A stretch of 64,000 nt of DNA, taken from NCBI GenBank assembly GCA_963777605.1, contig CAVZRV010000029.1, positions 224,001 through 288,000 of the forward strand, read 5' to 3'. A program made the translations under genes and the position numbers. The notes under the pieces are model-generated. The model was given only the letters and a program-made list of their open reading frames with translations. It had not been told where the DNA came from and did no database searches. Numbering within the stretch: position 1 is the stretch's first letter; each line of letters opens with the position of its first letter. Below are positions 1 through 64,000 of the stretch, one piece after another. Origin of the DNA: an uncultured Acidobacteriota bacterium (GTDB taxonomy: Bacteria > Acidobacteriota > UBA6911 > RPQK01 > JAPXNP01).

Positions 1-1882
1 CCTGGATTTTGGATACCGATGGAGAATGGGCTTCAGGGGCAGTGAAGACCTCTATCGCAGTCAGATTGATCTCGGTGAGGGCCCGAAGCTGTTTTCGGGC
101 GACCTTTTCTTCGCGCCTGCGGCGGGCTCCAACCGTCTTCTCGACCGACTCGAACTGAACTTGGGTAGTTGGGGGGGAGAGCCCTACAATACGGCGCGCT
201 TCAGAATGGCCAAGAACGGCCTCTACGACCTGAACTTCAATTACCAGAACGTTTCGTTTTTCAACTCAATCCCGACCTTTGCCAATCCTCTGATTGAAAA
301 GGGCAGTCTCGTCTCGCAGCACCGCGAAGACAGTTCACTTCGGACTGCCAGCGTGGAGTTGCGCCTGTTCCCGGGGGCGCGGTGGACCCCGATTTTCGCG
401 TACCAGCGGACCAGTCGTTTTGGGAACGTCAACACGACCTTTTCGGGTGACTGGGACGAGTTCCAGTTGAATAAGGATTTGGACTTTTCGTCGGACGATC
501 TGCGGTTGGGAGTGCTCTACCATCGGAGCAATTTCTCGGCTCAGATCGAGCAGGGCGGGCGCTGGTATCGCGACTTGTCTACCTTCTCGTCTCCAGGCTT
601 TCAGGAGGGGAATTCGACGCGGCCGTTTATTGGCCGGGACATTTATCTGGACAGCTATGGGGCCCGGCAGGACGTCAAGTCCCGCATTATCCCGTACTCG
701 ACGGTGCGCTTGACCTATACACCCGTCAACAACATTTTGCTCCAGGGGCGGGCTTCCTATTCTCAGGCCGACTTCCGGTCGCGCTTCTATGAAGACCTCT
801 CCGGGAATTTTTTCTCGTACCCGGCTCTGAAAGCCTCCTACACGGGGAGCGAGCAAGATGTGTCCGGCCGATTCAAGTCTCCCAATCTCTTCATCGACCT
901 GTCGGGGCAGTGGTCCCTGGTCTCGAGAGTGCGGATCATCGAGCGGTATCAGGCACGGCGGTCGCACCTCTCAGGCTCTCGCTCACTCGATCTGACGCTC
1001 TACAACGTGGATCCGGCGCTGAGTATTCGCACTTATGATCAACTGGACCTCCAGAGTGTATGGCAGTCCCTGTATGCGCAGGACTATGACCGTCAGCAAC
1101 TGGAAGGGATCGTTGCCGCTACTCCTGAACTGGACCTGCGCGTGGGGCACCGCTATGAGAAACGCTCCATGGATCTGGGGTTATCCGGCGTGGATGAGAT
1201 CAGCCCGACGTCACCGCTGTTCGGGCGGCGCAGTTACGACGCCTCCCGGAACGTTTTAATCGTTGGAGGCGCATACCGGTTCTCGTCGCGGAATCGGTTG
1301 TCGGTCGATTACGAGCACGGCACTACGGACCAGCCTATCTTTCGGACCAGCGTCACCGATTTCGACCGGCTGAAGGTCAAGGGACGAGTCTCGCCGACGG
1401 AAGCTCTCGAATTCAGCGGGATGGTGTCTCTGTTCGACAACAAGGAAGACGTCATCGATTACAACTCCGAGAACCGGTCCTACAACCTGCAGTTCAACTA
1501 CCGCCCTTTCAGCAGGGTAGGTTTCTCGGGACAGTGGGAACGTACCGACTGGAACACCCGGATTCCGTACCTCGCCCCGCAGTCCCTGACGTGGGACCTC
1601 TTCCGGTTCGAGGAGAAGGCCAACTACGGCAACATGTTGGTCGATCTGACCCTGGTACGGAACTCGCGTCTCAGCCTCGGTTACTCGGTCTGGGGGAACA
1701 CCGGGACGTTCCCGGTGAATTTCCACCAGCCGACGGCCCGGCTCGACGTACCCCTGGGCGAGCGCCTGGTTGCTTACGGGCAGTGGAACTATTACGACTA
1801 CAACGAAAAGGTAGACTTCTATCCCCAGGACTACCGCACGCATCTGGCAGTCTTCGGGTTCCGGGTCAACATAGACCGGTGA
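1..1882 (+). CDS. Outer-membrane beta-barrel protein, MtrB/PioB-like (5'-truncated by window edge)
   Basis: Frame is open from position 2 (LDFGYRWRMG...); alternating amphipathic beta-strands rich in Y/F/W; C-terminal VFGFRVNIDR; multiheme cytochrome genes nearby. Family assignment is by resemblance only. Confidence 0.6.
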   Translation, partial: LDFGYRWRMGFRGSEDLYRSQIDLGEGPKLFSGDLFFAPAAGSNRLLDRLELNLGSWGGEPYNTARFRMAKNGLYDLNFNYQNVSFFNSIPTFANPLIEKGSLVSQHREDSSLRTASVELRLFPGARWTPIFAYQRTSRFGNVNTTFSGDWDEFQLNKDLDFSSDDLRLGVLYHRSNFSAQIEQGGRWYRDLSTFSSPGFQEGNSTRPFIGRDIYLDSYGARQDVKSRIIPYSTVRLTYTPVNNILLQGRASYSQADFRSRFYEDLSGNFFSYPALKASYTGSEQDVSGRFKSPNLFIDLSGQWSLVSRVRIIERYQARRSHLSGSRSLDLTLYNVDPALSIRTYDQLDLQSVWQSLYAQDYDRQQLEGIVAATPELDLRVGHRYEKRSMDLGLSGVDEISPTSPLFGRRSYDASRNVLIVGGAYRFSSRNRLSVDYEHGTTDQPIFRTSVTDFDRLKVKGRVSPTEALEFSGMVSLFDNKEDVIDYNSENRSYNLQFNYRPFSRVGFSGQWERTDWNTRIPYLAPQSLTWDLFRFEEKANYGNMLVDLTLVRNSRLSLGYSVWGNTGTFPVNFHQPTARLDVPLGERLVAYGQWNYYDYNEKVDFYPQDYRTHLAVFGFRVNIDR

Positions 1883-2183
1883 ACATCTGAAGTCTACGAT
1901 TTCTGATGGGTGATTTGGGGGCGGAATCGAGCGGTTCCGCCCTTCTCGCATACGGCCCTATCGCTTCCTCTCCCCCCAAGCGGCGCCCTTTGCACTTTCT
2001 TGCCGCGGTCTCTTCGCACTTCTTCCCACACGTTCGTTAATACTAGATGGGGATAGGGGTTTGGCCTCCGCCGGAGGCTTTGCCCGGGGGCTTCGTGTGC
2101 CCGCCGGCGGATTGGGCACGGAGCGACGAGGCTGATCTTGGTCTATTGGCGATTTTGGCAACACACGGCCGAAATCAAGAATC

Positions 2184-2768
2184 TCAGATTTTCTTGAGGA
2201 TTGCCACGGCCTCGATTTCGATGAGGAGGTCCTCTCGGCAGAGCCTGGCCTGGATCCCCACGCTGGCCGGAAGGGGGTCGAGGCAATGCCACTGGTAGAA
2301 AACGTTCCGCACCCGGTTGAACTCGTCGTAATCACGCTCGATGTCGCGCAGGTAGCAGGTCGTCTTGATCACGTCCTTCCACGTTGCACCTTCGCTTTCG
2401 AGGAGGGTGGTGATATTTCTGTATGTTCGCCAGCACTGGGCCCGGAAGTCCCCCTTGTAGACGGTCTCTCCGCCTCCATCGATGCTGGCAGTGCCGGAGA
2501 TCAGGAGGAGCGTGTATTTCCCGAGTTCGAGGCGCAACCCGCGGGAAAAGGCCGACCCGTAGTCACAGGCTTCGTTCAGAACGGAGTGCGCCGAGATCCC
2601 CTGCCTTTCCACCGATGAATAACCCGGCGGGTGAGGCGTCGGTTCGAGGGCTCGGGGTGTGCCGAGTGTCGACAACATGCCGAGAGCGATCAATTCATCG
2701 CGCTCTTCTTCGGAAACGTTTTCCAGGTCGAGTAGGTCTTTCACGGGATCGGCAACATTCTCAGTCAT
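2184..2768 (-). CDS. Rid (YjgF/YER057c/UK114) family protein, resembling the FkbO/Hyg5 chorismatase C-terminal domain
   Basis: AFSRG, ISGTASI, LPASVGIQARLCREDLLIEIEA motifs; ATG at 2768 follows a GGAGG RBS. Confidence 0.8.
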   Translation of the reverse strand: MTENVADPVKDLLDLENVSEEERDELIALGMLSTLGTPRALEPTPHPPGYSSVERQGISAHSVLNEACDYGSAFSRGLRLELGKYTLLLISGTASIDGGGETVYKGDFRAQCWRTYRNITTLLESEGATWKDVIKTTCYLRDIERDYDEFNRVRNVFYQWHCLDPLPASVGIQARLCREDLLIEIEAVAILKKI

Positions 2769-3706
2769 TGGATCGAAACTCCTCCACACAAACAGCAAAC
2801 AGGAGCAACTCTTCACGGGCAGGGAATTGCCGGAATCAGGGGCTTGTGCCCACAATTCCGAAACCCGTTCAACGCAGCGGCCCCAACTTCAGGCCCTATT
2901 CTAACTCAAACGGCGAGCTCAACTCGCCAACCGGAGGGACCTCCCGGTCAGCGTGACCCACTGATCGTCCCTCAGCCTGGGCTCGAAAGCGGCCTCAGTT
3001 ATTGAGTATCCCCCACCCAAATTGAATCCAGACCCTCCGAATTATCCAGGCCATCCAAGCGTGACAGGCGGGGAGAGGGGCAACGAGTGCCCCTCTCCGA
3101 CAAGGGAGGGTGAATAAATCTATGTGATTTGCTGTAGATATTGCACGCAAGTCGTATGCCACCCAGCGACCCGCATAAACGCTGAGTTTCCGTGATTTAT
3201 CCTGATCCGGTCCGGGGTACAAGACCCAAATCGCTTTGCCGGATGGTGAAATTCCCCAGTGGAATCGGGGGCAATTGGGGTGAGAAGGAGGATGCCGGGA
3301 GGATCAACTCCTTTTGGCGCAGGTAGCTGGAAGAGGAAGTTGACCCGGGTCAGTACGCCGAACCGGCTTTTCGGACCGTGACAACTCTCGCAACCGCGAA
3401 CCGATCCACTCAGTTCGAATGAATCGAGTCGGGCGTGGACAGACCGGGTGAGCTAAGTCGCAAGTTCCTCGTGGCAACTTGAGCAGGCCTGGATAGGAAC
3501 ATGGGAATCCTCTTGGACTCTGCTGAATCGTGAAGATTCCCCGCGTGTAAGAATGTGCCTTTTGCCCCAACAAATGTACTGTCTGGTGGGTTCAGTGGCC
3601 CACTCTGGTACCCTAAGATGGTCAGAGGGGAGAAAGGCGGACCCAAATCAACAAATTTGAAACGGAAGGGGACGTTTTTTGAGTCTATTAGGTCCGGAGA
3701 TGCAGC

Positions 3707-4207
3707 GTGAGTGACCAGATGGCAAGAGCCGGAAAGGCTCGAACGATTACCGCAATCCCGCTGGTCGCTCCATTCTCGGAGCCGCAGCCGGGGATGTTGA
3801 AAATCGGCGAAGCGGCTCGAAGACTGGGGATTTCGGTCCAGGCGATTCGCCTTTATGAGGCCGAAGGACTGTTGATCTCGTTCCGCTCTGAAAAGGGTAC
3901 CCGTTGGTACAGCGAGGCAGACCTTAACTGGATTGCGCAAATCAAGCGAATGGCGCAGGAGGGATTGAACTTCGAAGGCATCCGGCGCCTACTTGCTCAA
4001 ATCCCCTGCTGGGCTCTCAAACCCTGCCGCCCCGAGGCTCATGCCAACTGTGCTATGCGGTACGAGGCCCGAATGCCGTGCTGGATCGCGCCTGAGAAGC
4101 TCTGCACCGAACAGCTCAAAGAGTGCTACCACTGCAATGCCTATCGGCGCGCTTCCGACTTCGTCAATCTCAAGGTCAGCACCAACCTGATTGTCCTCGA
4201 AACCTGA
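3707..4207 (+). CDS. MerR-family transcriptional regulator with Cys-rich (two CW motifs) C-terminal domain
   Basis: LKIGEAARRLGISVQAIRLYEAEGLL...GTRWYS MerR HTH; C-terminus CW..C..C..CW..C..CxxC. Confidence 0.85.
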   Translation: MSDQMARAGKARTITAIPLVAPFSEPQPGMLKIGEAARRLGISVQAIRLYEAEGLLISFRSEKGTRWYSEADLNWIAQIKRMAQEGLNFEGIRRLLAQIPCWALKPCRPEAHANCAMRYEARMPCWIAPEKLCTEQLKECYHCNAYRRASDFVNLKVSTNLIVLET

Positions 4208-4235
4208 TCCCTGATCTCCGCTCTTCCGCACCGCA

Positions 4236-4251
4236 AGGCACGAATCGTGCT
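4236..4251 (+). promoter_or_regulatory. Putative sigma54 (-24/-12) promoter upstream of the cytochrome gene
   Basis: AGGCACGAATCGTGCT: GG-N10-GC spacing with the GGCACG consensus; about 55-70 bp upstream of the CDS. Confidence 0.6.
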
Positions 4252-4306
4252 TGCTGTTCAGCAAAAGTAGCTGTTTGAGACGTCTCCAATTAGTCTGACT
4301 TCGGCA

Positions 4307-6259
4307 GTGGAAAGTGGAATGAGATTGATAAAGAGCGGAACTTGTCTGCGGTTATTGTTTACCTGTTCAGTGTTGTTTCTGTTGCCTTTGCAGGTTCTAA
4401 TGGCGCAGGAGGCCGAAACCTGCCTGGAGTGTCACGGGGACCAGGGATTGACCGAGGATCCGGATACAGCTCGCCTGTTCGTTGATGGTGCCGTATTTGA
4501 GAACTCGGTCCACGGGACTTTCACCTGTGTTGACTGCCACCAGGATCTTGCTGGCGCTGACCCTTATGGGCATGCTTCAGACCTGGCCCCAGTCGATTGT
4601 TCCATGTGCCACGACGATATCGTCTCTGAGTACCACGAAAGCCTGCACTACTATGCCCGTCAACGGGGAAACGACCGGGCACCCGAATGTACGGGCTGTC
4701 ACGGGACGCACAACATCCTGCCCAAGAGTGACCCTACATCTCCGAGTCACCGCGGAAACATCGTGGAGATGTGCGCTTCCTGCCACAGCGGTCGCGACCT
4801 CTTAGCCGACCAGTTGGTCCGCCTGCCCGAGGCTGCACGTGGCTACGCAAGTTCGGTCCATGGGCAGGCCCAAAGGCGCGGGATCGACACCGCGGCGGTC
4901 TGCAGCGACTGTCACGGAGCCCACCTTCTGAAGGGTGTGCTCGATCCCCAGTCGAAGATCAACCCGGTGAATGTTAGTAAGACGTGCGGGCAGTGCCACA
5001 ATGACATTCGCGATCAGTACGACAAGTCAATCCACGGCCGCGCGCTGGCTGCCGGGATTTCGGAGAGCCCGACCTGCAATACCTGTCACGGTGAGCACCA
5101 GATTGAGTCACCCAAAGATCCGAATGCCGCAACTTCGGCGGCGCGTCAGGCTATGGAGACCTGTGCCTCATGTCACGAGAATCCTCGCATGAATGCCAAG
5201 TTCGGGCTCGCGGGGAATGTGGTGTCGAGTTATGAGGACAGCTACCACGGTTGGGCAAAGCGGTGGGATTCTCCGACTGCCGCGACCTGCGTTCGTTGCC
5301 ACACTGCTCACTGGGTACTTCCGGAGCGAGATCCAGCTTCTACGATAAGCCCGAAGAACGTCACAGAGACGTGCCGGCAGTGCCATCCCGACGCGGACCT
5401 GGCATTTTCGATCAGCTACACCCACAAGACGGCAGCACCGTCGGCCAACCCCGTGACCCAGTGGCTGGAATGGGCGTACATGATCATCATCCCCGCAGTT
5501 ATCGGGGGCATGATCATTCACAACCTGATCATCTGGATCTTCTACCTCATCCGCCGTCGTCGAAACGAACTGAGCGGCGAGCAGATCAGCCGAATGGACA
5601 AGAGCCAGGTGCTCCAGCACCTGGTTCTTGCGGTCAGCTTCACCGTTCTGGTGCTGACCGGGTTTGCCTTGCGCTACCCGGATGCTTTCTGGGTCATTCC
5701 GCTGAAAGCCATGGGCCTTGATGAGACCCTGCGTTCGATCGTTCACCGGGTGGCTGGAGTCGCGCTGATCGGTGTAAGTGTCTACCATGTGGCCTACGTG
5801 GTTGCCAGCCGAAGAGGGCGTCGCGACCTGATCGGGATGGCCCCGCGCCTGCGCGATCTGACCGACTTCATCGCCAACATGGGCTACTACCTTGGATGGC
5901 GGTCGCGCCGGGTCGAATTCGACCAGTATGACTACACGCAAAAGGCGGAATACTGGGCGCTGGTTTGGGGGACCCTGGTCATGGCCCTGAGCGGCCTCGT
6001 GCTCTGGTTCCCGGAAATTGCGGTCAACTACTTCCCGACCTGGATTGTCCAGGCGTCCCAGTTGCTGCACTTCTATGAAGCGTGGCTGGCCATGCTGGCC
6101 ATCATCGTGTGGCACTTCTTCTTCGTCATCGCCCACCCGGAGGTCTATCCCATGAGTTGGACCTGGATCACCGGGAAGATGAACAAGGAAGAGGCCCTGC
6201 ATCACCATGGCGAGTGGGTAGAGCGACTGGAGAAGGAAGAAACCGAAAAACTGATCTGA
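4307..6259 (+). CDS. Multiheme cytochrome c (11 CxxCH) fused to a FdnI/HydC-type cytochrome b domain, CbcL-like
   Basis: Signal peptide; CLECH, CVDCH, CSMCH, CTGCH, CASCH, CSDCH, CGQCH, CNTCH, CASCH, CVRCH, CRQCH; C-terminal TM helices with His ligands (QH, HR...YH, HFYEA...WH) and YDYTQKAEYW. Confidence 0.88.
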   Translation: MESGMRLIKSGTCLRLLFTCSVLFLLPLQVLMAQEAETCLECHGDQGLTEDPDTARLFVDGAVFENSVHGTFTCVDCHQDLAGADPYGHASDLAPVDCSMCHDDIVSEYHESLHYYARQRGNDRAPECTGCHGTHNILPKSDPTSPSHRGNIVEMCASCHSGRDLLADQLVRLPEAARGYASSVHGQAQRRGIDTAAVCSDCHGAHLLKGVLDPQSKINPVNVSKTCGQCHNDIRDQYDKSIHGRALAAGISESPTCNTCHGEHQIESPKDPNAATSAARQAMETCASCHENPRMNAKFGLAGNVVSSYEDSYHGWAKRWDSPTAATCVRCHTAHWVLPERDPASTISPKNVTETCRQCHPDADLAFSISYTHKTAAPSANPVTQWLEWAYMIIIPAVIGGMIIHNLIIWIFYLIRRRRNELSGEQISRMDKSQVLQHLVLAVSFTVLVLTGFALRYPDAFWVIPLKAMGLDETLRSIVHRVAGVALIGVSVYHVAYVVASRRGRRDLIGMAPRLRDLTDFIANMGYYLGWRSRRVEFDQYDYTQKAEYWALVWGTLVMALSGLVLWFPEIAVNYFPTWIVQASQLLHFYEAWLAMLAIIVWHFFFVIAHPEVYPMSWTWITGKMNKEEALHHHGEWVERLEKEETEKLI

Positions 6260-6351
6260 GGCCTTCGAATTGAAACGCGAAGTCGCGAAGGTCGCCAGGG
6301 GTGTTTTGTTGAAAAAAGAGTTCTTCGCGCCTTGGGGCGGTTCAATCCAGT

Positions 6352-6830
6352 CGGGGCAGTTTCACTCTCTGAATGATCCGCGGGGGCGGGCTGAACCTGA
6401 AACTTCAACTTGGATAAGTTGAAAGACTTGGACGAATTGGACGCGTCTGGGTCGGGACTGAGGCGATCGGTGGAGAGCCAGGTACGCGATTATCGGCTGG
6501 TTCCTGGTCAGGTGCCACACGTGGATGAGTGATGATCACAGGATCGGCGCCGGGCTGGCCCCTGAAGGGGGCCTGTTTCCAGCCCAGGCATTTGCCTGGG
6601 TTCACGGTCCACCCATTAAGAATCCAGCCCTGACGGGGCTGAACACCTCAACACCGCTTCGGACGAGGTGAATCCGGGGCGCGACCTTACAGGCCGCAAT
6701 CGAAGTGCAGAACCACAGACCCAAGGCAGGGCCTGGGTCTGAAACAAGGCGCCTTCAGCGCCCGGCCCAGTTTCACGCTCTGAATCATCCGCCGCCGCCG
6801 GGGGCGGGGCTGAACCTGAAACTCCTGAGA
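6352..6830. repeat. Cluster of REP-like palindromic/degenerate repeats between convergent cytochrome genes
   Basis: CAGTTTCAC.CTCTGAAT.ATCCGC..GGGGGCGGG.CTGAACCTGAAAC occurs at about 6356 and 6768; hairpins GCCCTGAAGGGGGC and CCCAGGCATTTGCCTGGG; 6677-6785 is homologous to 23519-23633. Confidence 0.55.
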
Positions 6831-6880
6831 CTGGGCCACTGCTTCCGTCTTGGAGACAAGCGCGGACGCTTGTCTCCCCG

Positions 6881-8320
6881 CTACTGCTCCAGCCCAAGTT
6901 CCGAGAGGATCTCCGGGTTCTCCTCTTCCGTGGCCAGAATCGTGTGGCAGCTTTCGCAGTCCTGCTCGATGCTTCTGCCGTCGGAACTGGCGTGGCTCCC
7001 GTCATGACAGCGCATGCAGCCGCCTTCGAAGTTCATGCCGTTGTGATTCAGGTTGACTGGGTGGTAGCCCCAGCCCAGCTGCATGTCCGGAAAGACGTTA
7101 CGGGCGTATATCTGTTCGGCGGCCTCAGCAGCCTGATCGACCTTCTCCTGGTTGGAAGAGTAGTAATCTGCCTGATTGGCCTTGTAATAGTCGATCAGCT
7201 TCGTTTTGACCGCTGTGCTCGACTCCAGGTTGTCACCCACCTCCATGAGTACTTCTTCGGCGGTCTCGCGAATGAACGGAATAGATCTGTCGATTCGGCC
7301 CTCGGCCATGGCGTTATCGACCGCATCACCGGGGAGCTTGAATACGTGGGTAGGACGGTTGTGGCAGTCAATGCAGTCCATCTTGCGAATCTTGCTCCGA
7401 TCCATTGTGGACGCGTCGAAGCCCTCGGCCACGAACTCGGTCTCCTTGTCCCCTTCCCGGATCTGAACCCAGGGGATCACCTGGCGACGCTCATCGGAAG
7501 CGTAGTAATAGGTTTCATGTTTCTTATTGACGTGCCAGCTGTGGATGCCCTGCGCCCGGTCTCCACCTCCGATGTGCATCACAAGGATGCTCTTGAGGGG
7601 GGTGTTCGCCTCGTCGGTCTCGAACCGGTCGATGACGCGGACGCGGTCTCCCGAGAATTTTGCCGGCCAGTGGCAGTTTTCGCAGATGTCCTGGGACGGG
7701 CGAAGGTTCTCAACCGGGGAAGGAATCGGGCGTTCGTAAGTATTGAACGTTACGGCGAAGACCTGTCCCATACCCGACAGCTTCGCACGCACGAACCAAG
7801 GTGCCCCGGGGCCGATGTGGCATTCGACGCAAGCGACCCGAGAGTGGGGCGAGCCCTGGTAGGCCACATATTCGGGCTGCATCACAGTGTGGCAAACCTG
7901 GCCACAAAACTGGGTGGAGTCCATGTAGTGGACACCCTCGTAACTGACAACCCCGACAATCAGCACATTGATGACGGTCAAAAGACCGATCCCCACGGCA
8001 AGGCGTCGTGTCCTCGAACTTCTGAAATCGACAACCGGATAGTAGCCTTCCTCAGCTCGACGCTCTCCCGCCGCGACAGCCGTCTCGTGGCGGCGGTGGA
8101 CCCAGATCCCCACCGGGATCAGCAGGAGTCCTCCCACGAAGATACCGGGTAGGACAAGTAGCGCCATCAAAGCGATGTACGGTGAATTGGCCAACCCGAT
8201 CAGTCCCAGGAGGAGAAAGAGAACCATGGCAACAGCACTGACCGTCGTGATGCTTGCCCCGAACAGGGTGATCCAGTTAGTTCCGAAGAGCCGTAGTAGG
8301 GGCGCCCCAATTTGCCGCAT
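6881..8320 (-). CDS. NapC/NirT-family membrane-anchored multiheme cytochrome c, ImcH-like (5 CxxCH + 1 CxxxCH)
   Basis: Three N-terminal TM segments; FCGQVCH, CVECHIGPG, CENCH, CIDCHNRPTH, CMRCH, CESCH. Confidence 0.85.
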   Translation of the reverse strand: MRQIGAPLLRLFGTNWITLFGASITTVSAVAMVLFLLLGLIGLANSPYIALMALLVLPGIFVGGLLLIPVGIWVHRRHETAVAAGERRAEEGYYPVVDFRSSRTRRLAVGIGLLTVINVLIVGVVSYEGVHYMDSTQFCGQVCHTVMQPEYVAYQGSPHSRVACVECHIGPGAPWFVRAKLSGMGQVFAVTFNTYERPIPSPVENLRPSQDICENCHWPAKFSGDRVRVIDRFETDEANTPLKSILVMHIGGGDRAQGIHSWHVNKKHETYYYASDERRQVIPWVQIREGDKETEFVAEGFDASTMDRSKIRKMDCIDCHNRPTHVFKLPGDAVDNAMAEGRIDRSIPFIRETAEEVLMEVGDNLESSTAVKTKLIDYYKANQADYYSSNQEKVDQAAEAAEQIYARNVFPDMQLGWGYHPVNLNHNGMNFEGGCMRCHDGSHASSDGRSIEQDCESCHTILATEEENPEILSELGLEQ

Positions 8321-8478
8321 TTTTGTCCCTATCCTTCCGGTGAAATTGAATCTGAATTTAGGATAACGATCAGAAGTCCCCTATTGTAGGGTGAATCGCC
8401 TCTGGATGCGTGAATACCATCACAATCGCGGCAGTTGAAGGAATGCAGGAATGGTCAGCAGGCTGTTCGAAATTCGGG

Positions 8479-9672
8479 CTATGAGCCCTGGTCAAGAAGG
8501 GTTTCCGAAGCAGCTTTGACTCCGGCCCCGGGTTCAGCCCTGAATCCCTGCTCCCGAAGACCTCCCTCCAGTGCATGGAGGAAACGGAAGATGTTTTCCG
8601 GCCGGGAACTCTCTCCCATCAACCCGACTCGCCAGACCTTCCCCTTGAGGTCTCCCAATCCGCCTCCGATCTCGAGGTTGAACTCGTGCAGGAGGTGGAA
8701 ACGCAAGGCGTTGTCGTCAACTCCGTTGGGAATAACGACCGTATTCAGTGTCCAGAGACGGTGGTCGGGATCGACGAGCATTTCCAGGCCCATAGCCTCC
8801 AGTCCCTTGACCAGGGCGAGATGATGGCGGTGGTGCCGGATCCACCTTGATTCGAGGCCTTCCTCGAAAATGAGATTCAATGCCTCATTAAGAGCGTAGT
8901 TCATTGATATCGGTGCGGTGTGATGGTAGGACCGGTCGGCTCCCCAGTAGTTCCGAACCAGGTTGAGATCCAGATACCAGGACTGACAGGGTTTGGCCCG
9001 TTTCTCCAGAGTCTCAAGTGCCCGCCTGGAGACCGTAATCGGAGCCAGGCCGGGGGGGCAGCTCAGGCACTTCTGAGTGCCGCTGTAACAGATGTCGATG
9101 CCCCATTCGTCGACCATGACGGGATGGCCTGCCAGCGAGGTCACGCAGTCGACCAGCAGAAGGGCGCCGACTTCGTCACAGATCTCCCGAATCGGCTCGA
9201 TTGGCTGAAGGACTCCCGTCGAAGTCTCTGCGTGCACCACAGCGATTACCTTCGGTCTGGTCCGGAGGGCTTCGCGCCGGAGTGCAGCGAGATCCGGTGC
9301 CTGCCCAAAGGGTACGGAAACGGAACTACAGTTCGCTCCGGCGCGCCGCATCTCCTCAACCAGGCGGAGGCCAAAGACACCATTCACGCAGACCAGAGTG
9401 GGGTCCTCCTCCTCCACGAAGTTGACTACCGCAGCCTCCATCCCGGCACTGCCAGTCCCCGAGACCGGAATCGTCAACTGATTCGTAGTGCCGAAGAGAG
9501 CACGCAACTGTGCCTGAATCCGATTCATCAGTTCCAGGAATTCGGGATCCAGATGTCCCACCATGGGCTGGGCCATGGCCGCCAAAACCCGAGGTGAAAC
9601 ATTGGATGGCCCGGGGCCCATAAGGAGTCGTTCAGAGGGACGGAAACTGCTGGTCAAGTCGGTTGAACTCAT
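8479..9672 (-). CDS. Alanine-glyoxylate / serine-pyruvate aminotransferase (class V PLP enzyme)
   Basis: [32 protein letters not shown] (PLP lysine), YHHT, WRVGLMG. Confidence 0.93.
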
Positions 9673-9797
9673 ACCGCAGATATATCAGGTTCCCGCCCCG
9701 GGATACAGAGGTCAGCACCGAGACCCGAGTTGCTTTTGCGCTAAAACAGTGGCAACGTATGCATTGGGACGAGCCCAAGGGGTCCCAGGGAGATCGT

Positions 9798-10697
9798 ATG
9801 CAGGTCCGGAAGATCCTTTATCCCACTGACTTTTCGGGTGCTTCGCAGCCGGCGCTGCGCCATGCCATGGAGCTTTGCCGCCGGTTCAACGCGCAACTTG
9901 TTTTGACCCACGTGCGGACGCCTTTTTCGGACGATCCCAATCGCCCGGAATACCACTTCATAGACGAGGGCCGGTACGCGGCTTTCATCGAATCCGAACT
10001 GAAGAAGGCCGCTGAAGGACTCCCCGATGACTTCCGGATCAGCACGGTAATTGGACGGGACGTTTCTCCCGCCAATGGTATTCTGCGAGTGGCGGGAGAG
10101 CAGAACGTGGATATGATCGCCATGGGGACTCACGGGCGGTCTGGGCTCGGGCACTTCTTCCTGGGAAGCGTTGCCGAGCGGGTCGTCCGTCACGCCAAGG
10201 TTCCCGTGCTCACCGTCGCGTCCAAGCGGGATCGCTATCGTGACGATCCCCTCTACCGGACCATCCTGGCAACTTACGATTTCTCGGTTCACTCGAATGA
10301 AGCCGTGATTCGGGCCCGCGACCTGGCTGACGCGTATGGCGCCAGGTTGCTGGTTCTCTACGTCATCGAACAGGAGATTCACCCCGGATACTACGAAGTC
10401 TGGAAGGTCTCGGTGCGCAAGGAAATGCCGGAAATCCAGCAGGAGGCGCGCAAGTCACTGGAGAAAATATTGGGGGAGGTTCCGGTGAAGGATGCCGAAC
10501 TCCACGTGGAAGTAGGAGAAGGAGACGGCCGGGTCCACCGGGATATCAGGCGATTCGCCCAGACCCACGATGTAGACCTGATTGTGATGGGGACCTACGG
10601 TCTGTCCGGCATTGAGCACATGCTGCTTGGGAGTACCACCGAGAGAATGCTCAGGATTGCCCATTGCCCGGTGATGACGTTTCACCTGCAGCGCTGA
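9798..10697 (+). CDS. Universal stress protein with tandem USP domains
   Basis: Two repeats, ILYPTDFS...MGTHGRSG..FLGSVAERVVRHA and YDFS...MGTYG..LLGSTTERMLR; ATG at 9798 after GGGAG. Confidence 0.92.
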   Translation: MQVRKILYPTDFSGASQPALRHAMELCRRFNAQLVLTHVRTPFSDDPNRPEYHFIDEGRYAAFIESELKKAAEGLPDDFRISTVIGRDVSPANGILRVAGEQNVDMIAMGTHGRSGLGHFFLGSVAERVVRHAKVPVLTVASKRDRYRDDPLYRTILATYDFSVHSNEAVIRARDLADAYGARLLVLYVIEQEIHPGYYEVWKVSVRKEMPEIQQEARKSLEKILGEVPVKDAELHVEVGEGDGRVHRDIRRFAQTHDVDLIVMGTYGLSGIEHMLLGSTTERMLRIAHCPVMTFHLQR

Positions 10698-10730
10698 CCG
10701 GGCAGACCGAGGCTTTCTTGATGACCGAAC

Positions 10731-10758
10731 GGTTTTGATCACCTGATCAAAATCAACC
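10731..10758. terminator. Inverted repeat between convergent genes (possible bidirectional terminator)
   Basis: TTTTGATC-ACCT-GATCAAAA hairpin between the USP and DksA/TraR stop codons. Confidence 0.35.
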
Positions 10759-10763
10759 GGTCG

Positions 10764-11126
10764 TCAGCGATCGGATTCCAGGCGTTTCTGGCAATTGATG
10801 CACAATCGGACCATCGGCAGAGCACGGAGTCGCGGAAGGCCGATTTCGGATTCACAGCGGTCACATGTCCCGTATGTTTCATCGTCCATCTTCAAGAGTG
10901 CCGCGTCTATGTCCTTGAGTTCCTTGCGCTCCTGCAGGTCCAACGCCTTGAGGCTGTTGGCTGCCGCTTCTTCCTGGGCCTCTTCCGAGAATTCCGGCGG
11001 CCGGCTCTCGTCAAGCGCCAGCAGCGCCTGCCCAAAACTGTCGAGTTGCCCCACTATGTGTTTGCGCCGCTGAAACAGCTTCTCGCGGAGTTCCTCTACC
11101 GTCTTATGGTCGATCATCCATTGCAC
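10764..11126 (-). CDS. DksA/TraR C4-type zinc-finger protein
   Basis: Coiled coil followed by YGTCDRCESEIGLPRLRALP...LCINCQ. Confidence 0.9.
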   Translation of the reverse strand: MQWMIDHKTVEELREKLFQRRKHIVGQLDSFGQALLALDESRPPEFSEEAQEEAAANSLKALDLQERKELKDIDAALLKMDDETYGTCDRCESEIGLPRLRALPMVRLCINCQKRLESDR

Positions 11127-11226
11127 TCCTTGATTGTGATCCTCGGGTTAACCGTTTGATATAGGACGATAAGTCTAGCAGAGAATGTTTACTCAAGCGG
11201 CATAGAAGGAACTTGTGCTTGCCTAC

Positions 11227-12606
11227 TTAGTCGGCGCCCTTCCGGATTCCGTACTTCTTCATCTTGTAGCGCAGTGTATCCCGGGTGATGGACAGAAGGC
11301 GAGAGGCTTTGCTCTGGTTCCCACCAGCCTTGTTGAGGGCTTGTTCGATCAACTGCCGCTCGACGTCGTAAAGGTTGACGCCCCCGTCGGGAATCCGGAC
11401 GGCTCCGAGTTCCGACGTCTTGGACTCACCCTTGTACTCGGAAATTCTCAGCGGGAAGAGTTCCAGCGTGAGGAGACCCTCGTCTTGCAGGATCATCGCA
11501 CGTTCAATGGCGTTTCTGAGTTCGCGGACGTTGCCCGGCCAGGAGTAATTCTCCAGCGCCTTCTGGGCCTGGTCGGTGAGTCCGAGAACGGTCTTGTTGA
11601 AGCGCTGATTGTAGAAATCAACGAAGTGCCTGATCAAAACCGTGAGGTCCTCCCGCCGCTCCCGGAGCGGAGCCAGGGTAATCGGAATGACCGACAGCCG
11701 GTAAAACAGGTCCTCGCGGAACTCCTTCGACTGGGCCATCTTCTCGATGTCTTTATTGCTGGCGCAGATCACGCGGACGTCAACGTGGATGTCCTTGACG
11801 CCGCCGATGCGACGAAAAGTCTGGTCTTCCAGAACGCGCAGCAGCTTGGCTTGGAGATTGAGCGCCATCTCGCTAATCTCGTCAAAGAAGATGGAACCGC
11901 CGTCGGCGAGTTCGAATAGCCCCTTCTTCATCGCCTTGGCGTCCGTGAACGCGCCCCGTTCGTGACCGAACAGTTCACTCTCGAGGAGGTGTTCAGGAAT
12001 TGCCGCGCAGTTGAGGATCATGAAGGGCTGGCGATTGCGATTGCTCTCGTAGTGGAGGGCCTTGGCCACCAGGTCTTTTCCCGTACCGCTCTCACCCTGC
12101 ACGAGGATTGTGTTGGCTTCGCTGACGGCCACCTTGCGGACGAGTTGCTTCACCGACTGGATGACCTGTGACACACCAATGATACTGTCCAGCGAGTAGG
12201 AACTCTTCTGCTCCTTCTTGGTTCGGTCGATCTGTTCCCTGAGCGAACTCGTTTCGATCGCATTCTGAAGTGAGTGAAGCAATCGATCGAAGTTGATCGG
12301 CTTTTCCAGATAGTCGTAAGCGCCGATCTTGAGTGCCTTGACGGCATCCTCGACTGCTCCGTAGGCGGTGATCATCACGATCGGCGTGTTGGGGAAAAGC
12401 TTCTTGAGTTCCAGGAGGAGTTTCAGTCCGCTGCCGTCGGGCAGGCGGACATCGAGGGTGACCAGTTCGGGAAGGTTCTCCTGAAAGAGGGTCAGCGCGC
12501 TTTCGCAGGAATCCGCTTCGAGGACCGAGTAGCCGGCCGCTTCCAGTTTCTGCCGAATGGACCAGCGTACGAGCTTCTCGTCATCGACGACCAGGACAGT
12601 TTTCAT
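11227..12606 (-). CDS. Sigma54-dependent response regulator (NtrC/AtoC family: REC-AAA+-Fis HTH)
   Basis: VLVVDDE receiver, GESGTGKD Walker A, GAFTDA loop, WPGNVREL, C-terminal HTH. Confidence 0.95.
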   Translation of the reverse strand: MKTVLVVDDEKLVRWSIRQKLEAAGYSVLEADSCESALTLFQENLPELVTLDVRLPDGSGLKLLLELKKLFPNTPIVMITAYGAVEDAVKALKIGAYDYLEKPINFDRLLHSLQNAIETSSLREQIDRTKKEQKSSYSLDSIIGVSQVIQSVKQLVRKVAVSEANTILVQGESGTGKDLVAKALHYESNRNRQPFMILNCAAIPEHLLESELFGHERGAFTDAKAMKKGLFELADGGSIFFDEISEMALNLQAKLLRVLEDQTFRRIGGVKDIHVDVRVICASNKDIEKMAQSKEFREDLFYRLSVIPITLAPLRERREDLTVLIRHFVDFYNQRFNKTVLGLTDQAQKALENYSWPGNVRELRNAIERAMILQDEGLLTLELFPLRISEYKGESKTSELGAVRIPDGGVNLYDVERQLIEQALNKAGGNQSKASRLLSITRDTLRYKMKKYGIRKGAD

Positions 12607-12757
12607 GCTGAATTTTCCATTGATCCATGATGGATGTGAGCGGGAGACGCGATCGAATCAAGGTCTTTGAGCGATCCCGCACCATCCAAATCTGCCGGAT
12701 CATCTCAATCGTCCGGCACCCTAATTGATGTGCTGTTACGTACGGCTTAATCACTTT

Positions 12758-12773
12758 AGCAATTTCGGTGCCG
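12758..12773 (-). promoter_or_regulatory. Putative sigma54 (-24/-12) promoter upstream of the response regulator
   Basis: Minus strand CGGCACCGAAATTGCT = GG-N10-GC, with GGCAC and TTGCT. Confidence 0.6.
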
Positions 12774-12938
12774 GAAGCGTTCCACCACGGTCAAACCGGC
12801 CCGGCAGGCCCGAGAAAATGTGGATCGGCGGGTGATAATCGTCCCCGACGGCGTTAATCACCCGCCCGCGCCAGTTGCCTCTTGGTGGAACAGGTGAAGC
12901 TGAAAGCAATGAGTGGGGCAAATCCCCCAGCGGCCCAT

Positions 12939-14456
12939 CTATTGTCCTGGCGGCAACACTTCAGGATAGGTTTCGCAACGATCTGGCAAGTCCCGGACTG
13001 TCTCCGGTGACTTCCCGCGCAGGTTGATTTCAGGTACCCGCACAGTAACGGTTGTACCCCGGTTGCGTATACTCGACAGCGAAATGGAACCCCCGTGAGC
13101 ATCCAGAATCTTCTTGCAGATTGCCAACCCGAGCCCGGTGCCCCGGTTCTTGGTGGTGAAGAAGGGTCGAAACACGTCACGAAGCAGTTCCTCCGGTACG
13201 CCGTCGCCCGAGTCTCGGATCACAACCTCGACGAAGCCCCTCGGTTCGCGATAGTCGAACCGGATCTCGCCGGCGCCCCCCATGGCTTCCTTGGCATTGT
13301 CCAGGACGTTCCAGAGTACCTTCTCGAAGAGCCAGGGATCGACCCGTGCCTGCTTCTGAGCCGAAGTTCCAAACCTGAATTTCAAGTGAGGAAGATCCTT
13401 GTGCTCCTGGTAGCCTCGAGCCACCCGTTCCACGATTTCATGCAGGTCGCAGGCCTGGAAATCGGGGTTCCATGGGCGGGAGAATGCGAGCAGGTCCCGA
13501 ACTGTGTTGTCGAGGCGCCGAACCTCCGTGAGAATGTCTTCCATCACCTGGCGGCGGGGATCCTCCGAGTCCAGGGTGTCCTTCAGAATCTCGATCGCTC
13601 CACTGATCCCGGCCAGGGGATTCTTGATCTCGTGCGCGACCGACGCTGCCATTTCGCCGATTGCCGCCAGTTTCTGGGCCTGGATGATCCCATCCTGGAG
13701 TTTCTTGAACTCGGTCAGGTCACGGACGACGCCGGTGAACATCTTTCGGCCATGCACGGTGAAATCACTGACCGCCAGGTAGAGGGGAAAGGTGGATCCG
13801 TCCCTTCTGCGTCCGACAACCTCCCGTCCTCGGCCAATGATGTGAGTCTCGCGCGTTCTCAGAAAGTGGTCGATGTAGGCCGGGTGATGGCCCCGGTACG
13901 GGTCAGGCATGAGAATGTTGACCGCTTTCCCAATGATCTCGTCGGGGTCGTAGCCGAAAATCCGGACGGCTGCCGGGTTGAAGGTAAGGATGTGCCCGGC
14001 TTCATCGATCGTGATGATGCCGTCCACACAGGTTTCCAGGATCGCGCGAAGAGTGGTCTCACTTTCGACCAGGGCCTTCTTGGTCTCCCGTTGGACCGTG
14101 ACGTCTTCACCGGTGCTGAGGATTTCGTGCACCTGTCCCTGGTCGTCGCGGATCAAGGTGTTTCGCCAGGCGATCAGTTTCTCTTTCCCGGTCGCGGTAT
14201 TTACGGGGTTCTCGGCAAACTCCCCCAAAGAGGTTTCCCCGTCACGAAGTCCCTGGAACACCTGGACGACCGACTCGCGGACCGAGAGGGGGACGAAGTC
14301 GCTGAACCAGTTTCTGCCCATGACCACTGATTCGTCGCATTCCAGGACTTCGCATCCCTTGTGGTTGATGAACCTGACTTCTCCATCCGTTCCCAGAACC
14401 AGAATGATGACGTTGGCCTGGTCAAGATACTGTCGAACCGACGAATTTTGTCGCAT
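12939..14456 (-). CDS. Two-PAS sensor histidine kinase (second PAS FixL-like)
   Basis: PAS domains (LMPDPYRGHH...IIGRGREVVGRRRDGSTFP), H-box AHEIKNPL, N-box, DSGDG, FFTTK, GTGLGL. Confidence 0.93.
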   Translation of the reverse strand: MRQNSSVRQYLDQANVIILVLGTDGEVRFINHKGCEVLECDESVVMGRNWFSDFVPLSVRESVVQVFQGLRDGETSLGEFAENPVNTATGKEKLIAWRNTLIRDDQGQVHEILSTGEDVTVQRETKKALVESETTLRAILETCVDGIITIDEAGHILTFNPAAVRIFGYDPDEIIGKAVNILMPDPYRGHHPAYIDHFLRTRETHIIGRGREVVGRRRDGSTFPLYLAVSDFTVHGRKMFTGVVRDLTEFKKLQDGIIQAQKLAAIGEMAASVAHEIKNPLAGISGAIEILKDTLDSEDPRRQVMEDILTEVRRLDNTVRDLLAFSRPWNPDFQACDLHEIVERVARGYQEHKDLPHLKFRFGTSAQKQARVDPWLFEKVLWNVLDNAKEAMGGAGEIRFDYREPRGFVEVVIRDSGDGVPEELLRDVFRPFFTTKNRGTGLGLAICKKILDAHGGSISLSSIRNRGTTVTVRVPEINLRGKSPETVRDLPDRCETYPEVLPPGQ

Positions 14457-14531
14457 AGAGTTCGCTCCCCGAAGGTGCGGCAGGGATGAAACGTGTTGTT
14501 TTCAACTCACTCTAACAGATTTGCAGGCGCC

Positions 14532-15725
14532 TCAGTGCCTGATCCGCCAGTCGTTCCGCTCCACCGGACCGGGATTGTCGAAGCGGAACGAACTGAAGAC
14601 CAGTCCCGAGACCGAAGGGTGATCGAGTAGTCGGCTCTCTTCCGCGGGGTCTCGCTCCTTCCACTGCCGGGACAGGAACAGGCGGGCCATTGTTCCCTCC
14701 AGTAACGGACCGTAGTCGCGGTCCAGGCTGACTGTGAGCTCGGGCATTTCGAGCCCGTCAAGGTAATTCTGCAAGTAGCCGTACCCGCGGTGCATGGGCC
14801 AGAGGGAATGCCACATGGACGGACACTGGGAGGAGTTCTGATCGATGATCAAGTCGTCGACAAGACCCTGACGGAGCCAACTTCGCCAGTCGAGCGTCTG
14901 GTTTCCCATCGGAGGCCCGATGACGTCTCCCCTCGGGACCCCGACGGCCAACCGGACGTGCCGCGAGGCCAGACTCTCTCGCAGGTCGGCCAGAAAGCGG
15001 GTCAGAAACTCTCCCCGGAGATTCCGCCAGGCCTTGAGGTGGAAGTCGGTCTCCAGGATGTCGGTTTCATAACGCATTTCAAAGGCGTCCCGCAACGCTT
15101 CATTGAAGCCGAACTGGTCGCCAAAGTAAGCCGGTTTTGACTGGGAGCGCAGGCAGACAAACAGTCCGTCAAACGGGTAACCCTCCAGTAGCCTGGTAAA
15201 CAGGCTGATGAAGTGGTTCCGAACTTCCGGGTATGCCAGGGATAAAACTCCCCACTGACGCTCCCGACCGGTCCGGTCCACGACCGCGTACTCCGGATTG
15301 TCGCGGCTGAAACGGCTCTGGAAGCTTAGGTGCCGGCCGTGCATCGCGTTGTGGTAACTGATTTCCCGGATTGTCGCGTCGGCCAGCGGCCAGCCTTCGT
15401 CGAAGAGCGTGACATAGAGGTAGGCCGCAACCCGGTGGGCATGGCATAATCGGCAGACTTCCGCGAAATCGTCCCAGCAGGTAGCGGGATTCCCACCTTG
15501 AACCGGAGGTTGGTCTCCCGAATAGAAATAGCCGTCCAGCCGCGATCTCAATTCACGCCAGAGCACGATTCCTGCGGCAAGTTCTTCCTTCCAGGTTGTG
15601 AGACGCCGCTCAAGCGCTCCAGGGTCGGCGAGGCGTCCATCCCCTTCTCCGAATTGCAGGTGATCTCCCCATGAGACGCTGACGACGTTGCGGCTGGTTA
15701 GGTTGCCCATCTGCTCGGACATCAC
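14532..15725 (-). CDS. Hypothetical TIM-barrel protein, glycosyl-hydrolase-like (GHL10-type)
   Basis: LSLAYPEVRNHF...YPFDGLF, W..LRGEFLTRF, DWRSWLRQGLVDDL resemble GHL10 family proteins. Confidence 0.55.
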   Translation of the reverse strand: MMSEQMGNLTSRNVVSVSWGDHLQFGEGDGRLADPGALERRLTTWKEELAAGIVLWRELRSRLDGYFYSGDQPPVQGGNPATCWDDFAEVCRLCHAHRVAAYLYVTLFDEGWPLADATIREISYHNAMHGRHLSFQSRFSRDNPEYAVVDRTGRERQWGVLSLAYPEVRNHFISLFTRLLEGYPFDGLFVCLRSQSKPAYFGDQFGFNEALRDAFEMRYETDILETDFHLKAWRNLRGEFLTRFLADLRESLASRHVRLAVGVPRGDVIGPPMGNQTLDWRSWLRQGLVDDLIIDQNSSQCPSMWHSLWPMHRGYGYLQNYLDGLEMPELTVSLDRDYGPLLEGTMARLFLSRQWKERDPAEESRLLDHPSVSGLVFSSFRFDNPGPVERNDWRIRH

Positions 15726-15798
15726 TTCAATCTCCGAGTAACAGCCGGGAATCGGGCGCCGCGAAACCTCAGGCTTTAGTTCCGCGCGGAGGCGGAGC

Positions 15799-16506
15799 TT
15801 AGTCGGGTCTCCGGGACTCCACCCGGCGCATTTCGTGGTTCAGATCATCGATCCTGCGGTCGAGACGCTGGACTTCTCCGCGAAGCCAGTTCAGATCTCC
15901 GGACACCTTGGTCTGAAGATCCGAAATGGATGAACTTTGTGAAGCAACCCGCTCCAGGATCGCGGTCCGAACCGTTTCGGACTCTTTTGAGTGCCCCTTA
16001 AGCTCATCTTCGATCTGGGACTTGATCGTCTCGATTCGCCCGGCAATCGTGTTCAGCGTGGCCGTGGACTGTGTAATGTGTTGCTGGCACGCTTCGATTT
16101 CACGCTTGAGTTGATCCGCTGCGGAGCCCCGCTTGGAGGATTCATCCTCGAGCGCCGCGGCAATGCGGTCCATCGAATTGCGGGTTTCCTCCAGAAGTTT
16201 CTTGTTCTCCTGGATTTCTTCGCCTTTCGAGTCGACCGCCGTACTCAGCACCTCGCTGAACTTCTTGTCTTTGCCTGCCAGTTCCGTCCCGATCAGTTCG
16301 TAAAGTCGCTCGATCTGCTGGACCTGGCCCTCGAGTCCCCTGCGTTCCCGGCTTTCGCGATTGATATCCTGTTTCAGTTCATCAAAAAGTTTGTTCTGGC
16401 GGGTAAACTGGTAGGCGGAGTAGCCGAATAAACCTCCCCCGACGGCAATGATCAGCAGCAACCACAGGGTTGTAGTAACCGCTGACCCGCGTTCTCCGTT
16501 TGTCAT
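15799..16506 (-). CDS. Membrane-anchored coiled-coil protein
   Basis: One N-terminal TM helix then heptad-rich sequence; TATAAT and GGAGG upstream. Confidence 0.75.
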   Translation of the reverse strand: MTNGERGSAVTTTLWLLLIIAVGGGLFGYSAYQFTRQNKLFDELKQDINRESRERRGLEGQVQQIERLYELIGTELAGKDKKFSEVLSTAVDSKGEEIQENKKLLEETRNSMDRIAAALEDESSKRGSAADQLKREIEACQQHITQSTATLNTIAGRIETIKSQIEDELKGHSKESETVRTAILERVASQSSSISDLQTKVSGDLNWLRGEVQRLDRRIDDLNHEMRRVESRRPD

Positions 16507-16734
16507 ATCGGTGAGCCTCCCATCGCGATTATAACGGCAGCCGGGTCAATACGCGAACGACTGGCGGAACCCGGTTTCGCTCACCGGTTTGTCTATCACC
16601 TGCTGGCCGCCAGCCCGCCGGATGTCCAGCGGGACTTGCTGGAAAATCTCTGTTTTCTCGAAGTCGGCGTCCGATCCCAACCGCCCGAACGGCATCTACA
16701 TTATCCGGTTTCGAAAGGGTGAGGTCTGAGTTGT

Positions 16735-17034
16735 TTACTGTACGAAATCAAGGGGTGGTTCGGGACTTCCCTGGTGCTCACGGATCTCGCCGAACTTCTC
16801 CTCGAAACGGCGGATGTTCTCTCCCAGGGCACGGTGAAATCGCTTGGCGTGACCAGGGCTCGTAATGATGCTGGCCTGAAGCTGCCCGACCATGTTGTCC
16901 GGAGCTACGTAGAGAAACCGGATGGTGAACTCTTCCGCGGTGTGGGTGATCTGTGCCAGGGTGGAATATCTTCCAAAGAGCTCGTTTTCGGCTGCCTTTA
17001 CCTGAATGCCCTGCGGGTCTCTCTTGTCGTCCAT
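16735..17034 (-). CDS. DUF3467-like protein
   Basis: GRYSTLAQITHTAEEF.I.F...SPGHAKR...LGENIRRFEEKFGEI; AGGAG RBS. Confidence 0.85.
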   Translation of the reverse strand: MDDKRDPQGIQVKAAENELFGRYSTLAQITHTAEEFTIRFLYVAPDNMVGQLQASIITSPGHAKRFHRALGENIRRFEEKFGEIREHQGSPEPPLDFVQ

Positions 17035-17069
17035 TAAGAATCTCCTCTTGTCTGTCGTCGGAACGAGGG

Positions 17070-20000
17070 TCAGTGCCTTCGAACCTTGTCGAACTGCTCT
17101 CGTACGGTCCGAGCCAGTATACGGGTATCGTAGGGTTTCGGGATGAGGCCGGCGACGCCGATCTCCGCGGCCGCCCGGGTCAGGGTCTCGTTGGGGGCAC
17201 CGGTGCAGAGGATGATCGGCAGTTCCGGATTGGTAGCCCGGATCTGTCTGGCAAGTTCGAGGCCCGTCATGCCCGGCATGGTCTGATCGGAAATGACCAA
17301 CTGGATGGTATCGCGCATCCGCGCCAGAACTTCGGTGGCCTCCTGCCCATTGGTTGCGGTGATGACCTGGTAGCCGAGGCGGCGCAGAAATTTCTGTCCG
17401 AAATTCACCAGCCCAATTTCATCGTCAACGAAGAGGATCGTTTCGGTCCCGACCGGATAGGCCTCGTAATTTTGGGGATCAAACAGTTCATTCTGAGTGG
17501 GAGCTGCCGGGATGGTCATGCAGACACGGGTGCCTTCTCCGACCTGGCTCTGAACTTCAATTTGGCCGCCCACGCTCTGGATGATTCCCTGGACTACCGA
17601 GAGGCCCAGGCCTGTCCCTTTTCCCGGATCCTTGGTGGTAAAAAACGGGTCGAAAATCCGATCGATCAGGTGAGGGGGGATCCCGCAACCGGTGTCCTCC
17701 ACCTCGAGTATCACATTCTCGCTCCGCTCTGCGCTTTCCTCATCTTCGATTTCTTTTCTGGGGGCCTGCGCGGAGAGGCGGATCGTCATGACCCCTCCGG
17801 ACGCCTCCATCGCATGAGCAGCGTTCGTGCCGAGGTTGACGATCAATTGGTGGATTTCCGTGGGATCGCCCAGGATCGAGGGGATGGGGCCGACGATCTC
17901 CTTCTGGAACTCAATTGTTGTCGGCAGGGTTGCCCGCAGCAACTTGATCGCCTCCCGGACTGCGCTCTCAGGATTGAGAGGCCTCCGATCGAGAGCGCCT
18001 TTTCGGCTGAAGGTCAGAATCTGGGCGACAAGCGCCTTGGCCCTCTCCGCTGCCCGGAGAACCATCTGGAGATCCTGGTAAGTCTGGCTTTCGGGTTCGA
18101 CCCCTTCGTCGATAGCGAGTTCCGTGTTGCCGATGATGACGCTCAGGATGTTGTTGAAGTCATGGGCGATGCCTCCGGCCAGGGTGCCGATGGCTTCCAG
18201 TTTCTGCTGCTGACGGAGGCGTTGATCCCGCTCCCGTTTCTCAGAGATGTCCCGGACAAGCGCCAGAATTTGTCTTCCCTTCGGCATGGTGACGACCTGC
18301 GCGTCCATTTCGATAGGCAGGGCCGGTCCCTCAGGGTGCTGAAACTCCATTTCGAGTCCCCGGATCGGCCCGGTACGATCCGAGGTCTGGATTGCCGACC
18401 GGCATCGTGCCTGGTCTGTCGACGAGAGCAGGCTCCAGAACGACTGCCCGGTCCAGCGATCTCGTCCAGGGGCGCCGGCCATCTCCGCGAACGCGTTGTT
18501 GGCATCGCTGATCAATCCGCTCTTCTGTTCGAAAATGGCGAAGCCGGTGTTGGTCAACTCCACCAGGCTGCGGTACTTGCGCTCGCTTTCCTCCAACGCT
18601 TCCTTGTCTGCCTTGGATTCGGTGATGTCGTCGTAGCAGCCCAGGATCCCGATGACCTGCCCGTCGGAGGACCGCAGCGGAATCTTCCAGGTCCGGATCC
18701 ATGAGTAGGATCCGTCACTGCGAGGCTGGACTTCCTCATAGCTCAGCTTGGGCTGTCCCGTCGTCATGATCTCGCGGTCGTCTGCCTGGTACCGGGACGC
18801 CTGGTCTTTCCAGGTCATCTCGGCGTCAGATTTCCCAACGATCTCCCGTGCGTCCTTTAAACCGGCGTCGCGGGTGAAGTTGACGTTGCAGCCCAGAAAC
18901 CGGCTCTCGCGGTCTTTCCAGAACACCCGTACAGGAATGGTGTCGAGGACCGCACGAAGCATGTCTTCGGATTCACGACGGGCCTGGTCCATCCGGTGCC
19001 TTCGAGTCACGTCGCGGACAAGCGCCTGGAGGTAGTGGACGTCGAGTACCTCCACCGATGTCATCGAGATTTCGGTGTTAATGATCTCGCCGGTTGCTTT
19101 TTGAAGGACCGTTTCGAAGAACTGGTGGTTGCCTCCCGATGCCGCATCGATACGCTGGCGTAGACGATTGGGTTGGCTGTGCGAAATCACTTCGGGTCCA
19201 GGACCGAAGTAGAGCAGCGATTTCCCGATGAGTTCGTCTCTTGGGAGTCCGAGCATGAAGACCGCCGTCGGGTTGCAATCGACAATGGTATCTCCAGAGA
19301 GCATCAGGATCGCGTCTTGAGCTCCCACGAACAGGGCGCGATACTTGGTGTAGCTTTCCATCACCTCCTCGCGCGCCTTCTGGATCTCGGTAATGTCCCT
19401 TCCTTCCGGGAGTAGAAAGACCACCTCACCGGCATCGTTCAAAATTGGGGTGATCGAGACGTCAAAGCTGCGCTGGGCCCCGGAGAGGTCAATGTGAGTA
19501 CTCTCGAACCGGACGAACTCTCCTGCGGCGGCGTGGCGAATTGCGTCGTGTAGATCGGCTTGGATATTGGGATCGTAGGCCCACCAGGGAGTTTCCCAGA
19601 ACGGCCTTCCGAGGACGTCGGAGCGCGAGACCCCGGCAAAGGTCAGAGCCGAATCGTTGGCATCCAGCAGAACTCCGGCGGGCGACAATAGCCCGATGAA
19701 CTGGAACGTCTGGTTGAAGATCGCCCGAAACTTCTCTTCGCTTTCCCTGAGCGCTCTTTCAGTTCGCTTCCGGTCACTGATGTCGCGCCAGGTACAGTAA
19801 AGAAGATCCTTGGCTCCCAGTCGGATCCTCGCCAGCGTCACCTCTACAGGGAGATTCTCTCCGTTGGCTTTGAGGTGCTCCCAGTTGAAACGGTGAACGC
19901 CCCTCTCGTTGGCAATCTGGATCATCGCGCTCGCCTTCGCCTCGGAAGGCATCCCATCCGACTGGACTGGAGGAGAGAGTTGAGAGGGGTGCCGCGAGAG

Positions 20001-20177
20001 CAGGCCCTCACGGTCGTCGTAGCCCATGGCGCTGACTGCGGCCCTGTTGCAATCGACGAACACTTCGCCGTCGATCAACCAGCCCGGGTCGGGCGAATGT
20101 TCGAACAGGTGTCTGAACAGACGTTCGGACCGGTCTTCTGGACCGTCGTCGATTCCGGAGCTAAGTCTCGGATCCAA
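17070..20177 (-). CDS. Hybrid multi-PAS sensor histidine kinase / receiver
   Basis: Five PAS/PAC-like domains, [22 protein letters not shown], receiver ILFVDDE..DQTMP; probable TTG start at 20177 after GGAGG. The longer ORF in the track is fused to frameshifted leuS sequence. Confidence 0.88.
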
Positions 20178-20280
20178 ATACGCCTCCCCCAAGTCAAACG
20201 AGCGACTTGCCGGACCCGTCGCCCGAACCCTGGACTGGGACAAGAGGCGTTCCCAATTGTCCCGGGTTTTCGGGGCGAAC

Positions 20281-22708
20281 TTACCGTACCACGAAATTGA
20301 CCAGGCTCTTCTCTCCTTTTCGGACGAATATAACTTTTCGAATAGTTCGGCCTTCGAGATAGCCCACCAACTTCCTGAGTGGCAAGCTCTTTGATTGCCG
20401 ATTCTTCCATGTCCGCCGGAACGGAAACCCTGGCCCGGAGCTTTCCGTTGACCTGGATCTGGAATCTCGATGACATCTTCAGCCGCCTCATCCGGGGTCA
20501 AATATGGGCCAGGGATGGTTGCTGACGCATTCATGCGTGTCCAAGACGCTGCCAAAGCTCTTCTGCGATATGCGGGAGCAAACGGCGCCAGCAGGAGCAG
20601 GAAGCGTTCCCAGTCTTCGCGGCGCACCAGCTCGAGCGTGCCGAAACGGTTCGCCAGGGTCATCAGTGCCGAGACCGCCGTGTTGAACTTCATCGCTTCG
20701 ACCCGTTCACCCACTTCGCGGATGGTCTTGTGAACCAGTCGGTTCGTGTCGGCGTCGGCTGCGACTATCGGAACTGACCTTCTCCTGGAGATCCCAGACC
20801 CTCTGCAAGAACCGGCTCATCCCGACCAGACCCTGGGTTGACCACGGGATTGGCTGGTCAAATGGACCCATGAAGAGTTCGTAAAGTCGGAAGGAGTCGG
20901 CTCCATAGGCATCGACCATTTCATCGGGGTTGACTACGTTTCCCCGGGATTTCGACATCTTCTCGCCGTTTTCACCGAGGATGAGCCCGTGAGAAGTCCG
21001 CTTCTGGTAGGGTTCCGTCGTCGGAACCACCCCGATGTCGTACAGGAACTTGTGCCAGAACCGCGAGTAGAGCAGGTGGAGGGTGGTGTGTTCCATTCCG
21101 CCGTTGTACCAGTCAACCGGGGTCCAGTAATCGAGCGTCTCCCGGGACGCCAGCGCCTGGTCGTTTCGGGGATCAATGTAACGCAGGAAGTACCAGGACG
21201 AACCGGCCCACTGGGGCATGGTATCGGTTTCCCGGCGTGCCGGGCCGCCGCACTTGGGGCACTCGGTGTTGACCCACTCGTCGAGCGCCGCCAGTGGGGA
21301 CTCGCCTGATTCGGTCGTTCGGTACTGTTCGACTTCGGGAAGTTCCAGAGGAAGCTGATCCTCAGGTAGCGGCACCCAGCCGCAGGCCGGGCAGTCGACC
21401 ATTGGAATCGGCTCGCCCCAGTACCGCTGCCGGCTGAAGACCCAGTCGCGCAGCCGGAACTGAATCGAGGCCGTACCGTAGCCTTCCCGCCTCACGATCT
21501 CGGTCATCTTCATGATGGCCTCGGATGGCTTCAGGCCGTTCAGCGGGCCGGAGTTGACGAGTGTCCCTTTCTCGATCTCGACAAAAGCTTCCTTCTCAAT
21601 GTCCCCGCCCGAGATGACTTCGACAACAGGCAATCCGTATTTTCGCGCGAAACGCCAGTCGCGCTCGTCGTGACCCGGTACCGCCATGATTGCGCCGGTG
21701 CCGTAGGAGATCAGGACGTAGTCGGCGATCCAAATCGGGATTTCGTCACCATTGGCCGGGTTCTTGGCCCGGACGCCCTTCAGTTCGACCCCGGTAACCT
21801 CCTTGGCGACTTCAGTTCTCTCGAAATCGGACTTGCGCGCAGCCGACTCTCGATATGCCCGAATTTCATCAGGGTTTTCCGACGAATCCAGCAGTTCGTC
21901 CACCAGGGGGTGTTCGGGAGCCAGGACCATGTAGGTTACGCCGAACAAGCGTGTCCGGACGGGTCGTGAACACTCTCATCACCTTGTCCGGTTGGCCGGC
22001 TACGAGGAAGTCAACCTCCGCCCCGGTTGACTTTCCGATCCAGTTGGATTGCTGGGCCTTGATCTTGTCCAGAAAGTCGACCGTGTCGAGATCGCTCAGC
22101 AGTCGTTCCGCGTACCGGGTGATGCGCAGCATCCACTGGCTGCGGTTACGCCGGACAACCGTGCCCCCGCACCGTTCACAAACGCCGCCCACCACTTCTT
22201 CGTTTGCCAGACCGACTTTGCAAGACTGGCACCAGTTGACCGGCATCTCGTTCTTGTAGGCCAGTCCGTTTTCCCAGAGTTTCAGGAAGATCCACTGGGT
22301 CCACTTGTAGTAGCCGGGATCGGTCGTGTTGATCTCTCGGTTCCAGTCGAAAGAGAAGCCCAACCGCTTCAACTGAAACCGAAACCGGTTGATGTTACGT
22401 TCGGTCACGATTCGGGGGTGCTGGCCGGTTTTGATCGCGAAATTCTCCGTCGGGAGCCCGAACGCGTCCCAGCCGATCGGGTACAGCACGTTGAACCCGT
22501 CCATTCGTCGCTTGCGGGCGACGATGTCAAGGGCGGTGTAGCTTCTGGGATGACCAACGTGGAGCCCCTCGCCGGAAGGGTAGGGGAATTCGATCAGGAC
22601 ATAGAACTTGTCCCTGCTCGGGTCGTCTGTGGCCGCAAAAAGATCCAGTTCGGCCCAGCGCCGCTGCCATCGCGTTTCAATCTCTTCAAAGTTGTACTCG
22701 GAACCCAT
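20281..22708 (-). CDS. leuS: Leucine--tRNA ligase (several frameshifts, probably sequencing errors)
   Basis: [13 protein letters not shown] (HIGH), [55 protein letters not shown]-terminal LVNFVVR* at 20281; split over at least five frames/segments. Confidence 0.93.
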
Positions 22709-22954
22709 AAGGTTGTCCTTTTCCTTCGTCAGCTGCCGGCCGTTCATCGGCACGAAATCTTCTCCGACGGACCGCCCGCCTCCAAATTCCCGCGGCCGAT
22801 CGTATTCTAACGTGATACAGCTTTTCAGTCTTCTCGGCTCTCCTGTGTCTGCCGGGGTTAGCGATCCGGACGAGAGCCGTTGACAGAACCTCAACCCCAC
22901 AAACCCCAAATTGACATCCTTACTCCGTTGTGAGACCGTCGCGGACGATTATCA

Positions 22955-23407
22955 ATGACACGCATCACCTTCGGCACGACAGTAACCATTCACTACACCC
23001 TTACCGTTGATGGTTCCGTTCTGGACTCGACTGAGGGCGCTGCCCCAGTGACTTACATCCAGGGCCAGGGTCAGCTGATTCCCGGACTGGAAGAGAAACT
23101 GGAAGGCCTTCGCGAAGGTGACAAGACGCGTGCGGTGGTTCCTCCGGAAAAGGCCTATGGTACCTACCGGCCGGAAAGTGTTCACGAGATCGAACGTTCC
23201 GTCTTCACCAATCCTGAAGAGGTGACCCCCGGGATGATGGTAGAGGGGCGAAACCGCCTCGGAGCCCCGTTCCGGGCCAAGGTGCTCGAGGTGCGGGAGA
23301 ATGGCTTCCTCGTCGATCTCAACCATCCTTTCGCCGGCAAGTATCTCGAGTTTGAGGTGGAAATCGTCTCAGTGACCGCTCCCGAGACTCGGGAAATAGA
23401 AGGCTGA
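22955..23407 (+). CDS. slyD: FKBP-type peptidyl-prolyl isomerase, SlyD-like without His tail
   Basis: HYTL...LDST...GQLIPGLE...PEKAYG...VDLNHPFAGK. Confidence 0.9.
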   Translation: MTRITFGTTVTIHYTLTVDGSVLDSTEGAAPVTYIQGQGQLIPGLEEKLEGLREGDKTRAVVPPEKAYGTYRPESVHEIERSVFTNPEEVTPGMMVEGRNRLGAPFRAKVLEVRENGFLVDLNHPFAGKYLEFEVEIVSVTAPETREIEG

Positions 23408-23518
23408 ACCGATGTGGAGTGCGGAAGCGATAGCTTCCGCTTTGTGTGCCCGAGTGCGGCTAGTGTTCAATCGTCGTTAGGAAGCGAAAGCTTCCGTAAC
23501 CTCCGGACGAGAGGAACC

Positions 23519-23633
23519 CGGCGCGACCATTACAGGGCGCAATCACCGTGCCGGGACCCCAGACCCAGCGCAAGCCCTGAGCTGGAACCAATGTGCCATG
23601 GACGTGTGTAGGGCCCAGTTTCACTCTTTGAAT
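23519..23633. repeat. Degenerate intergenic repeat homologous to 6677-6785
   Basis: Shared GGCGCGACC..TACAGG.CGCAATC...CAGACCCA...GGCCCAGTTTCAC.CT.TGAAT. Confidence 0.5.
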
Positions 23634-23786
23634 GGCCAGTGCCGCCTGGAACGGGTTTTACCCGAAACCCGCTTCCCGCTTCAAAGATCAGTTGTAGAAT
23701 TACCCGGACCTTCGAGATCCCGTGCCAGGAGTGGTTGATTCGACGGGCCTCGGAGTGTGCCCTTCAGGGGCAGGAGTGAGGGAAGC

Positions 23787-25257
23787 ATGAAACAGGGGTG
23801 GATTCTAGTTGGGTTGTGCTTTGTCTTGTTTACGCCGGTGCAGGGAGGGACGGTCGACAAGCTGATCGGGCTCCTTACTCAGAAAGGCCTCATCACCGAG
23901 ACGGAGGCTGCGGGGCTTCGGGCCGAACTGGTCCGTGAAACCGCTTGCACCCCCGAAGTTACGATGGAGCTTTCAGCAGGGGAGGACGGGCAAGTTCCCC
24001 AGGCTCCACGGTTCGGGCAGTCTGCCCCGGCCGCTTCCGACTCCGGCGTGACCACCGTTCCCGCTGCGGCACCTGACACGGGACCGGCATCGACCGGCAA
24101 GGATTCCATGACGATCTCGGTCGGTGAGAAGGTGCGTTTTGGTGGAGACCTTCGTCTTCGCTACGACTACCAGGGGCGCAGCTTTGGATCCGGCCAGCCC
24201 GACCACGACCGGGGCCAGCCCCGATTTCGGTTGCGCTTCGGGTTCGAGGCCGAGCCTCTGGAAAATCTGGAAATCGGCGCTCGTTTTGCCTCCGGCTCGG
24301 GGTTCCAGAACACCACTAACCAGAGTTTCGACGACCATGCCCGGGGCAAGCAGATCTTCATCGACCGGGCCTACGCGTCCTGGAAGCCGCACCGGGCGTT
24401 TACCCTGGTCGGCGGAAAGCAGGAAAATCCCTTCTTCACGACCCCGCTCGTGTGGGATGAGGACGTGAACATTGAAGGGCTGTCTGAACTCCTCCAGTGG
24501 AAAGGGGAGCAGGTCGGACTGTTTGCCAACGTCACTCAGTTTGTCGTCGAAGAGGTCAACAACGGGACCACAGCATTGCCCTGGATGGTGGGTGCCCAGG
24601 TTGGGATTTCGGGCAAGCCGGCCGACGGGGTCTCGGTTCGGTTCGGGGCGACCTTTTACAACTTCATGAACCTCGACCTGCTGTCTCCTCAGGGGATTGG
24701 TGATTCCACCACGTTCGTCGGCTACAATCAGGCTTATGGTCAGCAGATGGTCTTCGATAACCGGGGAAGACTCCTCAACGAGTTCCGTGACACCGAGGTG
24801 AACGGAACGGTGACTTTCCAGAAGGTGTTGCCGTTCCCGGTCGAATTCTTCGGTGCCTACTTGAAGAATCACGCTGCCGACATCACGAAACTCCGCGTCA
24901 ACGGGGTCGCGGTGCCGGGAAGTGATCCTGCGCGCCTGCTCGCTTACGGGAATGACAACCGCGATGCGGGTTACCAATTCGGAGTCGCTTTGGGCAACCG
25001 GGGTCACAAAAAGGACGTGAATGTTCAGTATTTATACCAGGCCCTGGAGGATTTCGCTTTTCCTGCCGTCTTTGTCGACTCGGACTTTCACGGGGGCGGA
25101 ACCAACAACCGTGGACATCGGCTCCGCGTCCACTACTATTTCAACAACCGGATCTACTTCCAGAACGTCCTCTTCTTCACGCAGACGGGAGAGCACGGTG
25201 AAAGACGGCCGCCGGGACGAGAACCGGGCCCAACTCGACCTGATCTTCAAGTTCTGA
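23787..25257 (+). CDS. Putative porin (Porin_5-like), frameshift near 25186
   Basis: Signal peptide, LTQKGLITETEA, GDLRLRY, RFRLRFG, IDRAY, WDEDVN.EG, DSDFHGGGTN; C-terminus RAQLDLIFKF* in the alternative frame. Confidence 0.82.
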
Positions 25258-25278
25258 CGACGACCGGTTGGGGCCAGG

Positions 25279-25326
25279 GTAGTCCAGGCCGCCGGCCTGG
25301 TGGGTCGGCCGGGCTGCCAGCCCGGC
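25279..25326 (+). repeat. GTAG-headed REP-like double hairpin
   Basis: GTAGTCCAGGCCGCCGGCCTGG...GCCGGGCTGCCAGCCCGGC; same family as the 27196-27343 and 30808-30952 repeats. Confidence 0.6.
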
Positions 25327-25687
25327 GGTGGAAGGCCGGAGAGCCAAGACCGGGATGACGGTTTGGCAGGAGTCTCGGCCGATCGCAGGTCGAGGGTAAA
25401 GTTTCGAGAAGCCACCGGGATCAGGGGCTGATTGCGAAGCGTTTGGACCGCAGAACATACCCCGATCTTGGGTTCAGTAGGACAGCGTCGCCGAGATGCA
25501 GTACCCCGCTTGGGCCTTTTTGGAGTTTTGCAACAGCCCCGGAAGGGAGCTGCCCGGGGTGCAGCCGAAGGCGGAACCTGGGTCCCCAAACCACTCCCCC
25601 TGGGACGTCGGTCACGACGGCGATAGAATCACATCAACGCTGCACATGCATCGGTGCCCCGCCCGGGGAGGAACGGGAGTAGAGGAT

Positions 25688-27022
25688 ATGGCGCGCAAAC
25701 TGCTGATCGGGCTAGCCATCGTTGTTGTCGTCCTGATCGGTCTCGTTGTGATCGTGGCGAGTCGATTCGACTCGGAAACACTCGGACGTGAATTACTGGC
25801 CCGGGCCAGTGCTGCGACCGGAGTTGAACTTGACGCGAAGAGCTTCGAGATCAGTGTGTTCGAAGGTCTCGACATGTCGGGAGTCACGGCCGAGGGCGAC
25901 TACTCACAGGGCCACTACCGGATCAATCTCGACAAGGTGTCCCTCCGTTATCGGCTTCGTCCCCTGCTGGAGGGGACGGTCTCGGTCTCGAAGATCATCC
26001 TCGACGGACCCGACGTGGAGTTGACGGTCACTCCTTCGAAATCAGAGCCCGAGAAGGCTCCCGCGAGCGCGCCCGCCGACGGTTCGACGACCAACTTGAC
26101 CCTGGAGGTTTCTGAGATCCAACTGACCCGGGGCCACGTTGTCGTCCGTCAGGTCGATAACGACGGGAAGCCGGTGAGCACGACTGAGGTCAGGGATCTG
26201 GAGATCACTCTTCGGAATGTCCTGTTCAACCCCGCTGTGTCTTCTCCCGTTGAGCAGGTGTCGGGTCAGGGCGTCGTCTCGGCGCAGGAGGTGCTGCTCA
26301 ATACTCTGGCACTCAAAGACGTGAAGGGGAACCTGGTGCTTGACCAGGGCGTCGCACAGATCCGGGACCTTTCAATGTCTACCGAGTACGGTGATTTGTC
26401 ATCGAACCTGACGCTTGACTTTAAACCGGTGCCCTTTGCGTTCAGCTTCGATGCCCGTGGCGACCCAATCAACGTGAACCAGATTGTCGGCTTGGGGACG
26501 GAGGGAACCTTGGGCAGCGGCCAGCTCGAAATCGAGGGGACGGGGCGCGGGAACGACCCCGAACAGATGGACGCCCATGGAAATCTGCAATTGGCCCCAG
26601 GAAAAATCCCCAACCACACCGTTCTTGCCAAGGCGGCGCAGATCCTGGGGCTCAAGAACCTTGTCGGAGCTCCTTACCAGGCCTCTCCCGCAACGTTTCA
26701 GGTGCGCGACAGGCGGGTGACTCTCGACGGATTCGAACTCAAGTCGGAACTGGCCGCGGTGGGTGTTTCCGGGTGGGCCCAACTCGCGGGACCGATCTCG
26801 ATGGTCGTTACTTTGCTGATTCCGCGCCAGGGGTTGGTCATTCCCCGGGTTCCAACAGTTGTTCTGGATGCGCTGACCGACTCGAACGGGTGGATCCGGA
26901 TTCCCTTCAACGTCACCGGGACCCGCGAAGAACCTGAGGTCACTCTGGACCTGGACTACCTGCTGCGCCAGGGAACCGCCGGAGCCGGCCTGAGACTGCT
27001 GGAAAGGCTCCGAGGGAATTAG
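25688..27022 (+). CDS. AsmA-family protein
   Basis: N-terminal TM, beta-groove repeats, C-terminal IPFNVTGTREEPEV; AGAGG RBS before ATG 25688. Confidence 0.8.
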   Translation: MARKLLIGLAIVVVVLIGLVVIVASRFDSETLGRELLARASAATGVELDAKSFEISVFEGLDMSGVTAEGDYSQGHYRINLDKVSLRYRLRPLLEGTVSVSKIILDGPDVELTVTPSKSEPEKAPASAPADGSTTNLTLEVSEIQLTRGHVVVRQVDNDGKPVSTTEVRDLEITLRNVLFNPAVSSPVEQVSGQGVVSAQEVLLNTLALKDVKGNLVLDQGVAQIRDLSMSTEYGDLSSNLTLDFKPVPFAFSFDARGDPINVNQIVGLGTEGTLGSGQLEIEGTGRGNDPEQMDAHGNLQLAPGKIPNHTVLAKAAQILGLKNLVGAPYQASPATFQVRDRRVTLDGFELKSELAAVGVSGWAQLAGPISMVVTLLIPRQGLVIPRVPTVVLDALTDSNGWIRIPFNVTGTREEPEVTLDLDYLLRQGTAGAGLRLLERLRGN

Positions 27023-27195
27023 CTAACGTCGGACGAAGGTCCCCGGTTGTCTCCAGAGTAGAACGACCCCGGTTGCCTTGCGGCTGAAGCCACAGGCCGG
27101 CAAGGAGGTTGCGGGTCATGAGTTTCGGGTTTCGGGAGAATCGAGAATCGGGACTGGGTTAGACGTTCCACGTTCAACCTGTCCCGTTCGGGTAA

Positions 27196-27343
27196 CTGGG
27201 AAGGCAAAGGGTAATCCAGGCATCCCTGCCTGGGATGGCCGCCGCGGCAGCTTGCCTGGCGACGACAAGCTGGGAAGGCAAAGGGTAGTCCAGGCATCCC
27301 TGCCTGGGATGGCGTGCCAGGCAGCTTGCCTGGCGACCACAAA
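27196..27343 (+). repeat. Two tandem 74-bp REP-like units
   Basis: CTGGGAAGGCAAAGGGTA(A/G)TCCAGGCATCCCTGCCTGGGATGG...GGCAGCTTGCCTGGCGAC at 27196 and 27270. Confidence 0.8.
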
Positions 27344-27546
27344 CATTTACGATCTACGATCTTTGAGTTGTGATTTATCCTGAAGAATTCCTCCCACGAG
27401 GCTAACCTGACCCCGCACCAGGTTGAACATTGAACCCGGACACTGCTGACCCGAATCCACCGATTCGTCGAAACCAGAGACATGCTCCGGCGAATTTCCC
27501 GAAATCAAAAATCGTAAATCGAAAATCTTCTTGGTATGTTTGCACG

Positions 27547-30500
27547 ATGAAAAGACTGCTCCTCGTTGTATCCCTGTTGCTGATCGGTCTTGTGAGTTCG
27601 GCGCTTTCGGCCGAAAGCGATTCAGTCTGGTCGAGCGCGACCTTTTCCGGGCTCAAGTTGCGCGGCATCGGTCCTGCCTTCATGGCGGGGCGAATCGCCG
27701 ACATTTCCATCGATCCCCGGTCCAAGTCAACCTGGTACGTGGCAGTCGGTTCGGGCGGAGTCTGGAAGACCGTCAACGCCGGCACCACGTGGACGCCGAT
27801 ATTTGACGGCGAGAAGTCCTACTCCATCGGGTGTGTCACTCTCGATCCCAACAACCCGGACGTGGTCTGGGTGGGCACGGGCGAGAACGTGAGCGGGCGC
27901 CATGTCGGTTACGGGGATGGCGTTTACCGTAGCCTGGACGGAGGCGAAACCTGGACGGCGATGGGGCTGAAGGTATTCGGAGCACATCGCCAAAATCCTG
28001 GTCGATCCCCGCGACTCCGAATGTCAGTCTACGTTGCCTCGGAAGGGCCGCTGTGGAACTCCGGGGGAGAGCGCGGAGTCTACAAGTCGGCCGACGGCGG
28101 AAAGTCCTGGTACGCAGGCCCTGAAGATCAACGAGGATACCGGGGTCACCGACCTCGAGTTCGATCCCCGCAACCCGGACGTGCTTTTTGCCGCCGCCTA
28201 TCAGCGCCGACGGACGGTCTGGTCGTTCCTGGCCGGCGGGCCGAATTCGGGGCTCTACAAATCCACGGATGCCGGCGAAAATTGGCGCAAGCTGGAAAAG
28301 GGACTCCCCAAAGGGGACATGGGAAAGATCGGTATCGCCGTTTCTCCCGTCGATCCCGATTACGTCTATGCCACCATCGAGGCGACAGAGAAGGAAAAGG
28401 GATTTTACCGATCCACCGATTCGGGCGAGAGCTGGGAGAAACGCAACAGCTACGTCAGCGGAGGGACCGGTCCCCACTATTACCAGGAGATCTACGCCTC
28501 CCCGTTCGATCGGGACCGCGTCTACCAGATGGATGTCTGGATGCAATGGACCGAGGACGGGGGCAAGACTTTCAGCCGCCTCGGCGAGGACGACAAGCAC
28601 TCTGACAATCACGCACTCGCCTTTGACCCCAACGATCCCGAGCATTTGCTGGCCGGGTGCGACGGGGGCCTTTATGAGACCTTCGACCACGCCAAGAACT
28701 GGCGGTTCGTGGCCAACATGCCCATCACCCAGTTCTACAAGCTCTCTCTCGACAACGATTTCCCCTTCTACAACATGGTCGGCGGAACCCAGGACAACAA
28801 CACCCAACTGGGCCCGTCCCGGACCCCGAACCAGAGTGGCGTGCGCAACCAGGATTGGATCGTTACCCTGGGCGGGGACGGCTACTCCTGCCAGATCGAC
28901 CCGAAGGATCCCAACATCGTATATTCCGAGTGGCAGGTCGGCAGCCTGGCCCGCTTCGACAAGGCAACCGGCCAGCGGGTCGACATCAAGCCGCAGCCTG
29001 CGGCGGGCGATCCGCCGGAGCGCTGGAATTGGGATGCTCCCATCCTGATCAGCCCCCACTCACACACCCGCCTCTATTACGGGTCCCAGCGGATCTGGCG
29101 CAGCGACGACCGGGGCGATTCCTGGAAGCCGATCAGCGGCGACCTGACCCGCAACGAGAATCGGTACCAGTTGCAGGTTGCGGGAAGGGTCTGGAGCGTT
29201 GATGCCATCTTCGACCACATGGCCATGTCCCTCTACAACACCACCAGCAGCATCTCCGAGTCTCCCCTCGTGGAGGGATTGATTTACGTGGGAACCGACG
29301 ACGGGCTGATCCAGGTGAGCGAGGACGGGGGAGGGAACTGGCGTCGGCTGGAAGCTCTTCCGGGGGTACCCGATCGCTTTTTCGTCAACGAGATCAAGGC
29401 GTCGGTCACGGATCCCGACACCGTCTTCGTAGCCGTCGACAGTCACAAGACCGGCGACTACCGTCCCTACCTCTTCAAGAGCACCGATCGGGGCCGCACC
29501 TGGACTTCGATTGCGGGAGACCTGCCCGAACGCCAATTGGTCTGGTCGATCGAGCAGGACTCGGTCAAGCCCGAGCTGCTCTTTCTGGGAGCCGAGTCGG
29601 GGCTGTACTTTACGGTTGACGGCGGCGGTCACTGGATCCTGCTCAAGGGAGGAGTGCCCACCATTTCCTTCCGCGACATCGAAATCCAGCGGCGGGACAA
29701 CGATCTCGTGGGAGCCTCTTTTGGCCGAGGATTCTACATTCTGGATGATTACACCCCGTTGCGGGAAGTCTCCGAATCCAGCTTAAAGGAGGGTACGACC
29801 CTGCTCTCCGTCCGGAAGGCGCTTCGGTACATCCCCTCCGATCCCCTCGGCGCCGAGGGAGGCGATGGGAAGGCCTACCAGGGTTCGGCTTACTTCACGG
29901 CTCCCAATCCGCCCTTCGGCGCCGTCTTCACCTACTACCTGGCCGAAGGGTTGAAGAGCGACAAGGAGAAGCGGCGCGAAAAGGAAAAAGAGATCCGCAA
30001 AGAAGGTGGAGACGTTCCCTTCCCGGGATGGGATGCCTTGAAGCAGGAGATGCGCGAGGAGGAACCCCAGGTCATCCTCGCGGTAAGGGGCTCCGACGGA
30101 AAAGTCATTCGGCGAGTCAAGGGATCGGCCGGGAAGGGCTTCCACCGGGTGGCATGGGACCTGCGCTATCCGGCCCTCGATCCGATTCGTCTCGACGATT
30201 CCGGCTTCGTCCCGCCCTGGATGCGGGACCGTTCCGGGCCGCTGGTCGGGCCTGGAACTTACACCGTGAGCCTCTCCAGCCTGGTCAATGGGAAGGAAAC
30301 GGAACTGGGGCAGAGCCAGTCTTTTGAAGTCGTTGCTCTCGGAGGCTCGACCCTGCCGGAACAGAATCCGACTGAGGTCCTCACCTTCGAGCGGCGAACG
30401 GCCGAACTCCTGCGCAAGGCCGGCGGTGCCCAGCGCCGGTTGTCCGAACTCGAAAAGGAGTTGAAGTACATGCACGAGGCTGCACTCCGGGTCGCCGATG

Positions 30501-30811
30501 CCGCGCCCCTGCTGGACCGGATCCGCCGCCTTCAGCTCCAGGCCGCCGACCTCAACGAGCAACTCTCGGGCGATGAAGCGCGGCAAAAGCTCGAGGAGGC
30601 CACTGTCCCCGGGATTTTGGGGAGACTCCGCCCGGTGCTCGGTGCCGATCTCGATACGACCTACGGGCCGACCGAAACGCATCGCAAGAACGTGGACATC
30701 GCCGAAAAGGAGTGGAAGCAGTTCGAACCCGCCATGAGCCAGTTCGAATCCGATATCCAGTCCCTCGAAAAGGACATGGAGGAGGCCAAAGCCCCCTACA
30801 CCCCAAGGTAG
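27547..30811 (+). CDS. Secreted VPS10/BNR-repeat (Asp-box) beta-propeller protein, glycosyl hydrolase-like; frameshifts near 27970-28115
   Basis: Signal peptide, LRGIGPAFMAGRIADI, many SxDxGxTW Asp boxes, GGTQDN, RWNWDAPI, GRGFYILDD. Confidence 0.88.
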
Positions 30812-30952
30812 TCCAGGCTGCCAGCCTGCCACGTCGGCCGGGCAGCCCTGCCCGGCCCCGGCCACCGTGGCCAGCGTAATCCAGGCTGCCAGCCTGAAAT
30901 GTCGGCCGGGCAGCCCTGCCCGGCCCCGGGTAGGGCAACCTTCCAGGTTGTC
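30808..30952 (+). repeat. Three GTAG/GTAA-headed REP-like units
   Basis: GTA(G/A)TCCAGGCTGCCAGCCTG...GCCGGGCAGCCCTGCCCGGC at 30808 and 30876, variant at 30930; the first unit supplies the TAG stop of the upstream gene. Confidence 0.7.
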
Positions 30953-31193
30953 TCCGCGGCATGGCCTCCCAAGTCGGGCCCGGCACCACCACAGAGGCAG
31001 GCCCAAACCGGGCCTGCGTTCGTGACTCCGGCACGGGCCGCAGCGGACCGCCACCGGATTGGGTTCCGCCGTGGGGATATGGGACCCATGGGACGAATGG
31101 GACGCACAAGACATGGGGCTCATAGGACATGGGACGCCACCCCAGAGCGAGTCACCGGTCCAGAACTCCTGGACCGCGATCCCGCCGCAACCA

Positions 31194-31202
31194 TGCTAGA
31201 AT
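31194..31202 (+). promoter_or_regulatory. Extended -10 promoter of the tRNA
   Basis: TGcTAGAAT, ending 9 nt before the tRNA 5' end. Confidence 0.55.
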
Positions 31203-31211
31203 CACGCCCGT

Positions 31212-31297
31212 GCCCGGGTGGCGGAACTGGCAGACGCACAGGACTTAAAATCCTGTGGGGGGGAACCCCCGTACGGGTTCGATTCCCGTCCCGGGCA
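31212..31297 (+). tRNA. tRNA-Leu(TAA), CCA not encoded
   Basis: Acceptor stem GCCCGGG/CCCGGGC-A, D arm GCGGAACTGGCAGACGC, anticodon arm CAGGA-CTTAAAA-TCCTG, long variable arm, T arm ACGGG-TTCGATT-CCCGT. Confidence 0.97.
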
Positions 31298-31434
31298 TTT
31301 GCCCAAAACCCCCGTCCGACGCGGCTTTCCGGCCGACACCCATACTTCGCATTTCGCACTTCGCAGATCGCACTTTCCCCCGGTTGTGCCTGTACTGTGC
31401 CCGCGTCAATCCAACTCCAACTCACTGGAACCAA
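31298..31434 (+). repeat. Conserved left-end (type A) sequence, copy 1
   Basis: Highly similar to 41935-42064 and partly to 32178-32247; contains TGTGCC-N5-TGTGCC and AATCCAACTCCA.CTCA. Confidence 0.85.
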
Positions 31435-31488
31435 GATGGGAGATTTCGCCCTAAAGCTCGTGTTCAACATCGAAAGGCAATGAACTCA

Positions 31489-32067
31489 CTATTCAATTTC
31501 CTCCACCTTGAAATAGGGGACTAGAAGCGCGGCGGCCGGAACATTGTCTTGTCGAGTCCCCCCGGGGCCATCCAGCACCCAAGCCTGGACGGGGAGCAGT
31601 CGGCCCGTTGCCCGATCCTTCCGGATCTGCACGTGCACAGCTGGCCCAGGCAAGACCTTCCCGTCGGCAGGATAGCAGCCTCGGACCCCGCCGTTTCTCT
31701 GTCGTACGTCGCCGTCCTGTTCGAAGTTCTCCCTCAGCGATGGCAACTGGCAGAGGACACCGGCCGACAGGGGCGTGAATTCCCTGCAACCGGTCTCATA
31801 TGGGGCCAGCTCCAACACGAGGCTCTGGATGTCGAAGGGACGCACCGTTGTGGAAACGCCCGAAGGCTGAAAGGCGAACTCGGCCGACCGCGCCGTAGGG
31901 AAGGGGTTGGCGGCGCATAGTTGATAGGTGTTCGGGGACGCTCCTCCCTCAATGACGAGGACCAAAGCGTACTCCACGAGACCCTGGGCTACGGCCGTGG
32001 AAGGCACGAAAGTGAAAAGTGCCAGCACACAAAATCCGAACACAATCCGTTTCGATTTGAACATCAC
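31489..32067 (-). CDS. Hypothetical secreted protein
   Basis: Sec-like signal, AAGGAG RBS; QGLVEYALVL motif follows the signal. Confidence 0.6.
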   Translation of the reverse strand: MMFKSKRIVFGFCVLALFTFVPSTAVAQGLVEYALVLVIEGGASPNTYQLCAANPFPTARSAEFAFQPSGVSTTVRPFDIQSLVLELAPYETGCREFTPLSAGVLCQLPSLRENFEQDGDVRQRNGGVRGCYPADGKVLPGPAVHVQIRKDRATGRLLPVQAWVLDGPGGTRQDNVPAAALLVPYFKVEEIE

Positions 32068-32177
32068 GTCGACTCCTTCAATCGGACGGACATTTAGGGT
32101 GAGTGAGAAAGGATTGATACCATCCTAGCATTCTGATGAACATAGCCACAACCGGTTCTACAGATTGTGACTTGCGA

Positions 32178-32247
32178 AGATCGCACTGTTCCCCGGTTTT
32201 GCCTGTAATGTGTCCGCGAGAATCCAACTCCAGCTCACTGGAACCAA
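32178..32247 (+). repeat. Orphan partial left-end (type A) copy
   Basis: AGATCGCACTGTTCCCCGGTTTTGCCTGTAATGTGTCCGCGAGAATCCAACTCCAGCTCACTGGAACCAA aligns to 31365-31434. Confidence 0.8.
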
Positions 32248-32300
32248 ACACAGGAACCCGGGGCCGACGCGGTAGACATGCAGTTGGCCTCAATGGCGTT

Positions 32301-33251
32301 TCAGAATCTTAGCGGAACTTCAGAATGGAGAATCCCGGCTGGCTCAAGTGGCAGATCATATTTTTTGGCCAGGATCTCAAGAGACCTCTTCCCGAGCTCG
32401 GGGTCAACGCTCGGACCCGTTATTATCTCTGTGATGGGAATGGAGAACGGCGTGGCGGTTGTGGGGAAGAAAAGGCAGGGAACGAGATGACTGCCCCTGA
32501 CAAAGAACTCGCATTTCTCTCTGATCCTCCGGTGCCCGAAAAGCGATACCAAGCGCCATTCCGCTTCTTCAGAGAATGCTGGATCTTTGAAAAGCATGAA
32601 GTGCTGCAGCAGGCGGAATCCGACCCAATTTGCGACCTCAGCGATCAGAGCACCCAGATTAGTTGCGAGTTGACTAGCCATCTCATCTGAAACCACGGCC
32701 GCCGCACGCAAGAGCTTCTCAACCAACGAAACTTGGACCTTGCGTTCATAGATAACGTTGGACAGGAAGAAGCCACCCCTGTCCTCGCCTCCGTTAACAG
32801 GGTCAAACTGTTTCGTTAGTTCTTTCGTGTCAAAACCGATCGAATATCCTGCGCCTTTATCGGCGTACCCCCTCCACTGGGAAAGTTGGTCACGGTTCTC
32901 CGTGAGACAGAAGGCAAACGGCTGATTGTCGGCCCATACATAGCGACCCTCCCTGAGGAACTCGAACACCTTGGAGACTGGTCCCTTAGCATTGAATTCA
33001 GCCGCGATTCCTGTCGCGATAGTATGGATCAGATTCGAGGTGTAAGTTCCTTCGCTGAAGTCGTTCAGATATGCGACGTCACTCAGACGCAGTCTACTGG
33101 ATTTCAGAATGGCCAATAGACCATCTGGAGAAGTGTAGTGATACAGTGTGCTGGGCATGGACCTCCCGAGCGCCAGGCGCTCCTGCCTCCATGGTTCAGA
33201 TTCTTCCATGAGTCTCGTTCGGAGTCGCCCGCTTCGTTCTGCGTCCATCAC
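32301..33251 (-). CDS. DUF2971 domain protein
   Basis: LYHYTS, YLNDFSEG, FCLTENRDQLSQWRGYA..G.GYSIGF, KDPAFSEEAEWR, EIITGP. Confidence 0.85.
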   Translation of the reverse strand: MMDAERSGRLRTRLMEESEPWRQERLALGRSMPSTLYHYTSPDGLLAILKSSRLRLSDVAYLNDFSEGTYTSNLIHTIATGIAAEFNAKGPVSKVFEFLREGRYVWADNQPFAFCLTENRDQLSQWRGYADKGAGYSIGFDTKELTKQFDPVNGGEDRGGFFLSNVIYERKVQVSLVEKLLRAAAVVSDEMASQLATNLGALIAEVANWVGFRLLQHFMLFKDPAFSEEAEWRLVSLFGHRRIREKCEFFVRGSHLVPCLFFPTTATPFSIPITEIITGPSVDPELGKRSLEILAKKYDLPLEPAGILHSEVPLRF

Positions 33252-33717
33252 CTTGGACGTTACTCTCGCCGTCTGACCTCTGAATCGTCACGGTAACTCG
33301 GTGATTCCGTCTATTGTCCGTAGAGACCGGCCTGACTAGCTGAGCAGCATCATGCGCCGAGGTTGATACAGCCCAAGGTCAGGGCTGGTTCCCATTGTTC
33401 GGCTCGGCCGCAATCACTTCGGCCACGGAAAGGTATCGTCCTTGGCCTTGAAGGCCACCCGGCTATACCTGTAGCTGACCACCTGTCCGAGCGCGACGGG
33501 AGCCAAAGGAGAAATGCTCCCGGTATATGCAGGAGATAGGGGAGCACGTTCTCATAGTTGCGCCCTTGACAATCCAACTCCGTACAACTTGCCTGGGGGT
33601 CTGGTTGAAGAGTCTCAGGGGTGGCTTGAAGCTATCTAATCTCCTTTCAGAGGATCAATGTTGAATTGCGTCTTGTTCACCACTTCCCTACCATGTTGAT
33701 CTGGTACTGAGGTTGCA

Positions 33718-34467
33718 ATGACAGAGTTAGACCGAGACCGAGTTCGGGAGTTTCTCAGGTGGACGGATGGTCTGATGCGGGCTATGGAGATAGCTGGACG
33801 TGGCGATGATCCGAAGGACTTATGGAAGTACGCGGGCTATAGGCAGTTCGCCCGGAAGTACAATGACTTGTTAACAATCATCGCTCGGGAGTGTCCGTTA
33901 CCGCCACTGCTCGATCTCTATAAGGTGGATGCAATCCCCGGAAACGCGGACAGTTTCTCGTTTCAGCGCAAGGAGATTTTTGACGGTGTCTATGCAAACC
34001 TCTCATTACTGAAGGGCACCCTTGAAAGCCAGCTCGGTGTCGTGGAGGACGAGACAGAGGCACTGCGCGATTTCTTTCAATCGCGGCTTCGAAGCGCCGT
34101 TCTTCACGAGCCGCAGAAAGAATCCGAGGTCCAGGATGCCGTCGAGACACTGCTGATTGGACGGGGGCTTCAAAAGGGGGTTGAATATGACAGAGAAGTC
34201 GGGCGCGTCAAGGTTTCAACAAAAGAGTTTGTTCCGGACTTCATCTTGCCTCGGTTGTCGTTAGCGGTTGAGGTGAAGCTGGTCAAGAGACAAGGGCGTG
34301 TTTCAGAAGTTGTAGACGAGATCAACGCGGACATCAGGGCATATTCAAAGCGATACAGGAGCTTACTTTTCATCGTCTATGACTTAGGATTTATCCGAGA
34401 CGAGCTTGAATTTAAGCAAGGCCTAGAAGATCCCGGCAATGTGGCGGTGATCATTGTGAAGCAGTGA
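33718..34467 (+). CDS. PD-(D/E)XK nuclease-domain protein (DpnII/MboI-like REase C-terminal domain)
   Basis: ESEVQDAVETLL...PDFILPRLSLAVEVK...DEINADIRAY...LLFIVYD. Confidence 0.72.
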   Translation: MTELDRDRVREFLRWTDGLMRAMEIAGRGDDPKDLWKYAGYRQFARKYNDLLTIIARECPLPPLLDLYKVDAIPGNADSFSFQRKEIFDGVYANLSLLKGTLESQLGVVEDETEALRDFFQSRLRSAVLHEPQKESEVQDAVETLLIGRGLQKGVEYDREVGRVKVSTKEFVPDFILPRLSLAVEVKLVKRQGRVSEVVDEINADIRAYSKRYRSLLFIVYDLGFIRDELEFKQGLEDPGNVAVIIVKQ

Positions 34468-34526
34468 ACGAGTTACTTGGAGATAGAGAGATCCGACGCC
34501 AGTGGAATGGTGCCATGCGCCATTAG

Positions 34527-34814
34527 ATGTGGTTATCACCTATGAATGATCAGGCGATCCTCGCTGCAATTGAAAAGAACTACCGAATTAGAAACCGACG
34601 GCTTGCCTTGGCCGTATTGGACGGCGCACGCCGAAGACCAGAGGCTCTCCGCTCGGCAGGAGACAGGTGTTCGATATGTCGACAACCAGAGCGGGGTGGT
34701 GGGTTGGTAGTATATCGGCTGCAAGACGGGCAAGAGCAATTGGTCGGACATCGCTGCGCAGAGTATTTAGACTATCTGACCGGGCACCCCACACTTGTTC
34801 AACGGCTACTGTAA
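34527..34814 (+). CDS. Small hypothetical protein, possible Zn finger
   Basis: CSIC...GHRC motif. Confidence 0.45.
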   Translation: MWLSPMNDQAILAAIEKNYRIRNRRLALAVLDGARRRPEALRSAGDRCSICRQPERGGGLVVYRLQDGQEQLVGHRCAEYLDYLTGHPTLVQRLL

Positions 34815-35536
34815 GTAGTCTGATTATCGTTAGCACCCTGCACCATAAGATCCCGCCTCAGGTATTCTGAGACTGCCTTTCGGATTCGTCTTCGTGGGAT
34901 GGCGTCTTTCGCCACCAGCACTAAGGCAATCTGACTGTCGGCGATGCTGATGGGGGTCAGCGCAGCCAAGCTCCTCCTGAATCCGGTTGTGAAGGTCGGT
35001 CAGGTAGGCTTCCCGCTGGACTGAGGAAGATGCTGATAGAGAACCAGGACGGAGTCCCGGCTCATTCGGGTGAAGAGTACCCTGGCTTCGGAATACCGGA
35101 TGTATTTATGGAGGTTCCCGGGCCGGGACGTCTTCACCTCCAGGCCGTTGTCAGGATCGACCAGGATCACTGCTGACTGCAGACTGCTGGGTGGGATCTG
35201 CTCGAAGTAGTTGTCCCGGGTCGCGTGGGTGAACTCCATCTCCAGGGTGTCCCCGTACGGGCAGTAATCGAACTGGATGTGCGGTTTCCTTATGTACTCC
35301 CGCAGGCGCACAACCTCCCGGCGACCATCACCCAGGCATTCCTGCAGGAACCGATAGAGGGATTCCCGGCCAACTCCCATTGAGTATTTGATCTTTGCTC
35401 CGTCCTGCCCACCGTCGTCAGCAGTCAGCATTGGTATGAACGTGAACCGTTTGATGCGGGGGAGGTTCTCGGTGAGGAAGATGCAGAGGTCGTATTTGAA
35501 GTAGTCGTTCCGATCCCCGAAGTACTGATTCTTCAT
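34799..35536 (-). CDS. Conserved hypothetical protein (MKNQYFGD type), frameshifted C-terminus
   Basis: MKNQYFGDRNDYFKY, LVDPDNGLEV, HKYI, LYQH; coding-like continuation to about 34799 after frameshifts. Confidence 0.65.
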
Positions 35537-35645
35537 CCCGCGCCGTCCAGCTCAGAATCCTCGTCCGGGATTCTAACGGCTGAGACGCAGATTGTCACTT
35601 ATCGTCTGTAGACGGATCGTCTGCATTCCACGTATCGCTAGCTGG

Positions 35646-35891
35646 ATGAAGCGCAGGGCGAGTCAAGATATCTGCATTCGCTTCGGCCTTGCGGTCCGGA
35701 AGCGGAGGTCAGAATTGGGAATATCCCAAGAGAAGCTCGCCGAACGTGCGGAACTGCACCGAACCTACATCGCAGACATCGAAAGAGGATCCCGGAACCC
35801 GTCTTTGCGGGCGGTTGAGAAGGTCGCTGCGGGGTTGGGCATGGATCTGGGCGAACTGTTCGAGGGTTTACCGAATCAGGGCAGGTCCTGA
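35646..35891 (+). CDS. XRE-family HTH regulator (C-protein-like)
   Basis: FGLAVRKRRSELGISQEKLAERAELHRTYIADIERGSRNPSL. Confidence 0.9.
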   Translation: MKRRASQDICIRFGLAVRKRRSELGISQEKLAERAELHRTYIADIERGSRNPSLRAVEKVAAGLGMDLGELFEGLPNQGRS

Positions 35892-36151
35892 GGCACCCGT
35901 TCCTCGAACCATTGCCGGAGCCGGTTTGGCTTGATCACGAATTGAGCCAACGCAGGGAGATTCGGAAACTCGCACGAATGCTCGGGGAATCCTTCTTGTC
36001 GAATGGTCGCCATAACCGGACGAGAAAGTGGCCGGTGTATCGCCACTGACAGCTTGGATTCGCTGTCTCCATGCTCGAACCGGATGAGCTTGGAGTTTTC
36101 CTCGGTCAACTGCCAGCCGTGCATGATCATGGATTGAACGAACAGGCTCAT
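35876..36151 (-). CDS. Hypothetical protein
   Basis: ATG at 36151 with AGGGAG RBS; globular composition. Confidence 0.5.
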   Translation of the reverse strand: MSLFVQSMIMHGWQLTEENSKLIRFEHGDSESKLSVAIHRPLSRPVMATIRQEGFPEHSCEFPNLPALAQFVIKPNRLRQWFEERVPQDLP

Positions 36152-36506
36152 CGAACGCTCCCTGGTTGCCAAGCTAACGCCTGATCCCGGAGGTCGGGAA
36201 GACCCTCTCCTTGGGCTCGGATGCCAGGATCGCTATATCTATAGCTGGCCACCTCTTCCTGTGCAACGGAAGTCAGACGAGAAATGGTCGTGACTCATAG
36301 GGAAACCCGGGTCCTGATCGCTCGTCACCTGGAGTGGTTATCATCAGCGATATCGAGAACAACCATGGAAGAATGGGACTCCTCAGAGAGAAGGCTGCAA
36401 CTACTTTCCGCTAGCCCCACCGCTGAAGTTGTGAGCTTCAATTGCAGTTGGGACTAGAAGACGGGGCGGTCTGCTCGGGAGCGCCGGTTTGTTCCGGGAG
36501 TATGAG

Positions 36507-36971
36507 ATGACAACCGCTCAACAGATATTTTCAATCTTCTTTGCGGTCTTGTATGGTGCAATGTTGACGAGCATTTCAGGCTTGCAGGCATTCCCCTGGG
36601 GGTTTCCTGCTGAACGCGGTAAGAGGATTCGGCTGGCCTGGCGTCTCCTTGTTGCTTTGCTCTGTTTCAATATCCTCCCATTTCTAATCTTTGCCTCAGG
36701 TTATATGGTTCTCGCGAGTCATGAAACGTCTGCGTTAACCTACCTGTCCGTCCTTGGGATAGCGGTGTCCTCATTGTCAGTTTTTGCACCGTACCGCATC
36801 TACCACTGGCTCATGGTGGCCCTAAGAGACGGGGCTTTTTCTCTGTACGACACCGCGGATTACGAGATAGTTCGAAATTCTCGGTCAATTAGAGAATCCC
36901 CGCTGGGTCAGTTCTTGGCACTCATTATCTATGGGTTGGCGTTTTTCCTAACCTTCTGGGTGAATTGTTAG
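36507..36971 (+). CDS. Hypothetical integral membrane protein (about 4 TM)
   Basis: Four hydrophobic segments; GGGAG RBS; AT-richer than the core genes. Confidence 0.7.
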   Translation: MTTAQQIFSIFFAVLYGAMLTSISGLQAFPWGFPAERGKRIRLAWRLLVALLCFNILPFLIFASGYMVLASHETSALTYLSVLGIAVSSLSVFAPYRIYHWLMVALRDGAFSLYDTADYEIVRNSRSIRESPLGQFLALIIYGLAFFLTFWVNC

Positions 36972-37535
36972 CGTGGCTAATCTGCGTTTAGCATGGCGAG
37001 GGTACCCCTGGCCATCCACGCGAAAATCGAGTACCTTTCCGTTCTTCAGTTGGATTGAGCCGCCCTCCCTGGTGACGGTTACCCGGTCACCCGGTGGCAA
37101 TTCGCGGAGTGATGTGAAGACCGATTCCAACTGCACATGGTAAACGGTGAATATCGCGGACCCAGATTCCGTCAGATAGGCTTGGTTCTCCACCATGGTG
37201 CCCAGCACGACCGCGTCACTTTGATCGACGGGCAGAGCCGGAACGGCCAAGAACCAGTGAGACTTGACGAGAATCCTTCCGACCGGGGTCTCCTCCAAGG
37301 GGCGCCCACCGTGGGTTCTGAAGTCGTAGTATTCACGGAGGGACCGAAGTTCGTTTCCTTCCAGGAACGGAGTCCCACCTGCAGACGGGAGTTGATGAAT
37401 CGGAGGGGCCTGGTACCCACGAATGAGGTCGCTGATCTTCTCTTTGCGGGCGTTTTCAGAGGATCCGTTCTGTTGCACCCACAGCCCGAAGGACAAACTC
37501 GTCATGAGGACTGCAACGCACAGGACTGATCTCAT
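36948..37535 (-). pseudogene. Secreted protein of the SAIF/SAIY..GGS domain family, apparently C-terminally truncated
   Basis: SDAVVLGT...GSAIFT.Y...REGGSI...GQGYP aligns with the C-terminal domains of 38736-40394 and 42903-44402 but stops early. Confidence 0.55.
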
Positions 37536-37636
37536 TGCACCACCGTTGAGCCGCCGCGAGATACGTTTAGTGTCATTCTGCTGCTGAAGTGGGCCTCGGT
37601 CAATGCCTATTCGGTCCGCTAGTCTATAATCGAACC

Positions 37637-37861
37637 ATGACGGTGCGCCAGATTCTGGAAGAGGCGAAACGGCTGGAGCCGATCGAACGGGCTGAATTGT
37701 TGGAGCAATTGTTCGCAACCTTCGAGGCCTCCGACCCTTCGGTTGATGCCGCGTGGTCTGTGGAAGTGGAAGAGAGGCTTTCCGCCTATCGAGCGGGCAA
37801 GATTGAAGCGGTTCCCTTCGAAGACGTCCTCGATCGCATCAACAAGGGCCATCGAGGTTGA
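37637..37861 (+). CDS. Addiction-module antitoxin (TIGR02574-like)
   Basis: ILEEAKRLEPIERAELLEQL...DAAWSVEVEERL..Y..G; TATAAT 6 nt before ATG; overlaps the toxin start. Confidence 0.88.
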   Translation: MTVRQILEEAKRLEPIERAELLEQLFATFEASDPSVDAAWSVEVEERLSAYRAGKIEAVPFEDVLDRINKGHRG

Positions 37862-38148
37862 AGATTCACTTCCTGCGTCCTGCGGAAGTTGAGCTCAGAG
37901 AGGCAGTTGATTATTACAATCGACAGTCGCCGGGACTGGGCTACGAGTTCGCCGCCGAGGTGAAGCGGGCCATTGAGCGAATCAAGTCTCATCCGGAGGC
38001 TTGGCACCGTCTATCCGAGAACACACGGCGTTGTCGGCTCAACCGATTCCCATACGCTCTCGTTTACGCTATTGACGGGAACCAGTTGTTGATTTTGGCT
38101 GTAATGCATATGAGTAGGCACCCAGACAGTTGGAAAGGCCGAGCCTGA
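37858..38148 (+). CDS. RelE/ParE-family toxin
   Basis: FLRPAEVELREAVDYY...GLG.EF...RRCRLNRFPYALVY...ILAVMHMSRHPDSW. Confidence 0.92.
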   Translation: MKIHFLRPAEVELREAVDYYNRQSPGLGYEFAAEVKRAIERIKSHPEAWHRLSENTRRCRLNRFPYALVYAIDGNQLLILAVMHMSRHPDSWKGRA

Positions 38149-38251
38149 GCTTCCAGTTGATCGCTGCCAAGCCTATCGGTCAGGAGTCCGAAGCCTCTGC
38201 CATTAGGGGGGCATCCGTGAATTTGGGGAATCCACACAGACTCGGAATGAC

Positions 38252-38432
38252 TGTGCCTCCACTGTGCCCGCGGGGATCTCGTCTGAGCTCACCCAAACCA
38301 ACTCCAGCTCAAGGTCGGGTTTCAGGATGATGCGGGTTCTCTTTATATTTCAAAGGCTTACGGAATCACGCAACAGCCCTTAATATCCTGTGGGGGGGAA
38401 CCCCCGTACGGGTTCGATTCCCGTCCCGGGCA
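38252..38432 (+). repeat. attR-like site 1: 127-bp conserved arm plus 54-bp tRNA-Leu 3' copy (38379-38432)
   Basis: Copy of 31244-31297 with one change (CTTAATA); arm has TGTGCC repeats and an IHF-like site at 38348-38360. Confidence 0.9.
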
Positions 38433-38735
38433 TTTCGAAGTGCGAAATTCGAAGTGCGAATTTGAATTTGGCCATATGGAGTGCTGAACCGAGAGGTTCA
38501 GCTTTTGCGCGCCTGGTATGGCTTGCCGTGTCTCAGGAAGCGAAAGCTTCCGTCCTCTTCAATTGTGTACGATACCGGGAGGGGCAATTCATGGGTTTCC
38601 TCGCTGGGCAAGTGATAATGCTTCGGGCCGGCAACCAGGCAGGGCTTTCTCGATCGCTTCCAAGCGGGCCAGTTGCCCCGTTTTCTGGGGACGAACGGCT
38701 TGGGCTTTCCGCTCAACGCCAGACGGGTTCGACGC

Positions 38736-40394
38736 CTAACCGTCGGATTGACGGGCCTGGAGGATCATCATGAGAAACTCAGCCTCATTCATGCCCGCAT
38801 ACGGCATTTCGGGGTGAGGATCGACGGGGACTATCGTATCCAGCTTGGACCAGTACGCCCGGTGGATCGTGTAGTCCTCGGTTTCGGGGTTCCACTCCAA
38901 AAAGAAGATGTACCGCTCGTTGAGCCTGGGGAAGCCCCGGCCGGTAACCGTATAGGTCGCCCATCGTCGATCATTGATATCAAGTGATCCTCCCGCTCGC
39001 GTTCCGGTCAGGACTCCCTGGACAAGCGGCCGGGTCATGGTCCCGTCGATTACACGCTCCACCTTCAGGCGGTATTCCGAATAAATCGCGGATCCATCCA
39101 GAGAATAGAAGCTCTGAATTCCATCCACTGTCGCGATGACAACGGTATCCTGATTGGGGTCCGCTAGTGACGGGAGGTCCGTCGAGACGTGTTCTCTGTT
39201 CTTCCAAACCGTTTGCCATCGTTCCAGGAGACGGGGAATGCCCGGCTGGTTGTACCGCGCGGATCTGCTGTCACGCAGATCTGCGGAAACGGCTGTTGAA
39301 TGACCCTTTGGACTCCTCCGTTCGGGCAATGAGAAGCGCTCGATCTCGGACCACAATCCCTCCAGTCCCAAGGGGTTGCTGCGGAGCTGAACGACCGCTT
39401 CCCGTTCGAACGGAATCAGCAAGGGATCGAATCGCCAGACCTTGTCCAAACCGATTGCGGCAAAGCTCTCGGCGTAGTAGCGTTCATCTTCATTGGCAAA
39501 AATGCCCGTTTGATGTGCCTTGCCGCCTTCATCTGTGACGGCCAACTGAATCCGGCAGGCTCCGCAGCCGCAGGTCCTGCTGAACGCTGTGATCTCCTTT
39601 CCCACCATGGGCTTTCCGTCAAGATGGAAGGTCAGCCGGAACTTCCGGTTTTTCCAGTACTCGACTCGTATTGGTGTGACCCTATTGGTCAAACGGGTAA
39701 TCAAACGGTCCCGTGCATCATCCAGGTCCGTATTTCCGCGGATATGGGCATGCAGACCCGTGGGGAAACGGAACAGGTATTCGAAGTCCCCGTCGGGAAC
39801 TTCGATGAGCCCGTCGTCGTTGCTCTCCGCCACCTTGAGTAAATCTATTCCGTTTGCGACTGTGCAGTGGTTCGACGTGCTCCAGAGCATGTTGATTTCA
39901 ACCTTCGCTCCCGCAACCGGCGTCCCATCGGTGGTCATCAGACGGACCAACCTCTCCTCCGGCCACCGCAGTACGACATCGACCGTAATCACATCGTCGA
40001 TCCCAAGTGCTACTGCTGCATGTCTCGGGAATGAGACCGTCCGGGGAATCGAGAGGTCGGTTTCCTCTCCGAATAACTTGAATGGTTTCGACTTGAGCGG
40101 AGCGTAGCCGGAAGCCCGAAGCAGGATATGCCCTTCCACCGCGTTGGGTATCGGTCGCTCCGGCCACCACCGCTTGAGTTCGTCGGGAGTCAAGACGACA
40201 GTCACCGTGCTGCCGGTCGGCTGAAGACTGTGCCGACGGGTACCCCCATAATTCAAGAGGAGCATCTCGGCCTCAACCGAGGGGATCGGACGACCCTCTT
40301 CGTCGGTCACCTGAAGGATCAGCTCAGCCGCGGACAGTTCCACCATCAGGGCATAGAGGCAGAGCAGAATGACGGATGTCTTTCTCTTGATCAC
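38736..40394 (-). CDS. Hypothetical secreted multi-domain protein (carboxypeptidase-regulatory/Ig-like domains plus C-terminal SAIY..GGS domain)
   Basis: Signal peptide, VTDEEGRPIP and TTDGTPVAGA.V motifs, NHC and CGCGAC; paralogue at 42903-44402. Confidence 0.7.
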   Translation of the reverse strand: MIKRKTSVILLCLYALMVELSAAELILQVTDEEGRPIPSVEAEMLLLNYGGTRRHSLQPTGSTVTVVLTPDELKRWWPERPIPNAVEGHILLRASGYAPLKSKPFKLFGEETDLSIPRTVSFPRHAAVALGIDDVITVDVVLRWPEERLVRLMTTDGTPVAGAKVEINMLWSTSNHCTVANGIDLLKVAESNDDGLIEVPDGDFEYLFRFPTGLHAHIRGNTDLDDARDRLITRLTNRVTPIRVEYWKNRKFRLTFHLDGKPMVGKEITAFSRTCGCGACRIQLAVTDEGGKAHQTGIFANEDERYYAESFAAIGLDKVWRFDPLLIPFEREAVVQLRSNPLGLEGLWSEIERFSLPERRSPKGHSTAVSADLRDSRSARYNQPGIPRLLERWQTVWKNREHVSTDLPSLADPNQDTVVIATVDGIQSFYSLDGSAIYSEYRLKVERVIDGTMTRPLVQGVLTGTRAGGSLDINDRRWATYTVTGRGFPRLNERYIFFLEWNPETEDYTIHRAYWSKLDTIVPVDPHPEMPYAGMNEAEFLMMILQARQSDG

Positions 40395-40464
40395 GATGGT
40401 CGTCTCGCGGGGATCATCGTATCGGCCGGTTTGGTGGATGGCAAACTCCAATTCGGCAGAGTGG

Positions 40465-41157
40465 CTAGTCGGGCTTCATGGTGATCACGACGGTGAAGAT
40501 GACGGATACGGGTTCTCCGCCAAGGTAGGTCGGCTCCCATGTCCATTGTCTGACCGCCTCGGTTGCGGCCTCCGCCAGTTTGCGATTCCCTCGAATAGTC
40601 TTCACGTCCACGACGCTTCCCGTCTTGTCGGCCGTCACCTGGAGCAGGATGGTGTCCTCGATTCCTTCCTGTCTGAGCGCCTCGGGATAGATCGGCGGGA
40701 CGAATACCCGGAGTTTCCGTTCCTGAACGCGCTCACCAACCCGGATCGGTTCTCGACCGCCGTGGGGCGGTGGCTTGTTCACGATCTGAGAGCCTCGGAT
40801 CACGATGGCTTTAGCGACAGCCTGAAGGGGATAGGTTGGGTGCACGTTCGGCTGAAGCCAGAGTTTCAGGAACGATCCAGGTTTGAGTGCGTCGAAATCA
40901 GCGCGCTTGAGCGGTTCGAGATAGATCTCAGTATCGGCGGTGACCGTTATCGAGGTAACGAGATTCTCATCCGAAGGCTCAAATCGGCCTCCCTCATTCC
41001 GGAAGACGGAGAACTCTCCGATGACTCTCCCCGGTTGGTCAAACTTGGTGACTTGCTTGATGAAGCCCCGGAGGTCTGGCGTTCCATGGGGAGGAGCCGA
41101 CGGCACATTGCAAGCGAGAGCCTGGAGGACGAGGACCAACTGAAGGCTTACCAACAT
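40465..41157 (-). CDS. Protein with C-terminal TonB domain
   Basis: PIRVGERVQ...VPPIYPEAL..GIE.T..LQV...G.V..V...LAEAATEAVRQWTWEPTYLGGEPV. Confidence 0.85.
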   Translation of the reverse strand: MLVSLQLVLVLQALACNVPSAPPHGTPDLRGFIKQVTKFDQPGRVIGEFSVFRNEGGRFEPSDENLVTSITVTADTEIYLEPLKRADFDALKPGSFLKLWLQPNVHPTYPLQAVAKAIVIRGSQIVNKPPPHGGREPIRVGERVQERKLRVFVPPIYPEALRQEGIEDTILLQVTADKTGSVVDVKTIRGNRKLAEAATEAVRQWTWEPTYLGGEPVSVIFTVVITMKPD

Positions 41158-41307
41158 CTCACCAACTTAGACTGCACTGGCGGCTTCTTTGTTCCCGCCT
41201 TTCGCCCGGTCGAGATCTGGTCCATCACATCGTAGCTGAGCGCATAGAGTTGAGCGTTTGGTCATATCGTGGTGGTGCATCCTCTGACACGCGGGTATTC
41301 TTGACCA

Positions 41308-41496
41308 GTGAAGGTCAGGGATCTGATCAGGTTGATCGAAGAGGACGGATGGTGGCAGGCTCGAACCCGGGGCAGTCATCGTCAATTCAAGCACTCGGAG
41401 AAGCCTGGACTGGTGACCATTTCGGGTAAGATGGGAGATGAACTTGCCCCTGGAACGTTGAACAGCGTTCTGAAGCAGGCGGGACTCAAACGATGA
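41308..41496 (+). CDS. hicA: HicA-family toxin
   Basis: DGW...RTRGSHRQFKH..KPG.VTI.G...ELAPGTLNSVLKQAGL. Confidence 0.93.
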   Translation: MKVRDLIRLIEEDGWWQARTRGSHRQFKHSEKPGLVTISGKMGDELAPGTLNSVLKQAGLKR

Positions 41497-41708
41497 AGCG
41501 TTATTTGATTGTTATCGAGGAAACAAAAAGCGGGTTTTCAGCCTACTCTCCCGATCTGGACGGCTGCATTGCCACGGGAGCGACGCAAGAAGAGGTGGAG
41601 TCGAGAATGAGGGCGGCCATCGAGTTCCACCTTGAGGGACTCAAGGAAGAGGGTTGTCAAATTCCGGAGCCTCACACGGAATCCCGGTATGTCGATGTCG
41701 CTGTTTGA
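41493..41708 (+). CDS. hicB: HicB-family antitoxin (short, no DNA-binding domain)
   Basis: YLIVIE...FSAYSPDLDGCIATGAT.EE...AIEFHLEGL..EG..IPEP; ATGA overlap with hicA. Confidence 0.93.
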   Translation: MKRYLIVIEETKSGFSAYSPDLDGCIATGATQEEVESRMRAAIEFHLEGLKEEGCQIPEPHTESRYVDVAV

Positions 41709-41752
41709 GCGACTTGCGCGGGGAAGGAATTGCCTGAACGGCGGTTCGGAGT

Positions 41753-41934
41753 TGTGCCTGCAGTGTGTCCGCGTGGATCACGGCTAATCTCACTCGATGC
41801 AACTCCAGCTCAAGGTCGGCTTTCAGCCTGACGCGGCTGCTCTTTATATTTCAACGACTTACAGAGATCACGCAACAGCCCTTAAAATCCTGTGGGGGGG
41901 AACCCCCGTACGGGTTCGATTCCCGTCCCGGGCA
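41753..41934 (+). repeat. attR-like site 2: 128-bp arm plus perfect tRNA-Leu 3' copy (41881-41934)
   Basis: Identical to 31244-31297; IHF-like site at 41849-41861. Confidence 0.92.
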
Positions 41935-42236
41935 TTTGCCCAGAACCCCCGTGCGACGCGGCTTTCCGGCTCGAAAACCCTCCTTCGCACTCCGCACTTC
42001 ACAGATCGCACTTTCCCCCGGTTGTGCCTGTACTGTGTCCGCGAGAATCCAACTCCAGCTCACTTGTAGCAAAGATGAAGAGGAGGTCTCTCCTCCTTCA
42101 CCTGAGATTTCCGGCTCAATCGTAGTCGGTGCTTCCCGATTGTCTGAGAAAGCCTGCGAATCGGGTTGCCTCCGGCACAGCCACCATTCATAATCCAGGG
42201 ACACCTCAAACCGCTTCCGAACGGAGGGCATTCGGT

Positions 42237-42686
42237 ATGAAAATGGTCAGTTGGATTCTATTGGCGATTGCTGCCACCCTGATTATTCTGGGCAGCCTCG
42301 CTTCCATCGGCGTCGCCTACTTTGCGTCCCCGTCGAATGACATCGTCGCAGGTTCGCTGTCTTTGGAGGACCTTCAGCTGAACTCTGAAGTGGCGACCGC
42401 CCTTCGAGGGAGGCGAGGCACGGCGGCATCATTCGGGCTGAGCCTGGGCGTTGTCCTGCTGTTCATCATCCTCGGCCCCTATCGACAGGGAGCGGGCTGG
42501 GCCTGGTGGGCAGTGCTGACGGCAGTCGTCCTGCTCTGCGGAGGGATGCTCCTGAGGATTCCTGCATTAGGCACGTTCCAGGGAGCAGGCACGGCCGGCT
42601 TTATCCTTCTCGTGACGATTCCCGCACTGCTGCTCAAGCTGGCAGCGAAACCGGCCACGGGCGGAACTGACAGTCCCGGGCTATAA
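42237..42686 (+). CDS. Hypothetical membrane protein (about 4 TM)
   Basis: Four hydrophobic segments, GPYRQGAGWAWW; GGAGG RBS. Confidence 0.7.
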   Translation: MKMVSWILLAIAATLIILGSLASIGVAYFASPSNDIVAGSLSLEDLQLNSEVATALRGRRGTAASFGLSLGVVLLFIILGPYRQGAGWAWWAVLTAVVLLCGGMLLRIPALGTFQGAGTAGFILLVTIPALLLKLAAKPATGGTDSPGL

Positions 42687-42759
42687 TCGAACTGTGACGG
42701 TGCGCCAGATTCTGGAAGAGGCGAGACAGCTGGAGCCGATCGAACGGGCTGAATTGTCT
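42683..42759 (+). pseudogene. 5' remnant of the addiction-module antitoxin with its -10 box
   Basis: TATAATCGAAC.(G/A)TGACGGTGCGCCAGATTCTGGAAGAGGCGA...GCTGAATTG, near-identical to 37625-37699, then diverges. Confidence 0.8.
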
Positions 42760-42902
42760 GAAGCAGGACGGCATTCCCGTTCCACCTCCTGCCTCCGAGA
42801 GCGAATTCGTGGAAGTCAACGCTGCTTTGGATTGTGGACGGGAGCCTTGATCGGTCTTCATAAGCCTCCGGCAGCCAAGAGTCGACTTTCAGAGTGACCC
42901 GG

Positions 42903-44402
42903 CTATCCGCCGGATTGACGGGCCTGGAGGATCATCATGAGAAACTCAGCCTCATTCATGCCTGCATACGGCATTTCGGGGTGTGGATCAACGGGGATGA
43001 TGGTATTCAAGTTGGACCAGTACGCCCGGTGGATTGTGTAGTCCTCGGTTTCGCCGTTCCACTCCAAAAAGAAAATGTATCGCTCGTTGAGTCTGGGGAA
43101 GCCCCGACCGGTGACCTTAAACGTGGCCCTTCGCTGCGGATCAATCTTGATCGATCCTCCGGCCCTGGTTCCTGTCAAGACTCCCTGAACAAGCGGCCAG
43201 GTCATGGTGCCGTCGATTACCCGCTCTACTTTGAGGCGATATTCCGAATAGATCGCCGAGCCGTCCAGAGAGAAGAAGCTCTCAATTTCGTCAACCGTCG
43301 CGATCACCACGGTATCGTGTGTCGGGTCCGCTAGTGACGGGACCTCCGTCGAGATACTTTCTCTGTTGGTCCAGCTCATGTGCCGTCGCTCCAGGAGGGG
43401 CGGTATCCCCGGCTGGTTGTACCGCGTCGATCTCCGTTCCCGTACACGGCTGGAAACTACGGTTGGATGCTGGGCCTTGCGGGGAGGTTCGGTTGATGAG
43501 AAACGGTCGATCTCCTTCCAAAGCTCCTCCAGCCCCATCGGGTTGCTGCGGAAGTGGACAACGGATTCTCGGTCGTGGGGTATCAGAAGGGGATCGAATT
43601 CCCAGATGCTGTCCATGGTGAACGCTTCCGAAAATTCGGGATAAATTCCGTTGCTACTTTTGAAAAACGGTGTGAATTGTGCGGCCCCCGCTTCGTCCGT
43701 CACTGCCATAAGCATGCCGCAGGCCCCGCAGGGGCACCCTCTTCGTGAAGCCACCAGCTCTTTCCCGGCCAGAGGCTCTCCATCGAGCAGGAAGGTTAGT
43801 CGCAGCTGCCGAGGTTCCCAGTACTCGATGACGACGGGAGTTACGTCAGCCGGTAACCGCATGATCAGCCAGTTATTTACGTTACTGGATTCGTCGTTTC
43901 CGACAATGTGCGCATTCCTGAGCGTCCGGAACCAAAACAGATACTCGAAATCGCCGTCAGGAACCTCGATGAGGCCCTGGTCGTTGCTCTTTGCCACCGC
44001 GAGCAGGTCGGCACCCGTTGCGACTCCACAGTGATTGGCAGTGCTCCAAAGCATGCTGATTTCAACCGTCTCTCCCACAACCGGCGTTCCGTCGGTCGTC
44101 ATCAGGCGAAGAAATCTCGTTTCCGGCCTTCGCAATCTGACGTCGATCGTTCTTACATCGTCGACCCTAAGCGCCACGGCTTCATGTCTCGGGAATGAAA
44201 CCGTCCGGGGAGCCGAGAGGTCCGTTCCCTCTTCGAACAAATCGAAGGGTTCCGACTTGAGCGCAGCATACCCGGGAGCCCGCAACAGGATTTGTCCTTT
44301 GACAAAGTGGTTGGGCATCCGTAGATCGGGCCACCAGCGCTGCAGTTCGGCGGGAGTGAGGACGACAGCCACGGTGCCGCCGGCCGGCTCAAGTGCGATT
44401 CG
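42903..44402 (-). pseudogene. Paralogue of 38736-40394 lacking its N-terminus
   Basis: Colinear protein similarity from the HRI/RHS segment to the C-terminal LMMILQARQS; signal region replaced by unrelated sequence. Confidence 0.75.
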
Positions 44403-44579
44403 GTGAGTGTCCCCCCAGGTGTAGCTCCATTTGGCGGTTTTCTGGCGTCCGGCGTTGTCGTAGCTCCAGTAGATCCCCAGCGGATTGGCCCCGTAGTCGT
44501 AGACGCCGGGCCACTTCGACTGAGTCAGCCCGCCGAGCTTGCGACCCCGTTGCGACGCATAGTCTTGCATGACCTGGTT

Positions 44580-45059
44580 TCATTGGCCAGGCGCAGGGTT
44601 CTCAACCTGAAGCCCCCCTCCTTCAACTCTGTAGCACTTCAGCAATTGGCTGCCGGACGGCTTGGTGCCAACAAACACTATTGACTCGACTGAATCGCTC
44701 TTCGAGGCTTCATTACGAAGCAATGGAGAGTTCTCAACAAAGGCGGCGATTGTCTCATCGCAGCTAGGATCGCGATGCCCTTGGACCAGGAAAAAGGGCG
44801 ATGCAGCAAGAATCTCGTCATTCAATGTTGTGTAACCAAAATGCTCGTATACAAGCTTCACTGTCAGACTCTTAGGTCCTTCAACACGGAATAGAAATTC
44901 CTCTTTATTTAGCACATGCGATGCCACCTGCATGGCTCTCTCAGCGGGCCGATAGGCAACTATTGTACCCCGAAACGAAATGGCCATCCGACCTGCGTGA
45001 CTGAAGCCCCCCAATGAAAGTATCAGGATCACAACGCCGCTCAAATTCAGGATTTTCAT
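44580..45059 (-). CDS. Hypothetical secreted protein
   Basis: Signal peptide, two Cys; ATGA overlap with a truncated upstream ORF (45056-45226). Confidence 0.65.
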   Translation of the reverse strand: MKILNLSGVVILILSLGGFSHAGRMAISFRGTIVAYRPAERAMQVASHVLNKEEFLFRVEGPKSLTVKLVYEHFGYTTLNDEILAASPFFLVQGHRDPSCDETIAAFVENSPLLRNEASKSDSVESIVFVGTKPSGSQLLKCYRVEGGGLQVENPAPGQ

Positions 45060-45336
45060 GGCTTCTTCACCTCGACCTTGACTGGGTAGACACTGTAAGG
45101 CGCGCCCTTTTGTTTCAAGAAATCGGCCTGAGGAACTGGAGTTACGAACTTCAGGGTGATCCGCTCAGTCGTTCGGGTGCCGTGCACAAGCATATTCACG
45201 GTTGCGGCCGTGACCATGCTGCCCTGCACTGCTGTCCAATTTAGCGACGATTAGAGAACCACCCCCGCGTCCTGACTGGCTTTCCGACTCGATTTTCTCG
45301 TTGTCCATGTCCAGGCCTCCGATTCTGCTGTCCGGA

Positions 45337-46089
45337 TTACGCGAAAGGGAGACTGGTCTGAGCGACCTCCGGCAGTTCCGGTGGGGACTCGAAGGGCTCG
45401 TTCAACCAGGTCCACAAGTCGCGATGCACGAACAGGTTCATGCGCAACAGCGCCGCCAGATTGGACAGGGACCAATCATAGGTCGACTTCAACTGCAGGA
45501 AGCGAAGGATCAGCATGGAGATCAGTGCTGTCCAAATTTGAGTCTTCAATGCGTTCGGGCTGGTGCCGACGAAGGTCTTGATCTTCAGGTTCTGCTTGAG
45601 GGCCTTGAAGTCGTGATCCAGCAGGAGATGGAGTTTGACGGCCCCTTTGGTGCGCTGGAACCGGGCCCAGTCGAACAGCGATGCACACAGATCGATCACG
45701 GTGGCGTCCAGACTCACCAGCGGATTCTTGAACCGAAACGGCTTGCGACGGGGACCGACGGTCAAGGTCCGACAGCGATCCAGCAGACAATGGAACACCT
45801 GCTCGTAAAGCTCCCAGGGACGGTGCTCGTTGGCATAGGACAGAGTCGAGCGCTTGGGGATCCGGATCCCGAGGTGGCTCAATTTGCCTTCGCAACTGGC
45901 CAGCCCACCGCAGATTTCCCGCAGGCTTTGGGCTTTGCCCAGGTGGCAGAACAGCATGGAGACGAACTGGGTCCAGCAGCCAAAACCCCGGGCGTGGCGC
46001 TCGGCTTTGGTCTCTTGGACCAGTTTCTGGAACTCGAGACGCGGAAAAAGCTGGAGAAGTTGGCTGAAGATGCTGCAAAATCGACTCAC
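45337..46089 (-). pseudogene. IS4-family transposase with in-frame internal deletion
   Basis: IFSQLLQLFPR..F, QFVSMLFC.L...SLREI, RSTLSYAN, LDATVIDL, KLHLLLDHD joined directly to FKALKQNLKIKTFVGTS; the middle part present in copy 2 is missing. Confidence 0.88.
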
Positions 46090-46180
46090 GGCTGAGCTCT
46101 CCCTTCCGATTGGATCTGGTTTGGCAACCCAATCGTACGAGGAGCGGCTCAGCCGCTCAATCCTGAATTTCTAATTTGGA

Positions 46181-47872
46181 GTGCGGCCGGGCAAGGTCGC
46201 GTATTCGAACGGGTGGGAATCCCGTCCCGGTAAGGCAGGCCCGCCACCGGGTAGCGAGCCCTTGGAGCCGAGGGAGCAATCTCTCGGTTTAAGCGTAGGG
46301 CCGCAAGCAGTTAGGCCGTAAGCCGCAAGGCTGAAGGGATGGAGCCTCGAAAAAGACAATGGGAAGGACGACGCAGTTCCAAATGCGGAAGTCAACAGAG
46401 GCGGGACCGCCAGGGCCTGGTCTCGTTTCCTTCCCCGGGGTCGGAGACCACGGCATGGCTGACACGACGAGTGCGCGGCAACCCGGGAGACCCTGCTGGT
46501 GCTTCCCGAAAGGGGAGAGCTTTCGAACAACCGGAAGAAGGGAGGACGAGGGTAACGCCGGTAGGGAATCGGATCACCTCATAGTACCGAGGAAGGCGGG
46601 TAATGCCGCTGGAGGAAAGGAGGTGACGTGGTGAGCGACCGGAGTGGGGAGACACCGACCGTGCCCAGAGGCGGGGAATCGGTGAGAACGAAACTACTTC
46701 GGATAGCCGAGAAAGCCCGCAGAGAGCCGAAATTTCGGTTCACAAGCCTGTTTCATCTGATGAAAGAGGAATTGTTGCGGGGGTGCTTTGACCGACTGTG
46801 TAAAGATGCAGCGGCGGGCATTGAACCGAACGGTGTCGAGGGGGTGCGTGAACTGGATCGTGGAAGCGGATATCAAAGGTTTCTTTGAGAACGTGGACCA
46901 CGACTGGATGATGCGGTTTCTCTCTCATCGGATCGGGGACCGGCGGGTTCTTCGGTTGATTCGACGGTTTCTAAAGGTCGGAGTGGTGGAAGATGGGCGT
47001 GTGGAGCCGGCGGAGGAGGGCACGCCGCAAGGCGGAGTGATCTCGCCGCTTCTGGCCAACGTCTATCTTCATTACGTGCTGGATCTGTGGTTCGAGAGGC
47101 GGTTTCGCCAGAGCTGCCGCGGTCAGGCGAGATTGATTCGCTACTGCGACGACTTTGTGGTCTGCTTTACACATGAAGCGGAAGCACGGCGTTTTCAGAG
47201 TGAGTTGATCGAGCGGCTGGGGCAGTTTTCGCTGGAGGTGCAGCCTGAGAAGACGAAGGTGCTGGCCTTTGGGCCAAAGGCGGCGGCGAGGGCCGCGGCC
47301 GACGGCCGAAACAAGCCGGGGACCTTTGACTTTCTGGGATTCACGCACTACGGCAGTCGAAGCCGCAACGGCCGGTACTTTCGGATGAAGCGAGTGACGG
47401 CCCGGAAGCGTTTCCGAGCCAAACTCCACGCCCTGAAGGCCTGGCTGAAGGCGGTGCGGTCTCGGCTGACGACCCGGGAACTGTGGCTGGCCTATGGGGC
47501 CAAGCTCCGTGGGCATTATGGCTACTACGGTGTCTCGGATAACTCGGTCGGGATCGGGCGCTTTGCTTATGCGGCGGGACGGCTACTCTATAAGTGGCTG
47601 AACCGTCGCGGTGGCAAACGACGGCTGAGCTGGGATCAGTTCAACCGCATGGCCCGGCGATATCCGTTGCCGAAACCACGGGTGACGGTCAGCCTGTTCT
47701 GAGGTGAAAGATCCTACGGGGAGCCGGGTGCGTGAGGTGCGCAAGCCCGGTTCTGAGAGGGGCGGGTGACAACTGAAGGATGGTCGAGATCTTGTGGCAC
47801 CGCTGGGAAACCAGGCGGAAACGGAGAAAACAAACTTCGACCTAAGCTTTGGGAGGAACCCGTCTACTCGCC
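46181..47872 (+). mobile_element. Group II intron
   Basis: 5' GTGCG; RT ORF; domain V GAGCCGGGTGCGTGAGGTGCGCAAGCCCGGTTC at about 47721-47753; domain VI ending CTACTCGCC with a candidate branch A at -7. Confidence 0.88.
46682..47702 (+). pseudogene. Group II intron reverse transcriptase/maturase, with deletion of the RT1-2 region
   Basis: KLLRIAEKAR...FTSLFH...AAGI, then a jump to ALNRTV..EADIKGFF, GTPQGGVISPLLAN, RYCDD, FDFLGF, LRGHYGYY; no endonuclease domain. Confidence 0.88.
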
Positions 47873-47985
47873 CAAGAGTGGTACTAATGCGGTTCCTGTT
47901 TTAATGTACTACGGTTCTAGTGGGGAGACAGGCACTCACCATCTCTATATTCGAGAATTCGTATCACTTCGATAGGAGAGTTGAC

Positions 47986-48958
47986 ATGCATACTCGGAGA
48001 GCGATCCCCGTCGTGATGGGTCTTCTGTGCTTCTGCTGCTGGATATTCCAAACGAGTCTTGGTTTCGCCGAGGAAGCTTCGCCTGAATGATTTCCGGGTT
48101 GTCCTGCCGCAAGTGGCCCGAGGCGGATCCGGTTCGATCACGATCGAAACCCACATCGTTGTAGTCCATCCCGGCCCGAGCGTCGGGGCGATTGAAGTGG
48201 AGATCCACGGCTCTGACGATGAACTCTTGAGCCCCGGGAGTTTCGTTCTTGAATCCGGGGCATCCAGGGCGATTGACTTGGTCGGGGGAGAGCTACGCAA
48301 CGGCGCTGTGATCATCGCTGCATCAGCCGAACTCGGTGTAGCCGCGAACCTGGTGGTCCGCAAGTCGGGTGAAATTACATCTCAGGTTTCCATATCGGCC
48401 CGACCACTGGCAAGCCTCTTCGTCATTCCGGTGCTCTACGGGGGGCCGGAATCGTCGGTGAGCAATACGGGCATTGCGGCGTATTTCCAGACGCCCGGAA
48501 CGTATCGGGCCGATCTATTCGATCCGGACGGGAATCTTGTGGATTGGAAAGGGTTCTTCATTCCCACTCCCCCGACTCAGGTTCATGTCGCCGGATTTCT
48601 GGACGAGTGGTTCGAAATCCCTGACGGGTTTACTCAAGGCTCGGTGGTTTTCTACACGGTACGGGCTCAGCCCGTAGCGTTTGCGACCACTGCCTTGTAT
48701 TCCAAGGACGAGCGCCTGTGGGCGGCTCAAGCGTTTGAAATCAAGCGAGCGGATTACTACGCTGTCAGTCTTGTATCGAAGGATAACCTCGCGCAGGAGA
48801 TGGAAGGATTGGCCGAGCAGTATGGTCTCCAGCTGGACAGCGTGGGGACGTCAATCGCTCTGGTCGTGTGCGACCAAGAGAAGGCTCGGGCATTGGAGCG
48901 CGACCCGCGTGTTCAGAGCGTTCTCCCATCACGCTTCCCCATCGGTTTTGAGGATTAG
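47986..48958 (+). CDS. Hypothetical secreted protein (frameshift near 48080)
   Basis: AGGAG RBS and ATG 47986 give a signal peptide; the body has VLPQVARGG, NTGIA, H.AGFLDEWF; the C-terminus resembles a protease propeptide (ALERDPRVQSV). Confidence 0.6.
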
Positions 48959-49435
48959 TGGGCTTCGAGACAACATTCGTCAGACCTCTGAGAAATGAGG
49001 AAACAGTTAGTTTGCGGATTGGAGGTGGTCGGGAACGCATCTGCCGCGCTTCTGCCCCGCTGGAAAAGGCTCACGCGCTTGAGGGTAAGAATCGCCCTCA
49101 ATGTAGAATCCCATCGACTGCTCGGTTGGCCAGTGGAGACTGGCTGTTTCTCCGCCTGCGAATGGTGAGCTCTTGGGTGGATCAACAGCGGGAGGGAGAG
49201 AGTGGTAGCCGTGGAGTGGAGCCCGGAATGTGCGCATGCCTGACGGAGACGTCTCTTGAGGCATCCAACCCTACCTTCGCGATTGGGAGTTAAACGACAG
49301 CCTTCAGCAGGTCACTGTTTCCGTGTTGTGAGCATACGTACGACGCCTCAGCGTTTTATGCTCGCAGCCACCGCCTCCCGTGGCAGACCGAGGTGGTCAG
49401 ATGTCAGGAGGGTGGGATGTATTATCCTTGATTCA

Positions 49436-50440
49436 ATGGAAATTGACTGGCCGAACCGGCGCCGAATACTCCTATTTAGGCTGCTAGCCTTGTGTTTGGG
49501 AGTTATCTGTGCGCTTATCCTTTGTGAACTGGCCGCGCGCCTTCTCCCAATTGCGGTAGGTCGAGCCGGCCAGGAATTAGATTGGCTGAATTGGGACCTT
49601 GACCATGCACGCCGAGTTCTCGTGCTTGACAACAGGATGGGGTTCCGGCCTCTCCTGAGGTCGGAACCCCACTCGGAAGAAGCTCTTTACTCTCGCTTCG
49701 GAACTACTTTGAACTCGTATCCACCGAAGAAACGTCCTGGGATTGAGCGGATTCTCTTCATGGGCGATTCGGTGACCTTTCGGGGTCATATCATTGACGC
49801 ACTGCGTGAGTGCTACGGGACTGAGCGATATGAGTACTGGAACGCCGGCGTTGATTCCTTTAATACGACACAGGAGGTCGAACTGTATCGTCGCTACAAC
49901 TACAAGATCGATCCGGATAGAGTCGTGCTCACTTTCCACGTGAATGATTTCCAGATCACGCCAATCGCATTTGTCGGCCAGGATGGCGAGCTGCACGTGG
50001 TGGCCCCGGCAAGGCCTCTCTCAAGCCTTGACCGGTTCTTCGGCCGGTACTCACAGTTGTTCAGGGACTATCTCGCGGTTCGTTTCAGAGGGGAGCAGCC
50101 CTCCGTCGAGGCGTCTGCTGATGAGTTTCGCGAAGCTCTCGACCAATTGACTGTGCTGCTTCCCTCCAAGTGCTCTCTGACCGTCATCCTGTTTCCATAC
50201 TTGGCAGAGCGGGAGAAGTGGTCCGCCCGCGACTGCAGTGCCCGCGAAGTTGCGCTTGATGAACTGACTGCACGAAACATCCGCCACTTTGACTTGGCCC
50301 CTCTACTCTTTCAGGAGCTTAGGGCGGGACACAACGTACAGGAGGCTCCCGGCGATCATTGGCACTGCAACGTGGAGTTTGCCCGGAAGATAGCCGATTA
50401 CCTCTTTCGCGAAGGGCTTTTCCAGGCACTGTCAAATTAA
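49436..50440 (+). CDS. Membrane-anchored SGNH/GDSL hydrolase; last codons supplied by the IS6 end
   Basis: N-terminal TM, RILFMGDSVTF, NAGV, NDF, GDHWHCN. Confidence 0.78.
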   Translation: MEIDWPNRRRILLFRLLALCLGVICALILCELAARLLPIAVGRAGQELDWLNWDLDHARRVLVLDNRMGFRPLLRSEPHSEEALYSRFGTTLNSYPPKKRPGIERILFMGDSVTFRGHIIDALRECYGTERYEYWNAGVDSFNTTQEVELYRRYNYKIDPDRVVLTFHVNDFQITPIAFVGQDGELHVVAPARPLSSLDRFFGRYSQLFRDYLAVRFRGEQPSVEASADEFREALDQLTVLLPSKCSLTVILFPYLAEREKWSARDCSAREVALDELTARNIRHFDLAPLLFQELRAGHNVQEAPGDHWHCNVEFARKIADYLFREGLFQALSN

Positions 50441-51215
50441 CGGCCGTCGGCGAGAATGGCGGGATGAACCCCCCGAGCCACACTTGCCATCGCTTCCCAG
50501 CTCCGATCATCAGTCATGCCATCCGGTTGTATCACCGCTTCAGTCTCAGTTTCCGAGATGTCGAGGGCCTCTTGGCTGAGCGCGGGATTACTGTGTCGTA
50601 CGAGTCCGTGCGGTACTGGTGTCACAAGTTCGGGACGGTCTACGCACGAAGACTGAGGAACAAAAAAGGGTCGACTGGGGGATATTTGGCATCTCGATGA
50701 ACTCTTCGTCACGATCCGTTGAGAACGATACTACCTCTGGCGAGCCGTCGACCAAGACGGAGACACGATCGACATTCTGCTGCAGCAGAGACGGGATCGG
50801 CAGGCCGCTAAGCGGTTCTCTCGTAAGCTCTTGAAAGCCCAAGGATCTGGTCCCAACAGGCTTGTCACCGACAAGCTGAGAAGCTACCGTGCCGCTCATC
50901 GAGAACTGATTCCAACGATTCCCCACGCAACTGGGCAATACGAGAACAACCGGGTTGAGGTCTCACACCAGCCCACTCGACAGCGAGAACGCCAGATGCG
51001 CCGATTCAAGTCCGCAGGACAGGCCCAGCGGATTCCTGAGCATCCACGCAGCCGTCCAGAATCTGTTTCGAGTGGGGCGACACCTCCTCCGCTCGTGCCA
51101 CCATCGACTCCTCCGGGACCGTGCTTTCGGGTGTTGGCAACAGGCGACGTCCATCTCTTGGTGAGGCGGATTTGGGGGACCTGTCTCGCCCTCCCATCGT
51201 TAAGTTGACAATGCC
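50425..51215 (+). mobile_element. IS6-family element with degraded transposase
   Basis: 18-bp IRs GGCACTGTCAAATTAACG / GGCATTGTCAACTTAACG; HRFP..II...LYHRFSLSFRDVE, WHLDE, LWRAVDQDG, VTDKLRSY, NNRVEVSHQPTR in fragments. Confidence 0.9.
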
Positions 51216-51367
51216 GCCCCTGTCCCTTCCCTGGACGAAGAAGTAAGCCGAGAAAACCGCAGAGACAACTAACTCGAAACCTACAAAAGCAGAAAGGAAA
51301 TGCCCCGTCCCTTTTCCCTCCCACGATCTCGCCGGTCGCCAGACGATCAAAGATCGAAGGTGGCGCT

Positions 51368-52738
51368 CTACTCGGTCGCGGGGACGACACTCTCCCCAGC
51401 CATCGTGCTTTTCCGCTTCTTCAGGTATTGGTAGATTCCCTCTTCAGCCATCACCTCTTCAATCTCTTCGACTGTTCGCGGGACGAGATGGGTCAAGTTC
51501 TCACAACCATCTTCAGTGATTAAGACGGTATTCTCTATCTTTACTCCATCGATGACATTTCCATCCTTATCTCTGATCTTGATGGCTGGATCAGAGGCCA
51601 CCACCATTCCAGGTTTGAAGTATGTGGTTTTCGAGGAGATTCCGGCGCCGATCACATCATGCACGTCGAGCCCAATCCAGTGATTCGCCTCGATTCGATA
51701 GACGCCCTCTCTTTCCAGGTCGATACCCTGCTTGGCGAGAATCTCACGAACCTCAGCCTCCATATCGATGCTCCTGATGCCGGGCCGGAAGACCTTCCTC
51801 ATGGCTTCCTCAACGGCATAAATTATTCCATTCAGACGTTTCTGCTCCGGTGTAAACTTGCCGTTTATCGGAAATGTCGATGAAATGTCGACGACGTAAT
51901 GACCATATTCTCCACCCACATCGGGCATCACGATATCGCCGTCTTTGATTCTTCTGGAGTTTTGGGAGTAATGAGAGTCATACCACTTCGGGTCCGACGG
52001 GATAATGGGAGGATACCCGAATCCCTGGCCGCCAAGTCTCTTTATCTCATATTCGAAAATGGCCTCCAGTTCCCATTCGTACATCCCCGGCTCAGCAGAT
52101 CTCAGCACTTCCATGTAAGCCAGACTAGAAATCCTGGCCGCCTCTCGCATCACTTCGATTTCCGCCGGACTCTTGATGACTCTCAGTTCGGCAATCGCAC
52201 GGTTCAGATCGGAAAAGCGAAACGATGGGAAATTCTTCTTGATCTGATTGATAAAATGAACTTCTCTGGACAACCTGTTACTGGGATCGACCAGCCCTTT
52301 CGGTTGATACCCGGCATCATCACGATCGAATGGAGTGTAAATATGGTTCGTTTCCGCCTGAAATTCGAAAAGAATACGGCCAAGGTGGGAGACAGGCCGC
52401 ACTTCTTCGATACCCGTTTCTTCTTTGATCTTTTCCTCGGATGATATTTCGGGCAGGAAGAGAGTACTCTCCTTCTTTATTCCGTCTATGATCAGAATGC
52501 AATCAGGATCCTCGACTCCGGTGAAATAGATGAAGTTACTGTTCTGTTTCTCTCCTTCAGCGCCGACAAACAAAGCAATTCCGTCGGGAATCGACTTCAT
52601 CAACTGTGCTCTTCTGCGCTCGTATTCACTTTTTTCGAAGACTCCACCGGCGCACACTGTGGTTATGCTCAAAACTACTAGAACATTCAATATCGCAGAA
52701 AACCTGATTCGCACGATTCGACCTCCCGAGTTGAGCAA
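51368..52738 (-). CDS. Xaa-Pro aminopeptidase (M24B)
   Basis: RRAQLM, NFIYFTG, LRVIKSPAEI, DVGGEY.HY..DIS, HWIGLDVHD, GVKIENTVLITEDG. Confidence 0.9.
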   Translation of the reverse strand: MLNSGGRIVRIRFSAILNVLVVLSITTVCAGGVFEKSEYERRRAQLMKSIPDGIALFVGAEGEKQNSNFIYFTGVEDPDCILIIDGIKKESTLFLPEISSEEKIKEETGIEEVRPVSHLGRILFEFQAETNHIYTPFDRDDAGYQPKGLVDPSNRLSREVHFINQIKKNFPSFRFSDLNRAIAELRVIKSPAEIEVMREAARISSLAYMEVLRSAEPGMYEWELEAIFEYEIKRLGGQGFGYPPIIPSDPKWYDSHYSQNSRRIKDGDIVMPDVGGEYGHYVVDISSTFPINGKFTPEQKRLNGIIYAVEEAMRKVFRPGIRSIDMEAEVREILAKQGIDLEREGVYRIEANHWIGLDVHDVIGAGISSKTTYFKPGMVVASDPAIKIRDKDGNVIDGVKIENTVLITEDGCENLTHLVPRTVEEIEEVMAEEGIYQYLKKRKSTMAGESVVPATE

Positions 52739-52744
52739 AGCCTG

Positions 52745-55700
52745 CTAGTTCTGTCTGCTCCTGCCCAGTTCCAACAAGGCCCACTCAGCTGCGCTTTTCA
52801 AAACGTTTCTAGGCGACTTCATCGTTAACGCTTCCTTCAAAAACGCTTCTTCTGAAGAATTTCCGCATTTTCCAATCGACCTCAGGATTTCCGCCTGGGC
52901 CAGATAGCTATTCTCTGATCGGAATTGTTCCATTAGGAAAGAGACCCATTTCCGATCCCTCAGTCCCCCGATAATCCGAAAGACCGACGCTCTCACTTGA
53001 GAGTTTTCATCCTTGCCAATCTCTTTCAGGAGATTCTCGTTCATGACACCCGCGAACTCCCTCAAAGCCTCAACGGCACTCCTCCTGACGGCCCAGAATG
53101 GGTCATCTTGCGCACTTTTGGACAACTGATCTCTTACACGCTGGTACTCTTCAAACTTTCCCAGCTCCGATGCGGCCCAGCTTCTTCCGATGACGTCATC
53201 ATTCGCCAGCTGAAAGAGAAGTTCATCCACCTCTTTCTCAAAGGTCCACTCTTTCAGCAGATAATTCCCCTCGTCGAACCGGACCAGAAGAGGCTTTTCA
53301 TCTCGCGGCGAAGTCAAATGTCTGTTCCCTCTGGTTGATCCAGACTTCTTTGGAAGTCCTTCCTCTTGAGGTGACGATCCCGACCACAACGGGCATATGA
53401 TAGACGGCATTTCCCGACCTGAAATCTTGAATCTGGCTAACTTTCAACCGGACAGTGCCGGAATTCTCAAGCCACTGGTAACTAACATCGAATACGGGGT
53501 GTCCCGCCTTATAAATATATTGGTCGAAGAACCAGTCCATGTTACGCCCTGTCGTTTCCTTCACGGCCAACATAAAATCATGAGTATCTACAGGCTGAAA
53601 CTCATGCTTGTGGAGAAAATTCTTTAACACTCTGAAGAACGGCGCATCACCCAAAATGTACCGCAACATGTGAAGGACGCAGGCCCCCTTTGGATAGGTA
53701 TGGCTGTCAAAATTCTGGCCAGGTTCTTCATAGCGCGTAAATACAATAGGTCGAGTGTATTCACGCCGAGCCTCTTCGAAATAGTCGTTCTTCTTTTGCA
53801 GCAGAGCGATTGCACATTCATCTTCGCCCTTGTCAAAGCAAGTGTAGAGATAATCCGAATAGGTTGCAAAACTCTCGTTCAGCCAAGTTTCGGACCATGT
53901 TCTCAAGGTGACAAGGTTCCCAAACCATTGATGCGCCACTTCGTGAGCAATAATTCTCTGCCAGGAGTAATCTTTGTCGGCTTTCCTGTCATAAATGACG
54001 TTCTGCCCGAGAATTGTCGCCGATGTTGCTTCCGCTCCTCCTCCCTGGGTCGGTGTTTCCACCTGATCATATTTTGCCCAAGGGTAGTCGTAGCCGAAGA
54101 GATTGCTGAAGAAATCGATCATCTCGGGCGTCTTCTTGAAGATCCGGCGCGCATCTTCGACATCTTGTTCATAAACCCAGTAATTGACGGGAAGAGAGCC
54201 TAGAGAATCTTCAATGACGGCAAAGGGGGCAATGGCTACCATGGATAGATAGGTCGAATGAGGTTCTTCTATTTAGGTTCTGCTTGAGGGCCTTGAACAT
54301 CAGCTCGATCTGCCATCGTTCCTTGTAAATGGCCGCGATGGTCGCCGGGACGAGTTTGAACAGGTTGGTCAGAAACGCAGGCGCCCTGGACGGGATCGTC
54401 GATTTCGACGAGGCGGAAGCGACAGGGCCGTCCTTGGTGCAGGAGGCCGTAGAGATGGATGATCTGATCGGAGACGACGGGAGAGTTCTCGGGCAGCGGA
54501 AGCTGCTTGACCACCCCGTAGTTGGCGTTGCTTTTCAGCCGGGTGACGAAGAAGACCCCTGCTCGGTGAGGTCGCGTACCAGCGTAGTCGGTATAGCCCG
54601 GTCGAAGACGACAATGGTCCCCGCTTCGAAGTGCAGCTGCGGCCGGCCGTCAGATCGGAGACGGCGCCTTCGGTGATGCAGGCGAATTCGGCAAGTAGCC
54701 GTCGTGATCCAGAAGGAGGTGGAGATTGACGGCCCCTTTGGTGCGCTGGAACGGGCCCAGTCGAATAGCGAGCACACAGATCGATCACGGTGGCGTCCAG
54801 GCTGACCAGCGGGTTTTTGAAGCGGAACGGCTTGCGGCGCCGGCCACGGTCAGCGTCCGGCACCGATCGAGCAGGCAATGGAACACCTGCTCGTAAAGCT
54901 CCCAGGGACGGTGCTCGTTGGCATAGGACAGAGTCGAGCGCTTGGGAATCCGGATGCCGAGGTGGCCAATTTGCCTTCGCAACTGGCCAGCCCACCGCAG
55001 ATTTCCCGCAGGCTTTGGGCTTTGCCCAGGTGGCAGAACAGCATGGAAACGAACTGGGTCCAGCAGCCGAAACCCCGGGCGTGGCGCTCGGCTTTGGTCT
55101 CTCGGACCAATTCTGGAACTCGAGACGCGGAAAAAGCTGGAGAAGTTGGCTGAAAATGCTGCAAAATCGATTCACGGGCTGGGTCTCCTCTTCGATTGGA
55201 TCTGTTTGACAACCCAATGTACGAGGGCGGCTCAGCTCAACCTGAATCTAATTGGGACCAGTGATACGTGACGGTCCCATCCAGATGTTCGGTGACCTTC
55301 TCGAGCCGTCCATTGGAGAGGACTTTATTCGGTTTTTCAACAGTGGCGATCAACTCCATCGTGACCTTGTCATGAGGGTAGTCGTAGCATGGAAACCAGT
55401 ATCGGGCCTCATCGGGCCAGGAATCGGTGGAGACCATCCTGGGATTTCGGTCAGTCTCATCGCTGAAGAAGAGGCCTTGTTCAGGGTTAGTTACATGATA
55501 TCGGACCGTAAAGGTCAGATCCTCACCGTAGCCATAGGTCCGGGGAAAAGAGATGATCAGCTTCTCACCGCTCTGCTCGAACGTGAGTGGCAAATACCGA
55601 CCATCGAAAACTTCTGTAATAACCAGGCCAGCTGCATCCAGAACGCATTTCTGAAAGCCATCTGTCAATGGCGTCAAAGTCACTCTATTCTCGCCCCAGA

Positions 55701-55872
55701 GTCTCTTCTTATTTAGATCGAAGTTCAGTTTCAGACGATAATGTCGAGCATCGAAATCATGGCTTCTCTCTACCTGTTCGGGTCTTTTATAGACATCAAT
55801 ATTCTGGGCTGAAATGTTTACCGCGCAGAGAACAAGGGCAATAGCCGTGATTTTGAAGATCTTCATTTGCAT
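52745..55872 (-). pseudogene. M1-family aminopeptidase with C-terminal HEAT repeats, interrupted by IS4 sequence and one frameshift
   Basis: ARYWFPCYDYPHDK, LSNG, PHSTYL, GGAE, AHEVAHQWFGNLVT...WLNESFATY, YPKGA; three fragments. Confidence 0.88.
54270..55263 (-). mobile_element. Second IS4-family copy, 3'-truncated and heavily frameshifted
   Basis: High nucleotide similarity to 45589-46180; keeps the middle region (VFDR, LTNLFKLVPATIAAIYKERWQIELMFKALKQNL). Confidence 0.85.
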
Positions 55873-56137
55873 TCTGGATGATCAACGATACGGCAAGCGT
55901 TGTAAAGGCTCAGCGGGGTTAAGCCGGACTGGCCGACCTGTGGCCAAACGCCTCTTCGGTCTCCCTCAGCGCTGCTACGTTTTTGAGAAGAAGGGATTCG
56001 GCCACACTGCTGTACTTCCAGCTGACGGCTGATCCCGCGGTCCGGAATCCCGCGGCTCTGATTCTGGTGCGGACAGCGCAGTACTGCTCAATTCGACACG
56101 CAGCCACAGCCAAGCCGACTCTGGGTGCGGGCGTCCC

Positions 56138-56650
56138 GTGGTCTTGGGAGCGCACACACTCAGTAGCGAAGAACTCGCACCCGCTGCGAGAGTGGACCCC
56201 AGGGCCCTTTATCGTCTTCTCCGCACGTTAAGCACGGTGGGCGTTGTCTCGGAGTCGCGCGACCAAAGATTCACGTTGGGGCCCCTCGGAGAGGCGTTGC
56301 GAAGCGACGCGTCCTGTTCGATGCGGGCTTGGGCCATCTTCAGCGGCGAGCCCTTCTATTTGCAGGCGTGGGACCAGATCGTTCATAGCATTCAGACCGG
56401 CCAGCCCGCCTGGGAGCACGTACATGAGATGCCCATATTGAGTACATCGGAAAGCACCCGGACACAGGGCAGATCTTCGATCAGGCGATGACCAGTCTCT
56501 CCGCGAGAGAAGCTCCAGCGATCATCGATGCGTACGACTTCTCCAGCACTCGCAAGTTGGCAGACATCGGCGGTGGCCAGGGTCTGCTTCTGCGCACGAT
56601 TCTCAAGTCCCATGCCAACATGACTGGCATCCTTTTCGATCGCCAACCCC
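56138..56650 (+). pseudogene. O-methyltransferase (Methyltransf_2 with dimerisation domain) fragment
   Basis: ALYRLLRTLSTVGV...FTLGPLGEAL, AYDFS...ADIGGGQG.LL..IL...GILFD; frameshifted and truncated. Confidence 0.82.
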
Positions 56651-56878
56651 GCTCTATCTTCCTCAAGTCTTTGCTGCAGTCGTGTAACTGGAACGCAAAC
56701 CCACAACCTCGACTTCAATACGAATCACTCTCAGCCAGCGAAGTAGGAATCGAAATCACTGATCGTCTTTGTTCCTTGGCCCGCCCCGGGCAAGCTCCAG
56801 AACACCGTTCGGACGGGCCTTTCCCCCTCTTTCCCGTACCTTGAACCACGAGCCATGAACCCGTTGCAGAGCCTAGAT

Positions 56879-57059
56879 TGTGCCCGAAGTGTGCCCGCGG
56901 GAATCACGTCTAATCTCACGCAATCCAATTCCAGCCAAAAGTCGACTTTCAGCCCGACGCGGCTTCTCTCTATATTTCAACACCTTACAGGAGCACGCAG
57001 CAGCCCTTAAAATCCTGTGGGGGGGAACCCCCGTACGGGTTCGATTCCCGTCCGGGGCA
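56879..57059 (+). repeat. attR-like site 3: 127-bp arm plus tRNA-Leu 3' copy (57006-57059)
   Basis: One mismatch to 31244-31297; IHF-like site at 56975-56987. Confidence 0.9.
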
Positions 57060-57421
57060 TTTGCCTTCGGAAATCCCAAGGTCCAAGGGTCCAAATCTCA
57101 GGGCCGACGGGACCGATGGGACGGATGGAACTGGGGGGCGGGACGGCTTTGCGGCAATGCGACGGCCTGGGACGATGGACCAATCCGGGGGGCACGCAAC
57201 CGATGGTGGAGCGATCTCGGCCAGTGTCCCATGGGTCCCATGGAAGTCCCATCAGTCTCAGGCCGTGCCATTTTCCGCGAAGCCTCAGCCCCATACTCTT
57301 CACCCGTCCGATCGGTAAGACATCCTGGTCATTCTCATTGTTCGGGTCGGCCACCGTCGTGATGCCTGCGGGTAGCAGGACAGCATCAACCGGAGGCACA
57401 GAGAGATGCTGGTCAGGGAAG

Positions 57422-59186
57422 TCAGTAGCCGATACGAAGCGGAAGGCTCCAAGTATCCAGCTCGACCGGATCCGCCGGGGCATTGGTGATGGCAGCCGTG
57501 TCGACGTTCTGGCGGACGCTCATCATCGAGATACCATACTCGCAGGAGATGGACGCCGATCCCAGGAAGGGCTGCCCAATGGAGATGTGACCACGCGAAA
57601 AACTCGTCGGCGAAACGGCTCTTCTGTTCAAAGCCGCGGAGATCGAGGCTGGAGGATCCCAAAAGAGCTCCCCCCATCCCCTCATACAAGTTGAGTTGAC
57701 AGTGGTTCATCTTTGAACTGGCGTTCTGAATCGCCAGGCCTTGGCGGACTTGGTGGCTCTGCTGAATGGGGGTTCTCCAGGTCTTCGAATAGCGCCCGGG
57801 CAGCACGGTCACCTCGGGTCCATCCAGGGACCAGAAGCCCGAGACCGAATAAGAGCCCAGCCCCGTGAACCGTGTTGTCGCCGGCACGATATCGTCGAGA
57901 TCGGACGACACTTCCTTGGTCTCCATCGGATCTACTTGGATGGTCTTCTCCTCCATCAGAACACCTTCCGGCGAATAGAGGGCTACATCGACCTCCATTG
58001 GAGTCCGCTCGAAGCTGGAGAGCAAATACCTGGTTGCGCCGGGCACACTCTGGGGGGCAAATCGGAGATTCCCCAGATTCAGGTCCGCCGCCTTGAACTC
58101 GCCGCCCACATTACCGAGGATCCATCCCTTGCCCCGTTCCTGATCGACATCGAAGCCCAGAATATCGTCGAAGTCGGTATCGAACCGACCGAAGAGCCGG
58201 ATCGGGTCATCGGCGCCCACATCGCTGTACTCGAGCCCGTACAAGCGGGAACCCCAGGAGACCGCAGCCCGATTCATACCCAGTGGCCCGGCGGAGAAGC
58301 TGGTGCCCGCGGTTGACGGAAACAGGAACGTCTCTTTGGCGAAAGTCTTGCCGGCAGGGTCGTAGAGGTAGGAAACCAGATGATCCTCTCCGGGCAGCAA
58401 GTAGCTCGATCGAGTGCCCAGATTGACGACACCGGACGATCTCCCATACTCAGCCTCGAAGCCGGGCGCGGATGTGATGTTTCCGAGATCCGTCACGGTG
58501 TGGGAAAAATCGGAGTACTTGAGATCGATGGCCTGCAACTTCCAGTCTTTTGTCGTCGCAAAGATCGAGAAGAGGCCCAGTTCGTCGTTGGCCACGATGC
58601 GAGGGCGAATCCCTCCCGTGGATCTCGACAGATAGGAGGCACTGAGGTTGAGGTCGACCTGATTGTAGAGCGAGTTGGTTCCGCAATAGACCCGCAGTTC
58701 CTCTTCGAGCTGGTGAATTCCGATTGCGCAGGTCAGCCCGTCCGCGGACGTGGCGAGGTCCGCATCGGCAAAATTCGCACCGCCCGGGGCTGTGTAGAAC
58801 TCCTCCCAGTCGCCCGCCACGCTGATCTGGGCCACATGGAGCGAACCCGCTTCCGTGAGAGCGGCCCTGTAAGAGAGAGGACTCGCGCTCGGCGCGGTGC
58901 TGATGGAGGAAAAACTGGAGTTTGGCTGAAGGACGACGGCACTGCCATCCCGGTTGAAATGGGTCAGATTGTCGGAACCCGCGGTGACGCCCGGGGTGAT
59001 GGCCAGTACCGCCGAAAGATCTCGTGCCGGCGCGATGGCCGAAGCCTCCACTTCAGATACTGTGAAGCTCGAGGACGTTCTCGTTCCATCCACCACGGGA
59101 ACCCCGGCGTTCAAGCAGGGAATCAGACAGACTGCAAACATGACAACCAGACCTTTTCTTGTACGACTCACGATCTCTCCTTTCAC
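57422..59186 (-). CDS. Hypothetical secreted beta-rich protein (frameshift near 57595)
   Basis: Signal peptide; C-terminal GLAIQN...SRFADEFF domain continues in the 57422-57685 frame. Confidence 0.6.
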
Positions 59187-59660
59187 TGATCGCCTGATCT
59201 CGAGTCAGGCGGCAGGTTGGGTGGCCGGACATGAGTCAGCCGATGCCGAGGGGGCAGAGTGTTCAGGTCTCTCGTGAGCGATGAAGCTTGGCCGAAACGT
59301 CCGGCTTGCCGGATTTGAGAGCGAGTATGCCACCGAGCGATGCGAGGCGCAAGTCGTCCAGCGCCTGCATGGCCCGCGACTTTCAAGAGCGGATCGGGAT
59401 CCTGACGAGGTCCGACTTCGCGTGGCGGGGCGAATGGACAGTCTCGGGGCGGCCCTCCGCATCGGCAACGAGTTGGTGTCTCTCTACACGTGCGGACCTG
59501 CTGGCGGCGGTGGCGTTACGAAGTCGTCGCGCGAAATCGACGCGAAGGGCTGCACCTTCATACCGAGGGACATTGTCGAGACCAGGGTCCAGTTCCTGGA
59601 GACAAAGTCAGTGAAGCTGAGAGAAATTGCACACTGTCGGGCCGGAGACGAGGGGGATCT

Positions 59661-59791
59661 ATCTCAGCCTCAACCGAAGGGATCGGACGACCCTCTTCAT
59701 CGGTCACCTGTAGGATCAGCTCAGCTGCGGACAGTTCCACCATCAGGGCAAGAAGGCAGAGCAGAATGACGGATGTCTTTCCCTTGATCAC
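59661..59791 (-). pseudogene. 5' remnant (signal peptide) of the 38736-40394-type gene
   Basis: IKGKTSVILLCLLALMVELSAAELILQVTDEEGRPIPSVEAE, nearly identical to 40264-40394. Confidence 0.8.
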
Positions 59792-59861
59792 GATGGTCGT
59801 CTCGCAAAGCTCATCCTATCGGCCGGTTTGGTGGAGGGCAAGGTTCAATTCGCCAGGGGGA

Positions 59862-60555
59862 CTAGTCGGGCTTCATGGTGATCACGACGGTGAAGATGAC
59901 GGATACGGGTTCTCCGCCAAGGTAGGTCGGCTCCCATGTCCATTGTCTGACCGCCTCGGTTGCGGCCTCCGCCAGTTTGCGATTCCCTCGAATAGTCTTC
60001 ACGTCCACGACGCTTCCCGTCTTGTCGGCCGTCACCTGGAGCAGGATGGTTTCTCTCGATTCCTTCCTGTCTGCGCGCCTGGGATAGACCGGCGGGACGA
60101 AAACCCGGAGTTTCCGTTCCTGAACGCGCTCACCAACCCGGATCGGTTTTCGACCGCCGTGGGGCGGTGGCTTGTTCACGATCTGAGAGCCTCGGATCAC
60201 AGATAGCTTTAGCGACAGCCTGAAGGGAATAGGTTGGGTGCACGTTCGGCTGAAGCCAGAGTTTCAGGAACGATCCAGGTTTGAGTGCGTCGAAATCAGC
60301 GCGCTTGAGCGGTTCGAGATAGATCTCAGTATCGGCGGTGACCGTTATCGAGGTAACGAGATTCTCATCCGAAGGCTCAAATCGGCCTCCCTCATTCCGG
60401 AAGACGGAGAACTCTCCGATGACTCTCCCCGGTTGGTCAAACTTGGTGACTTGCTTGATGAAGCCCCGGAGGTCTGGCGTTCCATGGGGAGGAGCCGACG
60501 GCACATTGCAAGCGAGAGCCTGGAGGACGAGGACCAACTGAAGGCTTACCAACAT
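59862..60555 (-). CDS. TonB C-terminal domain protein, second copy (frameshifted)
   Basis: Near-identical to 40465-41157, with indels at about 60200 and 60050-60080. Confidence 0.82.
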
Positions 60556-60705
60556 CTCACCAACTTAGACTGCACTGGCGGCTTCTTTGTTCCCGCCTTT
60601 CGCCCGGTCGAGATCTGGTCCATCACATCGTAGCTGATCTCATAGAGTTGAGCGTTTGGTCACATCGTGTTGGTGCATCCTCTGACACGCGAGTATTCTT
60701 GACCA

Positions 60706-60894
60706 GTGAAGGTCAGGGATCTGATCAGGTTAATCGAAGAGGACGGATGGCGGCAGGCTCGAACCCGGGGCAGTCATCGTCAATTCAAGCACTCGGAGAA
60801 GCGTGGACTGGTGACGATTTCGGGTAAGATGGGAGATGAACTCGCTCCTGGCACGTTGAACAGCGCTCTGAAACAGGCAGGACTCAAAAGATGA
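60706..60894 (+). CDS. hicA: HicA-family toxin, second copy
   Basis: GSHRQFKH motif; three amino-acid differences from copy 1. Confidence 0.93.
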   Translation: MKVRDLIRLIEEDGWRQARTRGSHRQFKHSEKRGLVTISGKMGDELAPGTLNSALKQAGLKR

Positions 60895-61106
60895 AGCGTT
60901 ATTTGATTGTTATCGAGCAAACAGAAACCGGGTTTTCAGCCTACTCTCCCGATCTGGACGGCTGCATCGCCACGGGCGCTACGCAAGAAGAGGTAGAGCG
61001 GAGAATGAGGGCGGCCATTGAGTTCCACCTTGAAGGACTCAAAGAAGAGGGTTGTCAAATTCCGGAGCCTCATACGGAATCCCGGTATGTCGATGTAGCT
61101 GTTTGA
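60891..61106 (+). CDS. hicB: HicB-family antitoxin, second copy
   Basis: PDLDGCIATG motif; four amino-acid differences from copy 1. Confidence 0.93.
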   Translation: MKRYLIVIEQTETGFSAYSPDLDGCIATGATQEEVERRMRAAIEFHLEGLKEEGCQIPEPHTESRYVDVAV

Positions 61107-61150
61107 GCGACTTGCGCTGGGAAGAAATTGCCTGAACCTGGGTTCGGAAG

Positions 61151-61332
61151 TGTGCCCACATTGTGCCCGCGGGAATCTCGTCTGATCTCACCTAATCCAA
61201 CTCCAGCTCAAGGTCGATTCTTTGGACTGACGCAGATTCTCTTTATATTTCAATCACTTACAGGATCACGCAACAGCCCTTAAAATCCTGTGGGGGGGAA
61301 CCCCTGTACGGGTTCGATTCCCGTCCCGGGCA
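61151..61332 (+). repeat. attR-like site 4: 128-bp arm plus tRNA-Leu 3' copy (61279-61332)
   Basis: One mismatch to 31244-31297; IHF-like site at 61248-61260. Confidence 0.9.
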
Positions 61333-61380
61333 TTTCAAAGTGCGAAATTCGAAGTGCGAAGTGCGAATTTCCGCTTTCGT

Positions 61381-61398
61381 CGTTAAGTTGACAGTACC
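61381..61398. repeat. Solo IS6-type terminal inverted repeat
   Basis: CGTTAAGTTGACAGTACC versus CGTTAAGTTGACAATGCC at 51198-51215. Confidence 0.65.
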
Positions 61399-61511
61399 CG
61401 GGCCAGTTTTCTCCTCCGAGCCTTTTAGTCCTGTGTGGCGGCTGCCGAAGGTCCCCTCACCGAGGCAAAGAGGAAGGGAGAGCATCAGGTCGTCGGCTGT
61501 CGGGCAGTAAA

Positions 61512-63280
61512 TCAGTGACTCGGGAAAGGACTTCGCTCGTTACCAACCGGCGGTGCTGATCCAGGAAACCTCATCCGGCTCAGCAAATCCTGAAACCGGA
61601 GGTTGTTCCTCAACGGATCGTAGATCCAGAATGCCTTGAGCCAGACCAACATGATGTCCTGCTCCTGATAAGCTCTTTCAAGCCAGTCGAGAGCTTTCTT
61701 CGGACTCCCCAAGTCCGAGATATACATGGGCTGGCGCCGTGGCGGGGACCACACTGTATCCCTCCCATTTCTCAAGTTGGCTTACAACGCTTCTGGCCAG
61801 CTCGGGACACCCCGTCTTGCCGTAGATATACCCGGCAAATCCCATATAGTCAGATTGCCTCCCTTCGGCTGCGGCTACAACCCGTTCGGTCTCATTCAAC
61901 GCTTCCTCGAACTTGCCGGCCCTGTACAGAAACAGTGCCAGGAGCCAGTGGCTTTGACGAAAATCTGGTTCAATCTCAAGTCCCTGGCGGACGAGTTCAG
62001 TTGCTGCCTCAATTTCGCCGGCAAAGTGCAAAGCGAAGGCCAGCTCATTATAGGTATTGGGGGACAGGGGATCGATTTCCAGTGTTTTCCTGCCAAACTC
62101 GATGGATTCCTGTAATCGCCCAATGGCGGTGAAGAAGTTCGCATAGAAAATCCGGGCAAAAGTCGAGCCGGGGTTGAGGTCGATTCCCCGCCGAAATTCC
62201 TGGTTTGCTGCCAGCCAGTCTCTTTCAAACAATTGGTGTATTCGGGCCAAAGCGATGTGGCCCTCTGCGAGGTGTGGATCCAGCTCTAAAGCTTTTTCGG
62301 CCGCCGCCTTGGCTAGTTGGTGCGAAGCTGCGGATCGACGGAGGAATGCCAGCCTCCTAGCGCGATGTAAGCGTGGGCAAGCCCACCATAAGCCGGGGCG
62401 TATAACGGGTCGGACTCAATTGCCTGGTTGTAATACTGAATCGCCCTTCGGAATGCACCTTTTGAGAGGCGAAGAACCTGGTGATTGCCTTTTAGGTAGA
62501 GTTGATAGGCTTGCCAGTTGAATGGCCGCGTGCTTTGCGTTTTAGACTGCCCAGGGCGCAACACCGAGCCGATCTCATGGGCAATCGATTCCGCAACGCT
62601 ACGCTGCAAAACCAACACGTCTTCCAGGTTGCGGACATAGCTCTGGGCCCACAGATGCTCATCACGAAGCCCATCCAAGAGCTGAACCTCGACTCGCACC
62701 TGTGTTCCTACCCTGAGCACAGATCCCTCGACGATCACGTCTACTCTCAGTTCACGTGCAATCTCCGGGATCGACTTGCCACTCTTTTGAATTCGGGCTG
62801 CTGATGTCCGGGAGATTACTCTGAGATCAGTAAGCCGTGAAAGGTCGGTTATGATCGCATCTGTCATCCCCGACACAAAGTAATCTTGTTCCGGATCGTT
62901 CATCAGGTTTTCCAAAGGCAGGACAGCGATGGACATGGTTTGAGCGTCCGAGGTAGTGACCTGGGCGAGCACTCGATAACCACGTTTGGGAACCGTCTCG
63001 ATAAAGGATGGAGACTTGGCGTTATCGCCGAAGGATTTGCGCATTGCTCAACGATGGTCCGGATCAGGGCATCCTCAATTACAAAGGTATCCGGCCACAC
63101 GGCATCAAGGATCTCACCCTTGTTCAGGACCCTTCCGGGATGCTGGGCGAGATAGAGGAGCACATCCATCACATTTGGCTCAAGGTGCTGCGTCTCGCCT
63201 GCCCTCTGAATCTGGTTCAGTTTGGAGTGGACGACCCAATCTCCGAATCGGAATCCCTCGCCGCAGATCATCGATCTCAC
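61512..63280 (-). CDS. CadC-like winged-helix / TolB-N / TPR regulator (several frameshifts)
   Basis: FRFGDW...LEPNVMDVLLYLAQHPG, FIETVPKRGYR, SIAVLPLENL..DPEQDYF..GMTD, TPRs, DPLRNNLRFQDLL.RM. Confidence 0.85.
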
Positions 63281-63548
63281 CCTCGGAGTGAGTTGACAAT
63301 TGAGTTCAGTTTACCACTCACCAGATTATGCACACGAGAAGGTCTCTTTCCAGGTTGCTCAGCTTTCTTGGGAAGATCGTCGAATCCTCGTTAGTCCATC
63401 GGGACTTTCCGCCGAACCGGCAGTCAAATGAGTTCAACTGAGTTCTTCTTCACATCCGGGACTGGCAAGGAGTGTTTGCTGTGGCCAGTTCGACGGGGGT
63501 TGGGTGGCGGCGAGACTCAGTGTTGTGAATTTCCAGAAGGAGGGAATT

Positions 63549-64000
63549 ATGGTTGCGGTCAAATCTATCTTAAGCAGTTTTTTTTCGGTGGTCTTCCTGA
63601 TCCCATTGCTGACAAGTCCAATGGTTGCCGGTGGTGATGAAGGGGCATTGATCGTCGGCAACCTCAATATCGGTTATGACGGGAACGGAATACTACGCTA
63701 CCAGGCGTCAAACGGAGCATTCATCGACATGATGATCCCGGAAGGTACTGGAGGGGTGACCGGTTGCTGTTGTATGGCCTTTGGCCCCGACGAAAACCTG
63801 TATGTCTCCAGTCCCTTTACCGGAGAGGTCTACCGATTCAACGGTGTCACCGGAGAATTTATCGACGTTTTCGTCCCCGCGGGTAGCGGTGGCCTCACTT
63901 TTCCCATCATCACGAAGTTCGGCCCCGACGGAAATCTCTATGTAGGGGACATCTTCATCAATAACCAGATCGTTCGCTATGATGGCCGGACCGGAGAGTT
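63549..64000 (+). CDS. Secreted NHL-like beta-propeller protein (runs off the window)
   Basis: Own translation: signal peptide MVAVKSILSSFFSVVFLIPLL..., repeats FGPDENLYV..VYRFNGVTGEFIDVF and FGPDGNLYV..RYDGRTGE. Confidence 0.8.
   Translation, partial: MVAVKSILSSFFSVVFLIPLLTSPMVAGGDEGALIVGNLNIGYDGNGILRYQASNGAFIDMMIPEGTGGVTGCCCMAFGPDENLYVSSPFTGEVYRFNGVTGEFIDVFVPAGSGGLTFPIITKFGPDGNLYVGDIFINNQIVRYDGRTGE

Follow-up and report, generated by a model that had tools for sequence, protein, structure and literature searches.

Integrase-less, att-bounded modules in tandem at tRNA-Leu(TAA) of an uncultured soil Acidobacteriota

Downstream of tRNA-Leu(TAA), four cargo modules lie in a row, each closed by a copy of the tRNA 3' part. 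The region is probably a tandem stack of CIME-like modules that lack an integrase, were integrated site-specifically and depend on an integrase supplied in trans. This reading draws directly on the repeats, both kinds of arm, the absence of recombinases, the autonomous relatives found elsewhere and recent exchange between genera. The fitting known category is the CIME with tandem accretion and not a new integron-like system, making the array a further example of a known route of genomic island growth. The modules appear to be members of a family of elements that integrate at tRNA genes and are spread across this Acidobacteriota order.

The window, that is, the whole stretch of 64,000 nucleotides analysed, is from an uncultured soil Acidobacteriota MAG of 6.7 Mb (96.7% complete, 5.7% contamination; G000 among the compared genomes). 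The features are collected in Table 1.

Repeats and arms

The single tRNA that ARAGORN finds in the window is tRNA-Leu(TAA), the sole copy among the 52 tRNAs of the assembly. Its 57-nt att core extends from the anticodon loop through the 3' end, plus TTT. Five copies exist in all, with start-to-start distances of 7135, 3502, 15125 and 4273 nt, giving the direct repeats that are expected of a CIME. A homologous arm, 127 nt long when measured from its TGTGCC, stands before all four repeats and begins with the motif TGTGCC-N5-7-TGTGYCCGCG; no such arm is present on the upstream side of tRNA-Leu(TAA) itself. Both the tRNA and repeat 2 are also followed by this motif, in the P' position. Here, P arms precede four of four distal cores, and a motif-bearing P' arm follows two of the four proximal cores that open modules. 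Modules 2 and 4 have no P' motif and their att sites are therefore incomplete.

The cores differ by 0–1 mismatch in 57 nt, whereas the adjoining arms are only 76–83% identical to one another in pairwise comparison. Near-identical cores beside diverged arms point to separate insertions of diverged elements; tandem duplication as the origin of the array does not fit this pattern and was rejected. An earlier note, made from the letters of the window, had described how the 3' part of the tRNA recurs in four direct repeats and how each has a diverged arm ahead of it, and both observations are confirmed. Its proposal that the repeats are att-type junctions, the crossover falling within the anticodon loop, is supported, while its view that the units keep only their att ends holds for P arm plus core in all four modules and for the motif-bearing, tRNA-proximal arm in two.

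When 15 arm-plus-core units of eight genomes are aligned, including one whose core is from tRNA-Arg(TCT), 48 columns are invariant. In the 6.7-Mb source genome the pair of half-sites occurs only 10 times, always within such arms, and fragments of tRNA-Arg(TCT) in that genome are also flanked by the motif. Across the order it is present in 33 of 76 genomes, and the same pattern read backwards is in none of the 76. In fetched metagenome and viral contig loci, the motif lies 37–100 nt past tRNA-Asn, -Lys, -Arg(ACG) and -Gly, and beside an integrase that adjoins tRNA-Cys.

That the array is an assembly artefact, with repeats collapsed or chained in the MAG, is scarcely credible. The contamination value, a contig (C18) that repeats a portion of the region at 97.9% and more core copies at the contig ends of C27 and C28 could be cited in its favour. 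Instead, the array occupies the middle of a 511-kb contig, the arms are mutually different, so that the repeats are not collapsed copies, and contigs of other runs cover arm–core junctions. In addition, independent assemblies of two related genera (G010, 746-kb contig; G014, 1.07-Mb contig) contain the same kind of array at tRNA-Leu(TAA).

Table 1. Features of the array, in window coordinates
Feature	Position	Strand	Remark
tRNA-Leu(TAA)	31211–31298	+	3' part 31244–31300 = att core
P' arm class A, tRNA-proximal	31301–31440	+	terminator-like hairpin, then TGTGCC-N6-TGTGCCCGCG at 31385–31405
Module 1: 192-aa protein	31489–32067	-	signal peptide, no Pfam match; between two P'-type motifs
Orphan P' arm copy	32147–32247	+	motif variant 32198–32218; no adjoining core
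Module 1: DUF2971 protein	32301–33251	-	matches candidate defence family PDC-S31
Module 1: DpnII/MboI-like restriction-endonuclease-fold protein	33718–34467	+	
Module 1: TA pair	37589–38148	+	Unstab_antitox 37589–37861, ParE 37858–38148; immediately ahead of arm
P arm (distal), module 1	38252–38378	+	
Direct repeat 1	38379–38435	+	1 mismatch
Module 2: 571-aa secreted protein, family unassigned	38736–40451	-	paralogue of 42903–44570, 67.5% aa
Module 2: TonB_C-domain protein	40465–41157	-	
Module 2: TA pair	41308–41708	+	HicA 41308–41496, HicB 41493–41708
P arm, module 2	41753–41880	+	
Direct repeat 2	41881–41937	+	0 mismatches
P' arm class A, module 3	41938–42075	+	87% to 31299–31438; motif 42023–42043
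Module 3: antitoxin-gene fragment	42681–42904	+	79/85 nt identical to 37624–37707; then 33-nt arm-like piece
Module 3: 555-aa secreted protein	42903–44570	-	
Module 3: IS4-like (DUF4372) transposase remnant	45337–46089	-	
Module 3: group II intron	46216–47872	+	reverse-transcriptase ORF 46788–47702
Module 3: M24 (aminopeptidase P-like) peptidase	51368–52738	-	
M1 aminopeptidase gene, two pieces	53298–55872	-	53298–54242, 55237–55872; split by IS remnant
O-methyltransferase gene, two short frames	56138–56844	+	just ahead of arm 3
P arm, module 3	56879–57005	+	
Direct repeat 3	57006–57062	+	1 mismatch
Module 4 segment	57163–59463	-	628-aa secreted-protein gene 57300–59186
Module 4 right part	59862–61106	.	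TonB_C fragment 59862–60200 (-), HicA 60706–60894, HicB 60891–61106
P arm, module 4	61151–61278	+	
Direct repeat 4	61279–61335	+	1 mismatch; then presumed chromosomal flank

Recombinase genes

None of the genome's 30 PF00589 matches is inside the window, and the closest is approximately 49 kb past its end. When the window was searched by tblastn with 22 integrase frames of its own genome, the best match had an E of only 0.04, and an HMM built from 11 integrases found no remnant in the six frames of 30500–62500 (best E 0.4). The serine recombinase families PF00239 and PF07508 have no match anywhere in the genome, and the HTH_17 excisionase is not found within the window. Conjugation and phage genes are likewise missing by Pfam from the 36 called ORFs (34 between the tRNA and repeat 4, two from the distal flank) and the upstream flank gene. 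The modules thus have the CIME property of carrying no integration, excision or transfer genes, as judged by Pfam on called ORFs, HMM and tblastn. An autonomous tRNA-integrating island or prophage was rejected, since none of the att sites is accompanied by a tyrosine integrase of its own. These results bear out what had been claimed from the letters about the lack of tyrosine and serine recombinases and of phage or conjugation genes; the HMM check that the note had proposed for decayed integrases found none in any of the four modules.

Elements with their own integrase

Integrase-bearing elements that share these att sites, in core, motif and spacing, do exist in other genomes, as is expected of the relatives of a CIME. 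The first, L096, is a 9.6-kb contig from another organism whose element, approximately 9 kb long, carries phage head genes and runs from tRNA-Leu(TAA) through P' motif, integrase, terminase large subunit (TerL), HNH, portal, prohead protease and P-arm motif to the Leu core repeat. A second (G050:C17) has the order tRNA-Arg(TCT), motif, integrase, motif, and its integrase is 50% identical to that of L096. The third (G012:C9) belongs to the window's own family; its integrase is intact, is 42–44% identical to that of L096 and lies in a unit that has a Leu core with P' motif at one end and P arms at the other. In the source assembly, an L096-type integrase has no match at E 1e-15, the best tblastn match being 22.6% identical, and no TGTGCC arm of the source genome is adjoined by any of its integrases. 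The note's autonomous element with TGTGCC arms is therefore found at tRNA-Leu(TAA) or tRNA-Arg(TCT) in L096, G012 and G050 but not in the source assembly; no cognate integrase for its idea of action in trans is present there.

It is very improbable that a dedicated host system is at work, in which a chromosomal integrase away from the array serves the sites as IntI serves an integron. Such a system could draw on the 30 PF00589 matches in the source genome and would suit the arrays seen in many genomes of the order. However, in G000 neither the tRNA nor any of the arms has an integrase next to it, and G010 has only four PF00589 matches genome-wide, the two top-scoring of which are taken to be putative Xer-type by their scores alone. 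Furthermore, the integrase types that adjoin the motif are patchy among the other genomes of family f1: the G046 type is in one of 15 and the L096 type in seven of 15, where it is intact and above 40% identity only in G012.

Arrays and exchange between genera

The G010 and G014 arrays at tRNA-Leu(TAA) contain no PF00589 match, and tblastn finds no integrase at six of eight further motif-bearing loci. The smallest G010 module is 1.26 kb and consists only of a HicAB pair and an arm. The module 4 segment 57163–59463 is 96% identical in nucleotides to both genomes, against 74–75% for the chromosomal flank; the protein that it encodes is 95% identical in amino acids, against 69–70% for a flank protein. 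Between G010 and G014, module segments are 91–99% identical, the flank is 77.6% identical and the module order differs. These values show that horizontal movement between the genera is recent. No excision product was seen; the sampled words were present in any one sequencing run at a fraction of 0.13 at most. The only joint at a core end is in a single contig from another metagenome (run X2): it matches the right end of module 1 at 98% identity and, where core 1 ends, passes directly to a class-A P' arm, so that module 2 is skipped.

The shared segments of high identity start at an att core and end inside modules or span several of them. As they are not att-bounded on both sides, homologous recombination may explain part of the exchange. 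Module variation among relatives, which the note had called for, is thus present in that content varies and has moved between genera, but the segments concerned are not bounded by att on both sides. Homologous recombination as the only process, with tRNA, arms and TA genes as anchors and no site-specific recombinase since the first insertion, is nevertheless improbable. The mosaic of module 4, whose left part is 96% identical to G010 and G014 and whose right part has portions that are a 93–99% copy of the right part of module 2, agrees with it, as does the shuffled module order of G010 versus G014. It leaves unexplained how four or more repeats arose that are each preceded by a separate, diverged arm, why an integrase is present in complete elements that share these arms, and why the motif is conserved across the order.

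A further possibility is that the modules are dead relics of autonomous islands from which integrase and excisionase were deleted, and that they are shared through transfer of larger blocks plus homologous recombination. We regard this as unlikely, although it retains real weight. Consistent with it are the lack of a cognate integrase in the source genome, the P' motif missing from two of four modules, the decayed junctions, the pseudogenes in module 3 and the shared blocks that span several modules. In family f14, Leu cores have C-terminal fragments of integrases within a few kb, so ordinary decay does occur, and contig C31 of the source genome has an integrase remnant beside an arm with an Arg core. 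Against it, no integrase remnant is left in any of the four modules and the G010 and G014 arrays have no PF00589 match. In addition, the arms keep invariant blocks across families, the cores hold to 0–1 mismatch, module DNA is 92–99% identical between genera, and the X2 contig switches neighbour exactly at the core end.

Proposed assembly of the stack

In the preferred reading, of site-specifically integrated modules served in trans, a complete element of the family comprises the tRNA 3' part as core, some 65–85 nt, the motif-bearing P' arm, a tyrosine integrase gene reading toward the tRNA, cargo, and a P arm that opens with the same motif approximately 130 nt ahead of a second core. Crossover would take place in the anticodon loop, each insertion rebuilding the tRNA with the 3' part of the incomer, so that the previous 3' part would be pushed outward and direct repeats would result. 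Integration would thus be serial, and the cores would be near-identical while the arms differ because every core was once part of the only tRNA-Leu(TAA) gene. All four modules retain P arm and core, and two also a P' arm with motif. As no integrase or excisionase is present in them, the modules could move only with an integrase provided in trans by an autonomous relative, for example a small phage-like element, none of which is resident in the source assembly; mobility may extend to the present day. Homologous recombination between arms and TA genes would reshuffle module halves.

Comparison with known systems

CIMEs are described (PMC5704250) as elements without integration and transfer genes that keep attL and attR, stand in tandem where a target gene has its 3' end and have autonomous relatives whose att sites are the same; ICESt1/ICESt3 of Streptococcus thermophilus and related cases belong to this field of CIMEs and tandem site-specific accretion. 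The window modules resemble this description in being integrase-less, att-bounded and in tandem at a target 3' end, and in having autonomous relatives that share their att sites. They differ in that the array consists entirely of integrase-less modules (at least four), with no autonomous partner in array or genome, and in that such arrays are also found in two related genera. Moreover, a single TA pair can make up the cargo of a module, two tRNA targets (Leu-TAA and Arg-TCT) are served by the same arms, the genes of the autonomous relative that was found are those of a phage head and not of conjugation, and mobilisation of the window modules is predicted.

Integrons, including sedentary chromosomal ones and CALINs, hold accessory units between recombination sites, often TA cassettes. 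CALINs are clusters of attC sites lacking an integrase, and the cassettes end in attC and mostly contain one gene each, without a promoter and in a shared orientation. The array shares with them a row of accessory units split by recombination sites, for which the integrase may be absent nearby. An integron was rejected all the same: the window has no PF00589 match and no IntI, attI, evident attC-type hairpin sites or common promoter, the gene upstream of the tRNA encodes a BNR/sortilin-like protein, and the junctions consist of tRNA 3' parts plus arm-type sites of the kind used by phage integrases. The modules (3.4–15 kb) are also multi-gene, with genes on both strands. The analogy is therefore weak and the integron-like working proposed by the note fails, leaving the att junctions and integrase-free modules of its interpretation in place.

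Genomic islands that carry their own integrase also occur in tandem at tRNA or tmRNA genes. The ssrA islands of Dehalococcoides, for instance, reportedly stand in tandem at one RNA gene, each with its own recombinase; serial insertion at one RNA gene and 3'-end direct repeats between islands are common to both, whereas the window modules have no recombinase or remnant. Xer-dependent modules, such as the pdif modules of Acinetobacter plasmids and integrative elements that exploit Xer at dif, are likewise small, site-bounded cargo modules (often TA or resistance genes) whose recombinase is encoded elsewhere. Their sites are those of XerC/D, whereas a phage-type integrase would be expected for the tRNA core and arm-type sites of the window. 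The comparison class for L096, given its size, gene content, arm layout and place at tRNA-Leu(TAA), is that of capsid-forming phage satellites and mini-prophages; the window modules have none of its phage genes.

Cargo and decay

The module genes confirm the cargo that had been listed from the letters, namely TA, nuclease-like, secreted and peptidase genes. In three of four modules a TA pair lies directly ahead of the arm, and these pairs probably stabilise the modules. The O-methyltransferase gene ahead of arm 3 is likely a pseudogene.

Decayed junctions are seen at 32.2 kb and 42.9 kb of the window, as a core remnant in G010 and as core copies with a 94-nt insertion. The orphan P' arm copy is possibly one such junction. 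The antitoxin fragment and its arm-like piece (42872–42904; 28 of 33 nt as in arm 3) are a possible other, within module 3. Perhaps there are six modules, if these two are counted. Module 3 also contains mobile DNA of other kinds: a group II intron and two IS4-like transposase remnants, the second of which (54369–55217) is diverged and interrupts the M1 peptidase gene.

Architecture of the array

The array is made up of four modules behind tRNA-Leu(TAA), each of which ends in a P arm followed by a copy of the core, the 57-nt 3' part of the tRNA; the four distal copies are called repeats 1–4 (see the table). The source assembly of the window (C29:224001-288000) is 6.7 Mb in 53 contigs. The direct repeats of the tRNA 3' part described in the earlier note are confirmed as four copies with zero or one mismatch over 57 nt, and so are the diverged arms: a homologous arm of 127 nt precedes every distal core, with a pairwise arm-to-arm identity of 76–83%. 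The upstream side of the tRNA is unrelated to the arms. Near-identical cores combined with diverged arms are the pattern expected from serial, Campbell-type insertion of diverged elements at one tRNA. Here, every core would once have been obliged to work as part of the sole tRNA-Leu(TAA).

Coordinates of the array and of related features (window positions unless a contig or locus is named; distances are from the start of the preceding core)
Feature	Position	Remarks
G+C-rich 59-nt unit	30803-30983	three tandem copies, between BNR-protein gene and tRNA
tRNA-Leu(TAA)	31211-31298	sole tRNA in window (ARAGORN); single gene among 52 tRNAs in assembly
Core in tRNA	31244-31300	anticodon loop to tRNA 3' end, plus TTT
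Motif	31385-31405	same strand, about 87 nt past tRNA
ORF	31489-32067	rejected as integrase remnant
Motif variant	32198-32218	no core
Repeat 1	from 38379	1 mismatch; 7135 nt
Dispersed repeat	38474-38553	about 80 nt, GTGCGAA-rich, after repeat 1
Repeat 2	from 41881	0 mismatches; 3502 nt
Motif	42023-42043	same strand, past repeat 2
IS4-like remnant	45337-46132	module 3
Group II intron	46216-47872 (+)	Rfam D1-D4 140 bits, D5-D6 region 39 bits
Reverse-transcriptase ORF	46788-47702	304 aa, in intron
IS4-like remnant	54261-55217	interrupts M1 aminopeptidase gene
Repeat 3	from 57006	1 mismatch; 15125 nt
Segment shared with G010/G014	57163-59463
Repeat 4	from 61279	1 mismatch; 4273 nt
Counterpart of contig C18 (L001)	C29:283587-289479	module 4 end, repeat 4, flank
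Leu cores outside array	C27:600810-601854 (L002); C28:1-250 (L004)	near contig ends
tRNA-Arg(TCT) gene	C30:3835-3911	away from arm-bearing fragments
tRNA-Arg(TCT) 3' fragments	C35:87314-96388; C30:154216-154382; C31:138652-139180 (L003)	same P or P' arms
Element at tRNA-Arg(TCT)	C30:1-3911 (L007)	cut by contig end
Leu cores with insertion of about 94 nt	C28:1-250 (L004); G010 L022:15489-15620; G014 L025:17822-17950	same T-loop place, homologous, three genomes

The gene downstream of the array that was used as a marker is a member of a multi-copy family, and the two genes directly past repeat 4 have no counterpart in the fetched loci of relatives. Contig C18, 5.9 kb long, is 97.9% identical to the end of the array and looks like a co-assembled strain variant of the same structure. 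The extra Leu cores on C27 and C28 may belong to a second array or reflect strain heterogeneity. On C27, two cores enclose a unit of 1 kb whose sole gene encodes a TonB_C protein with 88% amino-acid identity to that of module 2.

Contents of the modules

ORFs were called by codon usage, with a score trained on this genome, and were then scanned against Pfam and PADLOC. In module 1, an Unstab_antitox/ParE pair stands directly before the arm; the other products are a DUF2971 protein, which matches PDC-S31 (a candidate defence family), a protein with a DpnII/MboI-like nuclease fold and a secreted protein of small size. In module 2, HicA/HicB precede the arm, and the other genes encode a TonB_C protein and a secreted protein of 571 aa. 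The 571-aa protein has a 555-aa paralogue in module 3, which also encodes a membrane protein, an M24 peptidase and an M1 peptidase; the gene for the M1 peptidase is split by the second of two IS4-like transposase remnants. A group II intron (Rfam) and a broken O-methyltransferase gene lie in this module too. Module 4, parts of which are 93–99% identical to parts of module 2, has HicA/HicB as well, along with a TonB_C fragment and the gene for a secreted protein of 628 aa. The 628-aa protein gave no usable match in a protein atlas.

Search for a recombinase

The absence of a recognisable recombinase, claimed in the earlier note, was upheld by every search made. A six-frame scan of the whole genome with PF00589 gave 30 matches, none of them in the window and the nearest about 49 kb past its end, and the serine recombinase families PF00239 and PF07508 had no match anywhere in the genome. 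With tblastn, 22 integrase frames of the same genome reached a best E of 0.04 against the window. Degraded integrases, which would make the modules simple decayed islands, were not detected either: the best E was 0.4 when an HMM of 11 integrases, among them those later found beside the arm motif, was run against all six-frame peptides of 30500-62500. Four tRNA-linked integrases in other parts of the genome have an HTH_17 excisionase-like gene immediately upstream; the window contains no such gene.

Several candidates were rejected. The 571-, 555- and 628-aa ORFs near the repeats were excluded as novel recombinases by their signal peptides and the lack of a Pfam match. One further ORF (see the table) drew attention through two weak tblastn matches (E 0.23 and 0.47); it has no Pfam match at E 5, no HMM match and an N-terminal signal peptide. 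The integrase beside tRNA-Arg(TCT) on C30 was set aside as the cognate enzyme: although its remnant adjoins the C31 arm with the Arg core, it was assigned to the neighbouring element of the tandem, and no TGTGCC motif adjoins the intact gene.

The arm motif and its tRNA targets

Each P arm begins with the motif TGTGCC-N5-7-TGTGYCCGCG; after it come conserved blocks and an AT-rich box. On the tRNA-proximal side, the motif lies in the class-A P' arm that follows the tRNA and repeat 2. It is absent after repeats 1, 3 and 4, so that modules 2 and 4 keep the P arm only. The half-site pair occurs ten times in the whole genome, always within arms, which makes it a simple and specific search handle; it is also a candidate binding site for the N-terminal domain of the integrases described in the next section. 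Three of the ten arms lie beside 3' fragments of tRNA-Arg(TCT), on C31, C35 and C30, and the arm family is thus not bound to a single tRNA. Rfam matched the tRNA and the group II intron in the array and left the arms unmatched.

The Arg fragment on C31 adjoins what is left of an integrase, 107 aa with 93% identity to the intact enzyme encoded next to the tRNA-Arg gene. The element at that gene contains an HTH_17 excisionase-like gene, the integrase, an XRE-like HTH gene and a fragment of an S24 (LexA/CI-like) repressor. It is likely to be a prophage or island with another arm type.

Autonomous relatives

Viral and metagenome contigs were scanned for the motif, giving 136 loci, most of which are chance matches; genuine loci adjoin tRNA genes and were told apart by nearby tRNAs and integrases. 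One of them, L096, is a 9.6-kb viral-collection contig with an integrase and head genes in an element at tRNA-Leu(TAA). From the left, it consists of the tRNA, about 65 nt, a motif variant and an integrase reading towards the tRNA, then TerL, HNH, an HTH protein, portal, prohead protease and the motif about 135–160 nt before a second Leu core. This is the layout of a window module with an integrase and head genes added. In a relative (G050:C17), tRNA-Arg(TCT) is followed by the motif, by an integrase that shares 50% identity with the L096 enzyme and by the motif again. Within the window's own family, G012:C9 has an intact L096-type integrase (42–44% identical); the unit around it has a Leu core with P' motif on one side and P arms on the other. 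G006, G009 and G013 contain pieces of integrases of this type, as does G046, where they lie near Leu cores.

The autonomous element with TGTGCC arms that the earlier note had proposed to look for therefore exists elsewhere (L096, G050:C17 and G012:C9) but not in this genome, where no L096-type integrase was found at E 1e-15 and the best tblastn match is 22.6% identical. Two other loci were dropped: G046:C15 has an integrase, a Leu core and a P' motif with no second core within 10 kb, and at G029:C22 the motif lacks an adjoining tRNA core.

Eight soil metagenome loci (L099, L104, L110, L119, L127, L139, L152 and L154) have a second sequence family after a double TGTGCCC motif, with the tail ...ACCCCAAACCA...CCAGCCAAC...AAAAACCCC. 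Use of the arm site thus appears to extend well beyond the order.

Exchange of modules between genera

Arm 4 plus core matched 48 of 61 genomes, mostly at the tRNA itself, and full arm-plus-core units were present in 7 of the 61 (G000, the genome of the window, with G002, G006, G009, G010 and G014 of the same family, and G056 of another). The motif occurs in 33 of 76 genomes of the order and its reversed pattern in none of the 76; these tallies take in the unpublished genome G018, on which no claim depends. Arrays also stand at the tRNA-Leu(TAA) of G010 and of G014, neither with a PF00589 match, and the entire G010 genome has only four. The smallest module of G010, 1.26 kb, is a HicAB pair and an arm, nothing else.

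The module segment shared by the window with G010 and G014 is 96% identical in nucleotides, whereas identity is 74–75% for the chromosomal gene that lies upstream of the tRNA. Likewise, G010 and G014 encode 587-aa proteins that share 95% identity with the 628-aa protein over 531 residues, compared with 69–70% for the flank protein. The earlier note suggested comparing module order and content across strains; between the relatives G010 and G014, seven module segments share 91–99% identity, against 77.6% for the flank, and their order differs. Judged by module versus flank identity, the modules evidently moved between genera recently. The variable arm on some cores of G014, G002 and G010 is unlike that of the resident tRNA, which fits import from other hosts. 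Further, a contig from X2, a run of another metagenome, matches the right end of module 1 at 98% identity and switches to a class-A P' arm precisely where core 1 ends, skipping module 2; this junction is a single contig, from a relative of the strain and not the strain itself. The public run richest in source sequence contained 0.13 of the sampled words, and stretches left uncovered by contigs of other runs do not count as evidence.

A simple module-by-module picture is opposed by the extent of the shared sequence: the high-identity stretch shared with relatives begins at a core but stops inside module 4, and the block common to G010 and G014 covers several modules. Mobility of the modules at the present day is putative. 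It is favoured by the conserved arms, the near-intact cores and the recent exchange between genera, but the cognate integrase is not resident in the genome, P' motifs are missing and some junctions have decayed.

Interpretation and known systems

One reading, which as a whole we consider possible but doubtful, is that the order hosts self-sustaining, att-only small cargo modules that borrow the integrase of relatives and spread between genera. Such modules would keep just the arm motif and tRNA core, down to one toxin-antitoxin pair; the lenders would be satellite-like or prophage-like relatives, perhaps providing the capsid too. Modules with different tRNA targets (here Leu-TAA and Arg-TCT; in metagenomes possibly Asn, Lys, Gly, Arg-ACG and Cys) would share the TGTGCC-N-TGTGCCCGCG arm site as their handle. 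The whole would amount to a cassette system that is anchored at tRNA genes and runs parallel to integrons. The analogy drawn in the earlier note, of working like an integron, failed on every defining feature tested.

Compared with described cis-mobilizable elements (CIMEs), the array here, like those in two other genera, is made solely of integrase-less modules, modules can shrink to one toxin-antitoxin pair, and a single type of arm is used at two or more tRNA targets across the order. A literature search directed at such arrays in Acidobacteria found no paper on them. If the modules move in trans, accessory genes of a major soil phylum (toxin-antitoxin pairs, defence-like genes and secreted proteins) would travel as minimal att-bounded packets without their own recombinase, and island finders that require an integrase would overlook them.

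Other repeats and mobile sequences

The GTGCGAA-rich repeat after repeat 1 recurs at about 40 further sites in the genome and resembles a REP-type element; short related stretches lie after repeat 4 and after the tRNA-Val(CAC) gene on C11. The two IS4-like (DUF4372) remnants of module 3 are diverged direct copies, about 90% identical in patches and 9 kb apart, and the group II intron is directly downstream of the first. The pair brackets the intron, two unknown genes and the M24 peptidase, like a decayed composite transposon.
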